From: a virus
Lineage: Duplodnaviria > Caudoviricetes
DNA: 64,000 bases
Virus record (IMG/VR): IMGVR_UViG_3300028591_000127
Location: 45,072-109,071 of that record
Direction: 5' to 3' (one strand)
Part shown: in pieces, positions 1 to 64,000 of the stretch
Layout of the letters: each line of letters opens with the position of its first letter
How positions within the stretch are numbered: the first letter of the stretch is position 1
Translations under genes and position numbers: made by a program
Notes under the pieces: generated by a model
What the model was told of the DNA's origin: nothing
The model's input: the letters and a program-made list of their open reading frames with translations, nothing else
Databases searched by the model: none

Positions 1-1480
1 CCTCAGACTGATCAACCAAACTATCAATATCTATCTCACTCTTTACAGTCAGTTCTTTCGTTAATGTGTGAATAAAACTAATCTTACCTGCAAAATGATT
101 ATAGGTGTTATCTGAAAAATTACGTCTTGGTACTATAACTTGTTGAGTAACACTATAGTATGTTACCCCTGCCACAGGAGATTGATCAGTGGCGGGTTTA
201 TAAATTCCATCAAGAGAGTCAAAGTAATAGAGACCTAACTCAGCTGGATTGCTGTAAGCATTAGTACTATATTCTGTAAACTCGTTATAGAATAATGTAA
301 AAGTAACCTTACCAGCATACAAATTGTTAGTTTTTGTAATACCACTTAGCTCAACTTTTAAGAAACAGCCATTAGGATAACCTTTAACCGGCTTTTTTAT
401 ACAGTAGATGACGGGCTCTGTATAATATTCGTTTACTGTTGGGTCGAGATTAGCATCGGCCAAATTAACAGTTAGATTGTGATATGTCTTAGTGTCCGCA
501 TAAATCCAGTCGCCATCAAAGTATTCATCAAACTCCTCATAGATTCCCAGAGTTATAGGACAGAAAGATTCTCCCGGTTTAAAGTAGATATCATCCTCCT
601 CTTCTCCAATAGTAAAAGAATATTTCTGAAGTTGAGTATCAGTATTCTCTCCGATTGGTAGTCTTTTAATTCTATAATTGTTTCTAATAAGTTCAGCTTC
701 TGCATTGAGTCTTTGAAGCTCTTTCTTATAAAACTCTTTAACTGAATCTAGCTCTTGAAGGATTGAACTACTTGCTGAATGTGAAGTCCTCCATTCACTA
801 GCTTCGGTAGATTCAAAGACTGTCCCACTAGTACTCTCTACATAACGATACATAGTGGTTCCATAAGTAGGATCGACTAATTCTTGAACTCTGACATACT
901 TCTTATCGGTGTCAGCTATATAAGTAAATTGTCTAAGAATTACTTCTCCAAGCTCTTGAACCCAATCAGAATTATTTTCATTCTTAGTGATAAAGAAATT
1001 TGCTACAACATCTCTATCTACTCTAAAAATGGCATTATTTAAGTCGGAGGTTTCAAGGACAGTATCGAGAGGGGTTAGTGTAGTTGAGACGATTTTGTCT
1101 TCTTGTTCAGACTCATCACCATTAAAGAACTCACTAAGAATAATTTCTCTATCCTTTGTTATCTTATTGCTAATTAGTCCTTTGCTATTAAATCCACTCA
1201 TATAAAGCTGAAGGATTCTACTCAAAGTTAGAAGTGATACCTCTTTATCTTCATCTTTATTAGGATCAAAATTCAGATATTCTTCTATTGAGGCAACATT
1301 ATTACCAAGATATAGCTTGTAATAAAGACTATTAGCCGGGAGTGAAGGATCTTTACCTGTTACGGTGGCTAAGACGTTGTATATTTCACCACCTTTCACA
1401 ACAAAATCACCCTTCTCAAAAGTAGTATCTGGAGCATAGGCAAAAATACCCTTTATACTCTTTTCACTATTAATTATCAT
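1..1480 (-). CDS. Partial tail/baseplate-associated structural protein (runs off the window end; absent from the ORF track)
   Basis: ATG at 1480 overlaps the stop of the upstream gene. It reads MIINSEKSIKGIFAYAPDTTFEKGDFVVKGGEIY..., the segments checked stay open to position 2, and it lies in baseplate/fibre context. Confidence 0.75.
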   Translation of the reverse strand, partial: MIINSEKSIKGIFAYAPDTTFEKGDFVVKGGEIYNVLATVTGKDPSLPANSLYYKLYLGNNVASIEEYLNFDPNKDEDKEVSLLTLSRILQLYMSGFNSKGLISNKITKDREIILSEFFNGDESEQEDKIVSTTLTPLDTVLETSDLNNAIFRVDRDVVANFFITKNENNSDWVQELGEVILRQFTYIADTDKKYVRVQELVDPTYGTTMYRYVESTSGTVFESTEASEWRTSHSASSSILQELDSVKEFYKKELQRLNAEAELIRNNYRIKRLPIGENTDTQLQKYSFTIGEEEDDIYFKPGESFCPITLGIYEEFDEYFDGDWIYADTKTYHNLTVNLADANLDPTVNEYYTEPVIYCIKKPVKGYPNGCFLKVELSGITKTNNLYAGKVTFTLFYNEFTEYSTNAYSNPAELGLYYFDSLDGIYKPATDQSPVAGVTYYSVTQQVIVPRRNFSDNTYNHFAGKISFIHTLTKELTVKSEIDIDSLVDQSE

Positions 1481-4400
1481 TGTGTATCTTAAACTCTATT
1501 TCACTTAAATTACTTGTAAAACTTCCCTTGCCTACGTTAAAGATTCTAACAATGTAAACGCCAGGATTACCTGAAGCACCATATAAGCTAGTTTCTTCAA
1601 CAGGTCCAAAGACAGTCATATCTCTGAGAGTACCAAAAACCTGAACCTCTTCATTTCCTTCATAGGGCCCAAACCACGTACTTGTTCCAGCAGGTCTGAA
1701 CGAGATTTTAGGAGTTATATTGAGATCCTGAGTATAGATTTTAAACTCAGCCTTACTCAGGTTAGCTCTATAAGTATCTGGGTCAGCGACATCGACAGGT
1801 ACAGCTATTTCACTATACTTTGGAACTGTAAAATATGGAGTCTTCACATCAAAGCCTTCATTGAAGATGCACCTAAATGTCATTTCAACAGTGTAGGTCT
1901 TCTCAAAGTAAAGTTTATATACTGGGGCAGCATTAAGATAAAGTTTGTCTGTTATTATGACATTACCATTACTAGTCTGCTCAAAACCAAGTAGAGTGTC
2001 TTCTTCGTCTCTTACATTAATATTAGAAACGTACTCTCTGGTGACATTAACGAGGTTTATTCTATAGGTCAATATAGATCTACCTTCTAAACTTGAGATT
2101 GTGATAGCGTAAGACCTTCCAGCAACTATTCTATCAGAGGCCTCACTATAAGAGGTACTGAAATTAACAGTTTCTTGTCTTTTTCCCCCATCAATATAGA
2201 CCTGGAACGTAGGAGCCATTTCATAAGGACCAAATTCTACATAAACAGTTCTATCCTCTCTAATGGTATCCCAAAGATCATATTCTCTACTTTTTACTAC
2301 CAGGTTATCAGTACTTTGGTTGGTTGATCTAGTCTCAATAAACTCTTTCAGTGTTATAGTGCCCTCTTCATATTTTGTTCCAGACACTCTATAATCATAA
2401 TTATTTAAAGTGGCTGCTGTATACTGAGTTTTATCTGTTACTCTATTGACTATTAAGATCTTATCATCCTGTTTTAGTACTTCAGCTTTATCCCACAACA
2501 CTGCTCTTTTCGCAACTTTAATGCTGCTGGCCACATTGGATGCAGTAGCTATAACAATACCGTTAAATTTACTATAGAGCTTACTAAAATTTGCAGAGCT
2601 AGCATTTAGGATAGTGCTGTTAGGCAGAACGTTAGTTTCTTTAGTGGAGGCTTTATTAATAATCTTATATTGAGCTGAATCAAGATAAGATTTATCGACG
2701 GTAAATCTACTCTTATTAGCGAGTGTTGCAACGCTCTTCTCCATTGATACACTAGCTTTTACATTAGCAACCGACGAAACTACTGAACTTTTCTTAACAT
2801 CAAAGGCAATAGTATTAAGTAGGGCCTCATTACTTTTTGTGTAAGGTTCAAGTTTCAATATTCTAATTGGATCTTCCTTAAACTCTCTTGACTCTGTATA
2901 GACTCTCTTCAGTATATAACCAGGCGCAGCTCTAAATCCTATAGATGTTTGGGTAGTATCGCTATTAACAGTCAATTTCTTTGGTGTTAGGATCTCGCCA
3001 CCCTCTGAAACAACAATATTTATGGTATCTGTTTTCCAAGCTCTCATATTATCTAAGCCTGACCACTTTGGTGAAATATCGGGAAAGCTATTGACATTAT
3101 TATTATCAACACTAATATAATACTTTCCTTTATATCTAACAAGCTCACCAGAAGAATAAACTCTAGAAACTAGCCAAGTATCATAAAGTTCAACCCAATA
3201 GTAGAGATAGTCTGTATAAGTGATTCCGTAATTATGACTATAGTTTATAGTTCTTGATAGCTCAACTTCAGGCTTTTCTCCGGGCCTATGAAGGTATGAA
3301 TCTTCTCTTGTTGCAATATAAGACTTATCACCTATTAGAACCTCGTCACCTTTCCTAATTACACCAGTTTTATTATTCAGTACTATTCCCTCTCGGGCAA
3401 CACCTAAATCAGTTTCAGGGTGTACATTAAGAGATGCATTAATCCACTCAAAGATTATATTTCCTGTTGTTGTAGTTGTCCAATCAGAGCTTCCTACATA
3501 CCTGATATAAGAGGTTTGAGTAGAAACTTTACCAGATTCATATACAACAGCCTTATATTTTCCGTTTATTTCTACTATTTGTCCTAATAAGAATCGTTCT
3601 TTTTCGCTCTTAGGGACAAAAGTCTGAAGTCCGGCATAATTCCTAATTAACTCTCTAAGGCCAGGATAATCTTCGTAGGTTCTTGTAAATCTTTTATTGC
3701 CAAGTAAAGTTCCAGAATTACCATCAAAGGTATATTGACCATCTCGTTTTAGATACTCTCCAGAACCTTTTCCGATTTTATGAAAGTCATCTTCTCTTAA
3801 GAGGTAAGTATTTTTATTTCTTTCTGGATTATTTGAGCTAAGCCAGTTTTGATAAGAAATATTAATACTAACCACTTCACCCTCTGGAGAAATTATAAAC
3901 CAGAGTACTTTTCTAGCGTGGATATTATTAAGGATCTCAATTTCGTATTCAAATTGACCAGGTATGTCTTCAACTAAGTCTTCTTTGCCGATAATTTCAT
4001 TGACGAGATATACCTTATTATAGTTTTCAGGGACATCAATCATAACTAATCTCTGATCACCTATATTTGTCAGACTAAAGAATTGAGCCTCTAATCTTTC
4101 AAACCCACCATAGTTACCACAACAATATACGCCTTCTAATGAACAGCCGTGAAATTCATAGAGTCTAAAGAAATTTGAATTTTCTCTTTTTATTTTTCTA
4201 AGTCTTTCACAGATTATTTCATCTATGAGGATTGTATAAACTTCTTTATCAGATACTTTCTCTTTACCTATAGTAACGCTTGACATCCCCATTCTAGGAT
4301 TCTCAGAAAGAATCTCCTTACTGACATGGGCCTGTATGGCATCTGTTTCAAAAGTATAATCCCAGGTGTTCAAAAAGTCGTTATCTTTCTTAACAATAAT

Positions 4401-4790
4401 TTTTATATAATCACCAATCTTAAAGTCAGGTAATGAAGCCCCTAGGATATACTTTTCATCCTCATAAAGAGCTGTAGAATCTAGGGTCACCATCCTAATT
4501 TCATCGACGGTATTAGTGGGAAAGAAGGTTTTAGAAATCTTGTCTATTTCCCAAGGATCCTTAAATTCTTCACTTGCGTTCTCTAAATACTCGAGATTAA
4601 AGGTATCGTTGTAGTTATCTTTTTGTAGGAGATTCTCTAAATTATATTCACCAAGATCAGCTACTCGCCCCAGTAACTTCTCATCACTTCCTCGATATTG
4701 AAGAATAGTAGAGCTTCCCCCTGTTATAGCAACAGTTTTAATGTCACTTATATGAGATCCAGAGGCAGTAATATTTAAGTTATTAGTCAT
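1470..4790 (-). CDS. Large baseplate/tail-fibre-associated protein with a CBM5/12-like motif
   Basis: 1106 aa, follows the wedge genes; W-x4-Y-x2-G-ELVRYKGKYY...P...W motif resembles chitin-binding type modules. Confidence 0.6.
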   Translation of the reverse strand: MTNNLNITASGSHISDIKTVAITGGSSTILQYRGSDEKLLGRVADLGEYNLENLLQKDNYNDTFNLEYLENASEEFKDPWEIDKISKTFFPTNTVDEIRMVTLDSTALYEDEKYILGASLPDFKIGDYIKIIVKKDNDFLNTWDYTFETDAIQAHVSKEILSENPRMGMSSVTIGKEKVSDKEVYTILIDEIICERLRKIKRENSNFFRLYEFHGCSLEGVYCCGNYGGFERLEAQFFSLTNIGDQRLVMIDVPENYNKVYLVNEIIGKEDLVEDIPGQFEYEIEILNNIHARKVLWFIISPEGEVVSINISYQNWLSSNNPERNKNTYLLREDDFHKIGKGSGEYLKRDGQYTFDGNSGTLLGNKRFTRTYEDYPGLRELIRNYAGLQTFVPKSEKERFLLGQIVEINGKYKAVVYESGKVSTQTSYIRYVGSSDWTTTTTGNIIFEWINASLNVHPETDLGVAREGIVLNNKTGVIRKGDEVLIGDKSYIATREDSYLHRPGEKPEVELSRTINYSHNYGITYTDYLYYWVELYDTWLVSRVYSSGELVRYKGKYYISVDNNNVNSFPDISPKWSGLDNMRAWKTDTINIVVSEGGEILTPKKLTVNSDTTQTSIGFRAAPGYILKRVYTESREFKEDPIRILKLEPYTKSNEALLNTIAFDVKKSSVVSSVANVKASVSMEKSVATLANKSRFTVDKSYLDSAQYKIINKASTKETNVLPNSTILNASSANFSKLYSKFNGIVIATASNVASSIKVAKRAVLWDKAEVLKQDDKILIVNRVTDKTQYTAATLNNYDYRVSGTKYEEGTITLKEFIETRSTNQSTDNLVVKSREYDLWDTIREDRTVYVEFGPYEMAPTFQVYIDGGKRQETVNFSTSYSEASDRIVAGRSYAITISSLEGRSILTYRINLVNVTREYVSNINVRDEEDTLLGFEQTSNGNVIITDKLYLNAAPVYKLYFEKTYTVEMTFRCIFNEGFDVKTPYFTVPKYSEIAVPVDVADPDTYRANLSKAEFKIYTQDLNITPKISFRPAGTSTWFGPYEGNEEVQVFGTLRDMTVFGPVEETSLYGASGNPGVYIVRIFNVGKGSFTSNLSEIEFKIHNDN

Positions 4791-5337
4791 AGAAGCTGGT
4801 TGTATCTACGGTTAATGTTCGTGTAGTATAGGCTGTTCCTCCAAAAGTAAGTTGTCCTGAAAAATTGTCAAGAAACTTAAAGGAAGATTCATCTATATTA
4901 ATATTGATTTGAAGGAAGTATAGAAGAGCCCCAAGGAATTCTTCAAAATATTTACAGAACCTATCTCTATCAATTCCCTCTGGAGTGCTTGTTAATCTAA
5001 TAGTACAAACACCTCCGTTATAAAATAGGGGTTCTTCTAAGCTTCCTAGATTTATAATATTGTATTGTGTTAAGAGATTGAAGACTGTAAAAGTTCCCTT
5101 GACTGTATAGAAAGAGTGAGCCAGGTAATTTATGTTTCCCTCTCTTGTTTTCTCATTCTCATTAGGGATAGCGTAATCTAAAAATCTATATACGGGATCA
5201 TTCTTCACTCTCCATTCATACAGAGAATCAAGGTCGTTGAGGTCTGATGAATAGGTTGTGTTGTAAGCCCCCAATAGATTGACTAGCTGCTTTACTATTG
5301 GTATTTCCCTAAGATTTTTCTTTATATAGATTTTCAT
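4783..5337 (-). CDS. Putative baseplate wedge subunit (P2 gpI / T4 gp7-like position)
   Basis: 184 aa directly downstream of the gp6/J-like gene; FYTVKGT segment resembles the xxKGT motif of gpI-like proteins. Confidence 0.5.
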   Translation of the reverse strand: MKIYIKKNLREIPIVKQLVNLLGAYNTTYSSDLNDLDSLYEWRVKNDPVYRFLDYAIPNENEKTREGNINYLAHSFYTVKGTFTVFNLLTQYNIINLGSLEEPLFYNGGVCTIRLTSTPEGIDRDRFCKYFEEFLGALLYFLQININIDESSFKFLDNFSGQLTFGGTAYTTRTLTVDTTSFYD

Positions 5338-7175
5338 TTCACAACGCTAGTAGTTATTGTGTAATTTATAGAGTAATAGGCATCAATCCCATGAGTATTA
5401 AGAATCGACTCTTCATCCACGGACCTACCCTCTGGAGTCTTATAGGTTATTGAAATCCTCTTAATCTTCTTAACATTTTCAAGCTTTCCAATATAAGCTT
5501 CAATTTCTTTTATTGTAGACTCATCAAACTTAATACCAAACTTTTGCTGATAATATTTCTTGAGGATATTTGTTCCAATCAAGTCTTCATAATTCTCAGC
5601 CTCATTTCTAAACAATTCAACGTGGATATCGAAGTTAGCAATATAGGCCTGTCCTTGATTAATATTAATATCATCAATAACGTAATAAGCTAAGTTATTC
5701 TGCTTAAAGGTATTAATCTCTTCGTCTGTCAAAAGTTGTGAACCTTTTGGAATATAATAGATGCTGATTACACTTGGTCTCGTACTATTACTGTTACTCT
5801 CAAAGCTGTAGATTGTTCCTCCAGCCATAATTTTCTCTGGGTAAATTTCCTCTAATACAGTACCAATATCACTATTACTTCTTAGAATACTATTAACGAA
5901 TCTATCACGAGAAGCTTTATAGTGAATAGTATTAAGGTCATCTGGATCTACTCCATCAACAAAACACATACCAGTAGTCCCTTCAAACGGAGTCAAACAC
6001 TCTGTTCTAAGAAAGGGATTTTGATGTATTGTTCCTAATGAGTCAGTAATATTCCCATAATCTAAATACTCAGCACCTTGAAGATTAAGTCTTCTCAGCT
6101 CATTGTTATTGTATTGTTCCAGCTTAGAGAAACCGAAGAACTTAGCGTAAACCCTTGTCGATGTGGCAGTAGGATCAAAGTTGGAATCTCTGTTTGCTTT
6201 GTTAGAATTATAATAATTAGCAATATAAAGTCTAGAACCAAAAGATGGTAAGGTCAGATCAAAGACATTACCTGTTAAGATATGCTCTGAAAATATTCTT
6301 GTTACATTGGCGGGCTTCATATCACTGAGAAGAGCTGATTTATTACCACTTTCTACAACTTGGCCAAGCTTTACAAAAACATCTGACGAAAGATTATCAG
6401 ATATACAGTCAACATAGTAAGTATTACTTATATCTACGTCAACATTATCAATTTCCAGAGACTCGCCCGTTCTTTTAGGGGCTATTAGGCACTTAATAAG
6501 CTGAATTCCTGATACTGACTCATCTTCTTCCTCTGTATTTTCATCATCAGTAAGAAGAGTTGGATAAAAGGTAGCAGTATTATAATTCCAATCTCCAGAA
6601 AATCTATAGTCAAGAGTTAGTTGATCTATTGATACTTTGCCTGGCTTACTATATTTATAAATAGTTCCAGCAGCATTATCAACAATCATATTCTGGCTGG
6701 CATCATCAATACAAATAATACTATAGCCTTTTTTCCTCATTTCGTTTTCGTATGAGATCTCCTGTGAACTACTACTTGAGGATCCCATAGTTGTTGTTCC
6801 CCCTCTCACAATCTCGTCGTTCAGAATATTCTTGATTTGATAATAACCAAGATAATAAACTTTGAAATTTTGAGATTCAATAAGGGTATCATAAGGATTT
6901 AAAGTCAGATATTTAGTGGGTCTGATTTTAAGAAAAACTCTTGGACAACTTCCTCTAAAAACTGAGTACATATTATCCATGCAGTGTTGGATCTTAGAGT
7001 TTATCAAAGCTGCCTTTTCAATTGAAGATTCTTTAAGATAGGATATATTTTCTACTTCATTTATATAGGTAGCATTACTTAGCAACTGTACAAGGAGCTC
7101 AACTGATTCACCCTTTAAGCCAATATTTTTAGCAACCTGATTATACCTATCTATATAATCTTGTACTGTTCTCAT
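5334..7175 (-). CDS. Baseplate wedge protein (T4 gp6 / baseplate J-like)
   Basis: 613 aa; N-terminus LLVQLLSNATYINEVENISYLKESSIEKA is typical of gp6/J proteins; follows the gp25-like gene. Confidence 0.7.
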   Translation of the reverse strand: MRTVQDYIDRYNQVAKNIGLKGESVELLVQLLSNATYINEVENISYLKESSIEKAALINSKIQHCMDNMYSVFRGSCPRVFLKIRPTKYLTLNPYDTLIESQNFKVYYLGYYQIKNILNDEIVRGGTTTMGSSSSSSQEISYENEMRKKGYSIICIDDASQNMIVDNAAGTIYKYSKPGKVSIDQLTLDYRFSGDWNYNTATFYPTLLTDDENTEEEDESVSGIQLIKCLIAPKRTGESLEIDNVDVDISNTYYVDCISDNLSSDVFVKLGQVVESGNKSALLSDMKPANVTRIFSEHILTGNVFDLTLPSFGSRLYIANYYNSNKANRDSNFDPTATSTRVYAKFFGFSKLEQYNNNELRRLNLQGAEYLDYGNITDSLGTIHQNPFLRTECLTPFEGTTGMCFVDGVDPDDLNTIHYKASRDRFVNSILRSNSDIGTVLEEIYPEKIMAGGTIYSFESNSNSTRPSVISIYYIPKGSQLLTDEEINTFKQNNLAYYVIDDININQGQAYIANFDIHVELFRNEAENYEDLIGTNILKKYYQQKFGIKFDESTIKEIEAYIGKLENVKKIKRISITYKTPEGRSVDEESILNTHGIDAYYSINYTITTSVVK

Positions 7176-7507
7176 AATTCGATAGTAAAGGTCTCTATTG
7201 TTTCATTAACGGAGACTGTCAACCTAGCTTTCTCCGCGTCAAGTAGTTCAATGCTGTCTAAAGTTAAGGTAACGTTATCGTTATCAGCAAACTTACTATT
7301 GATTGTTCTAACTAAAGAATCAATCCTGTTGCTTATTTCATTTTTCAAGTCACCTTTTTTAGTGTCTGTTAAGATAAAATCAAATCCCATATTAGACCCA
7401 GGGATATCCTTTGGGTAAATACTGAGATAGAGTTTAAACAAGTCTAAGATATACAGCTCTACTCTTTCAGTACTTCCTCCAGTACTAAGTAAATATTTAG
7501 TTTTCAT
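7172..7507 (-). CDS. Baseplate gp25/gpW-like sheath initiator
   Basis: 111 aa, PKDIPGSNMGFD resembles the gp25 GExxxxPxFG motif; synteny. Confidence 0.55.
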   Translation of the reverse strand: MKTKYLLSTGGSTERVELYILDLFKLYLSIYPKDIPGSNMGFDFILTDTKKGDLKNEISNRIDSLVRTINSKFADNDNVTLTLDSIELLDAEKARLTVSVNETIETFTIEL

Positions 7508-8004
7508 TCTATTGATACAAATGTAGCTGCCCCTGAATAGGTAGCATGAGATCCTGGAACTGTGTCTGTAGCTTTCTTAATTCCTGCTATAATTTCTTTA
7601 CAGACAGATACCATGGCATCTTGCTGGTTATCTGCCTTACTTGCTGTAATGTTGATTGTGGGAATTACGTAAGCAGGGGGTAGTGCAAATCCAGTCGGCC
7701 ATACAACTTCCCAAGTTTTAGCATTATCATTTAAGTCTGAACTAAATTTAGCTAAAGCACTGGAACAATCTGAAGCACCACTAGGACTTAAGGATCCAGC
7801 TGTTTTCAGATTAGTAATAATTTCGACCATTGGATCTGGAGTAGCTTCAGGGTCAACAGCTGACCAAGCATAAGTTACTACAGCATTACCCTCTACATAT
7901 TCACAAAGAGCTGCATAGAATTTGTTGTTAGCATCAGAGGCATCAGTACTCTTATTGATTCGACTAATTATAGCGTTAGCCATCGCTTCTGCTGTCATAG
8001 CCAT
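7504..8004 (-). CDS. Hypothetical baseplate-region protein
   Basis: 166-aa Ala-rich ORF coupled to the gp25-like gene. Confidence 0.6.
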   Translation of the reverse strand: MAMTAEAMANAIISRINKSTDASDANNKFYAALCEYVEGNAVVTYAWSAVDPEATPDPMVEIITNLKTAGSLSPSGASDCSSALAKFSSDLNDNAKTWEVVWPTGFALPPAYVIPTINITASKADNQQDAMVSVCKEIIAGIKKATDTVPGSHATYSGAATFVSIE

Positions 8005-8011
8005 AGTACTA

Positions 8012-9328
8012 TCAATTACCTCCTTTCTTAGCTAATCTATCTTTTTCTGTTAGTCCACCAAAAATAGTTTCATATTCTGGTTTCCAATTATCATTTAACC
8101 TTAGTTTTGGGAGAAATTCTATTAATTTATTTAAATGATTTTTCCCTTTGGTTATAGAACAATATGACTTAAGCACTAAATTTTTGTAATCTTCCCAGTT
8201 TGATATTTTTTCTTGAGACCTCAAGTTAGTTTTTATAGATCTAATGATAGATAAAACAGTAGTTTTCTCAGAATTATTTGAAATGGAAAGTTTCTTCTTT
8301 GCCTCTTCTTTTCTCTGTTTTTTACTGATTTCAAATTTTTTATCAATAAATTCTATAGTTAGACCTCCAAAAAGAAGTTCCAGTTGTGGTGTCCATCGAC
8401 TATCTTCTTTTAATTTAGGAAGTATTTTCATTAATCGATAAAAATGTCTTTCTGCGCCAGATATATCACTATAAGCTGATAATATTATCTCGTAGTATTC
8501 ATCAAAAGATTTTATATCTTTTTTGGATTTAGACATATTTTTTTCGAGCTGATTAAATGTTTTAGTTATCGTAAGGTTATTAACAGCTTTCTCCCTATTC
8601 TCTGGGGTATTGCATACTCCCATAGGGTCTCCGTACTCTTCTATATTTTTGTTTACCATCCTTTGAATTGCTTCTTTAGATGCATTTGGTCCATGAAGAG
8701 TACCATATTTTTCTAAGTTAGTTTGTCTTCGTTTTTCATTAGCTTCTGGAGTGAATGCATTAATAAAACCTCCATGACCATATCGTTCTTCTTTAGTTTT
8801 GTTTCCTTTTGCAAAAGCTTCTGGTGTATGGCAGTTAACAAAAGTTTCTCCATATAGTCTTCTACGAGTTTCGAGCGATCTTTCAATAGATTCTCGACAA
8901 CTTACGCTCATATCATCGGCGCCCCATGTTAGGTTATATCCGAAGCAGTCTGGATCTTTGACACAAGTATGCAGAGTTTTTATCCAGTAAACTTCTTTTT
9001 CATTTAGTTCTTCTCGATTTTTTCCTACATCTATTATATATACGATAAACGACTCGAGACCATATTTTTTCCAAGCCCTATATAAAGCTCGTGTCTCATT
9101 TAATTCTTCAGAAACAAATCTGTTGTAGTCTCTGAAATGTCCTACATAGGTTTTACTAAATCTGTTTCTTACTTGGACAGTTTGACCTATATAATTTTTA
9201 CCATTTACGTTGTTATGTACACAGTATATAACATTTTCCATCAAAAAACCTTCTGGAAATTTGTTATCATAGGCATCAAGAAGGCTCATTGTTGATAAAA
9301 TGTTTACTTCTATATTATTTAGTATCAT
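8012..9328 (-). mobile_element. Free-standing GIY-YIG (Seg-like) homing endonuclease gene
   Basis: VIYCVHNNVNGKNYIGQT...RF...LYRAWKKYGLESF...E..WI...GYN catalytic domain, followed by TxxExYG-type repeats; very AT-rich; start codon uncertain. Confidence 0.85.
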
Positions 9329-9332
9329 AGTC

Positions 9333-10097
9333 CTAGTTATTTAGTGATTTGGATGATGATTGCGCCGCACCTGTAAAGCAGCAGAAAGGAATTCCACACC
9401 AAGCTCCACGTCCTTCTGGAGTTGGGGTTCCGGCTACTGTTACTGAAGCTCCAGTAATTTTAACATCAGGTGAATCTATTGTACATGATCCACTTACTTT
9501 AGCACTCAAAGATTTTCCAACCTTAGCGTCAACATTACCATCAACTTTTATCGTTGTGTTTCCATTTACCGTTATGTCAGAGTTACCTTTAACTACGGCT
9601 GTAAAGTTTCCATCGATATTAACTTCGTGGTCCTTAGTTATATGCACTTTTCCAGCGCCTTCCATCTCTACCTCTAAGTTACCTTCCTTGTCTATTTTAA
9701 TCCAGGAAGTACAATCTGGTGTTGGTTTTGAGTCTTCTTTATCGTCATACCACTCTCCCTTATCTGTATCTGGGAAAATTAAATCCTTGCCATTATTTGA
9801 ATTATTGGCATCGACAGGGATAATACCAATCTGAATAAAATCCTCTTTTATCCAAATCTTCTTACCCCTTGATCGAATACCTATAAAATCGTTCTCTTTT
9901 AGCTTTTTATATAAATAGTATGAATGATAAATTGGGTCTACTTCCAACAACATTACATTATCCCCTACTCTTGGCTCATCTACCTCTCCTCTAAAAGGAA
10001 AAGCATTGAGTTTCTGATTTTTACCAGGGATATCTACCTCAATCGTATAAAGATCGGGGTCTAATACTTGTGAAATAACACCAAAATAAGTTTCCAT
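9333..10097 (-). CDS. Baseplate central spike (T4 gp5 / gpV / VgrG-like)
   Basis: Start revised to METYFGVISQV (10097). N-terminal OB-fold (PRVGDNVMLL), [VI]xGN beta-helix repeats and a Cys-rich C-terminal tip. Confidence 0.8.
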   Translation of the reverse strand: METYFGVISQVLDPDLYTIEVDIPGKNQKLNAFPFRGEVDEPRVGDNVMLLEVDPIYHSYYLYKKLKENDFIGIRSRGKKIWIKEDFIQIGIIPVDANNSNNGKDLIFPDTDKGEWYDDKEDSKPTPDCTSWIKIDKEGNLEVEMEGAGKVHITKDHEVNIDGNFTAVVKGNSDITVNGNTTIKVDGNVDAKVGKSLSAKVSGSCTIDSPDVKITGASVTVAGTPTPEGRGAWCGIPFCCFTGAAQSSSKSLNN

Positions 10098-10101
10098 ATT
10101 A

Positions 10102-11265
10102 TTAAATTGAAACGCCCCTTGTAATATCATCATCAGTACCCACATTATAGCCGCTTTTATCCTCAAGGCCAACGAGTACTGAATAATAGTCAAATTCTCC
10201 TTCACCAACCTCATTAGCTCCCCAAGAGATTTCTAGTGAGTTTTCTTTGATGAGGTAAAGTCTCTGAATCACAGTCTTTGTTTTTCCATCTGCATAATCT
10301 TCCTCGATTGCAGGTTCATATATTGTTACTACATCTCCAATCTCATACTTAGGAAAGAGTTTATTAACAATAGTCATGTGATGGAAGTAATTTGAGGACT
10401 GATATTTTCTATTAAAGACACCATTCTGATAGAGTGGTTCATAGTCTTTTTGGAAGTAGTAATAATTCTTATATTTCTGATAGACTTTCAAATTTTTACT
10501 TTCCCAATTAGAATAATCAAGAACAGCCTCAGTATTTTCTGTGTCATTCCAGAGGTCAATTTCTTGGGCGTAGAGATCAGGTTTACTTGTATCCTCCTCT
10601 CTATAAAGATCTTTATCAATTTTATAGAGTGTTGGAGTTCCTAAGCTTAACGTTATCTTGTCTTTTTCATCTTTTTCACCTCTAGAATTAAATTCACCCA
10701 TAGTATCTTTCAACAATAGGCCTTCCATTCCATAAGCGAATATACAGTCTCTCTTAAAGGAGTAGCAGAGTTTAGTACAAAAATCTGCATTAGTTTCATT
10801 ATTCTGAAAATATCTAGGATCCTTAGAGATATCAGACTTTATCTTTATTGATTTTTTCCAGGGATATAAGCTGTTAATGACATCAGCTATTGGGTCGTCG
10901 TAGTATAAAGTGATCTTCTCGTTATAGAAGTCTAACTTATTTATACAACAAAATTTAGCCTCAAAGTAGTTATTACTAAACTGGACATAGGAGTAGACAC
11001 ATAGTTTAATGATTCTTTTCATACCACTCTCTACGTGTCTAATCTCCAAATCTCCAGTTTTATATTTTTCTTTAAAGAACTCTATACTAGTGCCATCACC
11101 AACGTAAGTTAATCCCATTCTTCCCGTTGCCGGCTTTCCACCAAGCTCCTCATGAATCTTTATCCAATCTAGTTTAAAAGAGTTTTGAAACCAAGGTTGA
11201 AGATTGACCAATAAGTCTCTTGAATCATGAAAGCCTGAGGTCCATAGCTGTGAGTTATCTAGCAT
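10102..11265 (-). CDS. Putative baseplate hub (T4 gp27 / gpD-like)
   Basis: 387 aa between the gp53-like gene and the spike; YFQNNETNADFCTKL resembles the Q-x2-E-[ST]-D-x2-F hub motif. Confidence 0.6.
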   Translation of the reverse strand: MLDNSQLWTSGFHDSRDLLVNLQPWFQNSFKLDWIKIHEELGGKPATGRMGLTYVGDGTSIEFFKEKYKTGDLEIRHVESGMKRIIKLCVYSYVQFSNNYFEAKFCCINKLDFYNEKITLYYDDPIADVINSLYPWKKSIKIKSDISKDPRYFQNNETNADFCTKLCYSFKRDCIFAYGMEGLLLKDTMGEFNSRGEKDEKDKITLSLGTPTLYKIDKDLYREEDTSKPDLYAQEIDLWNDTENTEAVLDYSNWESKNLKVYQKYKNYYYFQKDYEPLYQNGVFNRKYQSSNYFHHMTIVNKLFPKYEIGDVVTIYEPAIEEDYADGKTKTVIQRLYLIKENSLEISWGANEVGEGEFDYYSVLVGLEDKSGYNVGTDDDITRGVSI

Positions 11266-11567
11266 TCTTTCAAAATTCTTATTAATACATCTCTTGGTAA
11301 TACCTGAATAATAGCACCCTTCTTAAGATCGCTCAGACTTACTCCACAAGAAAGCATAAAGAGGCCGAGAAGGTCGACATCATTATATAATTCCTCACAG
11401 ATTAGGTCTGGGCGATACTCAAAGGTTCTAATTTCATAAGGTACTCTTTCTGAATGGGCATCACGAATCTTATCTAGAAGAACAGAGTTGAAGACATCGA
11501 CACCATCAATATAAGTTGATAAGTCATCATCCTTAGAGATGAAATTTTCCTTATTTCTCGTAAACAT
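11259..11567 (-). CDS. Baseplate gp53 / LysM-like (gpX) protein
   Basis: YEIRTFEYRPDLICEELY motif typical of gp53-like proteins. Confidence 0.7.
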   Translation of the reverse strand: MFTRNKENFISKDDDLSTYIDGVDVFNSVLLDKIRDAHSERVPYEIRTFEYRPDLICEELYNDVDLLGLFMLSCGVSLSDLKKGAIIQVLPRDVLIRILKEC

Positions 11568-11573
11568 AGTATA

Positions 11574-12773
11574 TTATTGATTAGAAATCTTACTAGAGGC
11601 TTCCTTAACCGCACCCTTAACTTCCTGATAAGATCCTTTAATTGCATCATCAATCTCTTTGATTTTAGTCTTAAGATTAGTACCATCAACGAAGTCCCAA
11701 AGCAATGAATTACTTACCTCAGTTGCAGGTTCAAGATTAAGAATAACATCGCAAGATAAAGGAGCTCTCAGTTTATCACCATCTGGACACTTACACATTG
11801 TTTTAGAGTAGTTAAAGGCTGCACTACGTATTACTAAGTTATCAATACAGTAATAACCACCAACAACAAGTCTTAAGGATCCAAAGTTACAAGTATCGAT
11901 ATCTACAATACCTGTTCTGTATCCCCCAGGAGGTAGCTGCCAAAAAGCAAACTGTTGACCTTGAGCCTCTCCAGCTTTGATAGCAACATGAGGTCCTGCA
12001 GCATAGTTCTTTAGTTCCTTGATATAGGTATGAACATCCTTCCACTTACCAGAAGCATCATATCCAGAAAATACAGTATACTTCATTACCAAGTTACCGA
12101 AAGTAGTCTTAGTCCCCTTAAAATAACTAAACTGAGTTCCTGTAAGATGAAGAGCTGAGTTAAGATAAGTTAAGGCTTCATCTCTCATACCATTATCATT
12201 ATTCACGAAACCATTAGCATATTGCTTAACTTTACCAAAATATTCGTCAGCTAATCTTCCCGCAGCGTCTGTTATTGGGGAGAAAAACTCGCTAACACTA
12301 TCCATAGTTTCCTCACCAAAGATTCTATTGGCAAACCCTTTGACACTCTCTGTAGCTTTATTAACTAGTCTTTGCGTATTGCTTGTTAATTCACCGAGCA
12401 TCCTAGCATTTTCTTTTGTACTAAAATAGCCAATATAACCAGATAAAGACCCAGTAACATCAGTAATTAAACTCCCTAAAGGGTCACCTCCTCTACCACT
12501 AAAGTCATTGTTTATTGAGATATTGAAATCTTCACCAAGGACTGCTCTAGCAATAGGCTCTTCTTGATACCCAAGACCTTTACTACCTGTGTCTGCCATC
12601 TTAGGTTTTGAAGTCTCTACAAATTTACTACCATCATACTCGCTACTTGGATGGAGCGTTACTGATAGGAGTGGATTATTTAGCTGGTTGTCGTAGTAGA
12701 AGCCATTAATACTAAAGGGATTTTTTTCTGGAGCCTTAGAACCATAATTTAGTTTTATATTGTGCTCTGTCAT
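11574..12773 (-). CDS. Putative tail tube initiator (gp48-like)
   Basis: 399 aa directly after the tape measure; C-terminal NLVIRSAAFNYS...PLSCDVILNL is tube-fold-like. Confidence 0.5.
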   Translation of the reverse strand: MTEHNIKLNYGSKAPEKNPFSINGFYYDNQLNNPLLSVTLHPSSEYDGSKFVETSKPKMADTGSKGLGYQEEPIARAVLGEDFNISINNDFSGRGGDPLGSLITDVTGSLSGYIGYFSTKENARMLGELTSNTQRLVNKATESVKGFANRIFGEETMDSVSEFFSPITDAAGRLADEYFGKVKQYANGFVNNDNGMRDEALTYLNSALHLTGTQFSYFKGTKTTFGNLVMKYTVFSGYDASGKWKDVHTYIKELKNYAAGPHVAIKAGEAQGQQFAFWQLPPGGYRTGIVDIDTCNFGSLRLVVGGYYCIDNLVIRSAAFNYSKTMCKCPDGDKLRAPLSCDVILNLEPATEVSNSLLWDFVDGTNLKTKIKEIDDAIKGSYQEVKGAVKEASSKISNQ

Positions 12774-12776
12774 GAA

Positions 12777-15700
12777 TTATCCTCCTTTATACATCGATTT
12801 AGGTTGAACTTGTTGAGGCGTAGGAATAGGTGCAGAAGATTTTACTGCACTAATAATCCTATCATTTCCAGAACCCGTTATAGTACCGAGGGCTGCCATG
12901 TCTTTATTATTCTGAACGCCCACTGCTACGATAGTCTGTTGAACATTCTGAACTACTGAAATTAAGTTAGCTAAGATTTGTTCCGTCTTACCGCTTTTAT
13001 CATTCATCTTCATATTATTTAGAGTGTCAGTTCTAAATCCTTCCAATACACTACTGAGGGGCTCATCACTCATCCAATTAGGAATAACGTACTCACCACC
13101 ATGGACAGTAGCATGTTGAGAATGATTTGGATTACCCTTAATTCTTCCACCAACAGCTTTAGTGACAGTAGTACCAGAACTTCCCCACCCGCTCGAACCA
13201 GATAGTGACACTAACGGAGTTTCTTTCGCTGTCTCTGAATAAGATTTCTTAGAGGTATTAAAGATACTTTTAAGTTTTCCAGATTTTTTATCGACAACGT
13301 TTTCTGATTTTACAACAAGATTATCCTCCCATCCTTCTTTGGCAACCTCACGTATTTCACCCTTAAGGTCAGAGCTTAAATTCTTTGATTTTATATATGA
13401 TACAGCAGACTTCTTCTTGCTACTACTAGTGTTTTTCCATTCTTCACTTGCGAATACTTCTCTAAGCAGTCGGTTATATTCTTCTGGGTTGTCCTTGAAT
13501 TTACCGTTCCTGAAGTCGTTTTCAATAGCAGCAAGTTTCTCCAAGGCAGAAAGTTTACTATATAAGACATCCCTAGTTTCTAGATATGTCTCCGTAATAT
13601 CATTCCAAGAGTAGTTTAGAGCTTTAACAACCCCATTTCCGTACTTCTTGATCATTTCTGCCATACCACCACAGAAACTACCAGCACTTTCAATGCACTT
13701 TGTCAATTCAGCATCAAGATCTTCTGTCTTAGTATTTTTTAACTTCTCAGCCTTCTCTTTTCTTACTCTTGCTTCCTTTACGGCATTTTCTAGTTCTTTG
13801 ACCTCTTTTTCGTTAAGATCTCCAAAAGACTTAAGTTCTTCTATGATGTTAGTATATTCATCTTCAACGGCATCTCTCATTTTGACATACTTAAGAGCAA
13901 GTTCTTGATCAGTAAGACCTTCATTGCTTTCAAGAGAATCAAAGTACTCATCAAAATGGGATCTTTTATACTCAATATCACTTAATTTGCCAATCTTTTC
14001 ATTATATCCTTTATTAACACCAATAAGTCTACCTTTATCTTCTGCACTCTTTCCAGAACTGAGAGATACCTGTCTTTCTCCCATCCTTGCTCTTTGATTC
14101 TTCAAGAGTTTCCATTGGAAATATAGCTCATCTTTTCTTTCTTTAGGAGTCTCCTGAGCCTTCATTTCAGCCTCGACCTTTCTAATTTCCTCAAGATTTT
14201 TAGCCATTTCTTCCTGGTTATAAATAGAAGACTCAAAATCTGCTTTAGTTACTCCTTTCTTAGCAAAATTATAATCATTACCTGCCAAAACCTTTTTATA
14301 AAGCCCTTTTACTAGGTCACTGTTGGCAACGGCTTCTCTAACCTTCCCTGAAGAAGAGGAGATTTCTGGAAAAAATTGTCGGAGTTCTTCATCAGACATA
14401 GATCCTAACCACTCATTAAATCTCTCGTCTACGTTAGATGTATTATAATCAACATAATCTCTTAGATATTTTTGAGCTTTGGGGTCTAACTCTTGATAGT
14501 ACTTTCTGAAGTTCTGCCTTTCAGCTTTATGGTCTCTATATTTATAGTCTTGCCGAAATGAAGTTCCAAGAGTAGTAGTGGAGGTATCAGTTTTTGATCT
14601 ATAAACTCTATTTTCAGGACTTAATAAGTTGTCTAATAGCTCATCAGAAATATTATGTGTAATATCGCGAGATACAAAAACATCATTAAGTTTTTTCTTA
14701 ATGTGTTCTCTGCTATAGGATCCTGCCTTATTTGTATACCAATCATTGAAATCATCGAAGTTCTTAAAGGCCGTACCATCACTCCTGTGTAATGCTATTT
14801 TATTCTCATAGGCTTTATTCCAGATTTCACCGGCTTCGTATTTTATCTGTGATTCCTTAACTTTTTCTTGAGGAACCCTAGTATCACCGATAGTAGCTGG
14901 CTCTCCTGCAATGAAATCAGCAACGTCAGATGCAACTTCCCCTAGACCAGTTTCTACACATTCCTCTCTATGGCCGCCACCAACGCGCTCACTGGTTTCT
15001 CCACTAGCTTCCTGAGGTGCGTTAGAAACTTGTTCCGGAATAGAATCGACCTCTTGTCCTGTATATCCTCCGCTTGATATCGCTGTATCTATAGTGCCTT
15101 CTTCTCCAGCGGCTTGATTATAGGTTTCATAAGCCCCATTAGCAAGTTTTATTCGACTCTCATGTTCCTGATTTACTCTTCTCTGGCTCCATCCTGCCTG
15201 TCTTGCGGTTCTCGTTGTTCCATCATAACCTGCGTATCTCTCATAGTATGCCCAAGCTTCCGAGGCTTCTTGTGGAGTTTTTGCAGAACTTAATCGTCTT
15301 TGTACATCTCTAGTATCAGTTCCTGTATATGGTACTGATCCATCTAAAGTACCCAGAAGAAAATCTAATTGAGTTCCAAGATCACTCCATTTCTTTCCTT
15401 TCTTTGAAGCATACTGATTAAGACTCCTCAAGTTACTTCCATTCCACATAGCAATACCACCAGAGTATAAGCCATTACTATCTTTTACAACTCTTCCTGG
15501 ATTTACAGCTGATTCTGCACGTAAATTACCGACAATACCTGCTGCCTGCTCTTTAGTCAAACCTTTCTTAGTAAGATAGTCCATAGCAAAAATTACATTG
15601 GATCTTTCTTGAGCCTTAGTAATTTTAGTTGATTTTGTAATACCAAGAAGATTAGCTGTTGATCTAATACCCTCACCAATCAAGTCACCAGCCTTATCGA

Positions 15701-18014
15701 ACACATACCCACTCCTTTCTTTCATTCCTTCTATTTGCTGAACGAATGGGTGGTTTTCTTGCTGTTGTTCGTAAGCCTTTCTTTGACTAATAATATCAGT
15801 GATTTTGTCTGTATATTTAGAGTAATCAGCGAATTGACTTTTAAACCATTGACTCTTGGAACCTTTATTTTTCCAGGCTCTTCTTACTCCAGTCTGACCA
15901 CCACTCTCCTTAACAATATTATTTTCGATACCGCTAAGAACTAGAGCTACATCATCCTCATCTTCCTGTTTATATAAAGTTCTTTCAAGGATCTTTAGGT
16001 CGTTCTCAGAGAGTTTATAGTAATTATAGGTGCCCGTGCCTTGACCCCTAATATTAGCCGCTGGTCTAGGATCTGTTGCTGGAACAAGAGTTAGTCTATA
16101 GTCTTCAGTTTCAGCCCAATCTACTAATGAAGTGAGTCCACTTTTTACAACCTGTCTTGTAGCATATCCTGCACCCAAGGCCGAAAAATTGGCTGTTCCA
16201 CCAGTAGCTAAAAATATACCACCTCCAACAGCAGCACCCGCAACGTCGCCTACTACTCTTCCTACCTGGTCACCCCAAGATTCACCATTAAGACCCATGG
16301 GTAGTTTCTCGGAGCCGTCAACGTTATGATTGTTAGAATACTGTAGAAGTTGTTGATCAGCAGTATATTCTTCTCGAACATACTTCATCTTAACTGGGTG
16401 TGCTAAGAGTCTCGTTCTATCGGCGGGATTTTTGAAGAATCTTATTATAAATTCTCTATCTACATAAACCGAACCATTCTTTTTAGCAGCCTTCTTAAGA
16501 CGACTAAGACCTGCCAGAACTCTACCAGCATCTACGTGACCATATTCTTCGGCATCTACGTAGGCGCCCATGATGTCACGACCCTGAGCAACAGTACTTG
16601 CAACAGATCCTGTCAATTGACCACTGCCATCTAGAGCTGTACTATGAAGAGCATAAGCATACCGGCCTTTATCGTTTTTCGTTTCAAGAACATAGTCACC
16701 ACGAGAAGTATTTGTTCCAACACCTAAACTCTCAAACTCGCTATTACCTCGTCTTCCAATACCCTCTTTAATTTGATTTATATTTTTATTAGCAAGAGTA
16801 CTTTTTTCAATATTCTGTTTAGCTGCAATACTAGCACCCTTAACAGGATCAACGAGCGTAGTTAAGACAGTTCCTAGATAAGAGCTGATGTTACTGAACG
16901 TGGAGGAAATTATATTACTAAATCCTGTCAGAACACCTTTTAGTTGGTTTCCTAAGAGTCCATAATCTTGATTAGCAATATTATTTCCTATATCACCCAT
17001 TGATGGGAAAGGAATGCTCTTGATTGCCTCTCCACGAATAGCCATCTGCTTTTCAAACCAAAGCCTAATATAATCTCCGAAATTAATGAAAAGATTTTTA
17101 AATTCTCCGGCTAGTGATGTTTTCGGATTTTTAGCTTTGGACATATCACCGGTAAGGAACCAGATTAGGGATCCTCTAAGGTCTTTACCGGCAGCTCTTA
17201 ATTGTGAGGCTTTCCTTCCAAGCCCAAAGAAACCAAGAAAATCAGTAATACGGTCATAAATTTGATTTCCGAGATTGATGACCTTATCCCAGTTCTTAGC
17301 GAGGAATTGAACACCGAAAATTAAGAGTAGAGTTCTTATCTGACTACCAATAGTTGTGCCAATCATTCTAGGATCTGAAGCTTTAGCAAGTCTAGTTGTT
17401 GTGGCTTCCATCTTTTGAAGCATCTTATTAATAGACTTACTCAAGCTCCACTCTTTTCTATCATATTCCCTTATCCTTTTATCATTGGCAGCTTTCTGGT
17501 GGGAGAACATATTTTCAAGCCAAGTTTTAAATCTAGCTTGACTCTTTCCTTCCGTATTGTCTGCTGCCTTAAATTGTATAGGTCTACCTTGAATTGGACC
17601 TCCAGCGTTAGCAGGGACAGGGACGCTATTATTGGTAGTTACATTATTATAGTTATTGTTTATTGTTATGTTGGGTGGCTTAACCTGTACTTCCCTTCTC
17701 TGGCTTCTCTGTACTTGTGGCGCACTAACACCGTACTTTCCAAGTATAGCCGCTGTCTGAGGAGATACTTGCTGACCACCACCACCTTCGTTCATTGCCG
17801 CCATAGCTCCAGCAGTTCCTAGGGCGTTCATTAGCTGTCCTTGATTAGTAGCTTCTTGTTTCTCAACAGCAAGATTCTTAGCCCTTTCTCCTTGAAGTGC
17901 AGTTATTTGATTCATATACTGTTCTCTTAAGGCGGCATCTTGTGAAGGATCCTCAGCTCTATTAGTAGCTAATTTATTCGTCCTCTTATTCAATTCATCT
18001 GTAATTGCTGACAT
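12777..18014 (-). CDS. Tape measure protein with phage tail lysozyme domain
   Basis: 1745 aa, helical; domain AMDYLTKKGLTKEQAAGIVGNLRAES...GIAMW...QLDFL at about 15120-15590 matches the Phage_lysozyme2 type. Confidence 0.8.
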   Translation of the reverse strand: MSAITDELNKRTNKLATNRAEDPSQDAALREQYMNQITALQGERAKNLAVEKQEATNQGQLMNALGTAGAMAAMNEGGGGQQVSPQTAAILGKYGVSAPQVQRSQRREVQVKPPNITINNNYNNVTTNNSVPVPANAGGPIQGRPIQFKAADNTEGKSQARFKTWLENMFSHQKAANDKRIREYDRKEWSLSKSINKMLQKMEATTTRLAKASDPRMIGTTIGSQIRTLLLIFGVQFLAKNWDKVINLGNQIYDRITDFLGFFGLGRKASQLRAAGKDLRGSLIWFLTGDMSKAKNPKTSLAGEFKNLFINFGDYIRLWFEKQMAIRGEAIKSIPFPSMGDIGNNIANQDYGLLGNQLKGVLTGFSNIISSTFSNISSYLGTVLTTLVDPVKGASIAAKQNIEKSTLANKNINQIKEGIGRRGNSEFESLGVGTNTSRGDYVLETKNDKGRYAYALHSTALDGSGQLTGSVASTVAQGRDIMGAYVDAEEYGHVDAGRVLAGLSRLKKAAKKNGSVYVDREFIIRFFKNPADRTRLLAHPVKMKYVREEYTADQQLLQYSNNHNVDGSEKLPMGLNGESWGDQVGRVVGDVAGAAVGGGIFLATGGTANFSALGAGYATRQVVKSGLTSLVDWAETEDYRLTLVPATDPRPAANIRGQGTGTYNYYKLSENDLKILERTLYKQEDEDDVALVLSGIENNIVKESGGQTGVRRAWKNKGSKSQWFKSQFADYSKYTDKITDIISQRKAYEQQQENHPFVQQIEGMKERSGYVFDKAGDLIGEGIRSTANLLGITKSTKITKAQERSNVIFAMDYLTKKGLTKEQAAGIVGNLRAESAVNPGRVVKDSNGLYSGGIAMWNGSNLRSLNQYASKKGKKWSDLGTQLDFLLGTLDGSVPYTGTDTRDVQRRLSSAKTPQEASEAWAYYERYAGYDGTTRTARQAGWSQRRVNQEHESRIKLANGAYETYNQAAGEEGTIDTAISSGGYTGQEVDSIPEQVSNAPQEASGETSERVGGGHREECVETGLGEVASDVADFIAGEPATIGDTRVPQEKVKESQIKYEAGEIWNKAYENKIALHRSDGTAFKNFDDFNDWYTNKAGSYSREHIKKKLNDVFVSRDITHNISDELLDNLLSPENRVYRSKTDTSTTTLGTSFRQDYKYRDHKAERQNFRKYYQELDPKAQKYLRDYVDYNTSNVDERFNEWLGSMSDEELRQFFPEISSSSGKVREAVANSDLVKGLYKKVLAGNDYNFAKKGVTKADFESSIYNQEEMAKNLEEIRKVEAEMKAQETPKERKDELYFQWKLLKNQRARMGERQVSLSSGKSAEDKGRLIGVNKGYNEKIGKLSDIEYKRSHFDEYFDSLESNEGLTDQELALKYVKMRDAVEDEYTNIIEELKSFGDLNEKEVKELENAVKEARVRKEKAEKLKNTKTEDLDAELTKCIESAGSFCGGMAEMIKKYGNGVVKALNYSWNDITETYLETRDVLYSKLSALEKLAAIENDFRNGKFKDNPEEYNRLLREVFASEEWKNTSSSKKKSAVSYIKSKNLSSDLKGEIREVAKEGWEDNLVVKSENVVDKKSGKLKSIFNTSKKSYSETAKETPLVSLSGSSGWGSSGTTVTKAVGGRIKGNPNHSQHATVHGGEYVIPNWMSDEPLSSVLEGFRTDTLNNMKMNDKSGKTEQILANLISVVQNVQQTIVAVGVQNNKDMAALGTITGSGNDRIISAVKSSAPIPTPQQVQPKSMYKGG

Positions 18015-18295
18015 TATTTAAAGATATTATCCTCAACAAAGTCATCTGGTTCTTGATGATTTATAGTTATCCTCATATTTCCACTACTTCCCTGTTTATC
18101 TCCAAAAGTCATTAATGGGAAGTCAGGATCAGTACCTTTACTTTCGTCGAGGAAATTATTATAAGCCTTTTTAAGTTCATTTAAGAACTCCATTGTATAC
18201 CCCTCAATATTGTCAACTTTCAGGAACTTATTTAAATAGAATTTTAGATCCATCAATCGGGCAATTGACATAGAGGTCTCGAAAGAAATCGACAA
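18014..18295 (-). CDS. Small tail/baseplate assembly protein (gp51-like position)
   Basis: 93 aa between the chaperone and the tape measure; start uncertain. Confidence 0.5.
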   Translation of the reverse strand: MSISFETSMSIARLMDLKFYLNKFLKVDNIEGYTMEFLNELKKAYNNFLDESKGTDPDFPLMTFGDKQGSSGNMRITINHQEPDDFVEDNIFK

Positions 18296-18989
18296 TAAGC
18301 GATTCTACACTTACTGTCACTCCCCTCCTTTCTGATTTATCTAATCCCTTATTACACTCTGGACAATATAGGGTTATTGGTTCGAGTTGATCATAATAAA
18401 GATCTCTTAAAGCTAATAGGAGGGTAATGTCATTATGCGTTGCCCCTAAGACATCCTCTTCAACCTGATTAGCTCTCGTTTCAAAATCCTTAATGAGTGC
18501 TATAGTTTTAATCATCTTAAGGTCAGTTACTTTTCTGTAGGTCAAATACTTACTAAAAACTCTACCAAACTCCCTAACTGTTGGTACTATGGTTTCATAA
18601 GAATGCCCTCCCAATTCTATCTTGGCCCCATTCATAATCTTAGGGTCAATCTGTTTAAAATGAATATCGTGCTCAAACGATACCGTCTTTTTGATCTTTC
18701 TACCACATTCTGGACACTTAACTTCAATTTGATAACTCAGATCTTCACTAACTGTTATGAGTTTTTTGTAGAAGATCAAGAAATCAACATCCATAATATA
18801 ACAATTCAGAATGTTAGGATCTTCAGACTTTAACATATCAATGTCAAACAGGTATTTTCCTAAGTTATCATCTTTTGGAACTCTAGCCATATAATCACAA
18901 ATACCACTAAAGGTCATAGGATTGATGTTGACTGAAGGAAAATTATAGCCTATACCTCCACTAGGGAGAAGTTTAACGTCAATGTTCAT
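18228..18989 (-). CDS. Baseplate hub/tail assembly chaperone (T4 gp26-like) with two CPEC motifs
   Basis: LPSGG N-terminus, CPECG and CPEC motifs, position upstream of the tape measure. Confidence 0.65.
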   Translation of the reverse strand: MNIDVKLLPSGGIGYNFPSVNINPMTFSGICDYMARVPKDDNLGKYLFDIDMLKSEDPNILNCYIMDVDFLIFYKKLITVSEDLSYQIEVKCPECGRKIKKTVSFEHDIHFKQIDPKIMNGAKIELGGHSYETIVPTVREFGRVFSKYLTYRKVTDLKMIKTIALIKDFETRANQVEEDVLGATHNDITLLLALRDLYYDQLEPITLYCPECNKGLDKSERRGVTVSVESLIVDFFRDLYVNCPIDGSKILFK

Positions 18990-19013
18990 ATTTTATTAAA
19001 ATCATTAAAAAAT

Positions 19014-19051
19014 AGTAGTCTACAGTAATATCAAAATCACTATAGACTACT
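19014..19051. terminator. Intergenic hairpin
   Basis: agtagtctacagt ... actatagactact inverted repeat. Confidence 0.45.
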
Positions 19052-19098
19052 TCTATATTCTATACTTAAGGTTCTAGAGGTCTCTGAACAGTAAAATT

Positions 19099-19560
19099 TC
19101 ACTTAATGGTAATATTAATCTTTTCACCCTTCTTACTAGCGGCGTCAAGGAGAGGCCAAAGCTTTTTAAGAGTGTTCATAGAGTTAGTGACTTTACCAAC
19201 TTCCGTATTTTTTCCAACTAAAATACAGCCTGCAGAATCAGCCGCCGTATTACCTGCGTGAATTAATACACCAGACCAAGCTTTAATGTTGAGAAGTCTG
19301 GGTAATCTTGCTCCACACCACTTATAAGCTAATTTCTTTGAGTACTTAGGAGAAACAACATTCATAGTGATGGGATAGGTACCAGTCGGAATAGCAGTTT
19401 GGCTATATACCTTCTTTTTTTGTATCTCCTCTTCGGGCATATCACTACTGAGCCCTCTATCACAATCCTCTACTGTATCACAAAAATATTCCCCGTTGAT
19501 GTAGAGTTTCCCAATCGTATAAGTCGCCTTCTTAGCAACTCTTCTTAATGTTAGTTCCAT
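19099..19560 (-). CDS. DUF5675-family protein (possible cell-wall enzyme)
   Basis: MELTLRR...YTIGKLYINGEYFCDTVED...TAIPTGTY...LIHAGNTAADSAGCILVG signature, common in Bacteroidota and their phages. Confidence 0.8.
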   Translation of the reverse strand: MELTLRRVAKKATYTIGKLYINGEYFCDTVEDCDRGLSSDMPEEEIQKKKVYSQTAIPTGTYPITMNVVSPKYSKKLAYKWCGARLPRLLNIKAWSGVLIHAGNTAADSAGCILVGKNTEVGKVTNSMNTLKKLWPLLDAASKKGEKINITIK

Positions 19561-19563
19561 AAA

Positions 19564-19731
19564 TTAAAGTCTCTTTTTGCTACCCCTCTTTACAACTAAT
19601 TTGCCATTAGCTCCCATCTTAGCATCAGCAACATACATACCCTCAGAATCTTGACCTACTTTCTTATACTGATATTCGTCGGTAGGGTCTTCCTCTGAAA
19701 AATAACGTGGTCTCGAAATTCTTATCTTCAT
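19564..19731 (-). CDS. Small leader-bearing protein, 55 aa (below the ORF-track cutoff)
   Basis: Hand translation MKIRISRPRYFSEEDPTDEY...KRL*; fills the gap exactly. Confidence 0.7.
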   Translation of the reverse strand: MKIRISRPRYFSEEDPTDEYQYKKVGQDSEGMYVADAKMGANGKLVVKRGSKKRL

Positions 19732-19734
19732 ATT

Positions 19735-20040
19735 CTAAATATAATTAGTCCAAGCCCACAAAGTTCTATATCCAAGATAGTAGGGATTATTTTCGTAACC
19801 CCTTGCTTCTATCTCAAAGGAAAGTTTATTATAGGCTTCAAAAGGATCTTGAAACATCCAAAACTTATAGATGTATTCTAGTACATACCAAATATACCAA
19901 CCAACTACAAGCAATTCTATTTGTTGTCTCCAGTGTATCTCCCCATGTCTAATCGTATGTTCTGCAATTTCCTTACCTCCAGTAAAGACAAAAGGACCTA
20001 CTATAATCTGAGGAAAAAACTCATTTTCAATTCTTATCAT
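19735..20040 (-). CDS. Conserved phage protein with a degenerate zincin-like motif
   Basis: RHGEIH..QQ.E...SFEIEA pattern. Confidence 0.55.
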   Translation of the reverse strand: MIRIENEFFPQIIVGPFVFTGGKEIAEHTIRHGEIHWRQQIELLVVGWYIWYVLEYIYKFWMFQDPFEAYNKLSFEIEARGYENNPYYLGYRTLWAWTNYI

Positions 20041-20452
20041 AATCGTTACTGCAAAGAGAGAAGAGGTAACGATACTTATAGCAGTTGTTAATGAAAGTTT
20101 CTGTCTCGCTTGTTAGGCCTTTGAACTCCGTGCCAGGGGGGATATCTTCATAAAAATCTTTAGTTTCTTTAATAGCATCCTCAATAAAACTTATAGCATC
20201 CGTGGCATTATTAGCGTAGAAAGGTACTTCTCCTGGCTTCATTTTACCAAGAATTCCCATATAACCTTCAGCAATGGTATCTTGAATATCACCCAAGATT
20301 TCATGAAACTCATCGAGGTAGACATGAATATTCTTCTTAGGAGCAGCCCAATGAAGCTCCTTACACTTAACTAAGAGGCCACTAAGAATACCCAAGAAAC
20401 GGAGAAACTTTTCTTTTTCCTCTCTCGAATAATATTTCTGAGTAAAGTTCAT
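20027..20452 (-). CDS. Ferritin/Dps-like four-helix protein (DUF5856-like) with leader
   Basis: LHW...IHVYLDEF...D.IAEGYMG...YRYL pattern; N-terminus MNFTQKYYS. Confidence 0.7.
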   Translation of the reverse strand: MNFTQKYYSREEKEKFLRFLGILSGLLVKCKELHWAAPKKNIHVYLDEFHEILGDIQDTIAEGYMGILGKMKPGEVPFYANNATDAISFIEDAIKETKDFYEDIPPGTEFKGLTSETETFINNCYKYRYLFSLCSNDYDKN

Positions 20453-20470
20453 AACTTACTTTGTATAAGA

Positions 20471-20504
20471 TCTGAGGACTAAGGAATAAACCCTAATCCT
20501 CAGA
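20471..20504. terminator. Hairpin after the tail tube gene
   Basis: tctgaggactaagg ... ccctaatcctcaga. Confidence 0.5.
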
Positions 20505-20519
20505 AGAAGTTTATTATAA

Positions 20520-21119
20520 TTATGTGAGATTATCAAAAGTTCTGCTGTAGTGCTCAAACTTCATGCTCAGAACAACATCAGCACGATCGGTCTCAGACTC
20601 AGTAGCACCGTTCTCATCAATCTGTGCGTCGGTGATTACGCAGTTGAAGAATTCCAAAGATCTAACTGTAATACGAGAAGAGTTGGTCAGAACCAATTTA
20701 ACATTAGCTACCAAGTCATCCTTACGGAAGCTATATCTCGTATCACGATCAGCAATCTTCTGTCTCCAGTCATCCAACCAATAAGTAATAGCTTGGTCTT
20801 CACGATCTACAAACTGAAGGCTAAGAGTACCGTTGGTATTCTGACTAGTTTGCTGGTAGATATCCCAACCACCTCTCATACGCTTGGTAATACCGTTCGA
20901 AGAGGTGTCAATACCTACATTAACAGCATTCAGACGACCATTGAGGATTTCGTCACCCGGATAATAAACAATTTTGGGAGCCTGCGTAAAAGACAGCTTC
21001 CACATATCGCCACGAAGGAACTCACGGTTATTATCTTTATAGGTCTTTTCCCAGTCAATAAAGTTAATACCACTAAGAGCCTCACCACCTGGACGTACAA
21101 GTTCAGCAACTGTTGCCAT
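20520..21119 (-). CDS. Tail tube protein
   Basis: 199 aa; GTLSLQFVDREDQAITYWLDDWRQKI and terminal LSMKFEHY fit gp19-like tubes; follows a sheath-like gene. Confidence 0.7.
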   Translation of the reverse strand: MATVAELVRPGGEALSGINFIDWEKTYKDNNREFLRGDMWKLSFTQAPKIVYYPGDEILNGRLNAVNVGIDTSSNGITKRMRGGWDIYQQTSQNTNGTLSLQFVDREDQAITYWLDDWRQKIADRDTRYSFRKDDLVANVKLVLTNSSRITVRSLEFFNCVITDAQIDENGATESETDRADVVLSMKFEHYSRTFDNLT

Positions 21120-21127
21120 AGTATTAA

Positions 21128-23299
21128 TTAATTTTTATAATTTATTATGATGTCTAACTTCACATTGCTTTCTACCAAATCATTAACTCCTATCCAAAGT
21201 GTAAAGGAGATTTCATTTTCAGAGAGATTAGTATTATAATTCTCCATCTTGATCTGCTTAATTATTGTGAAGCGGTTTTTTATTCCATCTAGGATCCCTA
21301 AGATTGAGCCCTGAATATCAACAGTATAGGTTTGTCCTAAGAATTTCCATCTATTTTTGATTAATTCCCTTGTTATCTTGGCTTGTGAAAATCTCATCAA
21401 GGCAGTACAAGTTGGATTTGGACCACTGAAATACTCTCGGTAGTAATATTTCTGGTTGTTATCAATCAGATAGTTACACTTATAAGTTCTGTAATCGGTG
21501 TCATCAAAATTATATGGATCTCTATCAATACCATCAACAGGGCTGGGATAAAATACAGTATTTGTTGAAACTGAGTAGATATCCCTTAAGATCCCAGTTA
21601 AGAATAGATAGTATCCTGGTCGGCTAATGTCATTGATTGTTATATTGGAATAAAAGTAGACTAGTTTATTTTCTGAATCTAAGATATAATTTCTTTTGAA
21701 CCATTTGGCTCCACTATTACTGTCTCCATTTTCAATCAAAAACTGACATCCGCAGGCATTGGAGATATTGAGGAAAGTTCTATAGATGCTTAGAGGTTCG
21801 GGATCCTCACTATTATTCACTGTAATAAACTGATTAACGTCTGGTACAAGGTGAAAATCGGGTCTTATGAAATCCTCTTCATCTTTATACATCATCGACA
21901 AAGCATAGTTTGTAGCTTTAGGAGTACAAACATTTTCTTTTGCTCCTGCCAATTTCCAAGTTCCTACCGGCAATCTCTCAACAATACCATCAAGGACATA
22001 ATCACATCCTACCAGGTTTGACCTAGAGTTAATATCAAGATCTAATCTCACTAAGCCTTCTTTCTCAACTAACCATCCCTCAAATACTTCAATATAATCA
22101 TACCTTCTGAGTGTGATTCTATACTCATATCCAACAGAATCAGAATTAATTTCTTCTACTTGGACTGTTATATAGTTATCATCATCACTCCTATCACACC
22201 CTATCGTCTTACTCCAGAATTTAAGTGCTGGTACAGGAAGGGTTTCTGTATCTACTTTCGTTCCGTTAGTATAAGTCATCGTGGTAGGATTATATACAAA
22301 GTCTTCATTTTCAGCAACCTCCTCAAGAAGCGTATAAGAATCTTGTGCTGAAGGAGCCATTGTGAAGTTAGGAATAGTACTGAAGTAATTTACCTCAGTT
22401 GGAAAGTTAGTATAAAGTTTATTCTTATCACGGTCATAGAAATAAGTATATGATCCAGACGTCGTGAAGGATTGAAATATATCGCCAACACAGTTAACAC
22501 CTATTGCTCCTCCTGTCTTAAACTTAGAGGGTATTCCATTAATAGTATCAATGTCTGTGCTTGGATAATAAACTTTATATACCATCTTAGTGCCATTCCA
22601 AAACGGTAATACTAAATATTCCCCAGGATTTAGTACTTGCTGACCATCGAAAGAGACATCAAAAGCAAGTGTCTGATATCCCTTATCTATTCTCTCAGTA
22701 CTTAAGCCCTTCAAAGAGAAATAGAATGATGATTGTGAATTTATAATGCTTAACGGACTATTCTGAGGGCGATACTCTGGATTAGTATATTCAATCTGAG
22801 ATCCCAACCTGAATAGCGTTAAAGTGTCTCTATTATATATACCAGGATTTTGAATATTTTGGGGTAAGTCTTTTATATTGACAAAAATCCACCCATTAGA
22901 AGTAGAGTCATAATACCAGATGAATCTCTCAATAGAATCTTCACCTATTACCTGGTAAATTGTTTTTATTCCCTCATCTGTAAATTCTGGTTCCTCGGTA
23001 TAAATCTTACTCTCATCCAACGTATATTCTGAAAGATTTATGTAATCAGTTGTATCAGAGTATTGATCTAAATCTACAGGTCCCATCAACCAGAGAGAGT
23101 TATTTGTATCTATGAGTTCGTGAAGGAAAGAATATGATTTAAAATTCCTACCAAACCAGATGTCTAAAGCTGATGTAGTCCTTATGATAATAGGTTTCTC
23201 GTAAGTCATTGGAGATTCGGGAACCTGGGCAAATATCATAAGATCAGAAGAACCTGAACTACCATAGACTGTTGATATTTTTCCTAACTTAATATACAT
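21128..23299 (-). CDS. Second, divergent tail-sheath-like protein
   Basis: 723 aa; N-terminal PIIIRTTSALDIWFG and sheath-like C-terminus (ITRELIKNRWKFLG...NEISFTLWIGV). Confidence 0.55.
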   Translation of the reverse strand: MYIKLGKISTVYGSSGSSDLMIFAQVPESPMTYEKPIIIRTTSALDIWFGRNFKSYSFLHELIDTNNSLWLMGPVDLDQYSDTTDYINLSEYTLDESKIYTEEPEFTDEGIKTIYQVIGEDSIERFIWYYDSTSNGWIFVNIKDLPQNIQNPGIYNRDTLTLFRLGSQIEYTNPEYRPQNSPLSIINSQSSFYFSLKGLSTERIDKGYQTLAFDVSFDGQQVLNPGEYLVLPFWNGTKMVYKVYYPSTDIDTINGIPSKFKTGGAIGVNCVGDIFQSFTTSGSYTYFYDRDKNKLYTNFPTEVNYFSTIPNFTMAPSAQDSYTLLEEVAENEDFVYNPTTMTYTNGTKVDTETLPVPALKFWSKTIGCDRSDDDNYITVQVEEINSDSVGYEYRITLRRYDYIEVFEGWLVEKEGLVRLDLDINSRSNLVGCDYVLDGIVERLPVGTWKLAGAKENVCTPKATNYALSMMYKDEEDFIRPDFHLVPDVNQFITVNNSEDPEPLSIYRTFLNISNACGCQFLIENGDSNSGAKWFKRNYILDSENKLVYFYSNITINDISRPGYYLFLTGILRDIYSVSTNTVFYPSPVDGIDRDPYNFDDTDYRTYKCNYLIDNNQKYYYREYFSGPNPTCTALMRFSQAKITRELIKNRWKFLGQTYTVDIQGSILGILDGIKNRFTIIKQIKMENYNTNLSENEISFTLWIGVNDLVESNVKLDIIINYKN

Positions 23300-23304
23300 A
23301 ATGA

Positions 23305-26300
23305 CTAAAACAATAAATCAAGACCTTCTGAGGCTAACTTAGCAGTGGTCATAATTTTACTAGCCTTTTTCCTATCCGCTGCCATCTTAGCTTCAAAGTC
23401 ATTGTTCTTAGCTTTCAAGGAAGTTTTTTCCGGATCGTATATAGTCTCTTCCGATTTAGGATTCTCACCTACAATACTAAAGTTAACACTAAGATCTCCG
23501 CCGTCTCCCTCAATATCTCCAGACCTTTCTTCAACAAAATCTCTAAGAACTAGCAAGAGATCATATTTACTGATAGTTGAAAGCTGAGGAGTCATAGAAT
23601 AAATTCTACACCTGAAAGTTACATTTTTATATGGGGCAACAAGCTGGTATCTTTTATCTACAGCAGTAAGAGTGTTATCCTCATATGGATTAATATTTGT
23701 TACCTCATCTTTCTTCTTGGGTTCACTATAATAGATCATAGAATCAAGACATCTTTCAAAATAAGTTCTTAATGATTTAAATTGGTCATCAACAAAAGTC
23801 AATTTAAACTCATTTGTAAACTCCATAGATGTTGGATAAGCAATTTCACCATCAAAAAGTTGGAGGTTCTTAGTAGTAAGCTTTCCCTTTGCTAATTCAA
23901 AAGAAGTAATAGGTAAGTAAGTTGTATAGCCAGTTCTAACGTTATGATAGTACTTATTCCAGACATTAATTTCGTGTATTAATGGTAAATAAGTCTTTTC
24001 ATTATTCTCAGCTCCCATAAAAGGTTCAAGAATGATCTCCCAATACATATTAGAATCTAAGGTTATTACCTTGACCGAATTAAATTCGCTGGAAGTAAAC
24101 TTATTGGCTGAAGTCATATAAGGACTCTCTTTAATACTATCAAACATATCTTCGACAGTATTTATTTCATTGACTCTACTAACTTTAACTAAATCAACAA
24201 AGGTCTGTTTAATGCCTTCCCCTTTCAGGTACCTATTAGTAAACTTAACTTTATTACCAGGATCAACATCTTTTTCATCTGTCCCAAGCTGCTTATTACT
24301 CATAGCATACCAAGTAGTTTTACCACTAAGTAATTCGGTGGGATTATTAGAATCTTCATCCGGTCTATTGTGAGGCCTTACAGTATCAGGGAGAAGACAT
24401 TTTGCGGCAGAAATTACAGCCGACTTAGCCAGGTCTTGAAGATCGTTGCTATTATAAAGAGCTGCAGAGGCTACTTCTCGGAGTTTACTTTTAGCTTTAC
24501 CAGTTAAGAATTCATCTGATTCTCCAGGAAGTCTATCTCTGTTTAAACCAGCCTTAACCTCAGCAAGTTCTCTAGCAAGTACCATACCTGCCAAAGCCTC
24601 TTCAATCAGCTTAGCTTTAACCTTTGCATTGCCAACCTTTAATGCACTGACTGCCTGATGTGCTAGAACACCGAAGTCTAGAATACCTGTATGATACTGA
24701 TTTTGGACATGTTTCGCGGTGGGAATAGACTCTTCACCTTGTTTAAGATCCTCAGTTTCAAAATCCTCTACTTTATTAGGATTACCATCTCCACCATAAA
24801 GAATCTTACTGCCATATTCAGCGAGGTCTAGCTTATCAACTTTCTTTTGGCCTGGATCATCACTGGCAACGTAAGTCATTTTATAGACATCACCATTCTC
24901 CAATATAACCTTGTAAAGCTTTTCTTCTAAGGCCATATCTCTGGCTGAATCTAGGGTATTTTCAATGACTTCTCCTTTCTCATTAGTCCCTTCTACACTC
25001 TTAGCAACTTCAGTAACAACACTAACTATCTGCTCTACCCATTTAGATCTAGGATCCTTCGAGGGGTCTCCTGTTAGCTTAAGGATATTGTGAATTTTAC
25101 CAGCCAACTTATAAACTCTATTTACTAGCTTATATCTTAGGTTCTTGTCAAGCTCTTCAGGATTTAAGAAAGGTTGGAAATTTGAGCCAGGTTCAGGTAC
25201 CAGGACATTATTTGGATAAAGTTCTTGATCAGGGGCTTTATCTTTTTTATCAATGAAGTCTGATAGGTCTTGATCCTCTCCCTTATTCCCCTTCTCAACA
25301 AAGGTAGATAGTTCTTTATCCTCAGCCTTATCTTTTTTATCGACGAACTTTGATAGGTCTTGATCTTCAGGTTTATCCCTTTTCTCAACAAAGGTAGATA
25401 ACTCCTTGTCCTCAGCTTTATCTTTTTTATCAATGAAGTCTGATAGGCTTTGATCCTCCCCCTTCTCCCCTTTCTCAATAAAGGTAGAGAGTTCTTTATC
25501 TTCCGCCTTGTCTCTCTTGTCAATAAAATCTTCTAAGGTTTCATCAGAATTATCACTAATTTTATCCTGATAGTCGACTAGTTCTTTATCTTCAGCTTTA
25601 TCTTTTTTGTCGATAAAATCTTCTAAGGTTTCGTCAAGATTATCACTAATTTTATCCTGATAATCAACTAGTTCTTTATCTTCAGCTTTATCTTTTTTAT
25701 CAATGAAGTCCTCTAGGGTTTCATCAAGAGAATCACTAATTTTATCTTGATAATCAACTAGTTCTTTATCGGAAGCACCTTGAATCTGGTCTTTATAATC
25801 TTCAAGATCTTTATCAGTGGTTCCCTCTATTTCATCCTTATAGTCTTCAAGAGTTTCGTCTGTGTTATCTGTGAGGTCATCCCTATAATCAACAAGACTC
25901 TCTTCAGAGTCATAACTAAGACTTTCGATATAGTCACTTAGATTTGATCCATCCCAAGAGAAAGGATTAAAGTTCTCAGCACCCTTTTCAGAGTCAGAGG
26001 GAAGGCTATCTACATCAGAGTTATCACTGGCACTAGGAATAACACCTTCTTTATAGGTTCCAAGTTGTATGTCTGTTTGATTTCCTGTTATTGTATCTAA
26101 GAAATCACCCAGCTCTTGATCTTCATTCCCATTAATTTCTTCTCTGTGATCCTCAAGGGTCTCGTCAAGAGAATCTTTAATCGTTTCCTTATGATCCTCT
26201 AAAGTTTCATTAAGTGAATCCTTAAGACTCTCCCTATAATCCTCCAGTTTCTCCTCCTGGTTATCAGACAGTTCCTCCTTATGGCTTTCTAGTTTTTCAT

Positions 26301-27930
26301 CAAGAGAATCTTTTATTTCCTCCTTATGCTTATCAAGACTTTCGTCAAGTGAATCCTTAATTACCTCTTTATGGTCTTCTAAAGCTTCATCCTGACTATC
26401 CTTAATAAGTTCTTGATGATTTTCTAGTTCTGGGTCCTCATTCCCCTGAATATTTTCCTTATGGTTCTCAAGCTCTTCATCAGAACTATCACTTATTCTC
26501 TCTTTATGATCTTCCAAGTTTTCATCAAGAGAATTACTAAGCTTTTCTTTATAGTCTTCTAGATTCTCATCAAGGCTATCAGACAAGCCTTCTTTATAAT
26601 CCTCAAGGTTTTCATCTTGGTTTTCTGTAAGATTTTCTTTATGATCTTCTAGGACCTGATCTTCATTTCCTTGGATCTTTTCTTGGTAATCTTCTAACTT
26701 TTCATTAGTGGAATCTTTGATTACCTCTTTATGGTCCTCTAGTCTTTCGTCTGGGGAATCTGTTAGTTCTTCCCTGTGGTTCTCTAGAGTTTTATTAGGA
26801 TCATCACTTAATCCCTCTTTATGGTCCTCTAGGCTTTCATCTTGGTTATCATTTATTTTTTCTTGATAGTCCTCTAGAGTTTCATTAGGATTATCACTTA
26901 ACCCTTCTTTATGGTCTTCTAGGTTTTCATCTGGGGAATCCGTTAGTTCTTCCTTATGATCCTCTAGAGTTTCATTAGGATTATCACTTAACCCTTCTTT
27001 ATGGTCTTCTAGGTTTTCATCTGGGGTATCATTTATTTTTTCTTGATAGTCCTCTAGAGTTTCATTAGGATTATCACTTAACCCTTCTTTATGGTCTTCT
27101 AGGTTTTCATCTGGGGAATCCGTTAGTTCTTCCTTATGATCCTCTAGAGTTTCATTAAGTGAATCCTTAAGACCTTCCCTATAATCCTCTAGGCTTTCGT
27201 CTTGGCTATCACTTATTCTTTCTTTGTAATCCTCAAGTTCCTGACTTTCATTCCCCTTTATCTCCTCTTTGTGATCCTCTAAGGTTTCATCTTGATTATC
27301 CTCAATCACCTCTTTGTGGTTTTCAAGACTTTCATCAAGTGAATCCTTAATTACTTCTTTGTGATCTTCTAGTACCCGATCTTCGTTCCCTTGAATCTCT
27401 TCACGGTAATCTTCAAGTGATTCTAAGGCTTCTCCAGACTCAAGCTGATCAATAATACTAGAAAGCTCTCCTTCCCGAGTATCTTCAATTAGCTCTTTGT
27501 TGTCCTCAAGTTCAATATTCTCTCTTGTATCTACTAGTTCTTCCCTTAACTCACTTAATGCTGTTTCTAGCTCGTTTGTTAAAGTGTCAAGATCTTCAGG
27601 AAGTTCAATATCTCCTGCCGATTCAATAGTCTCTAGGTTGGTTCTTAATTCTAAATCACCCACTCTTTCTATTGTCTCAACTTGGTCAGGTAGAGTATTT
27701 TTTCTATCATCAATCAATCCCTCTACCCTGGTTGGAAGTTCAGGATCTTTCAAAAAACGGGCTCCCTGTACTTCTATATTGTCTTTATTCAGACTTTCAG
27801 TAAGGGAGTCGTAGTAGTCTTTTCTTTTCTTTAAGTACTTTGAAAGGGCTTTAATCTCTTCTGGTCTGGTGTAAGTATCACATCCACTACCCGGGACCAT
27901 ATTTTCCCTCTTAATATCAGTATCGAGCAT
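23305..27930 (-). CDS. Large acidic repeat protein with a tube-like C-terminal domain
   Basis: 1541 aa; dozens of 15-aa repeats; C-terminal FKLTFVDDQFKSLRTYF resembles the tube segment LSLQFVDREDQAITYW. Confidence 0.7.
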   Translation of the reverse strand: MLDTDIKRENMVPGSGCDTYTRPEEIKALSKYLKKRKDYYDSLTESLNKDNIEVQGARFLKDPELPTRVEGLIDDRKNTLPDQVETIERVGDLELRTNLETIESAGDIELPEDLDTLTNELETALSELREELVDTRENIELEDNKELIEDTREGELSSIIDQLESGEALESLEDYREEIQGNEDRVLEDHKEVIKDSLDESLENHKEVIEDNQDETLEDHKEEIKGNESQELEDYKERISDSQDESLEDYREGLKDSLNETLEDHKEELTDSPDENLEDHKEGLSDNPNETLEDYQEKINDTPDENLEDHKEGLSDNPNETLEDHKEELTDSPDENLEDHKEGLSDNPNETLEDYQEKINDNQDESLEDHKEGLSDDPNKTLENHREELTDSPDERLEDHKEVIKDSTNEKLEDYQEKIQGNEDQVLEDHKENLTENQDENLEDYKEGLSDSLDENLEDYKEKLSNSLDENLEDHKERISDSSDEELENHKENIQGNEDPELENHQELIKDSQDEALEDHKEVIKDSLDESLDKHKEEIKDSLDEKLESHKEELSDNQEEKLEDYRESLKDSLNETLEDHKETIKDSLDETLEDHREEINGNEDQELGDFLDTITGNQTDIQLGTYKEGVIPSASDNSDVDSLPSDSEKGAENFNPFSWDGSNLSDYIESLSYDSEESLVDYRDDLTDNTDETLEDYKDEIEGTTDKDLEDYKDQIQGASDKELVDYQDKISDSLDETLEDFIDKKDKAEDKELVDYQDKISDNLDETLEDFIDKKDKAEDKELVDYQDKISDNSDETLEDFIDKRDKAEDKELSTFIEKGEKGEDQSLSDFIDKKDKAEDKELSTFVEKRDKPEDQDLSKFVDKKDKAEDKELSTFVEKGNKGEDQDLSDFIDKKDKAPDQELYPNNVLVPEPGSNFQPFLNPEELDKNLRYKLVNRVYKLAGKIHNILKLTGDPSKDPRSKWVEQIVSVVTEVAKSVEGTNEKGEVIENTLDSARDMALEEKLYKVILENGDVYKMTYVASDDPGQKKVDKLDLAEYGSKILYGGDGNPNKVEDFETEDLKQGEESIPTAKHVQNQYHTGILDFGVLAHQAVSALKVGNAKVKAKLIEEALAGMVLARELAEVKAGLNRDRLPGESDEFLTGKAKSKLREVASAALYNSNDLQDLAKSAVISAAKCLLPDTVRPHNRPDEDSNNPTELLSGKTTWYAMSNKQLGTDEKDVDPGNKVKFTNRYLKGEGIKQTFVDLVKVSRVNEINTVEDMFDSIKESPYMTSANKFTSSEFNSVKVITLDSNMYWEIILEPFMGAENNEKTYLPLIHEINVWNKYYHNVRTGYTTYLPITSFELAKGKLTTKNLQLFDGEIAYPTSMEFTNEFKLTFVDDQFKSLRTYFERCLDSMIYYSEPKKKDEVTNINPYEDNTLTAVDKRYQLVAPYKNVTFRCRIYSMTPQLSTISKYDLLLVLRDFVEERSGDIEGDGGDLSVNFSIVGENPKSEETIYDPEKTSLKAKNNDFEAKMAADRKKASKIMTTAKLASEGLDLLF
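25220..27600 (-). repeat. Intragenic 45-bp (15-aa) tandem repeat array
   Basis: Units like LEDHKEELTDSPDEN and LEDFIDKKDKAEDKE; exact higher-order duplication 26847-26977 = 27027-27157. Confidence 0.9.
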
Positions 27931-27932
27931 AA

Positions 27933-28370
27933 TTAGGTATCAAGTGTTTCAATAATACTCATTAAGGCATAATAAAAGAGAGAGTCAGCGGTTTCAGTAA
28001 GCCCCATCTTTTGTGAGATCTTAAATCTGTATGTTCTTCCCTCTTTTGTAAATTGTAACTCATCACCAAGCTGAAGAGTCCCGTCGTTAGACCAAGCATC
28101 CAAAGTGTCACGGTTTCTATTCCAAACATCCCTCATATCACTCATATTAATTACTAGGGTGCAGGATAGTTGTTCATAGTCGTTTTCGAGGATGCTGCTA
28201 GAAGAGTATGAACCCCCAAATACGTTCTTCCACTTTGAATTATCCTTTGGTCTTAGGACAACAAACTGGGTGCCGTTCAATTTTAACTGCAGATTAATAT
28301 TTTTTAATCCTATCTTATAAAATTTCTGGGCCTTATCTAGTAATTTAGAGGCCATATTCTCATTAGCCAT
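27933..28370 (-). CDS. Putative head-closure/neck protein
   Basis: 145-aa beta-rich ORF (LQLGDELQF...YRFKI); head-tail joining context. Confidence 0.4.
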   Translation of the reverse strand: MANENMASKLLDKAQKFYKIGLKNINLQLKLNGTQFVVLRPKDNSKWKNVFGGSYSSSSILENDYEQLSCTLVINMSDMRDVWNRNRDTLDAWSNDGTLQLGDELQFTKEGRTYRFKISQKMGLTETADSLFYYALMSIIETLDT

Positions 28371-28373
28371 AGT

Positions 28374-29972
28374 TTAGTCGTTTGTTAAGAAAGTACAGAA
28401 CCCTTGATTCTTAATGATACTTTTCACTAGCTTATAATATTGCTGGAAAGTAAGAGGCCCTGATAACTTCATTACATTAATTCCTCTTTCGTAGTTAGTA
28501 TTGGTTCTTATAAATTTAGAAATCAATCTAACTTCGTCGTCAATATCGTACTGGCAATAATCTAAACTTCTGGGAATATAGATTCTAACATTAGTAGGAT
28601 CTGCTGTAATGCTAATTACATCCTTCGGAATTTTACTACTAATCTCATAATCTTCCTCCCCATCTCGGTCTAGCTTATCGACAATCATATCTATCATATT
28701 ATTGTTTGAAAATGTTGAATTTCTTAAGGCAGGTTTATCATAGAGATTTGGCTTCAAACCAAGATCCATAAATCTTTTTAGGATCTCATCGAAAGCATTA
28801 ACATTCTTTAAGGGGTAAGTATAGACAATAACCTCACCAGTATCACTTCGGTTGATTTCATCTGAGTACTTTCCATACCATCCCTTATCAATCTTAGTAG
28901 CCTCTTTCTTTGTGGAGGTTACAATAAATAAACCAGAGTTCATAGAGAAATTAACCGGATTCTTATCAGAACCAACAGTGAAGTGGAAGGATTCGACATA
29001 ACGGTTCTTACTTAATGCAGCCTCAAGAAATCTATTACTATACTCAGACTTGGCCATACCAGGAGCAGCAAGAGACTCACGCTCCCTATTAGTCAACTCA
29101 TTAATACCTTGAAGAATAGAATCGATCATAATAGCGGGGAGTGCAGAAGGTCCTCTACCAACAAGACGAATGACCTTAGCTCCGCTAGTACCCAACATCT
29201 TAATTAAATCATACTTACTGAAAGCCGATACAGAAAACTCTTTCTCCTCTTCCTCAGTAACTTCATCCATCTTATTTGTTGCCTCAAGAATTCTTCCCTC
29301 AATAGAAGCGAAGTGGTCTAAGAGATTAATAGGTGTATTAAGAACCTCACTAAGCTCTACAATAAACGAACAAATAACCTGGGTGTTAGTGAATGTTATA
29401 TTAACGGCATAAGAATTTAGCTTGAGATTAACTGCTCTCGCTGTATATTCCATACCATAATACTTCTTACAATAATAATCTAGAGTCTTAGAGGTTTTAT
29501 CTAATTCCTCTCGTGTCATTCCAAAAGTATATAGTGTTAGTTGACCTCTATGAACGGCAACAGTAACTTTATACTTCGTTACTTCTCTGTCATTAGTGGA
29601 GAATTTTTCATCAAACTTAGCCCTATGTTTAAGAGAATCTCCAATAATCACACCCCCCAGGTTATACATGCTAAACTGTCTTCTAATACCTCTGTCTATG
29701 TCTTGGAATTTAGCCGATGACATAGGCTTGTGAATATAGTTCAAGAATAATTTAGTAGCAATACCTGTTAAAATGCCAGCACCTGCACCCTTAAAAGCAC
29801 CCTCAATTATAGAGGAATCTTTCATATAGTGGCCAGCTACTGCACCAATTAAGGATCCTGCAACAGTGGTTTTTGATACTGTCTCAAGTGTTCCTGGAAG
29901 GCTAACTACGTCCTTTGGGCCTGTATAATGTCCCTCAGGAATAGTAAAATCTTTTCTTTTAAATTTAATCAT
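28374..29972 (-). CDS. Leader-bearing multi-domain glycine-zipper protein
   Basis: MIKFKRKDFT leader, GxxxG helices, internal KEFS and STFS motifs. Confidence 0.7.
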   Translation of the reverse strand: MIKFKRKDFTIPEGHYTGPKDVVSLPGTLETVSKTTVAGSLIGAVAGHYMKDSSIIEGAFKGAGAGILTGIATKLFLNYIHKPMSSAKFQDIDRGIRRQFSMYNLGGVIIGDSLKHRAKFDEKFSTNDREVTKYKVTVAVHRGQLTLYTFGMTREELDKTSKTLDYYCKKYYGMEYTARAVNLKLNSYAVNITFTNTQVICSFIVELSEVLNTPINLLDHFASIEGRILEATNKMDEVTEEEEKEFSVSAFSKYDLIKMLGTSGAKVIRLVGRGPSALPAIMIDSILQGINELTNRERESLAAPGMAKSEYSNRFLEAALSKNRYVESFHFTVGSDKNPVNFSMNSGLFIVTSTKKEATKIDKGWYGKYSDEINRSDTGEVIVYTYPLKNVNAFDEILKRFMDLGLKPNLYDKPALRNSTFSNNNMIDMIVDKLDRDGEEDYEISSKIPKDVISITADPTNVRIYIPRSLDYCQYDIDDEVRLISKFIRTNTNYERGINVMKLSGPLTFQQYYKLVKSIIKNQGFCTFLTND

Positions 29973-30799
29973 ATTGTCGCAGGGATAAATCCAGTTGATG
30001 TCATTAAGGGACTTTGAGTCATATTCTGAAGGCCTTTCTTAATTGATCTTTGTCTTATATCTCTACTAAACCCAGAACCAGCATACATCTCCCCGGCTTT
30101 CTTAGTAGCACTTTGATAAGGTCTTCTAACAAGCTTATTTAAGAGGCTAGCTGTTTCAGCAGGTCTTTGTAAATACATCTCCGCAGCAATACCCGCCTTA
30201 CCAACCATCAATTCTGGGTGTTGAAGAACAAAGAACGGATGAAAACTAGCAGCTTGGGCAACTCCAGATACTGGGTGTTGCGCTACGTAATGGATAACAT
30301 TATCAGCTACTTCACCTGTATTTTCATAAGCCATTCTAGCCCCCTCTTTACCTTTCTGTACAGCCTCTTCAGCTACTTTTCTTGATTTAGCTCTCGGAAC
30401 TCTAACCACTCTCCTATTGGCGGTTGTTGGAACTCCTGCTAAGATCTCAGCCTGGTTTCTTATTCCTTGGCCCACATTTTGAACAACCTCACTAGCTCTC
30501 GATCCAGTAATTAGGTGATGGCCTTCCTCTATAGCTTTGGTGACCGGATTACGCACAATATCTGAGGTTACTTCCCTAATTGTCCTAGAAGGAATTCTTT
30601 GAGGTCTAAAAGACCTTTGAGCAATAGGATTAGTAGGATGACCAAGTGTTGAGAGAATAGAATCACCAACTTTTAAACCAGCTTGATTAACTTGGGTCAT
30701 TACCTGGTCTGCTCCACTAACTAAGCCTCTTAATGCTCCCCTTGCTTTAACTAAGGATCTTTCTTTTATTCCAAAGTCTTTTTCTTTAAATTTAACCAT
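29969..30799 (-). CDS. Leader-bearing basic protein
   Basis: Start revised to MVKFKEKDFG at 30799. Confidence 0.65.
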   Translation of the reverse strand: MVKFKEKDFGIKERSLVKARGALRGLVSGADQVMTQVNQAGLKVGDSILSTLGHPTNPIAQRSFRPQRIPSRTIREVTSDIVRNPVTKAIEEGHHLITGSRASEVVQNVGQGIRNQAEILAGVPTTANRRVVRVPRAKSRKVAEEAVQKGKEGARMAYENTGEVADNVIHYVAQHPVSGVAQAASFHPFFVLQHPELMVGKAGIAAEMYLQRPAETASLLNKLVRRPYQSATKKAGEMYAGSGFSRDIRQRSIKKGLQNMTQSPLMTSTGFIPATI

Positions 30800-30803
30800 A
30801 GCT

Positions 30804-31607
30804 TTATAGTAATAGATCTCCATACCATCCAGACTGCATAGCATATTGATCACATCTTTGTTTCAACTCTTGATAAGCTGAGTCAACATTATTAAATACT
30901 TGAACAGCCCCGTTAGGAAGTGATAAGGAAGCATTAAGTTGTCGAATATAGTCAAGAAGGTAGACAAGGACAAGATCCATAAAGAACTTACCTCTTGCAC
31001 CACCAGTCTCTACGTCCATCCAATAGATAGCACAACTCTCATCATTCTCATCAAATTTTTTATCAGAGGTCCAGCAAGGTACTATAGGTCTTGCAACACA
31101 ACCCTTAATATAAATGCTTCTTTGATTTGTTGTATCTCCGTTGAAAATTCCTAAATCTCCAGTATAAAGATAGGGTGCTTGATAATCTGAAAATGGTTGA
31201 TAAGATCCGAAAGTAGGCGTGACTCCAAGTGTAGCGCCATAATATCCTCCTGTATAATTACCATAACCATCCCCTAATCTCCAGTAAGGTAAAGAAGTAG
31301 GAAGTAAGACGATATCATTCTCTCCAATTAGACACTTAAGAAACAGTGTAAAATTTGGTTTTATTTCAGACCAACCAGGCCTTCCATAACAAGTAGCTAA
31401 TGATGCGCCAGTATTAAGTCTCATCTCTAGTACTAGAGGCTCCGTCAGCTCAAATTCTCTTAGGGCATTCTTAAAAATTTCGAGTAGAATTTCATCCGCT
31501 GAGATACCATCATTTAGCCCTAAGATTTCATCTAACCCAGAGATGCCAATTAGTGTAGATCTTATAAAAACCTTCTTTTTCAGATCAACAAGTTTAGTCT
31601 TCTGCAT
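30804..31607 (-). CDS. Putative neck/head-tail adaptor protein
   Basis: 267 aa next to the sheath; helical N- and C-termini around a beta insertion, as in gp13-like adaptors (inference). Confidence 0.4.
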   Translation of the reverse strand: MQKTKLVDLKKKVFIRSTLIGISGLDEILGLNDGISADEILLEIFKNALREFELTEPLVLEMRLNTGASLATCYGRPGWSEIKPNFTLFLKCLIGENDIVLLPTSLPYWRLGDGYGNYTGGYYGATLGVTPTFGSYQPFSDYQAPYLYTGDLGIFNGDTTNQRSIYIKGCVARPIVPCWTSDKKFDENDESCAIYWMDVETGGARGKFFMDLVLVYLLDYIRQLNASLSLPNGAVQVFNNVDSAYQELKQRCDQYAMQSGWYGDLLL

Positions 31608-31623
31608 TCTACTTATATTAAAG

Positions 31624-31668
31624 AAGTAGAGAATACTACTGAACTCATGTCAATAATACTCTCTACTT
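31624..31668. terminator. Hairpin after the sheath gene
   Basis: aagtagagaata ... tactctctactt. Confidence 0.5.
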
Positions 31669-31680
31669 AAAGTTGTTTAT

Positions 31681-34239
31681 TTAGACCTGACCGTCAAACT
31701 CCATACCCATATCAAAGGCATTACTATAAACCTTGATATACTTAAGAGCACGGTTGAATCTGATTTCTACCAGTACATTAACGCGATTTGCTCTAGCATC
31801 CTCGTCTGTGTTGTTGGTTTCGTCAATAGTAATACGATAAGCATTGATGGTATAAGTCATCGGGATAATCGTACTTTTAAACCAATAATCAATAACGCTA
31901 GTCATATCAGCCCATACAGCAGGACCAATATGGCGACCAATAAACTGACGAAGCAGCAAAGGGATAGCTTTATTGATACGAATCCACAAACGGCTGTTAG
32001 CTTCATCACTCATAATGTCCTTGCTGGTATACTTGGTGTAGTTATCATTCCAAGTCCAAGCACTAATCTGAGTATCCCACTTAACAGTATTGATTTTCTT
32101 AGTAAGAAGCAACTGACGAGTCTTCTTATTAAACTCAGCAACCGGACGCTGGAACTGTGCAAGACCGTTAGTCTGACCCAGCATAGGAGCAAACTCACGA
32201 CCAAGACGACGGTTACGACCTACGGTCTCCCAGTACATAGTGCCAGGAGATACATAGTACTTCCAACCTACGGTACCAGTATCAATATCCCAAGGAGCAG
32301 ATGCATACAACTTATAAGAATCCTGACTTACTCTAGCAATTGAATTACCAATAGCCAGATAGTTAGTACTATTAATTGTTGAAATGGGGTAGAAGTAATT
32401 CTCATTGTTAGCAAGATTAGCCATATAAGACTGAACCATTGGGCTAGTACAACCAAGGTCAGCAAGACCCTCGGTGGTATAGACTTCATCAAGAGCAATC
32501 TGATCGAAGGCCTTGAGAATATCAGTATCAGTGACGTTCAGGATAGCACAGTCAGTGGGATCAATGCTCAAGTTAACAAAGATCTCTTCAGGATCCAGGT
32601 CAGATACGGTCATACCATCAACATACTCATAGTAAGTACCCTCGACGTCCTCACCAATCTTAGCGATTTCATTGGCAGCGGGAGCAATAATATGAGCATT
32701 CAGGAATTGCAGAGACTTCTCAACGTACTTTACGCTAAGAGAACCAGTATTCTCAATCTCAGTCCAAGCAGCGGTCTCAGTTTCATCAACTGTAGTGACA
32801 ATATACTTGTAGTACTTAGCAGTCTCTTTACCAACAACAGCTACATTACCAACGCTGGGAGTAGCAATATTAGCAAGATCAGCCTTAGACTCCAAAGGAT
32901 TGCTGTCATCATCAGTCGTAATAGCATTCTCCTTCTGAGTTGAAGTAAGATCCTCAGCCTTTCTAAGAGCCCAACCTCTAGTTTGAGTGCTGGGAAGATA
33001 ACCATAATAACCAAGACCAAGCTCAGTCAGGTCATCAGGCATCGTCAGACTGATCATGTTCAGAAGATTGTTGACTTCTGTAACAGTCATGTCACCACGA
33101 CCCAGGATATTACCAACATTGAAGTAAACAGTCTCACCATTTACACTAGGATCCAGAATAGCAATCTCATAGAAGTCACGATACAGATTATCCTCTGAGG
33201 GAGTAGCAGTACCGCCGTTTGTGAAAGTATCCAGAACAGAGCTGAGAACTGTGTAGGGAGACTGACCACCTGCATAAGAGTCAGGAGCACTGAGTTCCTT
33301 TGTTACTACTGCATCATGGTTGAAACGACGAATTCTTGCGCGAAGAGGCGTAGAAGAATTGTAAGAGTTAGAAGCATAGAATGCAGGAGCATCAAATCCA
33401 GAGAACGTTGTGCCATTGAGGTCCAAAATTTTCTGAGAAGGATTAGCTGGGGTCCAGTCAGGCTCACAAGTAACTACATAAGCCAGTCCATTTGGACATC
33501 TAGAATCAGTAGTATCAATCAGGTTAGCACCAATATACAGCTCCTCGAATACAACAGAGACAGCATTCTTATACTCGCTCTTAGTCGTAATCAACTGGGA
33601 ACCTCTCTCATCTGAATAGAATTTATAGTCGGGGCTGAAGAACATAGAAGACTCATTAAGAGTATCAACAAGAGTCTCCAGATCATCAACATAGACGTCA
33701 TATTGAGCACCAGCATCGGTAGTTCTATTACCAAGAATACCAATTCCACTAATATTAATGCTCCAACCATCAGAAGAGTGCTCTGCGCTATCCTTGTCCA
33801 TATCAATAACGATCTTTACAGGGGCAGAGATCTTCTTAAGAAGCTGACCATCTCTCAACAGATAAGTATTGGTTTTGTCAGTCTTGGACAGTGCCTTAGA
33901 GAAGAAAATATCCTTAGCCTTTGAAGCTCTAACACAAAGGAGAGTATTAGAGCCAGCCAGACGGTAAGCATTCAGCCACATCGTCTCAGCCATATCACTA
34001 ATATCACCATCGTACAGACCATTCAGAGACTTGATATAATCCTTCGTGAGATCCTTAGAAGAATAAGTAGAAAGGAACTCAGACTGACTAGAAATCAAGG
34101 TAGGAATACCGGGACCTGCATCACTAATGAGAACACAACCAATAATCAGGCTCTCACCAGCAGTAGGATTGACCGGCATCGACTTAATTTTTTCTTGAAC
34201 TTTTATATACGGTTCAAGAGTTTCGGTCCATTGTGCCAT
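31681..34239 (-). CDS. Tail sheath protein
   Basis: 852 aa; C-terminal RLWIRI...YRITIDETNNT...NRVNVLVEIRFNRALKYIKV is the classic sheath C-domain; strongly biased codons. Confidence 0.9.
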   Translation of the reverse strand: MAQWTETLEPYIKVQEKIKSMPVNPTAGESLIIGCVLISDAGPGIPTLISSQSEFLSTYSSKDLTKDYIKSLNGLYDGDISDMAETMWLNAYRLAGSNTLLCVRASKAKDIFFSKALSKTDKTNTYLLRDGQLLKKISAPVKIVIDMDKDSAEHSSDGWSINISGIGILGNRTTDAGAQYDVYVDDLETLVDTLNESSMFFSPDYKFYSDERGSQLITTKSEYKNAVSVVFEELYIGANLIDTTDSRCPNGLAYVVTCEPDWTPANPSQKILDLNGTTFSGFDAPAFYASNSYNSSTPLRARIRRFNHDAVVTKELSAPDSYAGGQSPYTVLSSVLDTFTNGGTATPSEDNLYRDFYEIAILDPSVNGETVYFNVGNILGRGDMTVTEVNNLLNMISLTMPDDLTELGLGYYGYLPSTQTRGWALRKAEDLTSTQKENAITTDDDSNPLESKADLANIATPSVGNVAVVGKETAKYYKYIVTTVDETETAAWTEIENTGSLSVKYVEKSLQFLNAHIIAPAANEIAKIGEDVEGTYYEYVDGMTVSDLDPEEIFVNLSIDPTDCAILNVTDTDILKAFDQIALDEVYTTEGLADLGCTSPMVQSYMANLANNENYFYPISTINSTNYLAIGNSIARVSQDSYKLYASAPWDIDTGTVGWKYYVSPGTMYWETVGRNRRLGREFAPMLGQTNGLAQFQRPVAEFNKKTRQLLLTKKINTVKWDTQISAWTWNDNYTKYTSKDIMSDEANSRLWIRINKAIPLLLRQFIGRHIGPAVWADMTSVIDYWFKSTIIPMTYTINAYRITIDETNNTDEDARANRVNVLVEIRFNRALKYIKVYSNAFDMGMEFDGQV

Positions 34240-34272
34240 TTAAGTTATGTGTTTTTTTTTAATTATATTTTA

Positions 34273-35019
34273 TTATCCAACTTCAACAAGATAAACAGGG
34301 TAACCCTCTTTGAGGAATCCAGTGGCAATTTCCACAATTGTTCTCCTATTTTGATTTGCGTTGGAAATAGTGGATATGTTAATATCGTTATATTTGTTAG
34401 ATGCGTTGTTCGATCTGATTTGATATTTACCAGACAAGCCCTTCAAGATCCTATCAGTCAATCTTTGTAGCTTCGGATTTTTAATAGTATTCACAAGCAT
34501 ATTGAAGTCGGCACCATTTTTAGTGACAACAATACAGACAGTACATTTCATTATGTTAGCCCTCTTAGGATCTCTAGTATAGTCAAGATCTTCGACATAA
34601 CCAGCATTAGAGAGATCACTAATAACGCCTTTCATTAAGCGATTATCTGCATCAGACTGTGAAATCTTTTTATTAATATCTTTAACAGCACCAACAAGAG
34701 CACCAAGAGCAGCACCAATTATAGTACTAGTCCCAACAAAGGCCATATTTTGAAGAGCAGAAGTTTTATATGTAGTCTCTTGTTCTTCTTTCCTATCCTT
34801 TCCAGAACCTGAAATCTTTGTTCTTGTTTCGGTGTTAGCCAGATCATTATATTTTTCAATACCCTTCTTAAAGAAGGCGGGACCAGATTTGGGAACTTTC
34901 AGATTAGATGGCAGATTTAATCCACCAGCACCAAGAGTTCCCAATGTTGCACCAACAGTGGCCCCCTTTAACGCACTAGACGCAATATAACTACTAAAAC
35001 TTTTATACTTGAACTTCAT
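34273..35019 (-). CDS. Leader-bearing glycine-zipper protein
   Basis: MKFKYKSFS; GATVGATLGTLG and GAALGALVG helices. Confidence 0.7.
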   Translation of the reverse strand: MKFKYKSFSSYIASSALKGATVGATLGTLGAGGLNLPSNLKVPKSGPAFFKKGIEKYNDLANTETRTKISGSGKDRKEEQETTYKTSALQNMAFVGTSTIIGAALGALVGAVKDINKKISQSDADNRLMKGVISDLSNAGYVEDLDYTRDPKRANIMKCTVCIVVTKNGADFNMLVNTIKNPKLQRLTDRILKGLSGKYQIRSNNASNKYNDINISTISNANQNRRTIVEIATGFLKEGYPVYLVEVG

Positions 35020-35036
35020 ATTGCGTCAGAATTGAA

Positions 35037-35447
35037 TTAGTCAACAATCTCCTGAATGTAGTAGTTCTTTTGTTCTGTAACCGTCTCATCCTCAGTCGGA
35101 ACATAAGTACCCTCAGACTCACCTTCCTCGTACCAACCGTTATTCTTGGGATTAGTACCCTCGACAGCCAGGTCATCAGCAGAAACAGCAGTATACTTAT
35201 ACTCAATCTCAGTCTTATACTCAGCATCACCATTATAGATAACACTCTGAGCGTCTTGAGACAGGAGAGTACGATCACCGACCAGATCCTTGTTAACCAG
35301 AACAGTGAAATCCGGATCAGCTACTACCTTCTCACGAAAAACGTCAGTAGATGCAGGATTAGTCATGATGCTGTTACCAGTATAAATATTATTCTCACCA
35401 AGAACCTCCCAATCGGTAGAGGTAATAAAATCATTCGTAATAGGCAT
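35037..35447 (-). CDS. Acidic virion accessory/decoration-like protein
   Basis: 136 aa, highly biased codons, no leader; C-terminal NP-G-Y-G-Y-P-D-YY module. Confidence 0.6.
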   Translation of the reverse strand: MPITNDFITSTDWEVLGENNIYTGNSIMTNPASTDVFREKVVADPDFTVLVNKDLVGDRTLLSQDAQSVIYNGDAEYKTEIEYKYTAVSADDLAVEGTNPKNNGWYEEGESEGTYVPTEDETVTEQKNYYIQEIVD

Positions 35448-35473
35448 AATTTTATAAAATTATTGTTTATTTG

Positions 35474-35809
35474 TTAGTTAAAAAGCCGACTTATTAATAA
35501 TAGTCTCTTCTTTTGTTGTTTATTTTTTAGAGAATCTCTTTCAAGTTTTCTAAATTTAACTCGATCTTCAAGATCCTCTCTTCTTAATCGTTGTTCCTCG
35601 ATCAAAGAATCATTAACTTCTGCCATAGCGTCAGTTAATTTACCCATTGCGTCGAGTTGTTTCTTCTGATATTCAGTCGCAGCCTTATGTCTCTTAGAAT
35701 TAACTGCCAAATTAGTAGCACTAACACCAAGAGTAGCTAAGGAAATTGGGATAGTTGGGTGCTTCTTTAAGACGTCAGCTGCTGAGAATCGTTTAATCCG
35801 TATAATCAT
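35474..35809 (-). CDS. Leader-bearing protein (hydrophobic helix plus coiled coil)
   Basis: MIIRIKRFS leader. Confidence 0.7.
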   Translation of the reverse strand: MIIRIKRFSAADVLKKHPTIPISLATLGVSATNLAVNSKRHKAATEYQKKQLDAMGKLTDAMAEVNDSLIEEQRLRREDLEDRVKFRKLERDSLKNKQQKKRLLLISRLFN

Positions 35810-36257
35810 CTGTTCTTGAAGTTTTATCGATAAATGATCTTCTGAGTCTTCGTCTAGCCCCAGTCTTTGCCGTTTCTAAACTCTCATTATACTTTTTATT
35901 TATCTTAGCTTGTTTTCTACCAACAAGATAAGCTATCCCGGAACCTAACCCAGCACCAATAAGGGACCCTCTTAAAGCTCCTCGTCCAAACCCTCTTCCT
36001 GCTGATTTAAGTCTAGATATTTTTGTTTCGCCTTTTTTAAGATAAGCACCTTTCTTAATAGCCCCTTTAATAAGACCACGAAGAGATTCATAACCTCCAA
36101 TACCTAGTGCACCAAGAGTTCCAGAGAGGGCAATATCACCACCCCTGACTTCTGTTCTGGGCTCTTCGGCAAGAACATCAGAATCTTTCATTTCCATCAG
36201 TTCACTAAGATCATCACTCTCAGTGAACCATTTTCTTCTTAGTTTAATGCTTGCCAT
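35793..36257 (-). CDS. Leader-bearing glycine-zipper protein (paralog of 46529-47017)
   Basis: MASIKLRRKWFT; MKDSDVLAE motif. Confidence 0.7.
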   Translation of the reverse strand: MASIKLRRKWFTESDDLSELMEMKDSDVLAEEPRTEVRGGDIALSGTLGALGIGGYESLRGLIKGAIKKGAYLKKGETKISRLKSAGRGFGRGALRGSLIGAGLGSGIAYLVGRKQAKINKKYNESLETAKTGARRRLRRSFIDKTSRTDDYTD

Positions 36258-36259
36258 AA

Positions 36260-37264
36260 TTATTGAACTTGCCCAGCTTTTGCGTTTTCATATTGATAGG
36301 CGTTCTTATCTACTGTATTAAAGACTTTCTTCGCAGTATTTTCAGCACCAGACCAAGCAAGAGTACTAACACCCATCAAAGGAACAGCAGTAATAAGGTT
36401 TGCCGCTGTCTTATTCTCGGCTAAATATTTACCACGACCAGCTAACCAGGTACTACCGTTTTCCTCACCAAATTTCTGTAATCCTTGAGCGAACTTATTA
36501 ACTCTCTCCGTTCCACCAAGTCCTAATGAAGCGAGGTTATTAACGGTTCCTGAAATCGTTTGCCCAGGAGTTTTGAAAATTTGCCATTCTTTTGGTTTGG
36601 TAGCCATCTTAGCAAATTTACCTATACCAGACAGAATGGAGTAGGATCTCTGCTCTCCACCAGTAGCGGCCATCTGATCCTTTAAATTATTCTTCTCGGC
36701 ATAGTAACCAGCAAGAGTTGGAGCAGCAAAGAGAGTCGGCATAACTGCATTACCTGCTAATTTGCCCCCCACTTTCTTTAGGACAGATTCTCCACCTTGT
36801 TTTCCCGCTGCAGTAGCTGAAACAGGGACGTCGGCATACTGTTGTTCCTTCATTATCAAGTTGCCTGCCTCATCAAACTGCATACCACTCTTTTTCATAT
36901 CGTGTTGGATGAATTTATTGACCCCATAACCTGCGGCAGCCAATGAACCACCCATAATAGCAGTATTTGTAATCTCCTTACCAAAAGCTGATTTACCTGC
37001 CTGAAATAGTGTCTTTCCTGCCGCTAAGAGACCTCCACTATAAGACCTTTGACTGAAGTTCGTGGCGGCGGCAGGATGAGCATTGATAGCTTTATTGATC
37101 TTCTCAAGTCTTTTGTTTTGTTCCCTCATAAGTTCTTGTGTTTTTTCATCTCTTTCTTCCTGTTCAGAAGCATTTACAGAGGAATTAATCAAATCCGCCC
37201 CAGTTACCACCGTTCCAGCCACGCCAATAGCTGGCCAGAAGAAGTTTTTTTGTTTGAACTTCAT
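36260..37264 (-). CDS. Leader-bearing polyprotein-like membrane protein
   Basis: MKFKQKNFF; internal QRSYS, QQYA and QRSYS motifs separate hydrophobic modules. Confidence 0.7.
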   Translation of the reverse strand: MKFKQKNFFWPAIGVAGTVVTGADLINSSVNASEQEERDEKTQELMREQNKRLEKINKAINAHPAAATNFSQRSYSGGLLAAGKTLFQAGKSAFGKEITNTAIMGGSLAAAGYGVNKFIQHDMKKSGMQFDEAGNLIMKEQQYADVPVSATAAGKQGGESVLKKVGGKLAGNAVMPTLFAAPTLAGYYAEKNNLKDQMAATGGEQRSYSILSGIGKFAKMATKPKEWQIFKTPGQTISGTVNNLASLGLGGTERVNKFAQGLQKFGEENGSTWLAGRGKYLAENKTAANLITAVPLMGVSTLAWSGAENTAKKVFNTVDKNAYQYENAKAGQVQ

Positions 37265-37281
37265 AGCAGTTTATTTTTATT

Positions 37282-37578
37282 TTACATCCCAGCGTCTTTA
37301 AGTCCTTGGCCTAGTCCCTTTGTTAGCTTAGATCCTGCAGCATATCCTAATGCTGGACCAAGAATTGGAGCTACCGCTACACCAATGGGACCACCCAAAG
37401 CTGCCACAGCACCACCGATAGCAGAACCCATAGTACCTGCACCAATCAAACCGCCGGTAACTCTACCAGGGAGAGAGTCCAATGCCTGACCGGTACCAGA
37501 AGCTATACCCTTAGCTGTATCTGTAACACCATCCATCAGGCTGAAATATTTCTTTCTTTCTATCTTAATACTTGCCAT
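37282..37578 (-). CDS. Leader-bearing glycine-zipper protein
   Basis: MASIKIERKKYFS then long Gly/Ala-rich hydrophobic segments. Confidence 0.7.
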   Translation of the reverse strand: MASIKIERKKYFSLMDGVTDTAKGIASGTGQALDSLPGRVTGGLIGAGTMGSAIGGAVAALGGPIGVAVAPILGPALGYAAGSKLTKGLGQGLKDAGM

Positions 37579-37581
37579 ATC

Positions 37582-37812
37582 TCAATCCTTCATAATATCT
37601 TGAACGTTAATACCTCTACGTAATTCTGAATTCATTTCTTTCTGCTCTTTTCTTATGTCTCCTACTCGATGTAATTCTCTTTGAGCAGTTGACATTCTAC
37701 CAAGACGATCAAAATCTTCATCATACTTCCTTCCCCTTGTAAAACCAAGATTTGTAGCGGCATTAGTATTTAATGTTCCAATTCTAGAATAATTTTTTCT
37801 TAAGAGGATCAT
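37582..37812 (-). CDS. Small leader-bearing basic protein
   Basis: MILLRKNYS. Confidence 0.65.
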   Translation of the reverse strand: MILLRKNYSRIGTLNTNAATNLGFTRGRKYDEDFDRLGRMSTAQRELHRVGDIRKEQKEMNSELRRGINVQDIMKD

Positions 37813-38375
37813 TAAGCGTCAAGTAAGTAAATCTTATAGTCTATACCAAAGGGAAGAATACTTAAGGCTCGTATAGCATCGTTCATATTTTTAAACTCCA
37901 GAACAAGCTGTCTGGACTTCTTATCGTACTTAATAGCCTCGCCCAATAAGCGACCGACCTCTCTCTTAATCTCTACTTCCTCTGGGTAGGCGAGGGCAGA
38001 CATCAAGGGATCAGGTCCTTTACCCTTGCCCTCTCCGTTATCCTTCCTATCCTTACCAAATACTCCGGCTCCAATAATAAGTTTCAATTTTCCAAATCTT
38101 TCGTCATGATACTCACTCGGAAGTCTGACATCATCGGGTAGTTTAGCCTTTGCACCAATCTTAATATACATTCGATAAGTATCCTTTCCAAAGATAGAAG
38201 AAGAGATAACAAAACGTTCGATCACTACGTTATTTCCTTTGAGAATAGGCAAGAGAGCGCTAGTATTAATGACGGGAAATCTGCTCCTATCATTATTAGT
38301 ACGTTTCATCAGCTCGATATAAAGACTTCTCATTGCATCATACTCAGAGAACGTCTTTTGCCTAAATTTTACCAT
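37812..38375 (-). CDS. Leader-bearing protein
   Basis: MVKFRQKTFS. Confidence 0.7.
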   Translation of the reverse strand: MVKFRQKTFSEYDAMRSLYIELMKRTNNDRSRFPVINTSALLPILKGNNVVIERFVISSSIFGKDTYRMYIKIGAKAKLPDDVRLPSEYHDERFGKLKLIIGAGVFGKDRKDNGEGKGKGPDPLMSALAYPEEVEIKREVGRLLGEAIKYDKKSRQLVLEFKNMNDAIRALSILPFGIDYKIYLLDA

Positions 38376-38745
38376 TGTCTTTTACAATTGATAGATTATA
38401 TTTTAATCCAAGTACTTCAATAAGATCTAAAGCAATACCTAGATGATTAGTTTCACCAGTGAACGTTCTATCTTTTTTATTTTCCTCGATGATCTTAAGA
38501 CCTAAATACTCACCAAGTAATTTTCTTGTATAAGTATAGAACTCCTTGTCCTTAACTGTTATCTGGTAAACCCCTCTTTCATTCTTAATAAAACTCATTA
38601 AGACCATTGCTTTAGAATTAACCTTACTAACTTTGTCTGCATCCTTGGAAGATATAATATTAAAATCAATCCCTTCTGACTTGAGATGATCAATGGCGTC
38701 ATCAATCAAGTCACTAGTTAAGGTCTTTTTTCTAAAAGTAACCAT
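38362..38745 (-). CDS. Protein with a leader-like N-terminus
   Basis: MVTFRKKTLT. Confidence 0.65.
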   Translation of the reverse strand: MVTFRKKTLTSDLIDDAIDHLKSEGIDFNIISSKDADKVSKVNSKAMVLMSFIKNERGVYQITVKDKEFYTYTRKLLGEYLGLKIIEENKKDRTFTGETNHLGIALDLIEVLGLKYNLSIVKDNGKI

Positions 38746-38746
38746 A

Positions 38747-39835
38747 TTATGTGTTCTCTTGTTCGCCTAGTCTGGTTACTATTTCCTGGATAAATTCAAA
38801 TCTGCGATCAAGAACCTCATAGAAGAACAGTTCACACCTAAATTGACATTGAAGAGAATAGTTTGAATTATCATCTTGACCGTATGTATGATTGAAATCC
38901 TCAGTTATAGGACCCCATTTAACAGCAGCAGTATATCTCTCTCCTAGTTTGTCTGGTGTTGTAAACTGAGTAAAATTAGTTACTAAGTCTACATTATTAT
39001 ACTTCGTTTTGAAATCGTGATATAAGACCATATCAGTAGTGTGAAGAGAAAAATCTATTGGTTGTCTGTGTTTTACAATATTTCTTTCTATATCACCATG
39101 CATAGGAGGAGCATAGTTGGTCGGAGTCTGGTTGAATTGATAAGTGACATAGGAGGTACTAAGCAAAGTTCTCTCTCTATTTTGTCTTGTAAATTCAATA
39201 CCATAATCTTCAAAAATCCTTCCAAGCTCTGCTATAAACTGATCTTGATAGTCAATTTCACGTATTAAGTAATCATTATATCTTCTTCTAAGCGAGTAAA
39301 AAACCTCATTATCAGAAGTTAGGTCCTTGCTCTCCGTACTTATCAGGATCTTAGGAAAATTTCTGATTTCGTAACCACAGATCCTAGTCCCTACCGGTCT
39401 TAAGTAGAGTAAGTTTCCAGAATAGAACAAGTAATTTATGAAATCTGGATTCTTGTAGTCATCTTTAGAAACTACAAATATAGTACTATCGTAATTTTGA
39501 ACAACTCTAGATTCAGAATCATCCACAATTACGACGTTTATTATATGAGAATCGTATGTTAATTTCTCCAGCGTAAGCCCATTTAAAGAAACAGTTACGG
39601 TTTTGAATCTTTGAGGACTTAACATTGAGGTTAGTTTAAGACCTCCTGAACCGATTAGTGGAATTCCTAGAGATTCAGACAAGGACTTAGGCGAGCTTCC
39701 TGGAGAATAAGTAAGTGTAAGAACTGACGTAATAGGATCCTCAACTATAGAATTAGTGGTACCCTCCTTAACCTGAAAATATCTACACTTATTTGTTACT
39801 AAGCGAAGGCCCTTGTATATAATCTCGTTACGCAT
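38747..39835 (-). CDS. Hypothetical structural protein (possible tail-completion factor)
   Basis: 362 aa, no leader, between capsid and sheath. Confidence 0.45.
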   Translation of the reverse strand: MRNEIIYKGLRLVTNKCRYFQVKEGTTNSIVEDPITSVLTLTYSPGSSPKSLSESLGIPLIGSGGLKLTSMLSPQRFKTVTVSLNGLTLEKLTYDSHIINVVIVDDSESRVVQNYDSTIFVVSKDDYKNPDFINYLFYSGNLLYLRPVGTRICGYEIRNFPKILISTESKDLTSDNEVFYSLRRRYNDYLIREIDYQDQFIAELGRIFEDYGIEFTRQNRERTLLSTSYVTYQFNQTPTNYAPPMHGDIERNIVKHRQPIDFSLHTTDMVLYHDFKTKYNNVDLVTNFTQFTTPDKLGERYTAAVKWGPITEDFNHTYGQDDNSNYSLQCQFRCELFFYEVLDRRFEFIQEIVTRLGEQENT

Positions 39836-39840
39836 TAAAA

Positions 39841-40380
39841 TTATGAATAAAAATTCCCAAACGAATTTAACCTCTGCGAATCAACACGATTTTGAAGAAC
39901 ATTACGCTGCTTATTGGTAAGACTAAGGTTGTCATCAGCTAATTTCTTCATTGCATCCGTCTTTAGATCCTGGGCAGTTTTATAAGCATTCTCATTTTTA
40001 ACAACCTGCTTATTAACCAACTGCTCCCTTGTCTCTTGGGAAAGATCCTTAAAGTTTTGTCCTCCAAATCCATGCTTATTCTTCCAGGCCTCGTTCTTAA
40101 AGTTTTGTCTTAATTGACCTTCTGCATAACCCTTAGCACCAGACTGTTGCATTGCCTTAGAACCTACAGTCTTACCTATTCCAGCATAAGCACTATTAAT
40201 ACTCTTCTGAATACCGCCACCGAGCATACCTTTCTTACCTGCCACGAGACCTCCAATAGTTGCAGCAGTACCAAGAGCACCAATAGCTAGGTTTCTACCA
40301 GTATGAGACTCATTAGACTGTCTCTGTTGGTTTGGGTTTAGATTTGGATCTGAGTAATATCTACTTCTTATTATAATCAT
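39841..40380 (-). CDS. Leader-bearing glycine-zipper protein
   Basis: Start revised to MIIIRSRYYS at 40380; LAIGALGTAATIGGLVAG helix. Confidence 0.7.
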   Translation of the reverse strand: MIIIRSRYYSDPNLNPNQQRQSNESHTGRNLAIGALGTAATIGGLVAGKKGMLGGGIQKSINSAYAGIGKTVGSKAMQQSGAKGYAEGQLRQNFKNEAWKNKHGFGGQNFKDLSQETREQLVNKQVVKNENAYKTAQDLKTDAMKKLADDNLSLTNKQRNVLQNRVDSQRLNSFGNFYS

Positions 40381-40402
40381 AATCTTGATAATATAATAAA
40401 GT

Positions 40403-40441
40403 GGAGAGGAAATCATCATATAACACAATGAAATCCTCTCC
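40403..40441. terminator. Hairpin downstream of the capsid gene
   Basis: ggagagga ... tcctctcc. Confidence 0.5.
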
Positions 40442-40486
40442 TAAATTTATTTAATCCTGTTTCTTAAGGGAAGATTATTCCAAGGA

Positions 40487-41929
40487 TTAGAAGCCAACCT
40501 TAAAGGTGACGCGCTGAACCAGCTCGGGAGCCATGTAACGAAGACCCTCCTGATAGTAGATACCGCTCGTCATCTGAGTCGGATTATTGTAGTTACCTAC
40601 AGTAGGAGTATCGGTCAGAGGCATATAAATACCACGAGCCAGAGGAGCCATTTGACCATCAGCAGTCTTGTGGATAGCATAGAAAGTACCCTCACCAGCA
40701 GCCTCGACTACGTCAGTCGAACGCAGAACGGGGACACCATTATACCAACCAAGCAGGTCACTGATATAGCTCATCTTGTCATTGCGCTCCCACTTGCCAA
40801 TAATACCGGCCTTCTGGAACTGATTAGCAGCCTGATTACCAGCAATATAAGCAGTGGTCGTAACACCCTTAACAACCTTGCTAGCCAGAGCGGTCTCAAC
40901 ATTAATCAGGTAGCTATCAAACAAATCAACTCTTGAACGATAGTCCATGAAGTGAGAGCTCAGACCAGTAGAAGTGCTGCTCAGGTCGAGATCTTGCATA
41001 GTATCTCCAACATAGCCATTCTCCAGAGTCTTAACCATAGCGCCGTTAATGCACTTGGTATACAGCTCGCGCAGCTTGTTGAACAGGAACGTAGCCATGT
41101 CAGAACCAGTAGCCTTCTTCATTGCACCCAGAGCAGCGATGTCATACTCAGCCATCAGCATATCGGGAACAGTGTTCAGACCAATCTGTTGCATCTTAGC
41201 GAGGAAACGCTTGTCATTTGCATGGCTATTGTCAGCACCAGTCGTACAGCTGGGAGTACCAACTGCATCCTCCTTACCAACAATCGTAATCTTACCACTG
41301 GCAGATACGGCATTAGTCAGAGTAAAGTCAACCTTACCGTTCAGGTAGTTCAAAGTACCGGCGGTAATAACACCAGCAACAGACAGGAAATGACCCTGAC
41401 CATCATCAACCAGCTCATACTTAACGTTACCAGCATCCTGGATCTTAACACGTACAGTACCAGGGATCAGCTTACGACCAATCAGATAAGAATAGGCAGT
41501 CGTAGTGCCATCAACGGTCAGGTCAGACTCAAAGTGACCCATAGTCTGAACATCGTTATAGTTATCCGGACCGAGGTTGGGGATAACAGGACGCAAATCA
41601 CTAACGCCCAGAACGTCAAACCAATAGAACAGACCGTTCGGCTGATCAAAGTCACGCTCAATCGACATGTAACCAGCGAAAGAGCTAACATAAGAAGCAA
41701 CAGAAGCGTTGAAATACTGAGTGCTCAGCAGCGGGGTCTCTGCATAACCAGAGAAGTTCTTCTGAAGCAGGTTACCGTTCATAATGTTGTTGCCAAACAT
41801 GTCAGCAGCACGCGAGAACGTCTTAGCATACTCCATACCACGGAGTCTAGCATCCTCTGCAGAAACAGAGCTATTACGAAGAGCAACACTCATCTCGGGT
41901 GTGCTCATGAAATTCGAAAACTGATTCAT
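40487..41929 (-). CDS. Major capsid protein (T4 gp23-like HK97 fold)
   Basis: 480 aa after the scaffold; DQPNGLFYWF and GIYMPL correspond to the gp23 QPM..PTGLIF and YCPYVPL motifs; strongest codon bias. Confidence 0.85.
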   Translation of the reverse strand: MNQFSNFMSTPEMSVALRNSSVSAEDARLRGMEYAKTFSRAADMFGNNIMNGNLLQKNFSGYAETPLLSTQYFNASVASYVSSFAGYMSIERDFDQPNGLFYWFDVLGVSDLRPVIPNLGPDNYNDVQTMGHFESDLTVDGTTTAYSYLIGRKLIPGTVRVKIQDAGNVKYELVDDGQGHFLSVAGVITAGTLNYLNGKVDFTLTNAVSASGKITIVGKEDAVGTPSCTTGADNSHANDKRFLAKMQQIGLNTVPDMLMAEYDIAALGAMKKATGSDMATFLFNKLRELYTKCINGAMVKTLENGYVGDTMQDLDLSSTSTGLSSHFMDYRSRVDLFDSYLINVETALASKVVKGVTTTAYIAGNQAANQFQKAGIIGKWERNDKMSYISDLLGWYNGVPVLRSTDVVEAAGEGTFYAIHKTADGQMAPLARGIYMPLTDTPTVGNYNNPTQMTSGIYYQEGLRYMAPELVQRVTFKVGF

Positions 41930-41954
41930 TTTATAATATTATGTATGTTAATGT

Positions 41955-44375
41955 TTATTTATATTGAAGCCAAGAGATCAATGTATCATCTTGGGCACTC
42001 TGACTAAATGTTCTCTCGGAGAACTGAGCCTCTTTAATATCGGGCTCCATATTGGGAGCGGGCTGAGCCTTAGCATCCATAACTTGAGCAACAGCTTCAG
42101 CAGCTGCGGCATTGATACTCTGAACAGCAGCAAGAGCCTTATCCTCAATCTCCTCAACAGTATGAGATTCCTCCTCTACGGGAGCTTCTGCAACTACCGG
42201 CTGGGCAGCAGGAGCAGTGGCAGCAGGCTGGGGAGCAATTTCTTGACCTGTAGCAGACTGTGGAGATGCTGCGGCAGGAATAACTTGCTCAGTGAAGAAC
42301 TTGGCAATAGGATCGCAAGAACTGTAACCCTTCTCCTCAATCTCCTCTTCACGAGTCTTCTCAACCTTCAGGTCCTTAGTAAGCTCATCAGCCTCTTCCT
42401 CCGAGATAGGATTAATGTCGAGAACCTCATCCTTAATCTCAGCCTTATGGAAATCGCCAGTCTCCTTATCCTCAATTACTGCGGTAGTATCATCGATAGG
42501 AGTAATGATCTCATTGTCGTTCTCAATCTGCTGACCATCTTCGATAGCATCCTCAATTTCGTCCTCACTAGCCTCATCACTGAACAGACGAGCCATATAA
42601 TTGGTCATCTCTTCACTCTCAGAGAAGAACTTAGTCCCCTTGTCATTTACATAAGAGTAGTTCTTAATCTCACCCTCTTCCTCAGCAAGAGCATTTTCAG
42701 ACTCCTTATTGGGAGCTACAACTACATCCTCAAACTGGTCATCAGCATCATCTTCGTCAATCGGATGAACAACAATCATATCATCATTGAGAATAGTAAC
42801 CTTAGACAGCTCACCAGTCTCCTTATCCTCAACAATAGCGCTCTTAGCATCTACCGGAGTAATGATTTCATTGTCATTCTCAATCTCGGTGCCCTCTTCA
42901 ATAGCTTCCTCGATGTCACTCTGCTCTGCCTCATCACTGAACAGACGAGCCATATAGTCGGTCATCTCTTCATTCTCAGAGAAGAACTTAGTTCCATCTT
43001 CGTTTGAATAGTCGAAATAATCAGAGAATTCCTTCTCTTCATCCTCGTCCTCATCAACAGGTGCCTCATCCTCATAATCATCGGCCTCTTCAATAGCCTC
43101 ATTCATATCAGAATCAACAACGATAAGATCCTCACCATCAAGAACTTCCTTAGCATCCTCAGGATCCATCTCTTCAAGAATAACATCCTCACCAGAAATC
43201 TTAGCCTTGGTAAATTCTACACCATCCTGAACAATAGCAGTAAGAGCATCGATCGGGGTTACAACACCACCTTCAAACTCAACCTCATGACCACCACGAA
43301 TAGCATCATAGACGGCATCAACAGTATCAGTAGTACCGGCCTCTGTCTCTGAGAACATACGAGACATCATAACAGTATTGTCCGTATAGTAACGTGCAGT
43401 ATAGAAACAAGGACAATCATAGTAAGCAGAGAACTCCTTCTGCTCCTGAGACTCTTCAACCTCACCCTCCTCAGGATTAGCGCCAAGGCTAACCAACAGA
43501 TGATAAGCGTAGTCACGAGCAGCTTCGGGGTCGTCACAAATCTTAATAGCCTCAACACCATCAGCCTCAAGACGGGCCTGAAGTGCCTGAGCAGACTCAA
43601 GATCATACTCCTGTGCCTCTACAATGACGTGATCATAAGGCTGAACACCAACAATAATATAGGGAAGATACTGGCCCTCACAGAAAGCCTTGCTATCCAA
43701 CTCAGTAACTTCCATATCGTTATCGTCCAGCTTAACCTTAACCTGATCACCAGTAGCTTCACTGGTAACAACAACGGCATTATCTTCATCGGCCAACTTC
43801 TCAACCTTCAGATCGCCAACCTTTGCAGTCTCCTCACTCTCAATAACTTCAGAGAAGAGATAATCAACAAACTCCTGAGGCATGGAGAAAATTTTCTGCC
43901 AAGCGTCATTCTCAGAGCTAATGCTGAACTGCTTACCCTCATCCTCACATTGACAGGGAGATGCACCACAATTAGGACACTTCTCACCGAAAGCTTGATC
44001 AGCTACGGTCTCAGCTTTTACACCGAGCTTACTATCATCAAAATGATCACTAGCCTTCTCATCAGGAGCACCAGTAGCGGAGCCAGGAGTAACACCATCA
44101 TCAGACGGGTGGGCAAATCTCTCAAGCTGTCCATCCGGAACGGCAATCAGGTCATAAGTCTCAGCTTCCTCAGGATTACGTGATGCGACTGTGATCTCAC
44201 CAGTTTCTTTATCGGTAATAGCTACATCACCATTACCTTGCTTTTCATACTTAACCTCTTCGGTATCAACAACACCATCCTTCTCAGCGGCTTTGATGTC
44301 GTTACCTACCTGTTCCTTGAGCTCAGCAGGTGTCTCCTCAGAAAACATGAGCTCCATCAATCTTGTATTCTTCAT
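41955..44375 (-). CDS. Acidic prohead core/scaffolding protein with internal repeats
   Basis: 806 aa, very D/E-rich, just upstream of the MCP; repeated domains separated by [KR]-x-[FY]-S motifs. Confidence 0.7.
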   Translation of the reverse strand: MKNTRLMELMFSEETPAELKEQVGNDIKAAEKDGVVDTEEVKYEKQGNGDVAITDKETGEITVASRNPEEAETYDLIAVPDGQLERFAHPSDDGVTPGSATGAPDEKASDHFDDSKLGVKAETVADQAFGEKCPNCGASPCQCEDEGKQFSISSENDAWQKIFSMPQEFVDYLFSEVIESEETAKVGDLKVEKLADEDNAVVVTSEATGDQVKVKLDDNDMEVTELDSKAFCEGQYLPYIIVGVQPYDHVIVEAQEYDLESAQALQARLEADGVEAIKICDDPEAARDYAYHLLVSLGANPEEGEVEESQEQKEFSAYYDCPCFYTARYYTDNTVMMSRMFSETEAGTTDTVDAVYDAIRGGHEVEFEGGVVTPIDALTAIVQDGVEFTKAKISGEDVILEEMDPEDAKEVLDGEDLIVVDSDMNEAIEEADDYEDEAPVDEDEDEEKEFSDYFDYSNEDGTKFFSENEEMTDYMARLFSDEAEQSDIEEAIEEGTEIENDNEIITPVDAKSAIVEDKETGELSKVTILNDDMIVVHPIDEDDADDQFEDVVVAPNKESENALAEEEGEIKNYSYVNDKGTKFFSESEEMTNYMARLFSDEASEDEIEDAIEDGQQIENDNEIITPIDDTTAVIEDKETGDFHKAEIKDEVLDINPISEEEADELTKDLKVEKTREEEIEEKGYSSCDPIAKFFTEQVIPAAASPQSATGQEIAPQPAATAPAAQPVVAEAPVEEESHTVEEIEDKALAAVQSINAAAAEAVAQVMDAKAQPAPNMEPDIKEAQFSERTFSQSAQDDTLISWLQYK

Positions 44376-44392
44376 TTGTTTAATTATGTATT

Positions 44393-45187
44393 TTAGTTCT
44401 GAATAGTAACTTGACTACCAGATAGCTTGATTACGCCCTCCTTTGCTAAGAGATCAATAATGTCCTCTGGGGCATCAGGATAGCGCTCTCTAATTATTTT
44501 GATAAACTCTTCAATACCAAAGCAGTTATTATTGGGATACTCAAGTCTCAAGTCATCACAAATATGAGAATCCTCTAGCCAATTCTCTTCTTCGCTAAAA
44601 ACTCTCGTATTAGGATTAGGCATAATACCATGAGCCTTCTTGATAATCATAATACCCTTCTCAGGAAGAGCACCACGATTTTCTAAACCTTCAATAACTT
44701 CCTCCGGACAAACCTCGTGATTCATGATTTCGGGGTCCAACTCTAAGGTCTTGGTAACTGAAATAGTTATTTTTGAGAATAAACGCTCTGTGGCATAAGC
44801 GATTGGACTAATACTGACCTGGTTGTTATCACTAATCCTAGCATAACCGCGCTCGATCATTTCCTCTCCCTTATCAGAGAAAATCTTCTCAAATTCATCA
44901 CACTCCAATACTTCACCAGAGAATTGCTTCAAATTCATCTCATATTCATTCTTTGGAATATCAAATAAAGATTCTCTAGTTTCAGTTTCTTGCTTCTTAT
45001 CTGCTTTAGGGAATAAGGCAAGATTAAATCTCTTACCACCACACTCAGGACAAATAATACTACTTGTCGATTCTGCAGTCTCTAAAACACATCCGCAATC
45101 TTTACAAATGACTTTTCTCAGACTATTATCAGAAGTGGAAGAGAAAAGCTTCTTTCGTGGGAACAATTTGATTCTACTACTTAACAT
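44393..45187 (-). CDS. Zinc-ribbon prohead-core protein
   Basis: CKDC...CPECGG; KLFS, KQFS, KIFS, RLFS, RVFS motifs; between protease and scaffold. Confidence 0.6.
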   Translation of the reverse strand: MLSSRIKLFPRKKLFSSTSDNSLRKVICKDCGCVLETAESTSSIICPECGGKRFNLALFPKADKKQETETRESLFDIPKNEYEMNLKQFSGEVLECDEFEKIFSDKGEEMIERGYARISDNNQVSISPIAYATERLFSKITISVTKTLELDPEIMNHEVCPEEVIEGLENRGALPEKGIMIIKKAHGIMPNPNTRVFSEEENWLEDSHICDDLRLEYPNNNCFGIEEFIKIIRERYPDAPEDIIDLLAKEGVIKLSGSQVTIQN

Positions 45188-46424
45188 TCTTCTCCTCCTC
45201 CATAATAGACTGTTCTAGGCCCTCTGGAAGTTCATTTGGTCCAAAAACCTCTTCCTCCATTGCCTTAGTAAATTCAATATAAGCTTCCTGAAGATTTTTT
45301 AGTCGCATCGGAGTTAAAGTGCCTCGTTTGGACATCTCCATATAAGCCAGGCGGGCCGGTTGTTGTAATTTCTGACTGGCTACACGAACAGATTTTCCAA
45401 GAGATCCTGCACCAGTCAAAGTAGCAATGGTCTTACCCGCCAGGATCTCGGGAGTAAGCACCTCGAAAATATCAAGAAGATCCGTCATAAAAAGAGACTT
45501 CATAATTTTCAAAGTCTCAGGATCAATCTTTTCTGCGCCACCTGCTTGCTTAATTGCTTGTTTGTACTCTAAAAACAGACGACGCATTCTCATTCTGGGA
45601 GAGAACTTAGCATATCTAACACGCTCTCTAATAGTAGCAACAGAATATGTTCTCTCAGTATCCTCTTCGATCTGAACTGTATCGGCCAACATAGAGTACT
45701 CTTTAGCTTTCAGGATACAGTACTTACCATCAATCTTTGAGGATCTTGCTATCTCAGGATCTACGCCTACTTCATCGACACTAGAGAAGGTCTTTACTCG
45801 AATATCTGAATCCTTAATCGAAAAAGTCTTCTCACCTCTCTTAGTATCTTCATCGTCATAGTAAACATCAGTGATTCGAGCTAAAGGACCGAATGAGGGA
45901 TTTTTTGTGAAATCAACACCCTTCAAAAGTTTAATTCTCTTGCACTCATCAATACCATTTCCATTCGATTCCCAATAAGCGAGAACAACCATAGAACAAG
46001 GCACCTGAACACCAGATTTAATTAAACCCTTCAATCTCTTTATATTCTCGGCAGCAAGACTATCAAAATCCTTCTCATCTAGAATATGAATCAAGGCACA
46101 AAGAAAAGGACCTTCTCCCGGAACATTCTCAATGTAAAACTCCTTGACGTAATGAGTATATGTGGGGACATTTTCACCAACACACAAACCCGCATCATCA
46201 ACTCCAATCTGCTTGCGAAGAAGCTCGGGTTTGCCTATAGAATCAGGAAGTGCAGTAAGACCCCTACCACGATGAGTAAGATATCCAAGACACTCCCTCG
46301 TCTCCATAGAACGCTCATATTCCTCAGAGTTAAGATAGTTTCTTACTACAGTTTCACCAATATGAGATCCATCTGCAGCAAAATGATTGGGACCTAACCC
46401 ACAACATCTTACTCTTACATCCAT
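45177..46424 (-). CDS. Prohead maturation protease (T4 gp21-like serine protease)
   Basis: LGYLTH, VPCSMV and GVDFTKNPSF correspond to the His, Ser and Asp motifs of gp21/HK97-type proteases; synteny. Confidence 0.75.
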   Translation of the reverse strand: MDVRVRCCGLGPNHFAADGSHIGETVVRNYLNSEEYERSMETRECLGYLTHRGRGLTALPDSIGKPELLRKQIGVDDAGLCVGENVPTYTHYVKEFYIENVPGEGPFLCALIHILDEKDFDSLAAENIKRLKGLIKSGVQVPCSMVVLAYWESNGNGIDECKRIKLLKGVDFTKNPSFGPLARITDVYYDDEDTKRGEKTFSIKDSDIRVKTFSSVDEVGVDPEIARSSKIDGKYCILKAKEYSMLADTVQIEEDTERTYSVATIRERVRYAKFSPRMRMRRLFLEYKQAIKQAGGAEKIDPETLKIMKSLFMTDLLDIFEVLTPEILAGKTIATLTGAGSLGKSVRVASQKLQQPARLAYMEMSKRGTLTPMRLKNLQEAYIEFTKAMEEEVFGPNELPEGLEQSIMEEEKNVK

Positions 46425-46446
46425 AATTTTAATATTTTTTAGTTAG

Positions 46447-46500
46447 TTAGCTCTCATACTTAGATCGAACTATAGAACCTTGGATGTTCGGTATGAGAGT
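46447..46500. repeat. Structured intergenic repeat, type C, copy 1
   Basis: Near-identical to 53901-53954; outer stem ctctcatac/gtatgagag, inner gaac/gttc. Confidence 0.85.
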
Positions 46501-46528
46501 GCGCGATATACAACCACTGCTAGCTAGA

Positions 46529-47017
46529 TTAATAAGAATAGCCTTCTCTATTAGTATTATTGCTAACAAAATCCTTGCGCTCACGTCTGTTTGCCTGTCT
46601 CTGAGCATACCCAAGGCGCTGATTGTAAAATTTATTATCCTTGATCTTATTACGATTGGCAAGATATGTACTACCTGCACCAATCAAACCACCAGCAGCG
46701 GCACCCAATCCTAATGCGCCTTTGCCACCACCGAGATAGCCAAGATTCTGAGCAATCTTTGCAGCACCTAAGCCGATACCGGCGCCGGCAGCAGTACCAA
46801 CACCCACCTTAGCATAGTTACCAGCATTACTGCGCTTCTTTTCAGCCAGAATATCAGAATCCTTCATCTTTTTCAGATTATCAGTATCATCCCACTTAGT
46901 ATATTGACGCAACTCCTCAAGATACTGCTCCTCAGTCAGATATTCAGAGTAAGAATACAATCTCTCCTCACCATTCTCATCAATATCAGAGAAAAATCTA
47001 TCAACTTTAATAATCAT
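46529..47017 (-). CDS. Extended-leader glycine-zipper protein
   Basis: MIIKVDRFFSDIDENGEERLYS...; two GxxxG helices. Confidence 0.75.
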   Translation of the reverse strand: MIIKVDRFFSDIDENGEERLYSYSEYLTEEQYLEELRQYTKWDDTDNLKKMKDSDILAEKKRSNAGNYAKVGVGTAAGAGIGLGAAKIAQNLGYLGGGKGALGLGAAAGGLIGAGSTYLANRNKIKDNKFYNQRLGYAQRQANRRERKDFVSNNTNREGYSY

Positions 47018-47110
47018 AGTTAAATTTAATACCTCCTAACACCGGAAAATTATAATTATTCCCCCCCCCCGGTATTAGGCCTAGTGTTACTTAGGAGAGG
47101 GATGTGTACA

Positions 47111-47824
47111 TTACTTTGTAAACTCTTTGTTAAACAACTGCATAAAAGAGTCTATTGTTTCTTTAGTCTCCTCGCTTTCAAAATCTATATCACTATTTTC
47201 TTCAGCTAGTTTCTTTAATTCGAGATCTGAATTCTTAATTTCAATATCATCCTTCATCTCATTAAGCTGGTCCATCATGTTCATAATCTGTTGACATGCT
47301 ACCCAGATATCCGGGATAGACATCTCATTTTTATTAAACATCATTTCAGGACTAAGGAGATAGTTAATACAAACCGTTAAACGTTCCAGCATGTGAAGAA
47401 TCATCAGCGGTTTTAAGGATGCAAACATTTCAGACACATAGAGCTGAAGTATCTTTCTCTTCTCAGGTGTACTAACAGCTACTAATGATCTTGATAGGTT
47501 ACTAAGATCTAATTGTAAGTCAGTACCATATTTTTCATTATAGTCAGAGAATATCTTATTGATACTAAGTTGCATCTGTTTAACATTCTCTTCCCTTTCA
47601 TTTTTAGCTAGGAGATTAGCATCAAGTATTATATTTGATGCCTGTTTTGGAAGTTTCGGAGATCCTTGGATAATCTCTTTTAAACCAGCCTTATCATCAT
47701 TCTCATCTCCCAGCAAGACATAATCATCGGTATCCTCTAGTGATCTCCCTTCCTTTTTAAGAAGTTCCTTCTTAAACTCAGGATCCGAGAATGGATTTAC
47801 TGTTTTCATTTTACTTACCCCCAC
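47111..47824 (-). CDS. Hypothetical helical protein (possibly packaging-related)
   Basis: 237 aa, acidic and helical, no leader. Confidence 0.55.
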   Translation of the reverse strand: MGVSKMKTVNPFSDPEFKKELLKKEGRSLEDTDDYVLLGDENDDKAGLKEIIQGSPKLPKQASNIILDANLLAKNEREENVKQMQLSINKIFSDYNEKYGTDLQLDLSNLSRSLVAVSTPEKRKILQLYVSEMFASLKPLMILHMLERLTVCINYLLSPEMMFNKNEMSIPDIWVACQQIMNMMDQLNEMKDDIEIKNSDLELKKLAEENSDIDFESEETKETIDSFMQLFNKEFTK

Positions 47825-48112
47825 TATTATAACCCTCCTTGGACATTTTTTTCTAAATAGACAGAATCTTTATCCAAGTTCTTATTAACAAATTTATTCT
47901 TTATCAGAGCTTTCATGACAGGATTATACTTTATTCGGACCTGGTATTTCTTCTAACCTAAGAGTCACCGCATAAAGCATAATTGGCCCCGTCTTTTAAA
48001 CTAAAGTCTGAATAATATCGTCTTAATAATATCACATTCCTTATAACGAGAGGGAGAGTTACCCTAGCGTTTCTAGGCTCCCTCATTTACGTCTTTTGTA
48101 ATTACTCTGAGA

Positions 48113-48250
48113 TTACATGTAAAACTTTATATTCTTAAAGTCTTTACCGTACATAATCTCAAAATTTCTTGCAGACATCTCAAAATACTTCTTAATCGGC
48201 CATGCAAGATAGTGGCCTGTCTTCTTAGCAAAATTACAAATCTTAATCAT
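48113..48250 (-). CDS. Small protein, 45 aa (below the ORF-track cutoff)
   Basis: Hand translation MIKICNFAKKTGHYLAWPIKKYFEMSARNFEIMYGKDFKNIKFYM*; a hairpin follows at about 48050-48084. Confidence 0.5.
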   Translation of the reverse strand: MIKICNFAKKTGHYLAWPIKKYFEMSARNFEIMYGKDFKNIKFYM

Positions 48251-48346
48251 AATCGTTATATTTAAATGTTAATACTAGATCTCCTCTGAGAAGTTGAATC
48301 TCAATAATAAACCGTTAGGAGACAACGATATGATACTAAGAGTGAG

Positions 48347-48396
48347 ATCCCAAACCCTAATCGAATAGTAACTACCAAAATGTAGCAGTTTGGGAT
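48347..48396. repeat. Structured intergenic element related to type A
   Basis: atcccaaac/gtttgggat stem enclosing ctaatcgaatag and a ctac/gtag inner hairpin. Confidence 0.65.
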
Positions 48397-48405
48397 TTTA
48401 TATCT

Positions 48406-48666
48406 TTACAGTACTATAGCAGAAAGAATTAGCGCAACAATTACACCAACTCCAGCACTAATAAAGTAAGATTTCTTATTAAAATCATCCTTGCCAATAA
48501 TGATACCTAAAAGCTCGCCAAGTAAGGCTGCACCCAAAGAAGCAAAGATAGAAATACCAGTAGTACCAAGAATAGTGGCACCATCAATAGTCGACTCCTG
48601 CCATACTACACCACCAACAGCAAGAATGACCAAAATAATGTTTAAAACAAGTCTCCAAATTTTCAT
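48406..48666 (-). CDS. Small 3-TM membrane protein (holin-like candidate)
   Basis: Three hydrophobic segments in 86 aa. Confidence 0.55.
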   Translation of the reverse strand: MKIWRLVLNIILVILAVGGVVWQESTIDGATILGTTGISIFASLGAALLGELLGIIIGKDDFNKKSYFISAGVGVIVALILSAIVL

Positions 48667-48669
48667 AAT

Positions 48670-48921
48670 TTATACTAAACTAAATCCAAAAATTAGTCCC
48701 CTAATAGTGTAACCAATGGCCACACTAACCAGAGTTATTGTAAAGTCTACCCAATCCCATAGACCTCCCCATAGCTTATCCTTTAATTCAGAGGTAATAC
48801 TAATACCTATGCCAACATAAGCAGCACAATATACAGAGTTTGATCCAAAACCCACTAACAAGCCAATGAGAATATGAAGCCAATGATGACTTTCTGTAAA
48901 CCATTTAATTATTTTCCCCAT
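48670..48921 (-). CDS. Small membrane protein
   Basis: 83 aa, H..G...ELKD...WDWVD...T pattern with hydrophobic helices. Confidence 0.6.
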   Translation of the reverse strand: MGKIIKWFTESHHWLHILIGLLVGFGSNSVYCAAYVGIGISITSELKDKLWGGLWDWVDFTITLVSVAIGYTIRGLIFGFSLV

Positions 48922-48924
48922 AGA

Positions 48925-49362
48925 TTAATCCTCCTGAAGATTCTTAAGGGCTTTTTTATGCCGTTTTACTTTCATACCAGCCTTAGTTGCCTCTACACCA
49001 TGATAAGCTGTATTCAAACCAGTAATACCTAATCCAACAGCATTAAAACCTTTATTACTACCTTTTTTCAGTCCTCTACCAAAAGAACCAGCTAAAATAC
49101 CATTAAGGGTTGCTACAGTTCCGTGTCCTAATGCCTTCCTCTTCTCAGAGGCAATAGCATTCTCATAGGCTTTAGCAAGGTCCTCTTCTGCCTTAGAGAA
49201 ATTCTTATGGTACTCGTAAGAACTACTTTCACTCCTTACCTTACTGGTCGGAGTAGAGTCTGAATATTTATGGTTGACCTCTTTTGACACTCCACCATCG
49301 TCATAAACCTTAATAGATTCTGAATCAAAAGTCTTAGGTCTTTGTACCTTTATTTTAGCCAT
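48925..49362 (-). CDS. Leader-bearing glycine-rich protein
   Basis: MAKIKVQRPKTFD, internal KNFS, two Gly-rich helices. Confidence 0.65.
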   Translation of the reverse strand: MAKIKVQRPKTFDSESIKVYDDGGVSKEVNHKYSDSTPTSKVRSESSSYEYHKNFSKAEEDLAKAYENAIASEKRKALGHGTVATLNGILAGSFGRGLKKGSNKGFNAVGLGITGLNTAYHGVEATKAGMKVKRHKKALKNLQED

Positions 49363-49380
49363 AATTTTGATATTTTAGTT

Positions 49381-49437
49381 AATTAGTCTTCCCGGTCTAA
49401 TCAAATAGGTAGAACTTAATAATGTTCTCCGGGAAGT
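49381..49437. repeat. Structured intergenic repeat, type A, copy 1
   Basis: 56 of 57 nt identical to 56132-56188; stems cttcccgg/ccgggaag and agaac/gttct. Confidence 0.9.
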
Positions 49438-49445
49438 GTTATTGT

Positions 49446-50663
49446 TTAAAGCATATTTTTTAAACCATTAAGGTAATCCCCTGTCTCCTTATAGTTACTA
49501 ATGATAGTGTCTATATCCTTTTCAGACGTTATCCCTCGTAATGATTTTCCTGTAGACATATAGTTCTTACCTAGATCTAGTTTATTTCCATACTTAACAA
49601 GAGCTTTATCAGTAATCACCTTACCTCTAGCCGCATCAATGCCTTTAGATAAACCAGCGCCTAAGAGACCTCCTGTAGCAGCTCCTTTTATCATTCCGGC
49701 ATTTTTCCGAGATCTTACGAAATTATCATACTCTAAAGATCCCTTTTCCAACCCGTATTTATTAATAGCGGCCTTCTTAGCCTTCTTGCCTTCGACCTCT
49801 CTACCAACTAAAGACCCAATCACAGATCCGCCGCCAGACAAGTATTCAGTCTGATGCTTATTAAAATGAGAGAGCCCACCTAATTCTTTAGTAAGCTTAC
49901 CCCTTACGTTATAGAGATCGTTTCCTACAAAGTGTCTAAATTGTTGGGCTAAGATTCTGTCACCCTTGGCAGCAGTAAAAGCAGAGTAATTTCTAGTCCT
50001 AGCAGCAGCCTCAACCACACTATCTACACGATCTAATACAGGCCTGACTACTCTATTAAAAGTTCCTTCAGAGAACCTATCCGCCTGTGTTGAACTAGCC
50101 TTACCGGAAACCATCTCCCTAGCAAAATGCTCGCAGTTATTATTTCTGAGATTATACTGACCGCGATCTTTTCCGATCCAGGATTCGGCCCTTGATACTA
50201 CTTCTTCTGGCGTATAAGGACCTTTAGCTTTCTCTATTCTGAGGGCGCTTCCGTTTGAAAAATGATCTAAGCTTGTATACCCTACATTAGCGGTTCGAGG
50301 ATCAAACTTTTCAGAGCCATATTCAATAATTTTGCCATCTTTACCAACGATACCATAATGTTGATATGCTCCTCGGTCTGCAATAACAATATCACCAGGA
50401 CTCATTGTTTGTCTAACTTGCTCAATATCAGCCTTTATAGGTTTTCCAATATAGGCTTTATATCTTTTTTTCGCATACTTACTACCTGCTCCAAGTGTTC
50501 CACCAATAGTAGCACCGACAATAGCGCCCTTTATTGCTCTTGACTTTTGCTTTCCGTCTTTCTCTTTCCTACCACGAATAAGCTGAGTTGTTGCACCAGT
50601 AATACCGCCAATTGCAGATCCAGTTAGTACGGGTTTTACATAACTAAATCTTTTTACTTTCAT
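49446..50663 (-). CDS. Leader-bearing glycine-zipper protein with LRAT-like (permuted NlpC/P60) domain
   Basis: MKVKRFS; PGD...YQHYGI H-box and YNLRNNNCEHFA (NCEHF) motif. Confidence 0.85.
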   Translation of the reverse strand: MKVKRFSYVKPVLTGSAIGGITGATTQLIRGRKEKDGKQKSRAIKGAIVGATIGGTLGAGSKYAKKRYKAYIGKPIKADIEQVRQTMSPGDIVIADRGAYQHYGIVGKDGKIIEYGSEKFDPRTANVGYTSLDHFSNGSALRIEKAKGPYTPEEVVSRAESWIGKDRGQYNLRNNNCEHFAREMVSGKASSTQADRFSEGTFNRVVRPVLDRVDSVVEAAARTRNYSAFTAAKGDRILAQQFRHFVGNDLYNVRGKLTKELGGLSHFNKHQTEYLSGGGSVIGSLVGREVEGKKAKKAAINKYGLEKGSLEYDNFVRSRKNAGMIKGAATGGLLGAGLSKGIDAARGKVITDKALVKYGNKLDLGKNYMSTGKSLRGITSEKDIDTIISNYKETGDYLNGLKNML

Positions 50664-50669
50664 CTTTGA

Positions 50670-51104
50670 TTAATATCCGAACATATCACGGGCCTTCAGA
50701 CCTCTTATCTGCTTTGCAACAGTATTAGCATTGGCCTCAGACGTCTTACCTGCCTCACGTATACCCTTACTTAATTTCTTAGCACCACGAGTAACCAAGC
50801 TGCTAAGATCTTGTGCAATAGGCTGAGCATTTTTAGCACTTTGCTCTGCTGCACCTGCGTAAAGTTCCTGCATTGCTTGCTTATATCTAACAGCATTTCT
50901 CTTACCCTCCATTCTCATACGGGCAAGAATTCTTTGGCCTTCCGGAGTTTCAGCTAGCTTTTTACCTGCACTAATAATTTTGTCTTTAAGACCAAACTCT
51001 TTTTGAAGATACTGCTCTTCAGTCATATATTCAGAGTAGGAATACAACTTCTCCTCACCATTCTCATCAATATCAGAGAAAAATCTATCAACCTTAATAA
51101 TCAT
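50670..51104 (-). CDS. Extended-leader basic protein
   Basis: MIIKVDRFFSDIDENGEEKLYS... Confidence 0.7.
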   Translation of the reverse strand: MIIKVDRFFSDIDENGEEKLYSYSEYMTEEQYLQKEFGLKDKIISAGKKLAETPEGQRILARMRMEGKRNAVRYKQAMQELYAGAAEQSAKNAQPIAQDLSSLVTRGAKKLSKGIREAGKTSEANANTVAKQIRGLKARDMFGY

Positions 51105-51211
51105 AGTTAGTTTTAAATTAAATTAAGTTATCTTGGCTATTTACCAAGTTTGCTAAGATCCTTAGCAAGTTCAGAGTGCTCCTTAAGCAACACCCTCCTA
51201 TAGTATAAGAT

Positions 51212-51424
51212 TCACTTCTTGATACTATCAGACTTAGACTTACTTTTTTTTAGATCCTTATATGCCTGAATAATTCCTTTTATTAGACCCCTTTTGCGTC
51301 TAGTAGCTTTTTCTACAACGGGATGTATGTCTCCGACCTTATCCATCAGCAAGTCTGTCTCGTCAAGTAATTGATCAACAGGAACTAAGCCCTCTGAATA
51401 GTATTTTTGTCGAATTACAATCAT
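51212..51424 (-). CDS. Small leader-bearing protein
   Basis: MIVIRQKYYS. Confidence 0.7.
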   Translation of the reverse strand: MIVIRQKYYSEGLVPVDQLLDETDLLMDKVGDIHPVVEKATRRKRGLIKGIIQAYKDLKKSKSKSDSIKK

Positions 51425-51519
51425 TTTTCTTTCAGTTTTATACCAGGCGTTTCTTCAACTCCAGCACTCGATTCTACTCCTAAAGTAAATCTTCTCTCAC
51501 TAATTTCTTCTTTTTTCAT
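51421..51519 (-). CDS. Possible 32-aa peptide
   Basis: MKKEEISERRFTLGVESSAGVEETPGIKLKEK*; its stop overlaps the next ATG. Confidence 0.4.
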   Translation of the reverse strand: MKKEEISERRFTLGVESSAGVEETPGIKLKEK

Positions 51520-51523
51520 AGTC

Positions 51524-51892
51524 TTAGATTTTCATAGGGACAGGGTCAATTATCCTTGATCTAGTCTTATAGAGGCTTGTATTATTTGGTTGACCATTAT
51601 TAACCTCTAAGCTTCTCGCCTTTAATTGATTCCTCTGTTCGGTTTGTTTTTCTTCAGACTCCATTTTCATCATCTGTGTCATCTGCTTTCTTTTTGCCAT
51701 ATCCTCACGAACCCTCATTATATGTTTCTGGTTCTGAATCTGAAGCAACTGTCTTTGTAATTTAAGCTGTTGTTCCTGAAGTTCTCTAGCGGACATTGGT
51801 TCCTGAGCAGCGTCATTATTTCCAGCAGATGATTGTTGGGGAGAAGATTGCTGTGGAGTATCAGCAAATGACTTCTTTCTCAGGATTATCAT
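51524..51892 (-). CDS. Leader-bearing Gln-rich coiled-coil protein
   Basis: MIILRKKSFA. Confidence 0.7.
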   Translation of the reverse strand: MIILRKKSFADTPQQSSPQQSSAGNNDAAQEPMSARELQEQQLKLQRQLLQIQNQKHIMRVREDMAKRKQMTQMMKMESEEKQTEQRNQLKARSLEVNNGQPNNTSLYKTRSRIIDPVPMKI

Positions 51893-52188
51893 TTCTTCTC
51901 TTTTTTATTCTTATAGTGTTTATAGGCCCCAAGGGAGGTTAATCCAATACCAGCAGTCGTAAGACCTATGGCAGCTTTCTTTTGATTTTTTAAGAGCTCC
52001 GATACAGGGATCCCCTTCTCATGAGCGTAAATCTGAAGTGCTTTAATTTGTTTACTAAGCTCCCCCTTCTTGAGATCTCTTGAAAGTTTCCATTCGGCTG
52101 CTCCAAGGCCAGTACCTAATGCTGTTGAAATTCCACCACCAATCAAGGCGTCCTTACTATAATCATAATTCTTCTTGTTATCTTCCAT
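51889..52188 (-). CDS. Glycine-zipper protein
   Basis: Two Gly-rich hydrophobic helices and a Lys-rich tail. Confidence 0.65.
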   Translation of the reverse strand: MEDNKKNYDYSKDALIGGGISTALGTGLGAAEWKLSRDLKKGELSKQIKALQIYAHEKGIPVSELLKNQKKAAIGLTTAGIGLTSLGAYKHYKNKKEKK

Positions 52189-52195
52189 AATACTA

Positions 52196-53881
52196 TTACC
52201 GATCTTCTATATTATTGAATACAGCCGGATCTATGCCTTGTTGTTCGGCCATTACTGACTGTTTAGCCTGGAGATAAGCAATATACTTTCTCTTGGTCTC
52301 ATCATTAATCATACTCTCAGTATCAGGATCAATGTCTTTGATGAGATTCTGAATATAATTAATAAAAGCTTCAGTATCTATTAAAGGTGCAGAGTTTTCA
52401 AGAATCTGCAAAGAACTAGATAAGATGTTAGTTATACCTCCCATCAAACCATTAATAGACTCACTTTGGTTAATCTGATTATTATATTCAACACTAGTCT
52501 TCTCTGATACGTGAAGCTTAATCAAAGAGGGATCAATCTTCTCTCCATATATCATTTCATAAACTGAACAGACAAGATCCTTAACTGATGTCTTAATGCC
52601 CGACATAAATCCGCTAACCCTACTATTAGCTCTCTCTGATTGTTGTAGAATCGCCCACTTTGAACCTGATGTCGAATCTAAGATTGTTGAAGGAATACCA
52701 AGAGGACTAAGGACATTGTTCTTACACATGTCCAAATTCTGCATTATCTCAAATAATTTATCTGACAATTTATCAAGAGGCAATAAGTTATTCTTATTAC
52801 CAAGAGTAGCATTATAGTCAGGAACAAATTTAGCACTCTGAGATAAGGTATTTTCAATAAAACTAACAACATCAAATTGGCTAGTTAAGAAAGACGCTAG
52901 CTCATTTGTATTATTGGCAATCTTAGTCGTTCTAGCACAAAGCTCTGTAGCAGTTTCCTTAGGAGTAGATTTATCGAATTGAAGAAGGAAAATCTGAACA
53001 CTACTTAAGTCGCGAAGGCTAATAAGAGACACAAGTAACTCTTTTATAATTAGCTCCTTAACTTTCAGAATGAGGGAGTAAAACAGAGGTTCACCCGTAC
53101 TGTAGGCTTCGGTTCTTAAAATTTTATCTAAATTATCATCCTTAAGCTTCTTACCAAATGAGGGCTGAACAGTTTTATCTTTCTTTGCTTTGTAAGTCTC
53201 ATTAAGATCGTTAACCAGGCGAAGGTTAATACTTCCAAGCACGAAAGCACTATTATGAGGAATTTCGTATATCTTTCCATCCTCACCTCTGGTCAAAAAC
53301 GAGTCCTCCGTTTCACCATCCTTATTCCTTTTCTTCTTAGTGATCACTGATATAGGATCATATAGCTCCTCAAACCTCAACTTCAAATGCCCTAACTCAT
53401 CACGAGTCTTTAAAATCATAGAAGTATATTGACCATAGAAAACTACATCCTTAACGTGGTCCCTTATATAGTCTAAGATATTAAGATCCTTAGTTAAGAC
53501 CTCATTAATCTTTTCAGTTCTTGATTCGTCCGTATTACCCTCTGGATCGAGGATCGTTACTATCTGTTGTCCAGAGTCCTCCAGAAAATTCACTATATAA
53601 TCAGCAAAAAAGTTGGTTGCTAATTTACAAACATCAATGAGCTGATATCCATGTAATTCATCGATCCTTGAGTAATATGCTGACATTAAATTGCTGGGAG
53701 AAGCATTGCCTAACAAAGGAGATTCCCTTTGAGAGCTATTCCACTTACCGCCAGAGCCAATCTGAGTAAATCCACTTCTACCGCCCCGATAAATATTACT
53801 TCTTAACGGTACTCTGGAGTTTATATTGCCGGCAAATCCAAAAATCTTCTGAAAAAATCCATTATTGTCCTCTTTCTTCAT
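52196..53881 (-). CDS. Portal protein
   Basis: 561 aa between terminase and protease; KDVVFYGQY and LSPLGIP portal-like segments. Confidence 0.7.
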   Translation of the reverse strand: MKKEDNNGFFQKIFGFAGNINSRVPLRSNIYRGGRSGFTQIGSGGKWNSSQRESPLLGNASPSNLMSAYYSRIDELHGYQLIDVCKLATNFFADYIVNFLEDSGQQIVTILDPEGNTDESRTEKINEVLTKDLNILDYIRDHVKDVVFYGQYTSMILKTRDELGHLKLRFEELYDPISVITKKKRNKDGETEDSFLTRGEDGKIYEIPHNSAFVLGSINLRLVNDLNETYKAKKDKTVQPSFGKKLKDDNLDKILRTEAYSTGEPLFYSLILKVKELIIKELLVSLISLRDLSSVQIFLLQFDKSTPKETATELCARTTKIANNTNELASFLTSQFDVVSFIENTLSQSAKFVPDYNATLGNKNNLLPLDKLSDKLFEIMQNLDMCKNNVLSPLGIPSTILDSTSGSKWAILQQSERANSRVSGFMSGIKTSVKDLVCSVYEMIYGEKIDPSLIKLHVSEKTSVEYNNQINQSESINGLMGGITNILSSSLQILENSAPLIDTEAFINYIQNLIKDIDPDTESMINDETKRKYIAYLQAKQSVMAEQQGIDPAVFNNIEDR

Positions 53882-53900
53882 ATCTTAATTCCATTTAAAA

Positions 53901-53954
53901 TTAGCTCTCATACTTAGATCGAACCATAGAACCTTGAATGTTCAGTATGAGAGT
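53901..53954. repeat. Structured intergenic repeat, type C, copy 2
   Basis: Matches 46447-46500; immediately upstream of the portal start. Confidence 0.85.
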
Positions 53955-53963
53955 TTATGATAT

Positions 53964-54841
53964 TTAATTCTCCTTGTCCTTACTCTTTTCTATTTTGTTG
54001 GCAGCAGCTTTACCTAGTCCTCGACCTACCAGAGTCAATGAAGGATTGATCAAACTACCTGTTACGTAAGTTCCTCCTGTTTTAAGATACTGATTTCTCA
54101 TTTGGGATAATAGTTTTTTGTCAGCACCCGCCTCTTTCAGAAGTTGTAAACCCTTTTTAGACGCAGCGGCCTCACTCAGTATCATCGGTGCCGAAATAGC
54201 AGCAGCGGCAACAGTGGGTCCATATTTAGATAATTTGCTCTCCTTTTCCCCTTTACGCTCCTTTTTTACTGAGTTATAACCACTAGCAAATCCAGCAGAT
54301 AAACTTGCAAGAGATGGAGCATTCTTTCCGGGAAGAGCAATTTTCTGGTAGGTAGGATTTAAGTAAATACTGTGAGCAGCTTTACCTATTTTACTAGCAC
54401 CCTCACGACCAAAGGTGTGCCTACTGTGACCAACCTCATGAGCAAAATTCGAATTAGTATTTTTAGAAATACAATCCTTCACTCCCTCCTTTTCCAGTGC
54501 TTCAACTAAATCTCGTAACTCCAGATTCTCTGGATGTTTCAGGCTTTCCCTCTTAATCTCTTTTAATCTAATATAAGAATCAGTAAATCCAGGAACTACT
54601 TTAGTACCTCCTTTTTCTACCTCTTCTTGAAGTTTCTTATTAATTCTCTTGAGTTGATCTATTTTATCCTTTGAAATAGGCTCATCACTCATAGCGGAAT
54701 TATAGAGCCCAGTATTAGCTGCTATAGCACCCAAAGTAAGTGTACTACCTATAGCGGCTAAACGACTTCCTGGCCTGGACTGATCATTATCATTCCCCCC
54801 CCTGTACTCTTACTATAGTACTTTTGTCTTAGTATGATCAT
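53964..54841 (-). pseudogene. Leader-bearing HExxH zinc-metallopeptidase-like membrane protein, frameshifted at a G8 tract
   Basis: ATG 54841 gives MIILRQKYYSKSTGG; the body (FAHEVGH...SEAAAS) is in another frame; G9 at 54795-54802 would join them. Confidence 0.7.
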
Positions 54842-55359
54842 AGTTTAGCAAATTTTCTAATTTCAGGTATTATATAGTTACTGAGCTCCTCTATTGTTGG
54901 AACATGTTTTCCTGGAATATTTATTAAACTATTTTTCCCATATTTTCTAACAAATATAGGTTCAGTTACTGATCTTAACTTATCTTCCATCGAAATAAAT
55001 CCAAGAACATTCGTAGCTTGGTCAGGAAGATTTTCAAGTTCTTTGAATCCTAAACTATACTCTGGAAATTTAGTTTTTATACCCTCTGAAATACCAAAAC
55101 CTGGATTAATTAAAACTGTTTTCTTAGATTTTATTTTAGTAGCATATACACCTCCCATACTAAGCCCAATTACAAGATCCCAATTTACTTGTTTTAATTT
55201 CTGTAAATCTTTTAAACCTAATCTTGGATCACTATGAACTACGGGAATTTGAATATTAGGGATTTCTTTTTTAAAAAATTCGGATATTTCAAGTTTTCCT
55301 AATTCATATGCCATAAAACCATTTAAGAAACAAATTTTTTTATGCCGCAATATCTTCAT
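54838..55359 (-). CDS. Alpha/beta-hydrolase esterase (YqiA/UPF0227-like)
   Basis: FLNGF oxyanion loop, GLSMGG nucleophile elbow, LINP, Asp and GKH His; degenerate leader MKILRHKK. Confidence 0.8.
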   Translation of the reverse strand: MKILRHKKICFLNGFMAYELGKLEISEFFKKEIPNIQIPVVHSDPRLGLKDLQKLKQVNWDLVIGLSMGGVYATKIKSKKTVLINPGFGISEGIKTKFPEYSLGFKELENLPDQATNVLGFISMEDKLRSVTEPIFVRKYGKNSLINIPGKHVPTIEELSNYIIPEIRKFAKL

Positions 55360-55554
55360 AACCTCATTAATCTATTCCAGAAATCACCTGAAACACTAAA
55401 TTTGTTTAACTACTCTAAATCCTAACTTTTTATATATATTTGTTAGTATCTAAAGGCTAAGGAATATTCATCCTCTGTCATAACTACACTATAGAAAACC
55501 TCAGAAGAGGTCTCTGAAAATAATCTGTCTTCTATATACAAAATTTTATATTTT

Positions 55555-56112
55555 TTATAGGAATTCTAGAATTTCTCCTTTTTCTGCAAGATCGTGAATC
55601 TTTTGTTTAAATTTGTTGTCACGGATTTTCTTAAGTTCCTGATATTTGGCATTACCTAATCTAGCCTCATTAGGTAATGCCCAGCCTCGGTGGTCATAGT
55701 CTTTCTGCGTTAATTTTGTAAGAGGACCATTATTTTTACCATAGCTCTGTCTTTTTCCACCAAATATGCTTTTTCTTGAGGCAGATCCAATTTGATTACG
55801 AGCTTTTTCATTTATTCCTTCATTAACCAAATCTTTAGCAGACTGGTTCTGCTTCAAAACTCCAACATCCCAGGTATGATTAATTCTTGGATCGTAATGT
55901 CGAGCCTTTCCTCGTTGAAGTTTCCGGCCTGCCGACCGGATCTGGTCATTAGTAAATCCAAAATTAGTATTTTCTTTAAGAGCTTTCATTCCAATTTCTA
56001 GATCTTTCTTAGCTCTAAGAGCCTTCTGTGCTTTTGAATTAAATTCCCGTTGCTCTACTATTTGATTATTACAGTCTTCAGTAGAAAAAGACTTTTTGCG
56101 TAGTATGATCAT
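55555..56112 (-). CDS. Leader-bearing basic protein
   Basis: MIILRKKSFS...QREFNSKAQK. Confidence 0.7.
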   Translation of the reverse strand: MIILRKKSFSTEDCNNQIVEQREFNSKAQKALRAKKDLEIGMKALKENTNFGFTNDQIRSAGRKLQRGKARHYDPRINHTWDVGVLKQNQSAKDLVNEGINEKARNQIGSASRKSIFGGKRQSYGKNNGPLTKLTQKDYDHRGWALPNEARLGNAKYQELKKIRDNKFKQKIHDLAEKGEILEFL

Positions 56113-56131
56113 AGTATTATTCTTCTTAATT

Positions 56132-56188
56132 AATTAGTCTTCCCGGTCTAATCAAATAGATAGAACTTAATAATGTTCTCCGGGAAGT
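56132..56188. repeat. Structured intergenic repeat, type A, copy 2
   Basis: Matches 49381-49437. Confidence 0.9.
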
Positions 56189-56196
56189 ATAGGGTA

Positions 56197-56724
56197 TTAA
56201 TCGTTGCTCTTCTTACGCTTCTTATGACTCTTGACCTTATGCACGCCATAACCAGTAGCGAGACCTGTAACACCCAAGCCAGTAGTTACGCCAGCAGCGA
56301 TCTTCTTATTTCCCCTCAGCAGCTCACCAGCCTTAAGCAGATTCTTCTCAACAAGACCGGCTTCCTTACTACCAGCAGCCTTTACCGTCTTACCGGCACC
56401 CACAAGAGCTTCTAAGCTACTCTTAGCTTCTTCCTGAGCGGCTAGCCCATTAGCCTTAAGTCGCTTATTTCTAATGACCTCACCAAGCTTACCTGCTCCA
56501 TACATACCAGCTGCGCCGAGACCTGCAGTGCCTAAACCAGCACCTGCGCCCTTAGCGGCAGCAATAGCGGCAGCAAGCTTTGAGTCTTCATCTTCGTCGT
56601 CCTCATTATCACTGAACAACATTTCCAGGTAATCCTCTTCACTAATTACCTCATTTGTAGAATACAGTCTCTCCTCGCCACTCTCATCAATAGCAGAGAA
56701 ATATACATTACGTTTAACCAACAT
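56197..56724 (-). CDS. Extended-leader glycine-zipper protein
   Basis: Start revised to MLVKRNVYFS at 56724; first 47 aa identical to 57416-57973. Confidence 0.75.
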   Translation of the reverse strand: MLVKRNVYFSAIDESGEERLYSTNEVISEEDYLEMLFSDNEDDEDEDSKLAAAIAAAKGAGAGLGTAGLGAAGMYGAGKLGEVIRNKRLKANGLAAQEEAKSSLEALVGAGKTVKAAGSKEAGLVEKNLLKAGELLRGNKKIAAGVTTGLGVTGLATGYGVHKVKSHKKRKKSND

Positions 56725-56779
56725 AGTTTTCTTATTAGTTTTATTGTTTTTTTTAGTAGTAAGGGTACTAATTCCTCCC

Positions 56780-57307
56780 TTACTTATAATATTTATGCAG
56801 ATGCTTCTTATAATCTTCATCTTCTATAGATTTCAAGATATCAGAATATCTCTGCAATCCTCGACGATCAAACTTCTTACTTTTCGCGATCTCCTCTGAC
56901 TCGTTTTCACCGATTTTCTTACCAAGTTTATAACCAAGATAAGAGCTAGCACCTACACCGGCAGCCACACCTGCTGCACCAATAGCAGCCGGAACAGCCT
57001 TACCCTCGCTTGCCTTAATAGCTGCATCAGCGACCCAGGGAGATGCTAGTAAAGCCCCAAGTCCCGCACCAGTCAGAGCACCACTTCTCTTGTGCGCTTT
57101 TTTAAGGGGCTCATAATCATCATTATCAATCGCCTTAATCGTAGCTCTATTTAAAGAGCTAGAACCACCAGCTAAAATTCTATCTGTACCGACTTTATCA
57201 TCGAAGTAAGAAATGGTATCATCATCCAATTTCTTTCTACGCTTGCTCTTCTTACTGAAAAGCTTCGTCTGATCCTCCGAATACTCTTTATGTCTCAATA
57301 TAATCAT
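56780..57307 (-). CDS. Leader-bearing glycine-zipper protein
   Basis: MIILRHKEYSEDQTKLFS. Confidence 0.75.
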   Translation of the reverse strand: MIILRHKEYSEDQTKLFSKKSKRRKKLDDDTISYFDDKVGTDRILAGGSSSLNRATIKAIDNDDYEPLKKAHKRSGALTGAGLGALLASPWVADAAIKASEGKAVPAAIGAAGVAAGVGASSYLGYKLGKKIGENESEEIAKSKKFDRRGLQRYSDILKSIEDEDYKKHLHKYYK

Positions 57308-57332
57308 ACCTATTAGTTTAGTTTGGTATTAG

Positions 57333-57387
57333 AGTTCCCATAGTTGTTTTGGTACATAAAGACATGTTTCATCTCGACTATGGGATT
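57333..57387. repeat. Structured intergenic repeat, type B, copy 1
   Basis: About 90% identical to 59486-59540; stem tcccatagttg/cRactatggga. Confidence 0.85.
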
Positions 57388-57415
57388 ATAGTTTTCTGAC
57401 TAAGTTAGGATAGGA

Positions 57416-57973
57416 TCAATCCTCCTTCTTCTTCTCCTTCTTCTTTGCTAATTTACCAGCAGCATAAAGTCCTGCGCCGACTGCAGTTACAGCGAGGCCT
57501 CCCTTTGCATTTTTGACGGCACTGTCCTTAACTACTTTCGAGGCGCGTCTAGCATAAGTATCTATATCCTGTAATGCAGCTTTCTTGTGAATCTTTTTAA
57601 GAGCATCAAGATAATCCTGAGCCTTCTTAATATCTTTATCCGTAAGTTTTCTTCCTAACTTATTTTTCGCAATCACTTTCAATGCACCAGGTAGTTTCGA
57701 AATAGCTTCCTTATATGGCCGAACTGACGCTTTTGTACCGGGAACCAAAACAGCCCCAGCCGTACCTGCACCACCTGCAACCATGGCTCCTTTACCAACC
57801 TTTTCTGCTAAATTCTTATCGGACTTCTTTTCATCTTCGTCTTCGTCGTCCTCATTATCACTGAACAACATTTCCAGGTAATCCTCTTCACTAATTACCT
57901 CATTTGTAGAATACAGTCTCTCCTCGCCACTCTCATCAATAGCAGAGAAATATACATTACGTTTAACCAACAT
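57416..57973 (-). CDS. Extended-leader glycine-zipper protein
   Basis: MLVKRNVYFSAIDESGEERLYS...MLFS; two GxxxG helices; Lys-rich tail. Confidence 0.75.
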   Translation of the reverse strand: MLVKRNVYFSAIDESGEERLYSTNEVISEEDYLEMLFSDNEDDEDEDEKKSDKNLAEKVGKGAMVAGGAGTAGAVLVPGTKASVRPYKEAISKLPGALKVIAKNKLGRKLTDKDIKKAQDYLDALKKIHKKAALQDIDTYARRASKVVKDSAVKNAKGGLAVTAVGAGLYAAGKLAKKKEKKKED

Positions 57974-58025
57974 AGTTTTCTTATTAGTTTTATTGTTTTA
58001 AGTAATAAGGGTATTAATTTCTTCC

Positions 58026-58190
58026 TTACTTATAATATTTATGCAGATGCTTCAAAAACTTATTTCTTAGACTCTTTCTGCTACATCAATCTCATCAGCC
58101 TCTGTCTATCCAACCTATCATAAGTCTTTCAGAAGACCTTTAACTGCAGTAATTCCTCCAGCGCCAGCACGTCTTAGAAATCAACACGCT
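58026..58190 (-). pseudogene. Degraded remnant of a cargo gene
   Basis: Its 3' end is identical to the KHLHKYYK* end of 56780-57307; upstream are broken-frame fragments (RAGAGGITAVKG, ADEIDVAE). Confidence 0.45.
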
Positions 58191-58193
58191 ATT

Positions 58194-59456
58194 CTACATT
58201 TTAGTCTTAGTTATACAGTTTATACGTTGATGGAGTTTATAGCAGATATTATAAATTAGATTAGCTAGAGCATTCACAGAAGGAATAGTTAATTGAACTA
58301 TATAGCCACCTTTAACCTTTTCAGAGATGTAAGTAGCCTTTCTGTTATCTTTTACTACATACTCAAACTCTTTACTTAGTTCGTCAAGTGTTTTATTCCC
58401 TATGGAGTCGTAAATTATAAAAATTGCTACTCCATCTCTAACTGATAGAACTATATTGAACCCCTTAGGATCTTGGTCTAATCCTATATATCGACTAACT
58501 AGGTTTTTGCCTCTAACATCAAGCCCTTTGTTTCTGGAATCTGATATAATATCTTCCAAATAATCAAGAACTTGATTCATATTAACCTCTTTAGCTACAC
58601 TCATTCTGTGATCTGCGCCAACTGCCTTAAACATATTTCCCAGGGCACCCATTAGGGAACCTAGTGATAGTCCAACAACAGTAGAAATACCTAGAGTTTT
58701 TAAATTAAGAGTAGAGACACCAACACTTGCGCCTACAGCACCGCCAGCAACAGCCCCGAGACCTGCGCCGGTTTTTGCTTTATTAATAAGCTCTCTTCTT
58801 AAAGAACCTTCTTTATCAGGATGACCGGATTGAATACTGAAAATTTTCTCTCGCCTTTTCTTTTTAGTTGCTTTTGCAGCACCATTAAGGGCTAGCGCAG
58901 AAACTCCAGTCGCTAGGGCGATCCCGCCAGCAATTTTACCTTTCTTGAGGTTTTTAGAGGCAGTGTTCAGAGCTTTTGTTGATTTAACAGAATCTACTAT
59001 TCTCTTATTAGTTTGAATATTTTTCTTCTCTCTGGTAATTGCCCCCTTTATTCGGTTGTAGTTCTCAGTACTTATTGTTTTGTCTCTATTACTTAAGACA
59101 AATTCCTCAATATTCTTAAGCTTTTCCTTAGACCCGGCAATCTCCTGCTTGGCTGCTTCTTCAACACCCTCCAGCACATTTCTTCTGGTTTCTAAATCTT
59201 TTAAAGATTTCTTAGATCCTCGAAGAACCTTACCACCAACTTTTTTCAGGGCCTTGAGTTTACCAAGTTTTGATTTCTCGGCACTAATTCTATTGTATAC
59301 TTCTTTTCCAGCCTGACCAGTTTTATAAGCCCCATAACCAAGAGCCCCTAAAGAAATAATGCCCTCTGCTTTTGCTGCACCGTCTAAAAGATTTTCCCTG
59401 TCGTATCTAGCCTCATCAATTTTCGATGCGAAGGCCTTGTTTCTTAATATAATCAT
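58194..59456 (-). CDS. Leader-bearing two-module glycine-zipper protein
   Basis: Start revised to MIILRNKAFA at 59456; internal KIFS starts a module resembling the N-terminal domain of 28374-29972. Confidence 0.75.
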   Translation of the reverse strand: MIILRNKAFASKIDEARYDRENLLDGAAKAEGIISLGALGYGAYKTGQAGKEVYNRISAEKSKLGKLKALKKVGGKVLRGSKKSLKDLETRRNVLEGVEEAAKQEIAGSKEKLKNIEEFVLSNRDKTISTENYNRIKGAITREKKNIQTNKRIVDSVKSTKALNTASKNLKKGKIAGGIALATGVSALALNGAAKATKKKRREKIFSIQSGHPDKEGSLRRELINKAKTGAGLGAVAGGAVGASVGVSTLNLKTLGISTVVGLSLGSLMGALGNMFKAVGADHRMSVAKEVNMNQVLDYLEDIISDSRNKGLDVRGKNLVSRYIGLDQDPKGFNIVLSVRDGVAIFIIYDSIGNKTLDELSKEFEYVVKDNRKATYISEKVKGGYIVQLTIPSVNALANLIYNICYKLHQRINCITKTKM

Positions 59457-59485
59457 ATTAGTGTAGAATAATAACCGCGTTTGAC

Positions 59486-59540
59486 AGTTCCCATAGTTGC
59501 TTTGGTGCATAGAGACATATTTCATCTCAACTATGGGATT
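59486..59540. repeat. Structured intergenic repeat, type B, copy 2
   Basis: Matches 57333-57387. Confidence 0.85.
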
Positions 59541-59546
59541 TATATT

Positions 59547-60438
59547 TTATAATTTCTTAAGTTCAGCTTTCCAATCCTTTGCTAGCTGAATTAGGGCAGG
59601 ATTTTCGATATCCTCTAAATCCCGATCAACCCACTCAATCAAGATTTCCCCTAATGAGGTGAACGTTCCTTCTATTGGAAATCCTCCTTGAGGTCCCCAA
59701 CCAAACGGCTCACTTTTAGCCTGTGGATACCAACAAACTACAGTATCATCAGCTCGTTCAGGGTCGGTTATTAGACCAATTTCGTGTAAAGATGTATCTC
59801 CTCTACGATTCAGCTGAAGATCTTCCTGTATCCACATTTCTGGGTAACGAGCTTGGTCAATGGGTCTAACTATATTGGTTAAAGAAGCCCAACAGTCCGA
59901 ATTATCTTTCAGGAATTTAACTAGGTGAGATAAGATAAATTTCTTTTGAAGTTCTATATAATTCCAAAGGTCTTTCGGAAATTGTATGCCATACTTCTTT
60001 TCTAACTTCTTGTAATCCTGGATAGATCCAGTATATAAATCAGTAAGATACTTTTGAGGATCTTTAAGTGCTAGGTTCTTCAGTTTCTCTGCTGCTTCAT
60101 ATTGTTTCTTGAGGAATTGATTTCGTTTATCAATACTCTTCTTAGAAGTTGTATTCCAAGCAGTTTTTCCTCCAAGATAAGCAGATAAAACCGCCCCTCC
60201 TAAAGCACCATACTTGGCAGATCCAAAAAATTGCACCAACCATTGAACCACCTAAGGCCCCTAATATAGCACCTAGGGCACCAAAAGCACTGGCATCTTT
60301 TAGTCTACGTCCAACAGGAACATAAGCTACAGGTTTAAATGAATAAGTTTTATCTCTTAGTATGATCAATTTGTATTCATCCTCTAACTCTCTACGACTT
60401 TTCTTATTAGAGAACTCCTTATTTCTTAGAATTATCAT
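59547..60438 (-). pseudogene. Leader-bearing glycine-zipper protein with SMI1/KNR4(SUKH)-like C-domain, frameshifted at a T6 tract
   Basis: ORFs 60142-60438 and 59547-60251 join as ...VGAIF-GSAKYGALGG if the A6 run at 60225-60230 is A5; the C-part has YKKLEKKYGIQFPKDLWNYI. Confidence 0.65.
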
Positions 60439-60937
60439 ATCTTCTTTCTAATCTAGCTCTTCTCATCTCGTCCGCTATTCTTTGTTGGGCCTGAAGTTGA
60501 AGAGCTTGAATTGCTCTATCCTTCTCATCCTGACGAATTCTACGAACTTCAGCACGATCACTAGGAGAGCTAGATACATAAAGGCCTCTCTTGTCAGCCT
60601 CTCTCTTTATTGCTTCCTCAATATCTCTATCCTTCTTTCTATTTGCGGACCCTCTGACAGCATAGTATCCCCCTGCAGCGCCTAAACCAGCGCCTATAGC
60701 AGTACCAGCCAAAGATTTCTTCGTAGCAACATTACCAACCATTGCACCTAATCCTGCACCAGCAAGACCCGCACCAAATTTAGTATTAAAAGCCGTGGCA
60801 TCCGCTACCTGTTTGTCTCTCTCCAAGTCACCTTGAAGTTCTTGAAGATATTGGGCGTCTAGCGGAGTTAACTTTTTCTTAATAGCCTTCCGCTTCTTCT
60901 TCTTTTCGCTATATAGTACGTTTTTTAGTATAATCAT
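60419..60937 (-). CDS. Leader-bearing glycine-zipper protein
   Basis: MIILKNVLYS; GAGLAGAGLGAMVG and GTAIGAGLGAAGG helices. Confidence 0.75.
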   Translation of the reverse strand: MIILKNVLYSEKKKKRKAIKKKLTPLDAQYLQELQGDLERDKQVADATAFNTKFGAGLAGAGLGAMVGNVATKKSLAGTAIGAGLGAAGGYYAVRGSANRKKDRDIEEAIKREADKRGLYVSSSPSDRAEVRRIRQDEKDRAIQALQLQAQQRIADEMRRARLERRYDNSKK

Positions 60938-60940
60938 AAC

Positions 60941-61276
60941 TTAGTGTTTATTTGCCTGATATGCCTTAAGTGCAGACTCAGCATTGGCCCTTGAGGTATA
61001 CTTAGGGGTCCAAAACTTTCTTTTCTTAATAGCTACTATTCTCCAATTCCCATCGTGATCCTTCTGAATAACACCCTCTACCTTAGCTTTTTCTAGAATA
61101 TCGGGGGGAACATTCTCTCTATCATCTATCTTGCTAAATTTCTTTGATCTAAGAAGTTTAACTGGAAATTCTCCATTCTTTATAGATTTATTGATAATAG
61201 CAAGAACCTCACTCGGTAACTCTTTGGAAACTCCTTTACCAAGATTTATAAATTGTTTATTTCTTAATATAATCAT
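60941..61276 (-). CDS. Leader-bearing small basic protein
   Basis: MIILRNKQFI and internal KLLRSKKFS. Confidence 0.7.
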   Translation of the reverse strand: MIILRNKQFINLGKGVSKELPSEVLAIINKSIKNGEFPVKLLRSKKFSKIDDRENVPPDILEKAKVEGVIQKDHDGNWRIVAIKKRKFWTPKYTSRANAESALKAYQANKH

Positions 61277-63174
61277 CAGTAATCAAAAGCGCTAATTAAT
61301 CTATCTTGAAGGGCCTTATAAGAATTTTCCTTATCACTCTTAGCCATTGTTCCTATTATATCAAGCTGTTTATCAATGCCATTACTGTAACCATCTTCCT
61401 CACCAGCATCAATACTCATTTTTAAACTATAACAAGCACTTGCTAAAGAATCCCAGACGTCCTTACTTCCCTTTCCATCATTCCTATCAAAAACTGTAGG
61501 ATTATTGGTGGCTTTCTTTGGGTGATCTATCTTAAAACCTTTTCTTGTTGGAACATATTTTAAGTCATAGGCCTCCCTAAGTAGCCTTTTATTCTCTGGA
61601 AGCTCTATACTTTCTCGCATTATTAGGTTTTTCAGATATAAAGCAGGCTCACAAGGAACATTATCAGTACTAATTCGACCATTTGTAGTTATAAACTCTC
61701 GTTCACAATCCTGGAGGATCTGTTTTGAGTAAGCCTGGTCTGCACTAACAATAACGTTATATCCCTCTTTCTTAAGACCCATTATTAAGTCAAAAATATG
61801 GAATAAACTAGTCTCTTGACCTTCTTTCCTACTAACAGCAACACTAAAATAACATTTAATCCTGGGAATCTTAGTGTCACCCTGTATTATCCACCTATCA
61901 AATTGAACACATGAAATACCAGTATAGTCATCAATAGTAGCAAGATCTAAACCAATCCAAATACTAGTGCCTCGAGGAATCCTTTCAATAGCCGGTCTTA
62001 GCTTATCTATCAATCTATCCGTCTTGTCATAAAAGTCGACATGAAGGATCTCAGGAACAGGATTAGTAGTATACTTCATACAGTTAGATAAATGAGCTAT
62101 TGAACCAGCAAAGAAATTATCGCTGCTTGAGGTACTAATACCACATTTGTCTTGAAGCATTTTCTCTAGATTCTGTTTCGCCTCTATCTTAAGCTGAATA
62201 GGAACCTGAATAACACGCTCAGGATCTTGATCATCCGCTAGCCTATAATCCTCTGCTAAAACCTGATTTGGATATTTACCATCACTAATATAAACAGAGA
62301 AAGTCTTACCTCCACTCTCCTTATAATCTTGTGGCTTTACCTCGAAATGCGCTGGGTGACAATTCCAAGTTAAATCAGGGGGAGTATTATCAACAAACCA
62401 CTCAGTAGCACTAGCGTCACCTTTAGCACTCGAGTCAACAATCAAGTTTCCAACCATCTGTAAAGATTGGCGATTGAAACGAGATGTCATACGACCATAA
62501 GCAGACTCAATAATCCCTTGAGCACGTTGAGGATTTGGGTAGAAATTAACCTCAGATAAGACATAAAAAATAACATCACTACCAAGACCTATTTTACCAC
62601 CTAAAGGGCCAGAACTAAGTAACTGTAATTTAAAACGAGGTTTAATATTCTTAAAAAACGGAGATTTTACTAGAGCCTCATTTTTAAACCAGCCAAGAAA
62701 CTCAGACCTACCAACCTCTTCGTCACGATGAGATACTACAAATGAAAAAGGTTTAGGAGCCAAGTGTAAAGTCTTAGACGGATTGTTCATACACAACATC
62801 CTGGCATAAGTATTCGCCATACATAATCTGGATATTGTTGACTTACCAATACCAATAGCACCACTGAGAATCAAAAATGGATACTTTGTGGTAACAGGAC
62901 TTGGAAATATAGACTTCAAACTGTCTTTCCAAAACTGATATATATTGCTGCCACCATCAAAAAAATCAATACCCCCTAAATAATAAGGATCAGTATATAA
63001 TTGCTCAATACTGGGCGGCTTCCTATTATAACCATTGATTTTGAGGAAAACTAGTAACTTCTCCTCCTCCGTCAAACTATTGTACTGCCTCTCTAAAGTA
63101 ATATTCTGTAACTCACGTGATAAGTCTTTGGTCGGATCAAATTGATTAATAAACCGATCAGACATATAACACAA
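61276..63174 (-). CDS. terL: Terminase large subunit
   Basis: Walker A GAIGIGKST, Walker B YVLSE, coupling motif DSS, RNase H-like IGLDLATIDD and SKDVWDSLA. Confidence 0.9.
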   Translation of the reverse strand: MCYMSDRFINQFDPTKDLSRELQNITLERQYNSLTEEEKLLVFLKINGYNRKPPSIEQLYTDPYYLGGIDFFDGGSNIYQFWKDSLKSIFPSPVTTKYPFLILSGAIGIGKSTISRLCMANTYARMLCMNNPSKTLHLAPKPFSFVVSHRDEEVGRSEFLGWFKNEALVKSPFFKNIKPRFKLQLLSSGPLGGKIGLGSDVIFYVLSEVNFYPNPQRAQGIIESAYGRMTSRFNRQSLQMVGNLIVDSSAKGDASATEWFVDNTPPDLTWNCHPAHFEVKPQDYKESGGKTFSVYISDGKYPNQVLAEDYRLADDQDPERVIQVPIQLKIEAKQNLEKMLQDKCGISTSSSDNFFAGSIAHLSNCMKYTTNPVPEILHVDFYDKTDRLIDKLRPAIERIPRGTSIWIGLDLATIDDYTGISCVQFDRWIIQGDTKIPRIKCYFSVAVSRKEGQETSLFHIFDLIMGLKKEGYNVIVSADQAYSKQILQDCEREFITTNGRISTDNVPCEPALYLKNLIMRESIELPENKRLLREAYDLKYVPTRKGFKIDHPKKATNNPTVFDRNDGKGSKDVWDSLASACYSLKMSIDAGEEDGYSNGIDKQLDIIGTMAKSDKENSYKALQDRLISAFDY

Positions 63175-63179
63175 CTAAT

Positions 63180-64000
63180 GATCAAAAAGAAAATCCCCTC
63201 AATATAAAACACTAAGGGGATGCGGTTATTACGCTTCAGTCACATTGCCAAATCAAAAGAAGGCCAATACAGTATAAAAGATACTGGAGGATCCCGCGAA
63301 AATAACCTAATCGAATAAAAAGCTCACAATAAACTAAAATACTGCATTGGACGCTCCTCTGAAAATCTATTATCATTAATAAGGCAAAGAGATATGAGTG
63401 AGAAAAATTCTCGGGGGATTTATGTGTTTTGGATTCGAATTGAGAAAAATATTGAAATTTGGCTATAATTCCTGTTCTGGGCGAAAATGTATCTGGCTGA
63501 GAGGATCTCAATAGACATTTTGATTATTAATATACCCTGATAATTGTAATAAAATATAAATATAAATGTATTATTTTTTCGACAAAAACGTCTATATAGT
63601 AAATGACATCTGGCGGCTAAAAAATAATACAATTTTACTAGTTTTATGTCTTCTTTAGACCCTCTCTGATACTTTTAAAAAAAAAGAAAGTTGATTAAAA
63701 ACAGCAAAATATACAAAATAGGTCTGGATGAGAGGGTCTTAGAAAGACATAACTCTGGAATGACTGACTGAAAGGAAGGAAATGAAGGTATGAGAATATA
63801 CTCCACGCCCTCCCGGAGCCACAGAACCTTTCATCTGAAGCTGAAAGAACCTGAGCCCGTGGAGTATAACACTGTCTCTCCTCATCCTACTCGGTACATA
63901 GGCCCTCGTTTAACGGATGAGGCCGCTTCGCGGTCGAGACTTCGTCTTATAGAATAATATACCCTGAATAATTAAATAAAATAATAAATTCAATAAAATA
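63180..64000. promoter_or_regulatory. Non-coding AT-rich region upstream of terL with several inverted repeats
   Basis: No credible ORF; IRs at about 63193-63221, 63291/63419, 63645/63751 and 63799/63867. Confidence 0.5.

Follow-up and report, generated by a model that had tools for sequence, protein, structure and literature searches.

About 30 small proteins encoded by this phage share a nine-residue N-terminal leader, with the consensus M-I-x-[LF]-R-x-K-x-[FY]|S. The end of this leader is the predicted cut site of the phage's own prohead protease, and therefore the tag probably loads the proteins into the head and is then clipped off. On sequence grounds, we consider it likely that this is an address-and-cut propeptide of the T4 style, carried by a jumbo myovirus from a gut/rumen clade. 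The window analysed here is the whole stretch of 64,000 nucleotides, part of a 109-kb contig. Genes are named by the position of their start codon (table 1).

The leader is confined to the head module

All 26 start codons listed in the original prediction yield, when translated from the minus strand, the N-termini given there. The proposed ending holds for most of them: 21 of the 26 fit [KR]-x-[FY]-[SAGT] exactly within the first 15 residues, whereas 61276, 60937, 57973, 56724 and 37264 deviate. An in-frame ATG also lies upstream of the leaders of 59456, 56724, 40380 and 30799, and in each case the start that matches the family is the leader ATG. Two genes had been overlooked, one encoding 32 residues (51421..51519) and one with a leader-like start (48925..49362). 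Of the 51 genes from position 19564 onwards, 24 carry the leader, compared with 1 among the 35 genes elsewhere on the contig (Fisher p = 5e-6). We took the dividing line of this comparison from the original prediction itself. By chance, 2.6 leaders are expected from shuffled N-termini (maximum 8 in 2000) and 1.9 from internal windows. As had been claimed, the terminase, sheath, tube, lysozyme-bearing tape measure and tail/baseplate genes all lack the leader, and no leader site was found in genes 52188, 47809 and 39835 of the cluster. Its codons do vary synonymously, the final Ser using both codon boxes (TCN and AGY), and the sequences support selection at the level of the peptide. A scan for promoters and terminators between 46 and 62 kb gave counts close to background (55 vs 45 ± 5.5). 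We rejected a class III (type IV prepilin) signal peptide, which needs a hydrophobic helix that begins right at the Phe behind a basic leader; here, F/Y is followed by small residues and then mainly by charged or polar ones.

Related genomes show the same confinement, in a comparison that covers three near-complete genomes. In a complete relative of 353 kb, 20 of 22 matches to the leader profile fall within a 41-kb head module, and the two outliers are a 38-codon antisense ORF and a match with E = 7.7. Two further genomes have 7 of 8 and 6 of 6 matches within their head modules, and the leader is on none of 44 non-structural genes of the relatives. Grouping 325 motif-bearing proteins from 28 loci gave about 10 conserved families and about 100 singletons, although low complexity may over-split families and a few members are chance ORFs. 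The most frequent P1 position in these proteins is residue 9 (148 of 325). Many gut phage records of 360-401 kb, with the same leaders and sites, encode a capsid protein 73-74% identical to ours. Their size and habitat make it likely that these are the Jug genomes of PMC12880540, a paper on jumbo gut phages of 360-402 kb with about 90% of genes unannotated; no leader or cleavage motif is mentioned in those of its passages that a term search retrieves. Our phage is a more distant relative (GC 37.7% vs 29.9% in one such record). The Alpha and Beta groups of Jug share about 95% in the capsid-protein comparison; the genome of our phage is a fragment.

Table 1. Head-module features discussed in the text.
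Feature	Position	Strand	Evidence
Terminase large subunit, no leader	61276..63165	-	tblastn to annotated TerL, E down to 3e-44
Basic protein with leader, 111 aa, first site imperfect, second at 45-48, conserved small family	60941..61276	-	
Glycine-zipper basic protein with leader, 172 aa, degenerate site	60419..60937	-	
Leader gene, two tandem sites, split by a frame change at a T6 run (near 60228) into annotated pieces of 98 and 96 aa	59547..60438	-	
Basic glycine-zipper protein with leader, 420 aa, C-terminal domain akin to 35019	58194..59456	-	weak PHROG virion-protein match
Leader protein, three-site propeptide, 185 aa	57416..57973	-	
First copy of the 160-bp leader cassette, 134 bp of coding sequence preceded by 26 bp upstream	57840..57999	-	100% identity with second copy
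Second copy of the 160-bp leader cassette	56591..56750	-	100% identity with first copy
Glycine-zipper protein with leader, 175 aa, two sites	56780..57307	-	
Glycine-zipper protein with leader, three-site propeptide, 175 aa	56197..56724	-	
Basic protein with leader, 185 aa	55555..56112	-	
UPF0227 esterase-like protein, degenerate leader (front half only)	54838..55359	-	
Leader gene, split by a frame change at a G run (near 54800) into annotated pieces of 27 and 242 aa	53964..54841	-	
Portal protein, site at 12-15, conserved in relatives	52196..53881	-	identity from Atlas
Gln-rich protein with leader, 122 aa, conserved family	51524..51892	-	
32-aa protein, site 9-12, counterparts in many relatives	51421..51519	-	
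Leader protein, 70 aa	51212..51424	-	
Leader protein, three-site propeptide, 144 aa	50670..51104	-	
LRAT (permuted NlpC/P60) domain between glycine zippers, leader, 405 aa	49446..50663	-	Pfam PF04970, E = 4.5e-18
Leader-like start and internal site	48925..49362	-	
Leader protein, three-site propeptide, paralogue of 36257	46529..47017	-	
Prohead protease, T4 gp21 fold in residues 1-175, four sites in linker after catalytic domain	45177..46424	-	
Zn-ribbon core protein, 264 aa, 6 sites	44393..45187	-	
Acidic scaffold, 806 aa, net charge -159, 15 sites, mostly triplets between repeats	41955..44375	-	position and make-up
Major capsid protein, sites 36-39 and 57-60	40487..41929	-	
Basic protein with leader, 179 aa	39841..40380	-	
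Conserved protein, leader front half kept, cut site absent	38362..38745	-	24/24 distinct orthologue starts
Conserved alpha/beta protein with leader	37812..38375	-	leader unstructured in model
Five leader genes (37812, 37578, 37264, 36257, 35809), order kept across clade	35474..37812	-	
Glycine-zipper protein with leader, 248 aa, conserved family	34273..35019	-	
Two leader genes (30799, 276 aa; 29972, 532 aa) amid untagged genes adjoining sheath	28374..30799	-	
Dps/ferritin-like protein with leader	20027..20452	-	DUF5856, PHROG 858
55-aa leader protein	19564..19731	-	

The leader ends in a predicted prohead-protease site

The leader had been read as a putative capsid-targeting and maturation signal, and the sequences support a maturation site in its last four residues. 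The motif recurs in five head proteins for which that account did not mention it: portal, scaffold, core protein, protease and capsid protein. Its strict form occurs 12 times in the scaffold against 0.21 expected (p = 1.5e-17), 5 times in the core protein (0.17 expected) and 4 times in the protease (0.24 expected), while tail proteins are at background level. The relatives that we examined conserve the sites in capsid and portal, and the capsid sites predict a propeptide of about 59 residues. Pairwise BLAST against the outgroups identified neither the neck proteins nor the portal. This set of scaffold, core, protease, capsid and portal matches the substrate classes of gp21 and of SPN3US gp245 (PMC5694885).

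The protease has His51, Ser144 and Asp171 invariant in the alignment. Its model matches T4 gp21 (Z 10.1, rmsd 3.0, 129 aligned residues) and also viral prohead proteases; PDB sequence searches with the protease and with the capsid protein gave no matches. The position Ser+2, two residues beyond the catalytic Ser, is Arg/Lys in T4 and in four outgroups. It is Val in 55, Ala in 3 and Ser in 2 of the query and its 59 homologues, and never basic. The tails of these same proteases carry 1-6 KxF sites each. In two cultured outgroups, the protease-scaffold tail is instead rich in [VIL]-x-E-[SA] (17 vs 1.2 expected in IME392, 9 vs 1.8 in Ab1) and has no KxF site; in phiLo and Carin-5 the enrichment of the Glu motif is not significant. 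It is not enriched in our scaffold either (7 vs 3.6 expected, p = 0.08). Because the same motif fills the scaffold, core, protease linker and the N-termini of capsid and portal proteins, and Ser+2 is Val, we regard [KR]-x-[FY]-[SAGT] as very probably the recognition site of the phage's own prohead protease. The cut quite likely falls directly after F/Y, a position suggested by the P3-x-P1|small pattern of related proteases. Ser+2 may govern aromatic vs Glu specificity through the S1 pocket, by a correlation within one clade. Cleavage after Phe/Tyr by a gp21-family protease is not described in the literature that we searched.

The front half of the leader resembles a separate address

Upstream of P3, leaders differ from scaffold sites in net charge (+1.3 vs -2.1, p = 4e-7) and in hydrophobic residues (3.3 vs 1.1, p = 8e-6). 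The hydrophobic-basic front half is absent from the scaffold sites, and the 38745 family has it without a cut site. Targeting and processing are separable in T4 IPIII, at residues 4 and 7 and at residues 8 and 10, respectively (PMC9026906), and a sequence signature of such separable positions appears to be present here. The original interpretation is partly supported: the front half behaves like an address of its own, in a layout that parallels the T4 signal.

Tagged proteins and the copying of leaders

Most of the predicted cargo is made up of basic glycine-zipper proteins, but an LRAT enzyme and a protein resembling Dps are among it too. The leader is thus also found on acidic (Dps-like) and enzymatic (LRAT) bodies. 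The bodies had been described as mostly unrelated, which needs qualifying: 57973, 56724, 51104 and 47017 have a common three-site propeptide of about 40 residues, 47017 and 36257 are paralogues, 59456 and 35019 have a common domain, and many are basic glycine-zipper proteins. In the 38375 family, extra sites sit in a variable loop in relatives. In genes 60438 and 54841, a change of frame at a homopolymer run truncates the product; a search for further records of the 54841 site found none. When 106 tagged proteins were scanned against Pfam and PHROG, hardly any names emerged beyond glycine zippers, LRAT and Dps-like, a fold search with the 38375 protein gave no clear match (best Z 5.0), and an Atlas search with 29972 was uninformative. 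Across the Pfam, PHROG, fold and Atlas searches, the cargo proteins have no characterised virion homologue.

One event of leader-cassette copying onto another gene is directly visible. An identical 160-bp cassette stands on two different genes, 57973 and 56724, whose bodies diverge directly after it. In other pairs sharing a leader, DNA identity stops where the leader stops.

Alternative explanations

The leader could be a cut site without an address, i.e. a removable propeptide on proteins that their bodies bring into the prohead, with a front half that aids protease binding or was copied by gene duplication. Such a reading would fit the conserved leader end, which is identical to the scaffold site, the copying of cassettes at the DNA level, and the mostly net basic bodies, which could bind the acidic scaffold unaided. 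We nevertheless think it unlikely: scaffold sites, which must be cut, lack the front half, the front half persists in the 38745 family, where no cut site is present, and the front half is also on acidic and enzymatic bodies. The motif might also be an uncut docking strand that joins core, scaffold, capsid, portal and accessory proteins during assembly, and it is indeed modelled as a beta-strand in the protease linker. We give this little credence: the sites lie in scaffold linkers, the protease linker and the capsid propeptide, all places that prohead proteases cut, two outgroups have a T4-type Glu motif in the same region, and a small residue, as follows F/Y here, is typically found at P1' (Ser is preferred in SPN3US, PMC10052503).

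Processing of the leaders by a host protease of the Prp/L27 type has a precedent in short N-terminal leaders cut after Phe on non-homologous phage proteins (PMC5744158). It is highly improbable here: Prp has one N-terminal site, against 15 internal scaffold sites and the protease linker, no Prp (PF04327) was found in the complete 353-kb relative or in this contig, and the phage has an intact gp21-type protease of its own. At P3, the L27 motif has Gln, not Lys, and Bacteroidota are not known to have the L27 extension. It is scarcely credible that the leader is an artefact, produced by AT-rich translation starts or by a DNA element that is repeated. AT-rich 5' codons do yield starts rich in Ile, Lys and Asn, and one exact 160-bp duplication exists, but the leader is confined to the head module, is lost on shuffling N-termini, uses both Ser codon boxes, and is the point where DNA identity ends in other pairs. 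Confinement, enrichment and codon variation largely refute such an origin.

Comparison with known systems

The closest logic to an address-and-cut leader is the capsid-targeting sequence (CTS) of T4, carried by IPI, IPII, IPIII and Alt and cleaved off by the prohead protease gp21 (Mullaney and Black 1996; PMC9026906). Both are N-terminal peptides of about ten residues on divergent, mostly basic proteins; both have a cut site, predicted here, common to scaffold, core and capsid protein, and a gp21-fold protease with catalytic His, Ser and Asp. Targeting and cutting positions are separable in T4 and, to judge by a sequence signature, may be so here. The differences are a predicted cut after Phe/Tyr with Lys/Arg at P3 rather than after Glu, a basic-hydrophobic leader, a larger set of tagged proteins (about 30, against four in T4), glycine-zipper cargo, and a tagged portal, whereas T4 gp20 is not processed (PMC5694885). 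The leader would thus work like the CTS without being a member of it by sequence. Like phiKZ, 201phi2-1 and SPN3US (gp175, gp245), this is a jumbo myovirus with many inner-head proteins that are processed there and predicted to be processed here (PMC5694885, PMC10052503), and with diverged paralogues that have identical N-termini. Judged by motif position, it would also share with these phages a processed portal, protease self-trimming and several sites per propeptide. Their sites are (S/A)-x-E and their propeptides mostly exceed 100 residues, in contrast to the short leader and aromatic site here. Prp, which processes ribosomal L27 and cuts F|A in the capsid and scaffold proteins of staphylococcal phage 80alpha (PMC5744158), offers another short Phe-ended N-terminal leader on non-homologous proteins, but it is a host protease with one N-terminal site and two phage substrates, unlike a phage serine protease with dozens of internal sites. 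The term 'novel system' in the original prediction is too strong, because T4 already follows this logic and 19 head proteins are cleaved in phiKZ, as in 201phi2-1 (PMC10052503). The new elements are an aromatic cut site, as predicted here, the number of proteins that a short tag reaches, and the visible copying of a leader cassette.

A proposed mechanism and its meaning

We propose that the hydrophobic-basic front half binds the strongly acidic scaffold/core, and that tagged proteins would therefore be enclosed while the shell forms; their entry into the prohead is probable. The gp21-type serine protease would then cut after Phe/Tyr of [KR]-x-[FY]|[SAGT], shredding the scaffold and the 264-aa core protein and trimming its own C-terminal domain. 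The capsid protein would lose about 59 residues, the portal 14, and the cargo its leader. By analogy, freed cargo would remain in the head and probably leave with the DNA on ejection; that most tagged proteins are ejected is close to an even call, leaning slightly towards no. The approximately 10 clade-conserved tagged families may be core, neck or structural parts, degraded or retained, rather than payload. Basic glycine-zipper helices would suit proteins that associate with DNA inside the head and insert into membranes during entry. New cargo could be gained when a leader cassette recombines onto another gene. A broader scheme is possible, though doubtful: a modular loading system, run by an abundant family of gut jumbo phages, in which a nine-residue tag, spread by recombination of leader cassettes, brings into the head dozens of fast-changing, membrane-active glycine-zipper proteins and lipid enzymes, which an aromatic-specific protease unmasks for ejection into the host envelope.

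The concept is already known from T4. Here, it makes the processed head proteome of an uncultured clade predictable from sequence alone, in a clade that takes in abundant human-gut jumbo phages (PMC12880540). It also predicts a gp21-family protease cutting after Phe/Tyr, linked to one active-site position, for which a test needs no phage culture. The clade supplies natural variants (a tag without a cut site, triple-site propeptides and genome-specific tags) that bear on what a capsid-targeting peptide binds. If the broader scheme were true, one could read from sequence the entire set of ejected proteins, whose purpose would be DNA passage, superinfection exclusion or counter-defence.

The leader is confined to the head module

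All 26 gene starts listed in the original prediction read as it gave them, and 21 of these contain an exact [KR]-x-[FY]-[SAGT] motif. Among the 51 head-region genes, 24 carry the motif within their first 15 residues, and among the remaining 35 genes one does (p = 5e-6); with shuffled starts the count is 2.6. The head-region boundary was taken from the finding itself. Because the boundary was set in this way, we tested the relatives as well. The leader profile had 22 matches in a complete 353-kb relative, of which 20 were inside the 41-kb head module and one of those outside was a short antisense ORF. In two further near-complete genomes, 7 of 8 and 6 of 6 matches fell in the head module. The leader was found in 0 of 44 non-structural genes of the relatives. 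Hence, an equal frequency in non-structural genes, which the original prediction had named as evidence against it, was not observed. The leader codons also vary synonymously, as claimed, and use both Ser boxes.

These genes lie in the window, which forms the final 64 kb of a viral contig 109,071 bp long, where almost all genes are on the minus strand and a myovirus virion module is encoded (terminase, portal, protease, scaffold, capsid protein, sheath, tube and lysozyme-bearing tape measure). The contig is a genome fragment (CheckV 29%) and the same proteins are also found on a 312-kb contig. Since the complete genome is larger than this fragment, the inverted repeat formed by the contig ends may be an assembly break or the flank of an invertible segment. 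Capsid proteins encoded at 79 IMG/VR loci share 60-78% identity with the one encoded here, and many of these loci are on 350-401-kb contigs. They resemble the published Jug phages of the gut and the relatives of those phages in ruminants (PMC12880540). A P-type ATPase has been reported for Jug phages; we observed one in relative G003, and found none in G004 or G005. The long antisense ORFs across the capsid and scaffold genes are probably a codon-bias shadow.

The motif recurs in the predicted substrates of the prohead protease

The 806-aa acidic scaffold contains 15 motif sites (12 strict, 0.21 expected), the 264-aa Zn-ribbon protein six, the protease four directly after its catalytic domain, the capsid protein two in its first 60 residues and the portal one at its N-terminus. 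The relatives have 11-20 scaffold sites each, and both the capsid and the portal sites are conserved. Tail proteins show no excess over background. The known substrates of gp21-type proteases are the scaffold, core, capsid propeptide and protease tail, plus the portal in giant phages (PMC5694885).

The protease model resembles the T4 gp21 fold (Z 10.1), and His51, Ser144 and Asp171 are invariant. In two cultured outgroups the T4-type [VIL]-x-E-[SA] motif abounds in the matching region, from which the KxF site is absent; two other outgroups show no significant enrichment of the Glu motif. The second residue after the catalytic Ser is Arg or Lys in T4 and four outgroups. In the query protease this position is occupied by Val146, according to the profile alignment, and it is basic in none of 60 aligned sequences (the query and 59 homologues). 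We infer that this basic-to-hydrophobic swap near the active site would fit a shift of P1 from Glu to Phe/Tyr. This broad subfamily comprises 233 clusters at 50% identity. Its distant members adjoin motif-bearing genes, one of which encodes a Dps-like protein containing seven sites; the window also encodes a Dps-like protein with the motif, which may thus be an old component of the head. In P0036 and about 40 other matches, the protease's helical C-terminal domain is found without the catalytic domain; P0036 has it duplicated, with a KEFS site ahead of each copy. In loci L010 and L128 the protease is divided into separate genes.

The front half of the leader as a putative address

The leader could be no more than a cut site, or it could also carry an address. 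Ahead of P3, the 225 leader sites have Met, Ile, x, Leu/Phe and Arg, whereas the 305 scaffold sites have mostly Asp/Glu; within this genome the two differ significantly in charge and hydrophobicity upstream of P3. The 38745 family retains M-x-x-F-[RK]-x-K but not the subsequent [FY]-S. In the 37264 family the leader is retained and F/Y is followed by a bulky residue. The front half therefore appears to be under its own selection, apart from the cut site. In T4 IPIII, targeting depends on residues 4 and 7, and cutting on residues 8 and 10 (PMC9026906). The scaffold has a net charge of -159, which would suggest it as the candidate partner of the basic leader. In the model of the 38375 protein, residues 1-10 lack secondary structure and precede a folded domain, and its relatives have extra sites within a variable loop, as expected of accessible protease substrates.

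Cargo and evolution of the tagged set

The tagged bodies are mostly net basic, about half have repeated GxxxG helices, and few have named domains (LRAT, Dps-like, an esterase-like protein whose tag is degenerate, and glycine zippers). This make-up would suit DNA-associated head proteins acting on the host envelope upon ejection. Cutting of the 334-aa conserved protein could yield several helical peptides. Two tagged genes shift frame at homopolymer runs; each looks like one gene, with either an assembly error or slipped-strand phase variation.

Genes 57973 and 56724 have exactly 160 bp in common, made up of 26 bp upstream and 134 bp of coding sequence that runs through the third site; beyond this stretch they diverge. 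The pair formed by 51104 and 47017 is older. Some relatives (L112, L120, L007, L102) repeat leader variants of their own across several unrelated variable genes, suggesting concerted copying inside each genome. The 325 motif-bearing proteins from 28 loci sort into roughly ten conserved families plus some 100 singletons, a number in which over-splitting is likely. Together, these patterns indicate two tiers in the tagged set: a stable one, which may be core or structural, and a fast-changing one recruited by leader copying.

Features of the window and of related genomes
Feature	Location	Observation
LRAT-type domain	window 49446-50663	His box and NCEHF motif intact; flanked by glycine zippers; second cut site of the protein downstream of the domain
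Dps-like DUF5856 protein	window 20027-20452; distant relative L126 5880-7298	bears the motif; seven sites in L126
334-aa conserved protein	window 36260-37264	internal sites evenly spaced; bulky residue after F in the first
Tagged gene with frame shift	window 54841-53964	G run at ~54800
Tagged gene with frame shift	window 60438-59547	T6 run at ~60228
136-aa acidic gene without tag	window 35037-35447	amid tagged genes just before the sheath
Antisense ORFs (261, 281, 227 aa)	window 41222-44183, + strand	most GC-rich part of the window
Homing endonuclease	window 8012-9328	amid baseplate-region genes (PHROG 7168, E=3e-21)
Inverted repeat of contig ends	window ~63810-63997; G000 (other end) 4-195	127 bp perfect, ~190 bp near-perfect
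P-type ATPase	G003 26752-27363	
Small proteins with Glu-type site	L080 21709-21996; L080 17075-17341; L105 15396-15710	cultured phages IME392, Ab1

Relation to known systems

Judged from its sequence, the leader is a real signal. That part of the proposed novel system stands, but the kind of system is already known from the capsid-targeting sequence (CTS) of T4 and its protease gp21, which the present one resembles in how it would work. It also has some features in common with phiKZ and SPN3US, in whose type of head maturation up to 19 head proteins are cleaved (PMC10052503). By sequence it belongs to neither of them, since the test for the Glu site was negative. Prp-type processing between F and A (PMC5744158) was the sole aromatic precedent found and was rejected as a poor fit, with no Prp protease detected in this contig or in the complete 353-kb relative. 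A published description of the [KR]-x-[FY]-[SAGT] head motif was not found in the literature searched, which included few subscription papers. Small proteins of the cultured phages IME392 and Ab1 have a short N-terminal peptide with a Glu-type site at its end, and these short leaders are testable counterparts in culturable hosts.

Follow-up and report, generated by a model that had tools for sequence, protein, structure and literature searches.

Tailed phages are known to package proteins that follow the DNA into the host, and in two podophages these head-packaged, ejected proteins contain glycine-zipper segments. P22 gp7, a T7 gp14-like injection protein that loses its N-terminal 20 aa by cleavage, contains a zipper pair at aa 189-229, and the one zipper segment of T7 lies in gp16 (aa 387-405), within the region reported to insert into liposomes, in a protein that is soluble when purified and before ejection (PMC8954989). 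T4 IPI-III and Alt, together with the ejection proteins of SPN3US and phiKZ, are many small basic proteins encoded in head modules, whose short N-terminal tag is cut by the prohead protease and which are delivered with the DNA (PMC9026906, PMC7411985, PMC10052503). Glycine zippers also drive membrane permeabilisation by T6SS Tde1 (PMC10240207) and T7SS EsxX (PMC12744356); like CdzC/D (PMC5380434), these proteins are injected or secreted, have repeated GxxxG motifs and permeabilise or depolarise the cytoplasmic membrane of their target, and the T6SS is itself contractile and a relative of phage tails. Paired GxxxGxxxG helices likewise make up the Pfam families PF13441 (YMGG), PF13488 (Omp), PF13436 (OmpA) and PF05433 (2TM). 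Their members are mostly outer-membrane lipoproteins.

The stretch of DNA analysed here (64,000 nucleotides, hereafter the window) comes from an uncultured giant phage of the gut or rumen, whose genome measures 312 kb or more and for which no related cultured phage was found. An earlier note had proposed that about 17 proteins encoded in the window carry glycine-zipper helices with Lys-rich flanks and form a membrane-active payload ejected with the DNA, an interpretation that our analysis partly supports. All 17 ORFs were found on the minus strand with the low coordinates given there, by which we refer to them below. Four further genes on the same strand set the context. The presence of a tail sheath gene (31681..34239; phrog_23 'tail sheath', E=7e-5) implies a contractile tail, and a 1745-aa tape-measure-like protein (12777..18014; phrog_9570 'tail length tape measure protein', E=3e-9) has its own zipper run at aa 577-608 and was absent from the earlier list. 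The major capsid protein (40487..41929), identified through weak similarity to annotated phage capsids by tblastn, has 79 relatives at 60-78% identity. Next to it, a very acidic 806-aa protein (41955..44375; net charge -159) is probably scaffold-like, and a second very acidic protein of 1541 aa has a net charge of -220.

We found that most cargo ORFs share a leader, an N-terminal [KR]-x-[FY]-S motif at aa 4-10. Sites of this type number 66 against 15.5 expected, a 4-fold excess, and are concentrated in the scaffold-like protein (12 sites), the next ORF, the N-terminus of the capsid protein (KTFS and KNFS within its first 60 aa) and the cargo N-termini. As in internal proteins of other phages, the cargo tag is therefore the same as the motif in the scaffold-like and capsid proteins, and it is this sharing that suggests packaging. 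The tag itself differs from the cleavage motifs of T4 (L/I-x-E) and phiKZ (S/A/G-x-E). By a crude regular expression, 13 of 25 leader ORFs have a zipper versus 7 of 39 others (p=0.006). ORF 45177-46424 has no match in PHROGs, Pfam or PDB sequences, and the protease for the motif was not found thereby.

Zippers were called with a fixed detector that accepts stretches of at least 13 aa that are uncharged, free of N, Q and H, and contain a minimum of 20% Gly, 50% G/A/S/T and three small-xxx-small pairs. Fifteen of the 17 ORFs pass, with 1-4 segments each, while 48925 and 53964 fail. In the passing ORFs the segments are 13-44 aa long, Gly/Ala-rich and uncharged, with 31% Gly, 22% Ala and polar residues nearly absent; in total, about 29 segments occur in about 16 proteins. 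The helices are indeed often paired, with two or more segments in about 12 ORFs. Segment density is 14.7 per 10,000 aa in the window, 4.5 in the rest of the contig (Gly/Ser fibre stretches), 1.7 in T7 and 0.7-1.3 in phiKZ positions 0-100 kb, so that the window has about ten times the density of T7 or phiKZ, and zipper enrichment is absent from that phiKZ region, inner-body and head genes included. Gly-Gly pairs at offsets 4 and 8 exceed within-protein shuffles in the 17 ORFs (z=6.5 and 5.2) versus z=2.0 and 2.7 in the 47 other ORFs, a test that is partly circular because the 17 were picked for the motif. The flanks (8 aa per side) are enriched in K/R relative to the rest of the same proteins (27.6% vs 17.1%, p=2e-6) and poor in D/E (7.8% vs 13.1%). 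Lys-richness as such, however, is largely a general cargo trait: the listed ORFs have a median pI of 9.7 and all other ORFs one of 5.4, and the basic charge is common to every protein with a leader, whether or not it has zippers, and so need not be a membrane signal.

The window cargo differs from each of the described systems. P22 and T7 have three ejection proteins with one or two zippers in total, and these ejection proteins have another leader motif and no sequence similarity to the window cargo: a search for homologues of T7 gp14/15/16 and P22 gp7/20/16 gave no significant PHROG match and nothing by tblastn, and the sole PHROG match of ejection type was to 'pilot protein for DNA ejection' (E=0.085). 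The window phage also stands apart from P22 and T7 in its contractile tail and genome size. Tde1, EsxX and CdzC/D are non-virion antibacterial toxins with immunity proteins and have no homology to the cargo, and no immunity-like partner is evident beside the window cargo genes.

Relatives of the phage form a clade with genomes of 350-400 kb, and their 21-kb loci contain a median of 7 zipper ORFs each. In about 78 relatives, zipper genes lie in synteny between the capsid and sheath genes as part of the core, with segment positions and pairing kept across the clade, and their orthologues diverge fast (30-48% identity vs 74% for the capsid protein). Among them are 34273..35019 (248 aa; leader MKFKYKSFS, two zippers at aa 19-34 and 94-112 and a C-terminal domain; with orthologues at 78 of the 79 loci), 36260..37264 (334 aa; leader MKFKQKNFF, one zipper at aa 101-115 and a pair of internal RSYS sites; 76 of 79 loci) and 37282..37578 (98 aa, 22% of them Gly; leader MASIKIERKKYFS, zipper region running unbroken over aa 40-83), whose Gly columns are conserved in orthologues at 78 of 79 loci. 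The 195-aa ORF 39841..40428 (zipper aa 47-64, Gly-rich basic region; 64 of 79 loci) likely starts at an internal MIIIRSRYYS. The 162-aa core-family protein 46529..47017 has a leader, a KDSDILAE motif, zippers at aa 71-86 and 100-120 and a conserved basic helix with a YSY end, is modelled by AF2 as a beta-hairpin leader followed by a helix-loop-helix, and has 118 family representatives among 1.8 billion proteins; in its alignment (A1), G78 and G105 are invariant and G82 and G109 are at least 90% conserved. Its 154-aa paralogue 35793..36257 combines a leader and zippers at aa 42-56 and 97-113 with a basic C-terminal helix.

The remaining cargo genes vary this plan. The 172-aa protein 60419..60937 (leader MIILKNVLYS) has paired zippers at aa 54-68 and 75-94, a basic C-terminal tail and a sub-threshold match to Gly-zipper_YMGG (E=0.003). 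ORFs 59547-60251 and 60142-60438 are one gene (59547..60438) in which a single additional T, within a T6 run at about 60231-60236, shifts the reading frame; 60142-60438 is the 5' half, with the leader and first zipper, and ORF 59547 the 3' half. Its homologues are uninterrupted, and the intact 273-aa P0144-P0146 read through the site at 81-89% identity; in the gene product, a duplicated leader is combined with a continuous double zipper spanning roughly 40 aa and with a C-terminal globular domain of some 200 aa. The 443-aa protein 58194..59525 has its leader (MIILRNKAFA) at aa 24, zippers at aa 55-67, 252-273 and 277-296, an internal KIFS site at aa 227 and a C-terminal domain. In 57416..57973 (185 aa; leader MLVKRNVYFS), an acidic pro-region is followed by zippers at aa 62-80 and 158-173 and a Lys tail, and its first 37 aa are identical to aa 33-69 of its paralogue, the 207-aa ORF 56197..56820, whose leader lies at aa 33 and which has zippers at aa 91-110 and 174-193 and likewise a Lys tail. 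The 175-aa protein 56780..57307 (leader MIILRHKEYS) has paired zippers at aa 75-93 and 104-126, and the 532-aa protein 28374..29972 (leader MIKFKRKDFT) a zipper pair at aa 35-47 and 58-72 and a large C-terminal domain, for which an ESM Atlas search gave no useful match. The leaderless 99-aa protein 51889..52188 has zippers at aa 14-31 and 72-89, and its orthologues follow the portal-sized gene in relatives. The two ORFs that fail the detector are weak cases: in 48925..49362 (145 aa; leader MAKIKVQRPKTFD) the Gly-rich C-terminal half is broken by N/K/H, and 53964..54734 (256 aa, basic) has no leader, apolar stretches that are Ala-rich only, a HEVGH motif and no Pfam family.

One cargo protein carries a recognisable enzymatic domain. 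The 405-aa protein 49446..50663 (leader MKVKRFSY) has a PLAAT/LRAT catalytic domain (aa 87-189) between N-terminal zippers at aa 11-26 and 46-61 and zippers in the C-terminal half at aa 274-287 and 327-339. It scores 66.1 bits against PF04970 (cut-off 24.3), a family matched by 22 of 22 homologues, and H102, N175, N176, C177, E178 and F180 are invariant in the 22 sequences, giving a permuted His-then-Cys order with an NCEHF motif. AF2 models the domain with pLDDT 76-92, and human PLAAT structures fill the top eight places among the Foldseek matches, with probability 1.0 and a TM-score by target of 0.59-0.79, the best being PLAAT3 at 0.79. Other Pfam matches in the family are to Amidase_6 (9/22) and NLPC_P60 (2/22). 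From sequence and model, the domain is predicted to be a PLAAT-like phospholipid acyltransferase or lipase, a peptidase role also being possible. As in PLAAT/LRAT proteins, a membrane anchor would adjoin the catalytic domain, the zippers being the only candidate anchors; the PLAAT anchor is one strongly hydrophobic helix, whereas those of 49446 would be Gly zippers, and 49446 additionally has the cargo leader and a putative internal processing site. That site, RNYS with an invariant S227, is kept at a domain boundary in the 22 homologues, and in the same alignment (A2) G283, G327, G331 and G335 are invariant. Judging from alignments A1 and A2, the GxxxG spacing is under purifying selection and the residues between drift.

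As the earlier note held, none of the proteins has a Sec signal peptide, every N-terminus lacking a Sec-type hydrophobic core. Its description of the helices as hydrophobic was overstated: the segments are no more than marginally so when judged by standard criteria, with mean Kyte-Doolittle values of 0.7-1.7 and approximate summed Hessa-scale values of +2 to +7 kcal/mol. A Kyte-Doolittle 19-mer of at least 1.6 occurs only in 34273, 37282, 58194 and 60142 (1.6-1.9), most segments lying under standard transmembrane thresholds, and the value for 39841 is an artefact of upstream ORF extension. An internal control, the true integral membrane protein 48406..48666 (minus strand; 86 aa, three segments, no leader, neutral pI), reaches 2.4-2.7; it and 48670 are two true membrane proteins among the cargo genes. 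With the exception of those four, the set thus falls short of the holin-type or integral membrane level (19-mer of at least 1.6) seen in 48406.

Comparison with Pfam gave a similarly mixed picture. The segments show the features of the glycine-zipper families, namely paired helices, a small residue at every fourth position, no charge inside and a similar composition, but the cargo lacks a lipobox or signal peptide, and no window protein reaches the gathering threshold of PF13441, PF13488, PF13436 or PF05433. The best, 60419, reaches 17.7 bits where the cut-off is 28.9, the others have E-values of 0.02-0.9, and composition alone could cause these sub-threshold matches. Among 68 pooled zipper proteins and orthologues, the only recurring families are membrane Gly-zipper ones (YMGG, Omp, OmpA, Romo1 and Tim17), all sub-threshold, with YMGG at E<=0.01 in 9 of 68; homologues of 49446 reach 5e-7 and 3e-6. 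AF2 renders the zippers as helix-loop-helix with low confidence (pLDDT 28-48 in N-terminal zippers).

It is possible, though doubtful, that the proteins are packaged and act within the capsid only, the zippers holding the many small basic proteins together as an inner body or internal core and K/R residues neutralising and organising DNA, with no membrane role. GxxxG motifs mediate helix packing in soluble proteins too, the weak hydrophobicity and the basic charge of zipper and zipper-less leader proteins alike fit such a role, the core zipper genes are conserved as structural parts are, and the two very acidic proteins point to electrostatic co-assembly. However, the known inner-body and head genes in the 100 kb of phiKZ analysed show no comparable enrichment, the near absence of polar residues resembles membrane zippers, a PLAAT-type enzyme requires a lipid substrate, and in P22 gp7 and T7 gp16 such segments belong to packaged proteins and reach membranes.

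We consider it very unlikely that these are non-virion late membrane proteins, serving lysis timing, a membrane assembly platform or superinfection exclusion, with the shared N-terminus as some other signal. Exclusion genes are normally early or lysogenic, the proteins have neither the signal peptide nor the strong transmembrane segments expected (compare 48406), pI values near 10 are typical of internal proteins, sites of the leader type saturate the scaffold-like protein and the N-terminus of the capsid protein too, and an internal site is kept at a domain boundary; these points outweigh, in our view, the location of the genes in a late structural operon, the interspersed 48406 and 48670, and the fact that Gly-zipper toxins act from the cytoplasmic side (PMC12744356). 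That the Gly/Ala stretches are functionless low-complexity linkers or disorder, seen through the selection made for the earlier note, is extremely unlikely. Low pLDDT over several zippers and fast orthologue divergence would suit it, but over 22 sequences in two families GxxxG pairs are invariant or, at G82 and G109 of A1, at least 90% conserved, Gly periodicity at offsets 4 and 8 is significant beyond clustering, polar residues are nearly absent, and relatives throughout the clade keep the positions and pairing of the segments.

Reasoning from sequence features, we infer packaging, ejection and membrane action, and give somewhat less than even odds (about 0.45) to the reading that these proteins are internal virion cargo of a huge contractile-tailed phage whose zippers are latent modules for membrane insertion and oligomerisation. 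P22 gp7, thought to insert in the host membrane, offers by analogy a tested precedent. Late in infection, the proteins would be made with an N-terminal beta-strand leader ending in [KR]-x-[FY]-[ST], which would carry them into the procapsid alongside the very acidic scaffold and then be removed by cleavage; cleavage at the same motif would also cut the scaffold and part domains, S227 of the PLAAT-like protein being one such site. The zippers would be too weakly hydrophobic for capture by the host membrane-insertion machinery, so that the proteins stay soluble and packageable, with their K/R-rich regions lying against DNA in the capsid. Upon tail contraction, the small helical proteins could exit via the tube, their cationic flanks binding the anionic cytoplasmic membrane and their hairpins inserting and packing via conserved GxxxG faces. 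The inserted hairpins might form or line an entry conduit, anchor attached domains, notably the PLAAT-like enzyme, at the entry site, or both, although a contractile tail may have no need of a protein conduit. Nothing points specifically to the phiKZ-type early vesicle, superinfection exclusion or anti-defence roles suggested previously.

A bolder version, which we regard as unlikely, is that a battery of at least a dozen zipper hairpin proteins is injected together with lipid-modifying enzymes, the PLAAT-like acyltransferase or lipase and a leader-tagged alpha/beta-hydrolase, to build a membrane structure at the entry site, be it a multi-protein pore, a remodelled lipid patch or an early membrane compartment. 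If true, this would amount to engineering of the host membrane by virion cargo, a mode undescribed for tailed phages, in a widespread clade of phages from gut and rumen with genomes of 350-400 kb.

Glycine zippers (uncharged, Gly/Ala-rich GxxxG helices) are present in most of the 17 minus-strand ORFs to which the earlier note had assigned them. A fixed detector, requiring an uncharged stretch of 13 residues or more in which Gly makes up at least 20% and Gly/Ala/Ser/Thr at least 50%, with three or more small-xxx-small pairs, recovered one to four segments in 15 of these 17 listed ORFs, which we call by their low coordinates. The segments are indeed often paired, with at least two in about 12 of the ORFs; the weak cases are 48925, Gly-rich but broken up by polar residues, and 53964, which has Ala-rich stretches only. 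The latter (53964-54734; basic, 256 aa) lacks the N-terminal leader tag shared by many ORFs of the window and carries an HExxH-type motif (HEVGH); from its sequence it may be a zinc metallopeptidase, an identity that no Pfam or PHROG family backs. In the listed set, glycine autocorrelation has its maxima four and eight residues apart, with z 6.5 and z 5.2; for the 47 remaining ORFs the corresponding z values are 2.0 and 2.7. Since the set had been picked for the motif, the same detector was also run on other sequence, and it found 14.7 segments per 10,000 residues in the window, compared with 4.5 in the rest of the contig (polar fibre stretches), 1.7 in T7 and 0.7-1.3 in the first 100 kb of phiKZ, which holds many head and inner-body genes. 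The tape-measure-like protein, outside the original list, also has a zipper run at residues 577-608.

The chemistry of the segments (G 31%, A 22%, L 13%, V 8%, T 7%, S 6%, I 6%) qualifies their description as hydrophobic helices. They are apolar but only marginally hydrophobic: Kyte-Doolittle segment means lie between 0.7 and 1.7, only four proteins pass the classical threshold of 1.6 over 19 residues, and a simple Hessa-scale sum is positive throughout, whereas the phage's own integral membrane protein at 48406-48666, used as a control, reaches 2.4-2.7. The proposed Lys-rich flanks are present: K/R make up 27.6% of the eight residues on each side, against a share of 17.1% elsewhere in these proteins (p=2e-6), while D/E are depleted there. 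Basicity itself is common to all leader proteins, including about nine without zippers, and the K/R enrichment of the flanks goes beyond it; the median pI is 9.7 in the listed ORFs and 5.4 in the others. As the earlier note had observed, none of the listed ORFs has a Sec-like N-terminus. In a Pfam scan of 68 zipper proteins and orthologues, the only recurring families were membrane-embedded glycine-zipper families, all below curated thresholds (YMGG 9, Omp 5, OmpA 3, Romo1 4, Tim17 1); judged from sequence, this likeness is a compositional resemblance that does not imply homology. No zipper protein had a significant match among PHROGs, ESM Atlas searches with 46529 and 28374 gave only scores below 0.9 and TM below 0.5, and a likeness of ORF 39841 to microcin V was rejected as not significant (E=0.13).

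About 25 ORFs begin with variants of MIILRxKxFS, and zippers occur in 13 of these 25 compared with 7 of the 39 others (p=0.006 by a crude regular expression), an association that strengthens after hand correction of obvious expression errors. The core motif of the leader, [KR]-x-[FY]-S, is found at 66 sites where 15.5 are expected; the scaffold-like protein alone has 12 of them, the two ORFs that follow it have 5 and 4, and another 2 fall within the capsid protein's first 60 residues. In ORF 46529 the leader region is modelled as a beta-hairpin (AF2). These features fit a putative capsid-targeting and maturation-cleavage tag, and the likeness of the leader to the L27 extension removed by the Prp protease suggests mimicry of it. 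Prp is reportedly used by Staphylococcus phage 80-alpha. The gene order rplU-prp-rpmA occurs on bacterial contigs of Mycoplasmatota and Bacilli bins, where L27 begins MLFKLNLQLF/ASKKG. The phage contigs tested, among them a complete 353-kb relative, encode no Prp (PF04327); both PF04327 matches come from bacterial contigs in those metagenome bins.

Among the leader-bearing proteins, 49446-50663 has a recognisable enzymatic fold. It matches Pfam LRAT at 66 bits (cut-off 24); H102 and the cysteine of NCEHF are invariant and stand with His before Cys, as in the LRAT branch; and its catalytic domain is modelled confidently (pLDDT 76-92), with human PLAAT2/3/4 as its best eight PDB structure matches (TM-score by target up to 0.79). 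Its homologues conserve both the N-terminal leader and an internal site with an invariant S227, which falls exactly where the catalytic domain gives way to the C-terminal zipper domain, and their zippers match Gly-zipper_Omp and Gly-zipper_YMGG (E 5e-7 and 3e-6). PLAAT/LRAT enzymes act on membrane phospholipids, normally with a hydrophobic anchor, and in this PLAAT-like protein the zippers are the only candidate membrane anchors. A supposed phage carrier of LRAT, Acinetobacter phage MD-2021a, was rejected as a mislabelled bacterial contig with putA, trmA, tktA and metK. A second candidate packaged enzyme would be 54838-55359 (173 aa), a leader-tagged protein that just passes the cut-off for the UPF0227 alpha/beta-hydrolases (21.6 bits against 21), has a GLSMGG nucleophile elbow and is kept beside a portal-sized gene in two relatives.

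The window, with all its genes on the minus strand, spans bases 45072-109071 of a 109-kb virus contig; a protein identical to one ORF of this contig also occurs on a 312-kb contig. Landmarks, all on the minus strand, include a tail sheath (phrog_23), the tape-measure-like protein (phrog_9570), the very acidic scaffold-like protein of 806 aa and a P-loop protein of terminase size (632 aa). Terminase, portal and protease labels are candidates based on size, position and motifs only: the corresponding ORFs have no significant PHROG match, and for the protease candidate, 45177-46424, Pfam and PDB-sequence searches did not find a protease identity. The tail-proximal block also encodes a 1541-aa protein (23305-27930; pI 4.3, net charge about -220) whose Pfam matches are weak and coiled-coil-like only (the one to Apolipoprotein is below cut-off); as a polyanion, it may be a counterpart of the basic cargo, the putatively head-packaged leader proteins. 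Two small true membrane proteins without leaders, of 86 aa (three segments) and 83 aa (phrog_38535, E=1e-24), lie among the cargo genes at 48406-48921, a segment that varies across relatives; they may be holin-like or accessory. The contig ends (window 63803-64000; contig bases 4-201) form a 198-bp inverted repeat of 97% identity, GC-rich compared with its surroundings and without an Rfam family match, which may be a repeated element at an assembly break.

The capsid protein has relatives at 79 IMG/VR loci (60-78% identity), many on contigs of 350-400 kb. Sources of relatives include the IMG metagenomes 3300045988 and 3300035283. Among about 50,700 deposited phage genomes, nucleotide and protein searches found no relatives of the window region or of ORFs 46529 and 58194, and the capsid protein had only distant matches there, weakly matching annotated capsid genes. 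Of the 79 loci, 64-78 contain orthologues of the zipper genes between capsid and sheath (39841, 37282, 36260, 35793 and 34273) and of the 46529 family; these are only 30-48% identical, whereas identity of the capsid protein is 74%. Two of the ORFs, 35793 and 46529, are paralogues whose shared architecture comprises the leader, the motif KDSDILAE, a pair of zippers and a basic helix with YSY at its end. In a 22-sequence alignment of their family, each helix keeps one GxxxG pair (G78/G82 and G105/G109), the first glycine invariant and the second at least 90% conserved, with variable residues in between; the homologues of 49446 likewise have invariant G283, G327, G331 and G335. The 68 full-length loci of relatives hold a median of 7 zipper ORFs out of 24 (range 4-11), and leader-plus-zipper proteins are also present at two terminase-proximal loci. 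A profile search of 1.8 billion clustered proteins returned only 118 representatives of the 46529/35793 family and no outside relatives, so that this family is clade-restricted. On these alignments, the zippers are conserved, selected features of the clade.

The cargo genes also bear marks of rearrangement. The terminase-to-capsid distance is about 20 kb here (41930-61276) and about 8.7 kb in the complete 353-kb relative; the extra DNA consists mostly of additional leader-tagged and zipper genes, and the cargo set has therefore expanded in this phage. The first 37 residues of 57416 (leader and acidic pro-region) are 100% identical to residues 33-69 of 56197, and the first 16 residues of 46529-47017 and 50670-51104 are identical; the remainders differ in both pairs, which, by sequence comparison, is recent module shuffling. 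ORF 59547 does have a zipper, but it is not a separate gene: 59547-60251 and 60142-60438 form one gene interrupted by a +1 frameshift at a T6 run (about 60231-60236). Three homologues (81-89% identity) read continuously across the break as intact proteins of 273 residues, in which the leader precedes about 40 residues of double zipper and a globular domain. The interruption may reflect an error in sequencing, a pseudogene or programmed frameshifting. The window copy has a duplicated leader, MIILRNKEFS followed by IILRDKTYSF.

Cleavable tags on internal or ejection proteins, and membrane-active glycine zippers in injected effectors, are already known. P22 gp7, an annotated injection protein whose N-terminal 20 residues are cleaved, has a paired zipper by our detector (residues 189-205 and 207-229), and the single T7 segment lies in gp16 (residues 387-405); P22 gp20 and gp16 and T7 gp13-15 have none. 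P22 gp7 has been grouped with membrane-inserting gp14-like proteins, and T7 gp16, which purifies as a soluble monomer and refolds upon ejection, has a putative transmembrane region mediating liposome insertion at residues 243-410 (PMC8954989). These ejected proteins share the module of the window's proteins, as do two injected bacterial effectors: the T6SS effector Tde1, whose GxxxG motif is required to permeabilise the target's cytoplasmic membrane (PMC10240207), and the T7SS toxin EsxX, whose glycine zipper depolarises membranes (PMC12744356). A full-text search for literature joining glycine zipper, bacteriophage and virion returned no relevant paper. What is new here is the scale and combination of about 16 proteins, about 29 segments, conserved GxxxG cores, a PLAAT-like enzyme and a new tag in a contractile-tailed huge phage, and the view of the zipper as the shared device.

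The best-supported reading, to which we give a probability of about 0.45, is that these are packaged, leader-processed internal proteins with latent membrane-insertion and oligomerisation zippers, the functional steps being inferred. Packaging of the leader proteins is quite likely, and membrane insertion of the zippers, given packaging, fairly likely. The zippers would be too weak for membrane targeting during synthesis; after delivery, the cationic flanks would bring them to the anionic membrane, where they could insert and serve as oligomerisation modules. The main rival also has the proteins packaged, with the zippers acting inside the capsid to pack an inner core and the K/R regions lying on DNA. 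The general basicity of the leader proteins and the sub-threshold hydrophobicity of the zippers speak for such an arrangement, but the PLAAT-type enzyme among the cargo, the near absence of polar residues from the segments, the P22 and T7 precedents and the lack of zippers in the phiKZ inner-body genes weigh against it, and we consider it unlikely.

A membrane role outside the virion fits the data poorly and is improbable, and meaningless low complexity, which also fits poorly, is very improbable. A phiKZ-type early vesicle was considered and not supported, the first 100 kb of phiKZ being without zipper enrichment, and the analysis gave no specific pointer to the other roles raised in the earlier note, namely an early-infection vesicle in general, superinfection exclusion or anti-defence.

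A lead to the host comes from relatives of 371 kb and 376 kb inside two species-representative genomes labelled Mycoplasmatota and Bacilli (GTDB CASEGV010000001.1 and JAGAYY01...). If this binning reflects the host, the phage would infect a Bacillota-type organism that has a small genome and a single membrane. It is poorly understood how giant contractile-tailed phages get their DNA across the cytoplasmic membrane and what the many co-packed proteins contribute. Here, a sequence tag predicts which proteins are packaged and defines a testable set, GxxxG hairpins with cationic flanks predict what about half of the tagged proteins do, and one member of the set has a recognisable lipid enzyme. The zipper modules could also find use as protein-delivery or membrane-anchoring parts. 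The finding has a bearing on real ecosystems, as metagenomes of the human gut and the rumen commonly contain the clade; and since P22 gp7 and T7 gp16 share the module, glycine zippers of weak hydrophobicity may be a general way to keep a protein soluble in the capsid and membrane-active once ejected.

Follow-up and report, generated by a model that had tools for sequence, protein, structure and literature searches.

A Lys/Arg-x-Phe/Tyr-Ser motif in the head-core proteins of an uncultured giant myovirus as the probable substrate signature of its prohead protease

We read part of the window analysed here, a single stretch of 64,000 nucleotides, with a probability of about 0.7 as coding for the prohead core of an uncultured giant myovirus whose own protease has [KR]-x-[FY]-S as its substrate signature. 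One tetrapeptide (Lys or Arg, any residue, Phe or Tyr, Ser) occurs in a scaffold-like protein, the protease, the capsid propeptide, and many small proteins. The sequences are most likely explained by a T4-type protease of altered specificity that cuts at this motif and not after Glu. The basic residue would occupy P3, the aromatic residue P1, and Ser, or less often Ala, Gly, or Thr, P1', with the cut falling between the aromatic residue and Ser (F↓S; arrows mark predicted or known scissile bonds). The sequence-only reading that preceded this work had proposed the motif as a prohead-protease site tying short leaders to head maturation. Protein folds, the placement of the sites, conservation, selection at the peptide level, clustering, and parallel change in a distant clade favour that proposal; the cutting itself is a prediction, as is its F↓S position, which is drawn by analogy with gp21-type and herpesvirus proteases and their P3-x-P1↓P1' geometry.

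The motif-bearing head-core ORFs all lie on the minus strand, and the site coordinates were verified by translation. The features are as follows.

40487-41929, minus strand: capsid protein gene, 480 aa, HK97 fold
40487..41752, minus strand: predicted mature major capsid protein, aa 60-480, HK97 fold
41750-41761, minus strand: KNFS at capsid residue 57, junction site, with S60 as the predicted mature start
41753..41929, minus strand: capsid propeptide, aa 1-59, with KTFS and the junction KNFS
41813-41824, minus strand: KTFS at capsid residue 36, propeptide site
41955..44375, minus strand: acidic repeat protein (scaffold-like), 806 aa, 27% Asp plus Glu, between the protease and capsid genes
44393..45187, minus strand: Zn-ribbon head-core protein, 264 aa, with KLFS, KQFS, KIFS, RLFS, and RVFS
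45177-46424, minus strand: prohead protease gene, 415 aa, gp21 fold plus a linker with four sites
45177..45638, minus strand: protease C-terminal helical domain, aa 263-415, a modelled helical bundle
45639..45854, minus strand: protease linker, aa 191-262, with four motif sites
45642-45653, minus strand: RTYS at protease residue 258, linker site
45693-45704, minus strand: KEYS at protease residue 241, linker site
45783-45794, minus strand: KTFS at protease residue 211, linker site
45819-45830, minus strand: KTFS at protease residue 199, linker site
45855..46424, minus strand: protease catalytic domain, aa 1-190, whose AlphaFold model matches T4 gp21

Every motif previously listed for the scaffold-like, Zn-ribbon, protease, and capsid ORFs is present as stated. 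As a null model, each protein was shuffled 3000 times. The scaffold-like protein has 12 sites versus 0.21 expected, the Zn-ribbon protein five versus 0.17, and the protease four versus 0.24, and in none of these three did any of the 3000 shuffles reach the observed count; the capsid protein has two versus 0.28 (P 0.03). The enrichment is about 7-fold in the capsid protein and 17-57 fold in the other three head-core proteins. Five large proteins of the tail or other structures (1106, 1745, 1541, 852, and 723 aa) carry one or two sites each, equal to their shuffle expectation, so that the outcome named beforehand as refuting the proposal, a motif frequency no higher than in tail proteins, did not arise. 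A compositional artefact is ruled out by shuffles of single proteins, leaders, and alignments. Sites in the head-core proteins are confined to stretches that are flexible or can be removed, namely the protease linker, the capsid propeptide, and the scaffold linkers, and they are near-invariant among relatives that are 20-60% identical elsewhere. In alignment-wide shuffles, whose statistics overstate independence because the homologues share ancestry, the protease linkers of 27 homologues hold 106 motifs versus 3.8 expected, the capsid propeptide parts 53 versus 4.8, and the mature capsid parts 9 versus 8.2. The catalytic and C-terminal domains of the protease homologues have the motif at expectation, with one occurrence in the C-terminal domain among the 27. 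A search for motif depletion in the folded domains of the protease and capsid homologues found none, and there is thus no avoidance signal in these domains.

The assignment of the 415-aa protein as a prohead protease, initially an inference, is upheld by its fold. Its AlphaFold model (pLDDT 74) matched T4 gp21 (5jbl_B) with Z 10.5 and an rmsd of 3.0 Å over 130/164 residues (model range 1-180), no other non-helical match exceeding Z 6, and Foldseek gave a probability of 1.0 with a TM of about 0.5 on the target. The model thereby confirms a T4 gp21-type prohead protease by fold, with candidate His/Ser catalytic residues. H51, H91, S144, and D171 are invariant in the 27 homologues; H91 and S144 are located on strands of the model and align with the His and Ser of an Acinetobacter phage Ab1-TPeters protein annotated as a head maturation protease, at an hhalign probability of only 24%. 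By sequence the protease had no Pfam match at E 0.1 or better, including Peptidase_S77 (PF03420), and no PHROG match; a PDB-sequence profile search with its alignment returned nothing, and tblastn against 50,697 GenBank phage records returned no relative. Across the four linker sites in the 27 homologues, P3 is Lys or Arg in 100%, P1 is Phe or Tyr in 100%, and P1' is Ser in 89-100%. The linker is mostly modelled at low confidence (pLDDT <50 at 192-210 and 244-261) and leads to a C-terminal helical bundle (pLDDT 85-93) with structural matches only to generic helical bundles. Once the prohead has assembled, the protease inside it would shed this C-terminal helical domain through the four linker sites, and we predict its release by self-cleavage.

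With their roughly nine residues and a terminal Phe before a small residue, the leaders described below formally resemble substrates of the host protease Prp, which takes an MLxx[DN]LQ[FL]F↓A leader off ribosomal protein L27 (PMC9405229) and removes the capsid and scaffold leaders of staphylococcal phage 80alpha (PMC5744158), so that there, too, the signal sits on both scaffold and capsid protein. Cleavage by such a host enzyme is nevertheless very improbable here. Prp, a cysteine protease, has an unrelated fold, and its L-Q-[FL]-F signal is unlike a motif with Lys or Arg at P3 and a variable P2, the two differing at P2-P4, whereas the phage encodes a gp21-fold protease that itself bears four conserved sites. 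Neither the record nor two complete relatives had a match to PF04327; six-frame searches of the same three sequences for S77/S78 proteases gave no match, and no other Prp, S77, or S78 protease was detectable in them. Shine-Dalgarno cores precede 15% of the phage genes and 8% of those of a complete relative versus 11% at random, a background-level frequency that suggests a Bacteroidota-type host. Such a host would lie outside the phyla listed with long L27 and Prp in PMC9405229 and is probably not Prp-bearing.

The 480-aa protein matched nothing in Pfam or PHROGs, and its model (pLDDT 85.8) confirms a T4/P1-like HK97-fold capsid protein with an insertion domain, so that the capsid identity first inferred also stands. 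The nearest structure is T4 gp23 (Z 18.2, model 79-479), followed by phage S6 (Z 16.3) and P1 (Z 16.1; Foldseek to the P1 head, E 3.6e-19). In the model, helices at residues 2-50 are followed by a disordered segment at 52-64 (pLDDT <50) that contains KNFS. Among 48 homologues with a mean identity of 26%, the junction position is Phe or Tyr in 45/48 (94%) and the next is Ser or Ala in 42/48 (88%). Cleavage at this junction would cost the capsid protein about 59 residues and leave SGYAETP as the predicted mature N-terminus. When the T4, P1, and HK97 cuts are transferred to the model by linear offsets taken from the structural alignments, they fall at about residues 40-50, which lies between the two candidate sites. 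The known P1 cut was not placeable on this protein by sequence because the hhalign of P1 gp23 spanned only the middle of the protein.

Between the protease and capsid genes, the 806-aa acidic protein had no family match in Pfam or PHROGs, and its position, acidity, and repeats suggest a scaffold or core protein. Its 12 strict sites (KQFS, KIFS, KEFS twice, RMFS, KFFS twice, RLFS twice, KNYS, KGYS, and RTFS) are accompanied by the variants KAFC and KFFT and by four further [FY]S sites. Orthologues from 11 related loci have 9-18 sites each, in conserved columns amid variable acidic linkers. The Zn-ribbon protein, which had weak zinc-ribbon matches under the Pfam cut-off, keeps its CxxC...CxxC pairs and motif columns in 12 orthologues; its homologues open with two leader-like sites, which read KLFP and then KLFS in the window copy, the second alone being strict. 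The site columns of both proteins are conserved across 12 phages, and the protease would fragment both into small pieces. About 59% of their sites have Asp or Glu directly after Ser, and a Glu-type cut (F-S-E↓) is therefore conceivable for a subset of sites. As a conserved site F-S-E↓ fails because the residue after Ser varies at the best sites, being Gly at the capsid junction and Ser, Thr, Val, or Ile at two of the protease sites.

The same tetrapeptide ends N-terminal leaders of roughly nine residues in 14 window ORFs, versus 0.54 expected. Examples are listed here.

34273..38375, minus strand: leader-tagged genes downstream of the capsid gene, with MVKFRQKTF↓S, MILLRKNY↓S, MASIKIERKKYF↓S, MIIRIKRF↓S, and MKFKYKSF↓S
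46529..47017, minus strand: leader-tagged small protein, MIIKVDRFF↓S ... EERLY↓S
50670-51104: close paralogue of the preceding protein
55555..57307, minus strand: leader-tagged genes upstream of the head core, with MIILRKKSF↓S at 56112 and MIILRHKEY↓S at 57307
57416-57973: MLVKRNVYFS ... EERLY↓S, the same two-site leader architecture as 46529..47017

The leader codons vary synonymously, and Ser is written by both TCN and AGY codons; selection therefore acts on the peptide, which rules out a promoter, a translation element, or another signal at the nucleotide level. The leader (M-I-I-L-R-x-K-x-F↓S) would be trimmed off many small proteins and may double as a capsid targeting sequence, as in T4, in which case the tagged proteins would be packaged in the head. 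Basophilic Ser/Thr kinases have the consensus [KR]-x-x-S, which the motif formally fits, so that the Ser might instead be a site of phosphorylation, or of glycosylation, with no proteolysis involved. This is extremely unlikely, as Ala or Gly replaces Ser at homologous sites (Ala at the capsid junction in 9/48 homologues, and leaders ending in FA, FG, or FT), whereas the aromatic residue is almost invariant, and no kinase was seen within the module.

A different possibility is that the motif stays uncut and serves for docking, so that scaffold, core proteins, capsid N-terminus, and cargo all bind one partner as the prohead assembles. The inner capsid surface, the portal, or the helical domain of the protease could provide this receptor, in a manner akin to encapsulin cargo-loading peptides. 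Multivalent scaffold repeats and N-terminal placement suit recruitment as well as cutting, and the leader's conserved hydrophobic and basic positions (M-I-I-L-R), which are absent from the internal sites, suggest a second, targeting function. We still judge docking without cleavage unlikely: the sites lie exactly in the linker after a gp21-fold catalytic domain and in the disordered capsid junction that precedes the core, places at which known relatives are cut; the pattern of a strict aromatic residue, a small residue next to it, and a basic residue two before is that of protease subsites; and it is less easy to envisage a receptor for a motif that the capsid protein itself also carries.

The main reading draws further support from related genomes. 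Protease, Zn-ribbon protein, acidic protein, and HK97-fold capsid protein follow one another in this order in 12/14 related loci, that is, in all syntenic ones inspected; the most distant pair deviates, one locus (L077) having the order acidic protein, capsid, protease and the other (L076) lacking such an order. In a complete relative of 353 kb, 12/16 strict leaders lie inside 60 kb around the head module, where motif density peaks at 5.3 per 1000 aa versus about 1. In a distant clade, whose capsid protein is about 22% identical, the acidic protein upstream of the capsid gene contains N-[FY]-S 10 times versus 0.5 expected, and the capsid junction, IANFS↓G, has the same form, while the K/R form of the motif is not enriched. 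The presence of N-[FY]-S in both the scaffold-like protein and the capsid junction points to one co-evolving reader. A scan of viral contigs with the distant capsid group yielded nothing; the group's contigs were mostly too short. A scan of bacterial genomes gave a single 1-kb MAG contig and neither a prophage nor a host clue.

A broader proposal, toward which we lean with somewhat less assurance than toward the main reading, is that a gp21/assemblin-fold protease switched its P1 preference from Glu to Phe or Tyr and acquired a basic P3, that a nine-residue address-and-cut leader defines virion cargo across an uncultured clade of 350-400 kb megaphages probably infecting Bacteroidota, and that a sister clade drifted to N-[FY]-S through co-evolution of enzyme and substrates. 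Under this proposal the cargo set of the clade would number about 16 proteins per genome if the tag is read strictly and 38 if it is relaxed, an LRAT-like enzyme among them.

Among characterised systems, the T4 core (gp21, gp22, gp67/gp68, IPI-III, Alt, and gp23) is similar in protease fold and nearest capsid structure; in having an acidic core protein, here predicted to be cut many times; in giving many unrelated small proteins a leader about 9-10 residues long; and in a self-processing protease, a predicted property here. In T4, short leaders are trimmed from internal proteins, the core is degraded, and 65 capsid residues are removed (PMC9958956), compared with a propeptide of about 60 residues here. 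The system differs from T4 in its predicted P1 (Phe or Tyr, versus Glu) and P3 (Lys or Arg, versus Leu or Ile), in the helical C-terminal domain of 150 residues that follows a four-site linker, in a protease that escapes Pfam S77 by sequence, and in a larger tagged set, known here from sequence alone (14 strict leaders in the window; 16 strict and 38 relaxed in the complete relative). phiKZ and SPN3US are likewise giant myoviruses with many-protein heads, and their gp21-like proteases (gp175 and gp245) remove N-terminal propeptides and their own C-terminal one. They cut after Glu (A/S/G-x-E), and no short leader is common to their propeptides, many of which are long (20-254 residues); SPN3US gp245 cuts at A-x-E↓ with Ser favoured at P1' (PMC10052503). 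No sequence similarity of the protease to either enzyme was detectable through PHROGs or the GenBank phage tblastn. P1 gp23, processed by the Pro protease, is a close solved capsid whose mature N-terminus also starts with Ser, and differs in its Glu-type cut (MLE↓SVAAEM), its 120-residue propeptide, and the lack of a known separate scaffold (PMC9024508). A shared fold superfamily and the P3-x-P1↓Ser geometry link the protease to herpesvirus assemblin, a eukaryotic-virus enzyme that differs in having Ala at P1 and no leader-tagged cargo. Assemblin sites have the form [VLI]-x-A↓S.

A text search of the literature for the leader sequences and for prohead proteases with aromatic specificity returned no relevant paper and no published description. 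If the proposed reading is true, sequence alone would suffice to predict which head proteins are processed, and probably packaged, in an uncultured clade of megaphages, and an aromatic P1 specificity would be new to the gp21/assemblin family, the characterised phage members of which cut after Glu. The leader would also constitute a compact nine-residue candidate tag for loading foreign proteins into capsids, like the T4 and P1 targeting sequences, and the predicted cuts would provide concrete peptides to seek in rumen and gut metaproteomes.

The head-core genes of the window lie in four consecutive ORFs (40487-46424) on the minus strand, which is the coding strand of the window genes. All of the occurrences of the motif [KR]-x-[FY]-S that the sequence-only reading had listed, and had taken as the cleavage code of a prohead protease, were found upon translation of the ORFs, and the number in each head-core protein was compared with that expected from 3000 shuffles of the same protein.

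Head-core genes of the window, with motifs observed and expected from shuffling
45177-46424, minus strand: protease, 415 aa; 4 observed, 0.24 expected
44393-45187, minus strand: Zn-ribbon protein, 264 aa; 5 observed, 0.17 expected
41955-44375, minus strand: acidic scaffold-like protein, 806 aa, Asp+Glu 27%; 12 observed, 0.21 expected
40487-41929, minus strand: capsid protein, 480 aa; 2 observed, 0.28 expected

The large tail and structural proteins, which had been proposed as a control, carry 1-2 sites each (proteins of 1106, 1745, 1541, 852, and 723 aa), which is the chance level, so the enrichment held up in this comparison. The window forms the right-hand end (64 kb) of a 109-kb IMG/VR record estimated by CheckV to be 29% complete, which puts the full genome at probably 350-400 kb. 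Because the tail sheath (31681-34239) and tail tube (20520-21119) are only weakly recognisable, the phage is considered a very divergent myovirus. An ORF within the tail/structural gene block (8012-9328, minus strand) has a GIY-YIG homing-endonuclease domain (Pfam E 4e-6; PHROG homing endonuclease E 3e-21) and a weak head-tail connector-like stretch.

None of the four head-core proteins gave a significant match in Pfam or PHROG, so the names "protease", "scaffold", and "MCP" from the sequence-only reading began as guesses in need of tests. In an AlphaFold model of the protease built from 27 homologues (pLDDT 74), a beta-rich N-domain (residues 1-190) is joined by a linker of mostly low confidence (191-262) to a confidently modelled helical domain at the C-terminus. 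The N-domain matched T4 gp21 (5jbl), a capsid assembly protease, with a Foldseek probability of 1.0 and a VIA-align Z of 10.5 (rmsd 3.0 A, 130/164 residues), well above every other non-helical match in VIA-align, and H51, H91, S144, and D171 are invariant among the 27 homologues. The model of the 480-aa protein (pLDDT 85.8) matched T4 gp23 (Z 18.2), the corresponding protein of phage P1 (Z 16.1, Foldseek E 3.6e-19), and that of phage S6; by its predicted structure, this protein is an HK97-fold capsid protein nearest to those of T4 (gp23), S6, and P1. The first and third labels were thus borne out by a T4 gp21 fold and an HK97 fold, respectively, whereas the 806-aa protein is still a putative scaffold, named for its position, acidity, and repeat architecture. 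The 264-aa protein is labelled a Zn-ribbon protein on the basis of conserved CxxC pairs in its sequence and sub-threshold Zn-ribbon Pfam matches.

All four sites of the protease fall within the linker, and the segments around three of them have pLDDT <55. The capsid KNFS (residues 57-60) falls inside the sole disordered stretch of that protein (52-64), which lies between three to four helices at the N-terminus and the first core residue that aligns structurally (~78). Across alignments of mutually related homologues, in which the counts are not independent events, the protease linker has 106 motifs (3.8 expected), its catalytic domain 2 (2.7 expected), and its C-terminal domain 1 (2.8 expected) in 27 sequences, and the N-terminal parts of 48 capsid homologues have 53 (4.8 expected) compared with 9 in the mature parts (8.2 expected).

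The protease family has at least 173 members in metagenomes, and many of the contigs that encode them are 90-400 kb long. Every one of the four linker sites has K/R at P3 and F/Y at P1 in 27/27 homologues, and Ser at P1' in 24-27/27; the flanking residues are variable and the length of the linker differs between homologues. The capsid family was traced to ~21% identity, and its junction has F/Y in 45/48 and S/A in 42/48 sequences; just three columns of the whole alignment are invariant. Replacement of the serine by Ala or Gly at homologous sites disfavours the motif being a site of serine modification. In 11 related IMG/VR loci, the scaffold-like orthologues contain 9-18 sites and the Zn-ribbon orthologues 4-8, in aligned columns within otherwise fast-changing acidic linkers. 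A Glu-type cut (F-S-E|) would fit ~59% of the sites in the scaffold-like and Zn-ribbon proteins, where Asp or Glu follows the serine, but fails at the capsid junction, which has Gly, and at two of the protease sites.

The most distant relatives located through the protease (L076 and L077; 31-32% identity) retain R/K-x-F-S, with differing leaders such as M-I-x-F-D-Q-E-T-R-Q-F-S. In a distant capsid clade (~22% identity), the junction reads I-A-N-F-S|G, and the acidic protein encoded directly upstream of the capsid gene has 10 occurrences of [ND]-[FY]-S (0.51 expected) and no enrichment in [KR]-x-[FY]-S (2 observed, 0.53 expected), as read on the sole contig of sufficient length (L103:2-3291), which is too short to show the protease of this clade. 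The scaffold-like protein of the window is reversed, with 12 of the K/R form (0.21 expected) and 2 of the N/D form (0.43 expected). The flavour of the signal thus shifts jointly in two different predicted substrates, the acidic protein and the capsid junction, as would be expected from their co-evolution with one common reader.

The motif also occurs at the start of many small proteins. In the window, it begins at residues 2-12 in 14 ORFs (0.54 expected; maximum of 4 in 500 shuffles), compared with just 1 of the 33 ORFs in the remaining 45 kb of the record. The leaders share the consensus M-[IV]-[IVK]-[LFI]-[RK]-x-[KR]-x-[FY]-[S/A/G/T]; their codons show free synonymous variation, with Ser encoded by both TCN and AGY, so the constraint is on the peptide rather than the DNA. 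In a complete 353-kb relative, which has terminal repeats, 12 of 16 strict leaders and 25 of 38 relaxed ones lie in a 60-kb region surrounding the protease gene, where motif density peaks at 5.3 per 1000 aa versus ~1 elsewhere. The leader has additional hydrophobic and basic positions, which suggest that it serves in targeting as well as in any cutting, and the motif is possibly a docking signal that is left uncut; proteolysis is favoured over this explanation because the sites are placed exactly where relatives are cut. The leaders also resemble those of L27 and 80alpha, which end in F|A, and this resemblance suggests a host Prp-type protease as a rival candidate for the cutting enzyme. Several points argue against Prp as the enzyme: the phage encodes its own protease, which itself bears the sites; no Prp gene was found in the record or in two complete relatives; and the subsites are unlike those of the motif. 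In addition, the Shine-Dalgarno 4-mer core is present at 15% of starts in the window and 8% in the 353-kb relative, compared with 11% in random sequence, and this absence of enrichment suggests a host of the Bacteroidota type; the phyla listed with long L27 do not include Bacteroidota. The same relative has only 6 tRNA genes.

Several leader-tagged genes of the window have further features. Four small minus-strand proteins (46529-47017, 50670-51104, 56197-56820, and 57416-57973) have two sites 12 residues apart (…[RV]-[FY]-F-S…EE[KR]LYS). Of these, 46529-47017 and 50670-51104 are close paralogues, and the leaders of 56197-56820 and 57416-57973 are nearly identical to each other; the call of 56197-56820 is apparently extended N-terminally, with the true start probably at 56724. 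The 405-aa protein at 49446-50663 (minus strand) has the leader M-K-V-K-R-F-S and a clear LRAT / NlpC-P60-like domain (Pfam PF04970, E 4.5e-18), making it a candidate for an enzyme delivered with the virion.

The nearest working model for the head module is the T4 prohead core, in which gp21 is located, is activated through self-cleavage, reduces gp22, gp67, and gp68 to peptides, trims short leaders off internal proteins, and removes 65 residues from gp23 (PMC9958956). Known gp21-type enzymes read their substrates with the geometry P3-x-P1|P1'; SPN3US gp245 cuts A-x-E| with Ser preferred at P1' (PMC10052503), and the P1 gp23 cut is M-L-E|S-V-A-A-E-M (PMC9024508; sequence read from the P1 protein). 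If [KR]-x-[FY]|S is set on this geometry, the aromatic residue would be nearly invariant because it is P1, and replacement of Ser by Ala, Gly, or Thr would be tolerated because P1' is small. The S1 pocket of such an enzyme would be expected to be hydrophobic and its S3 pocket acidic. The predicted products are a ~22-kDa catalytic fragment of the protease, short acidic fragments of the scaffold, cargo proteins shortened by 6-12 residues at the N-terminus, and a mature capsid protein whose first residue is S60 (SGYAETP...), or S39 were the junction site unused; the predicted capsid peptide with the motif Ser as its N-terminus would begin SGYAETPLLSTQYFNASV.

Some relatives' proteases (L009:9959-, L039:10001-) start M-Q-I-K-V-K-L-F-S, a canonical site, in whose register the window protease N-terminus (46398-46424, minus strand) reads R-C-C-G. 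As a lead, this site may match the nine-residue self-cleaved N-terminus of T4 gp21. In many relatives of 200-400 kb, the protease gene is split by two short stop-rich insertions of ~140 and 165 nt (L039:10001-11632 and ~35 similar loci, L039-L075; also L016:10001-11411). The first insertion is directly after the strand bearing the predicted catalytic Ser, and the exon pieces are colinear with the intact gene; for these insertions in an essential head gene, small self-splicing introns are one possibility and insertion elements another.

No paper describing the motif or the clade was found in the literature, nor was a cultured relative of the protease among 50,697 GenBank phage records. Among cultured phages, distant homologues of the capsid protein were found only in an Acinetobacter, a Cobetia, and two Escherichia phages. 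The "hypothetical protein" at 8911-10344 of Acinetobacter phage Ab1-TPeters (PP763253.1; L078 among the loci compared) is one such homologue (hhalign 99.3%), with N-E-N-F-S|G aligned to the window capsid junction, and its gene adjoins an annotated head maturation protease. The system of the window is regarded as one of T4 type, made up of protease, scaffold, and targeting leaders, whose specificity is predicted to differ, and Ab1-TPeters, being cultured, provides a test case for the predicted aromatic cut.
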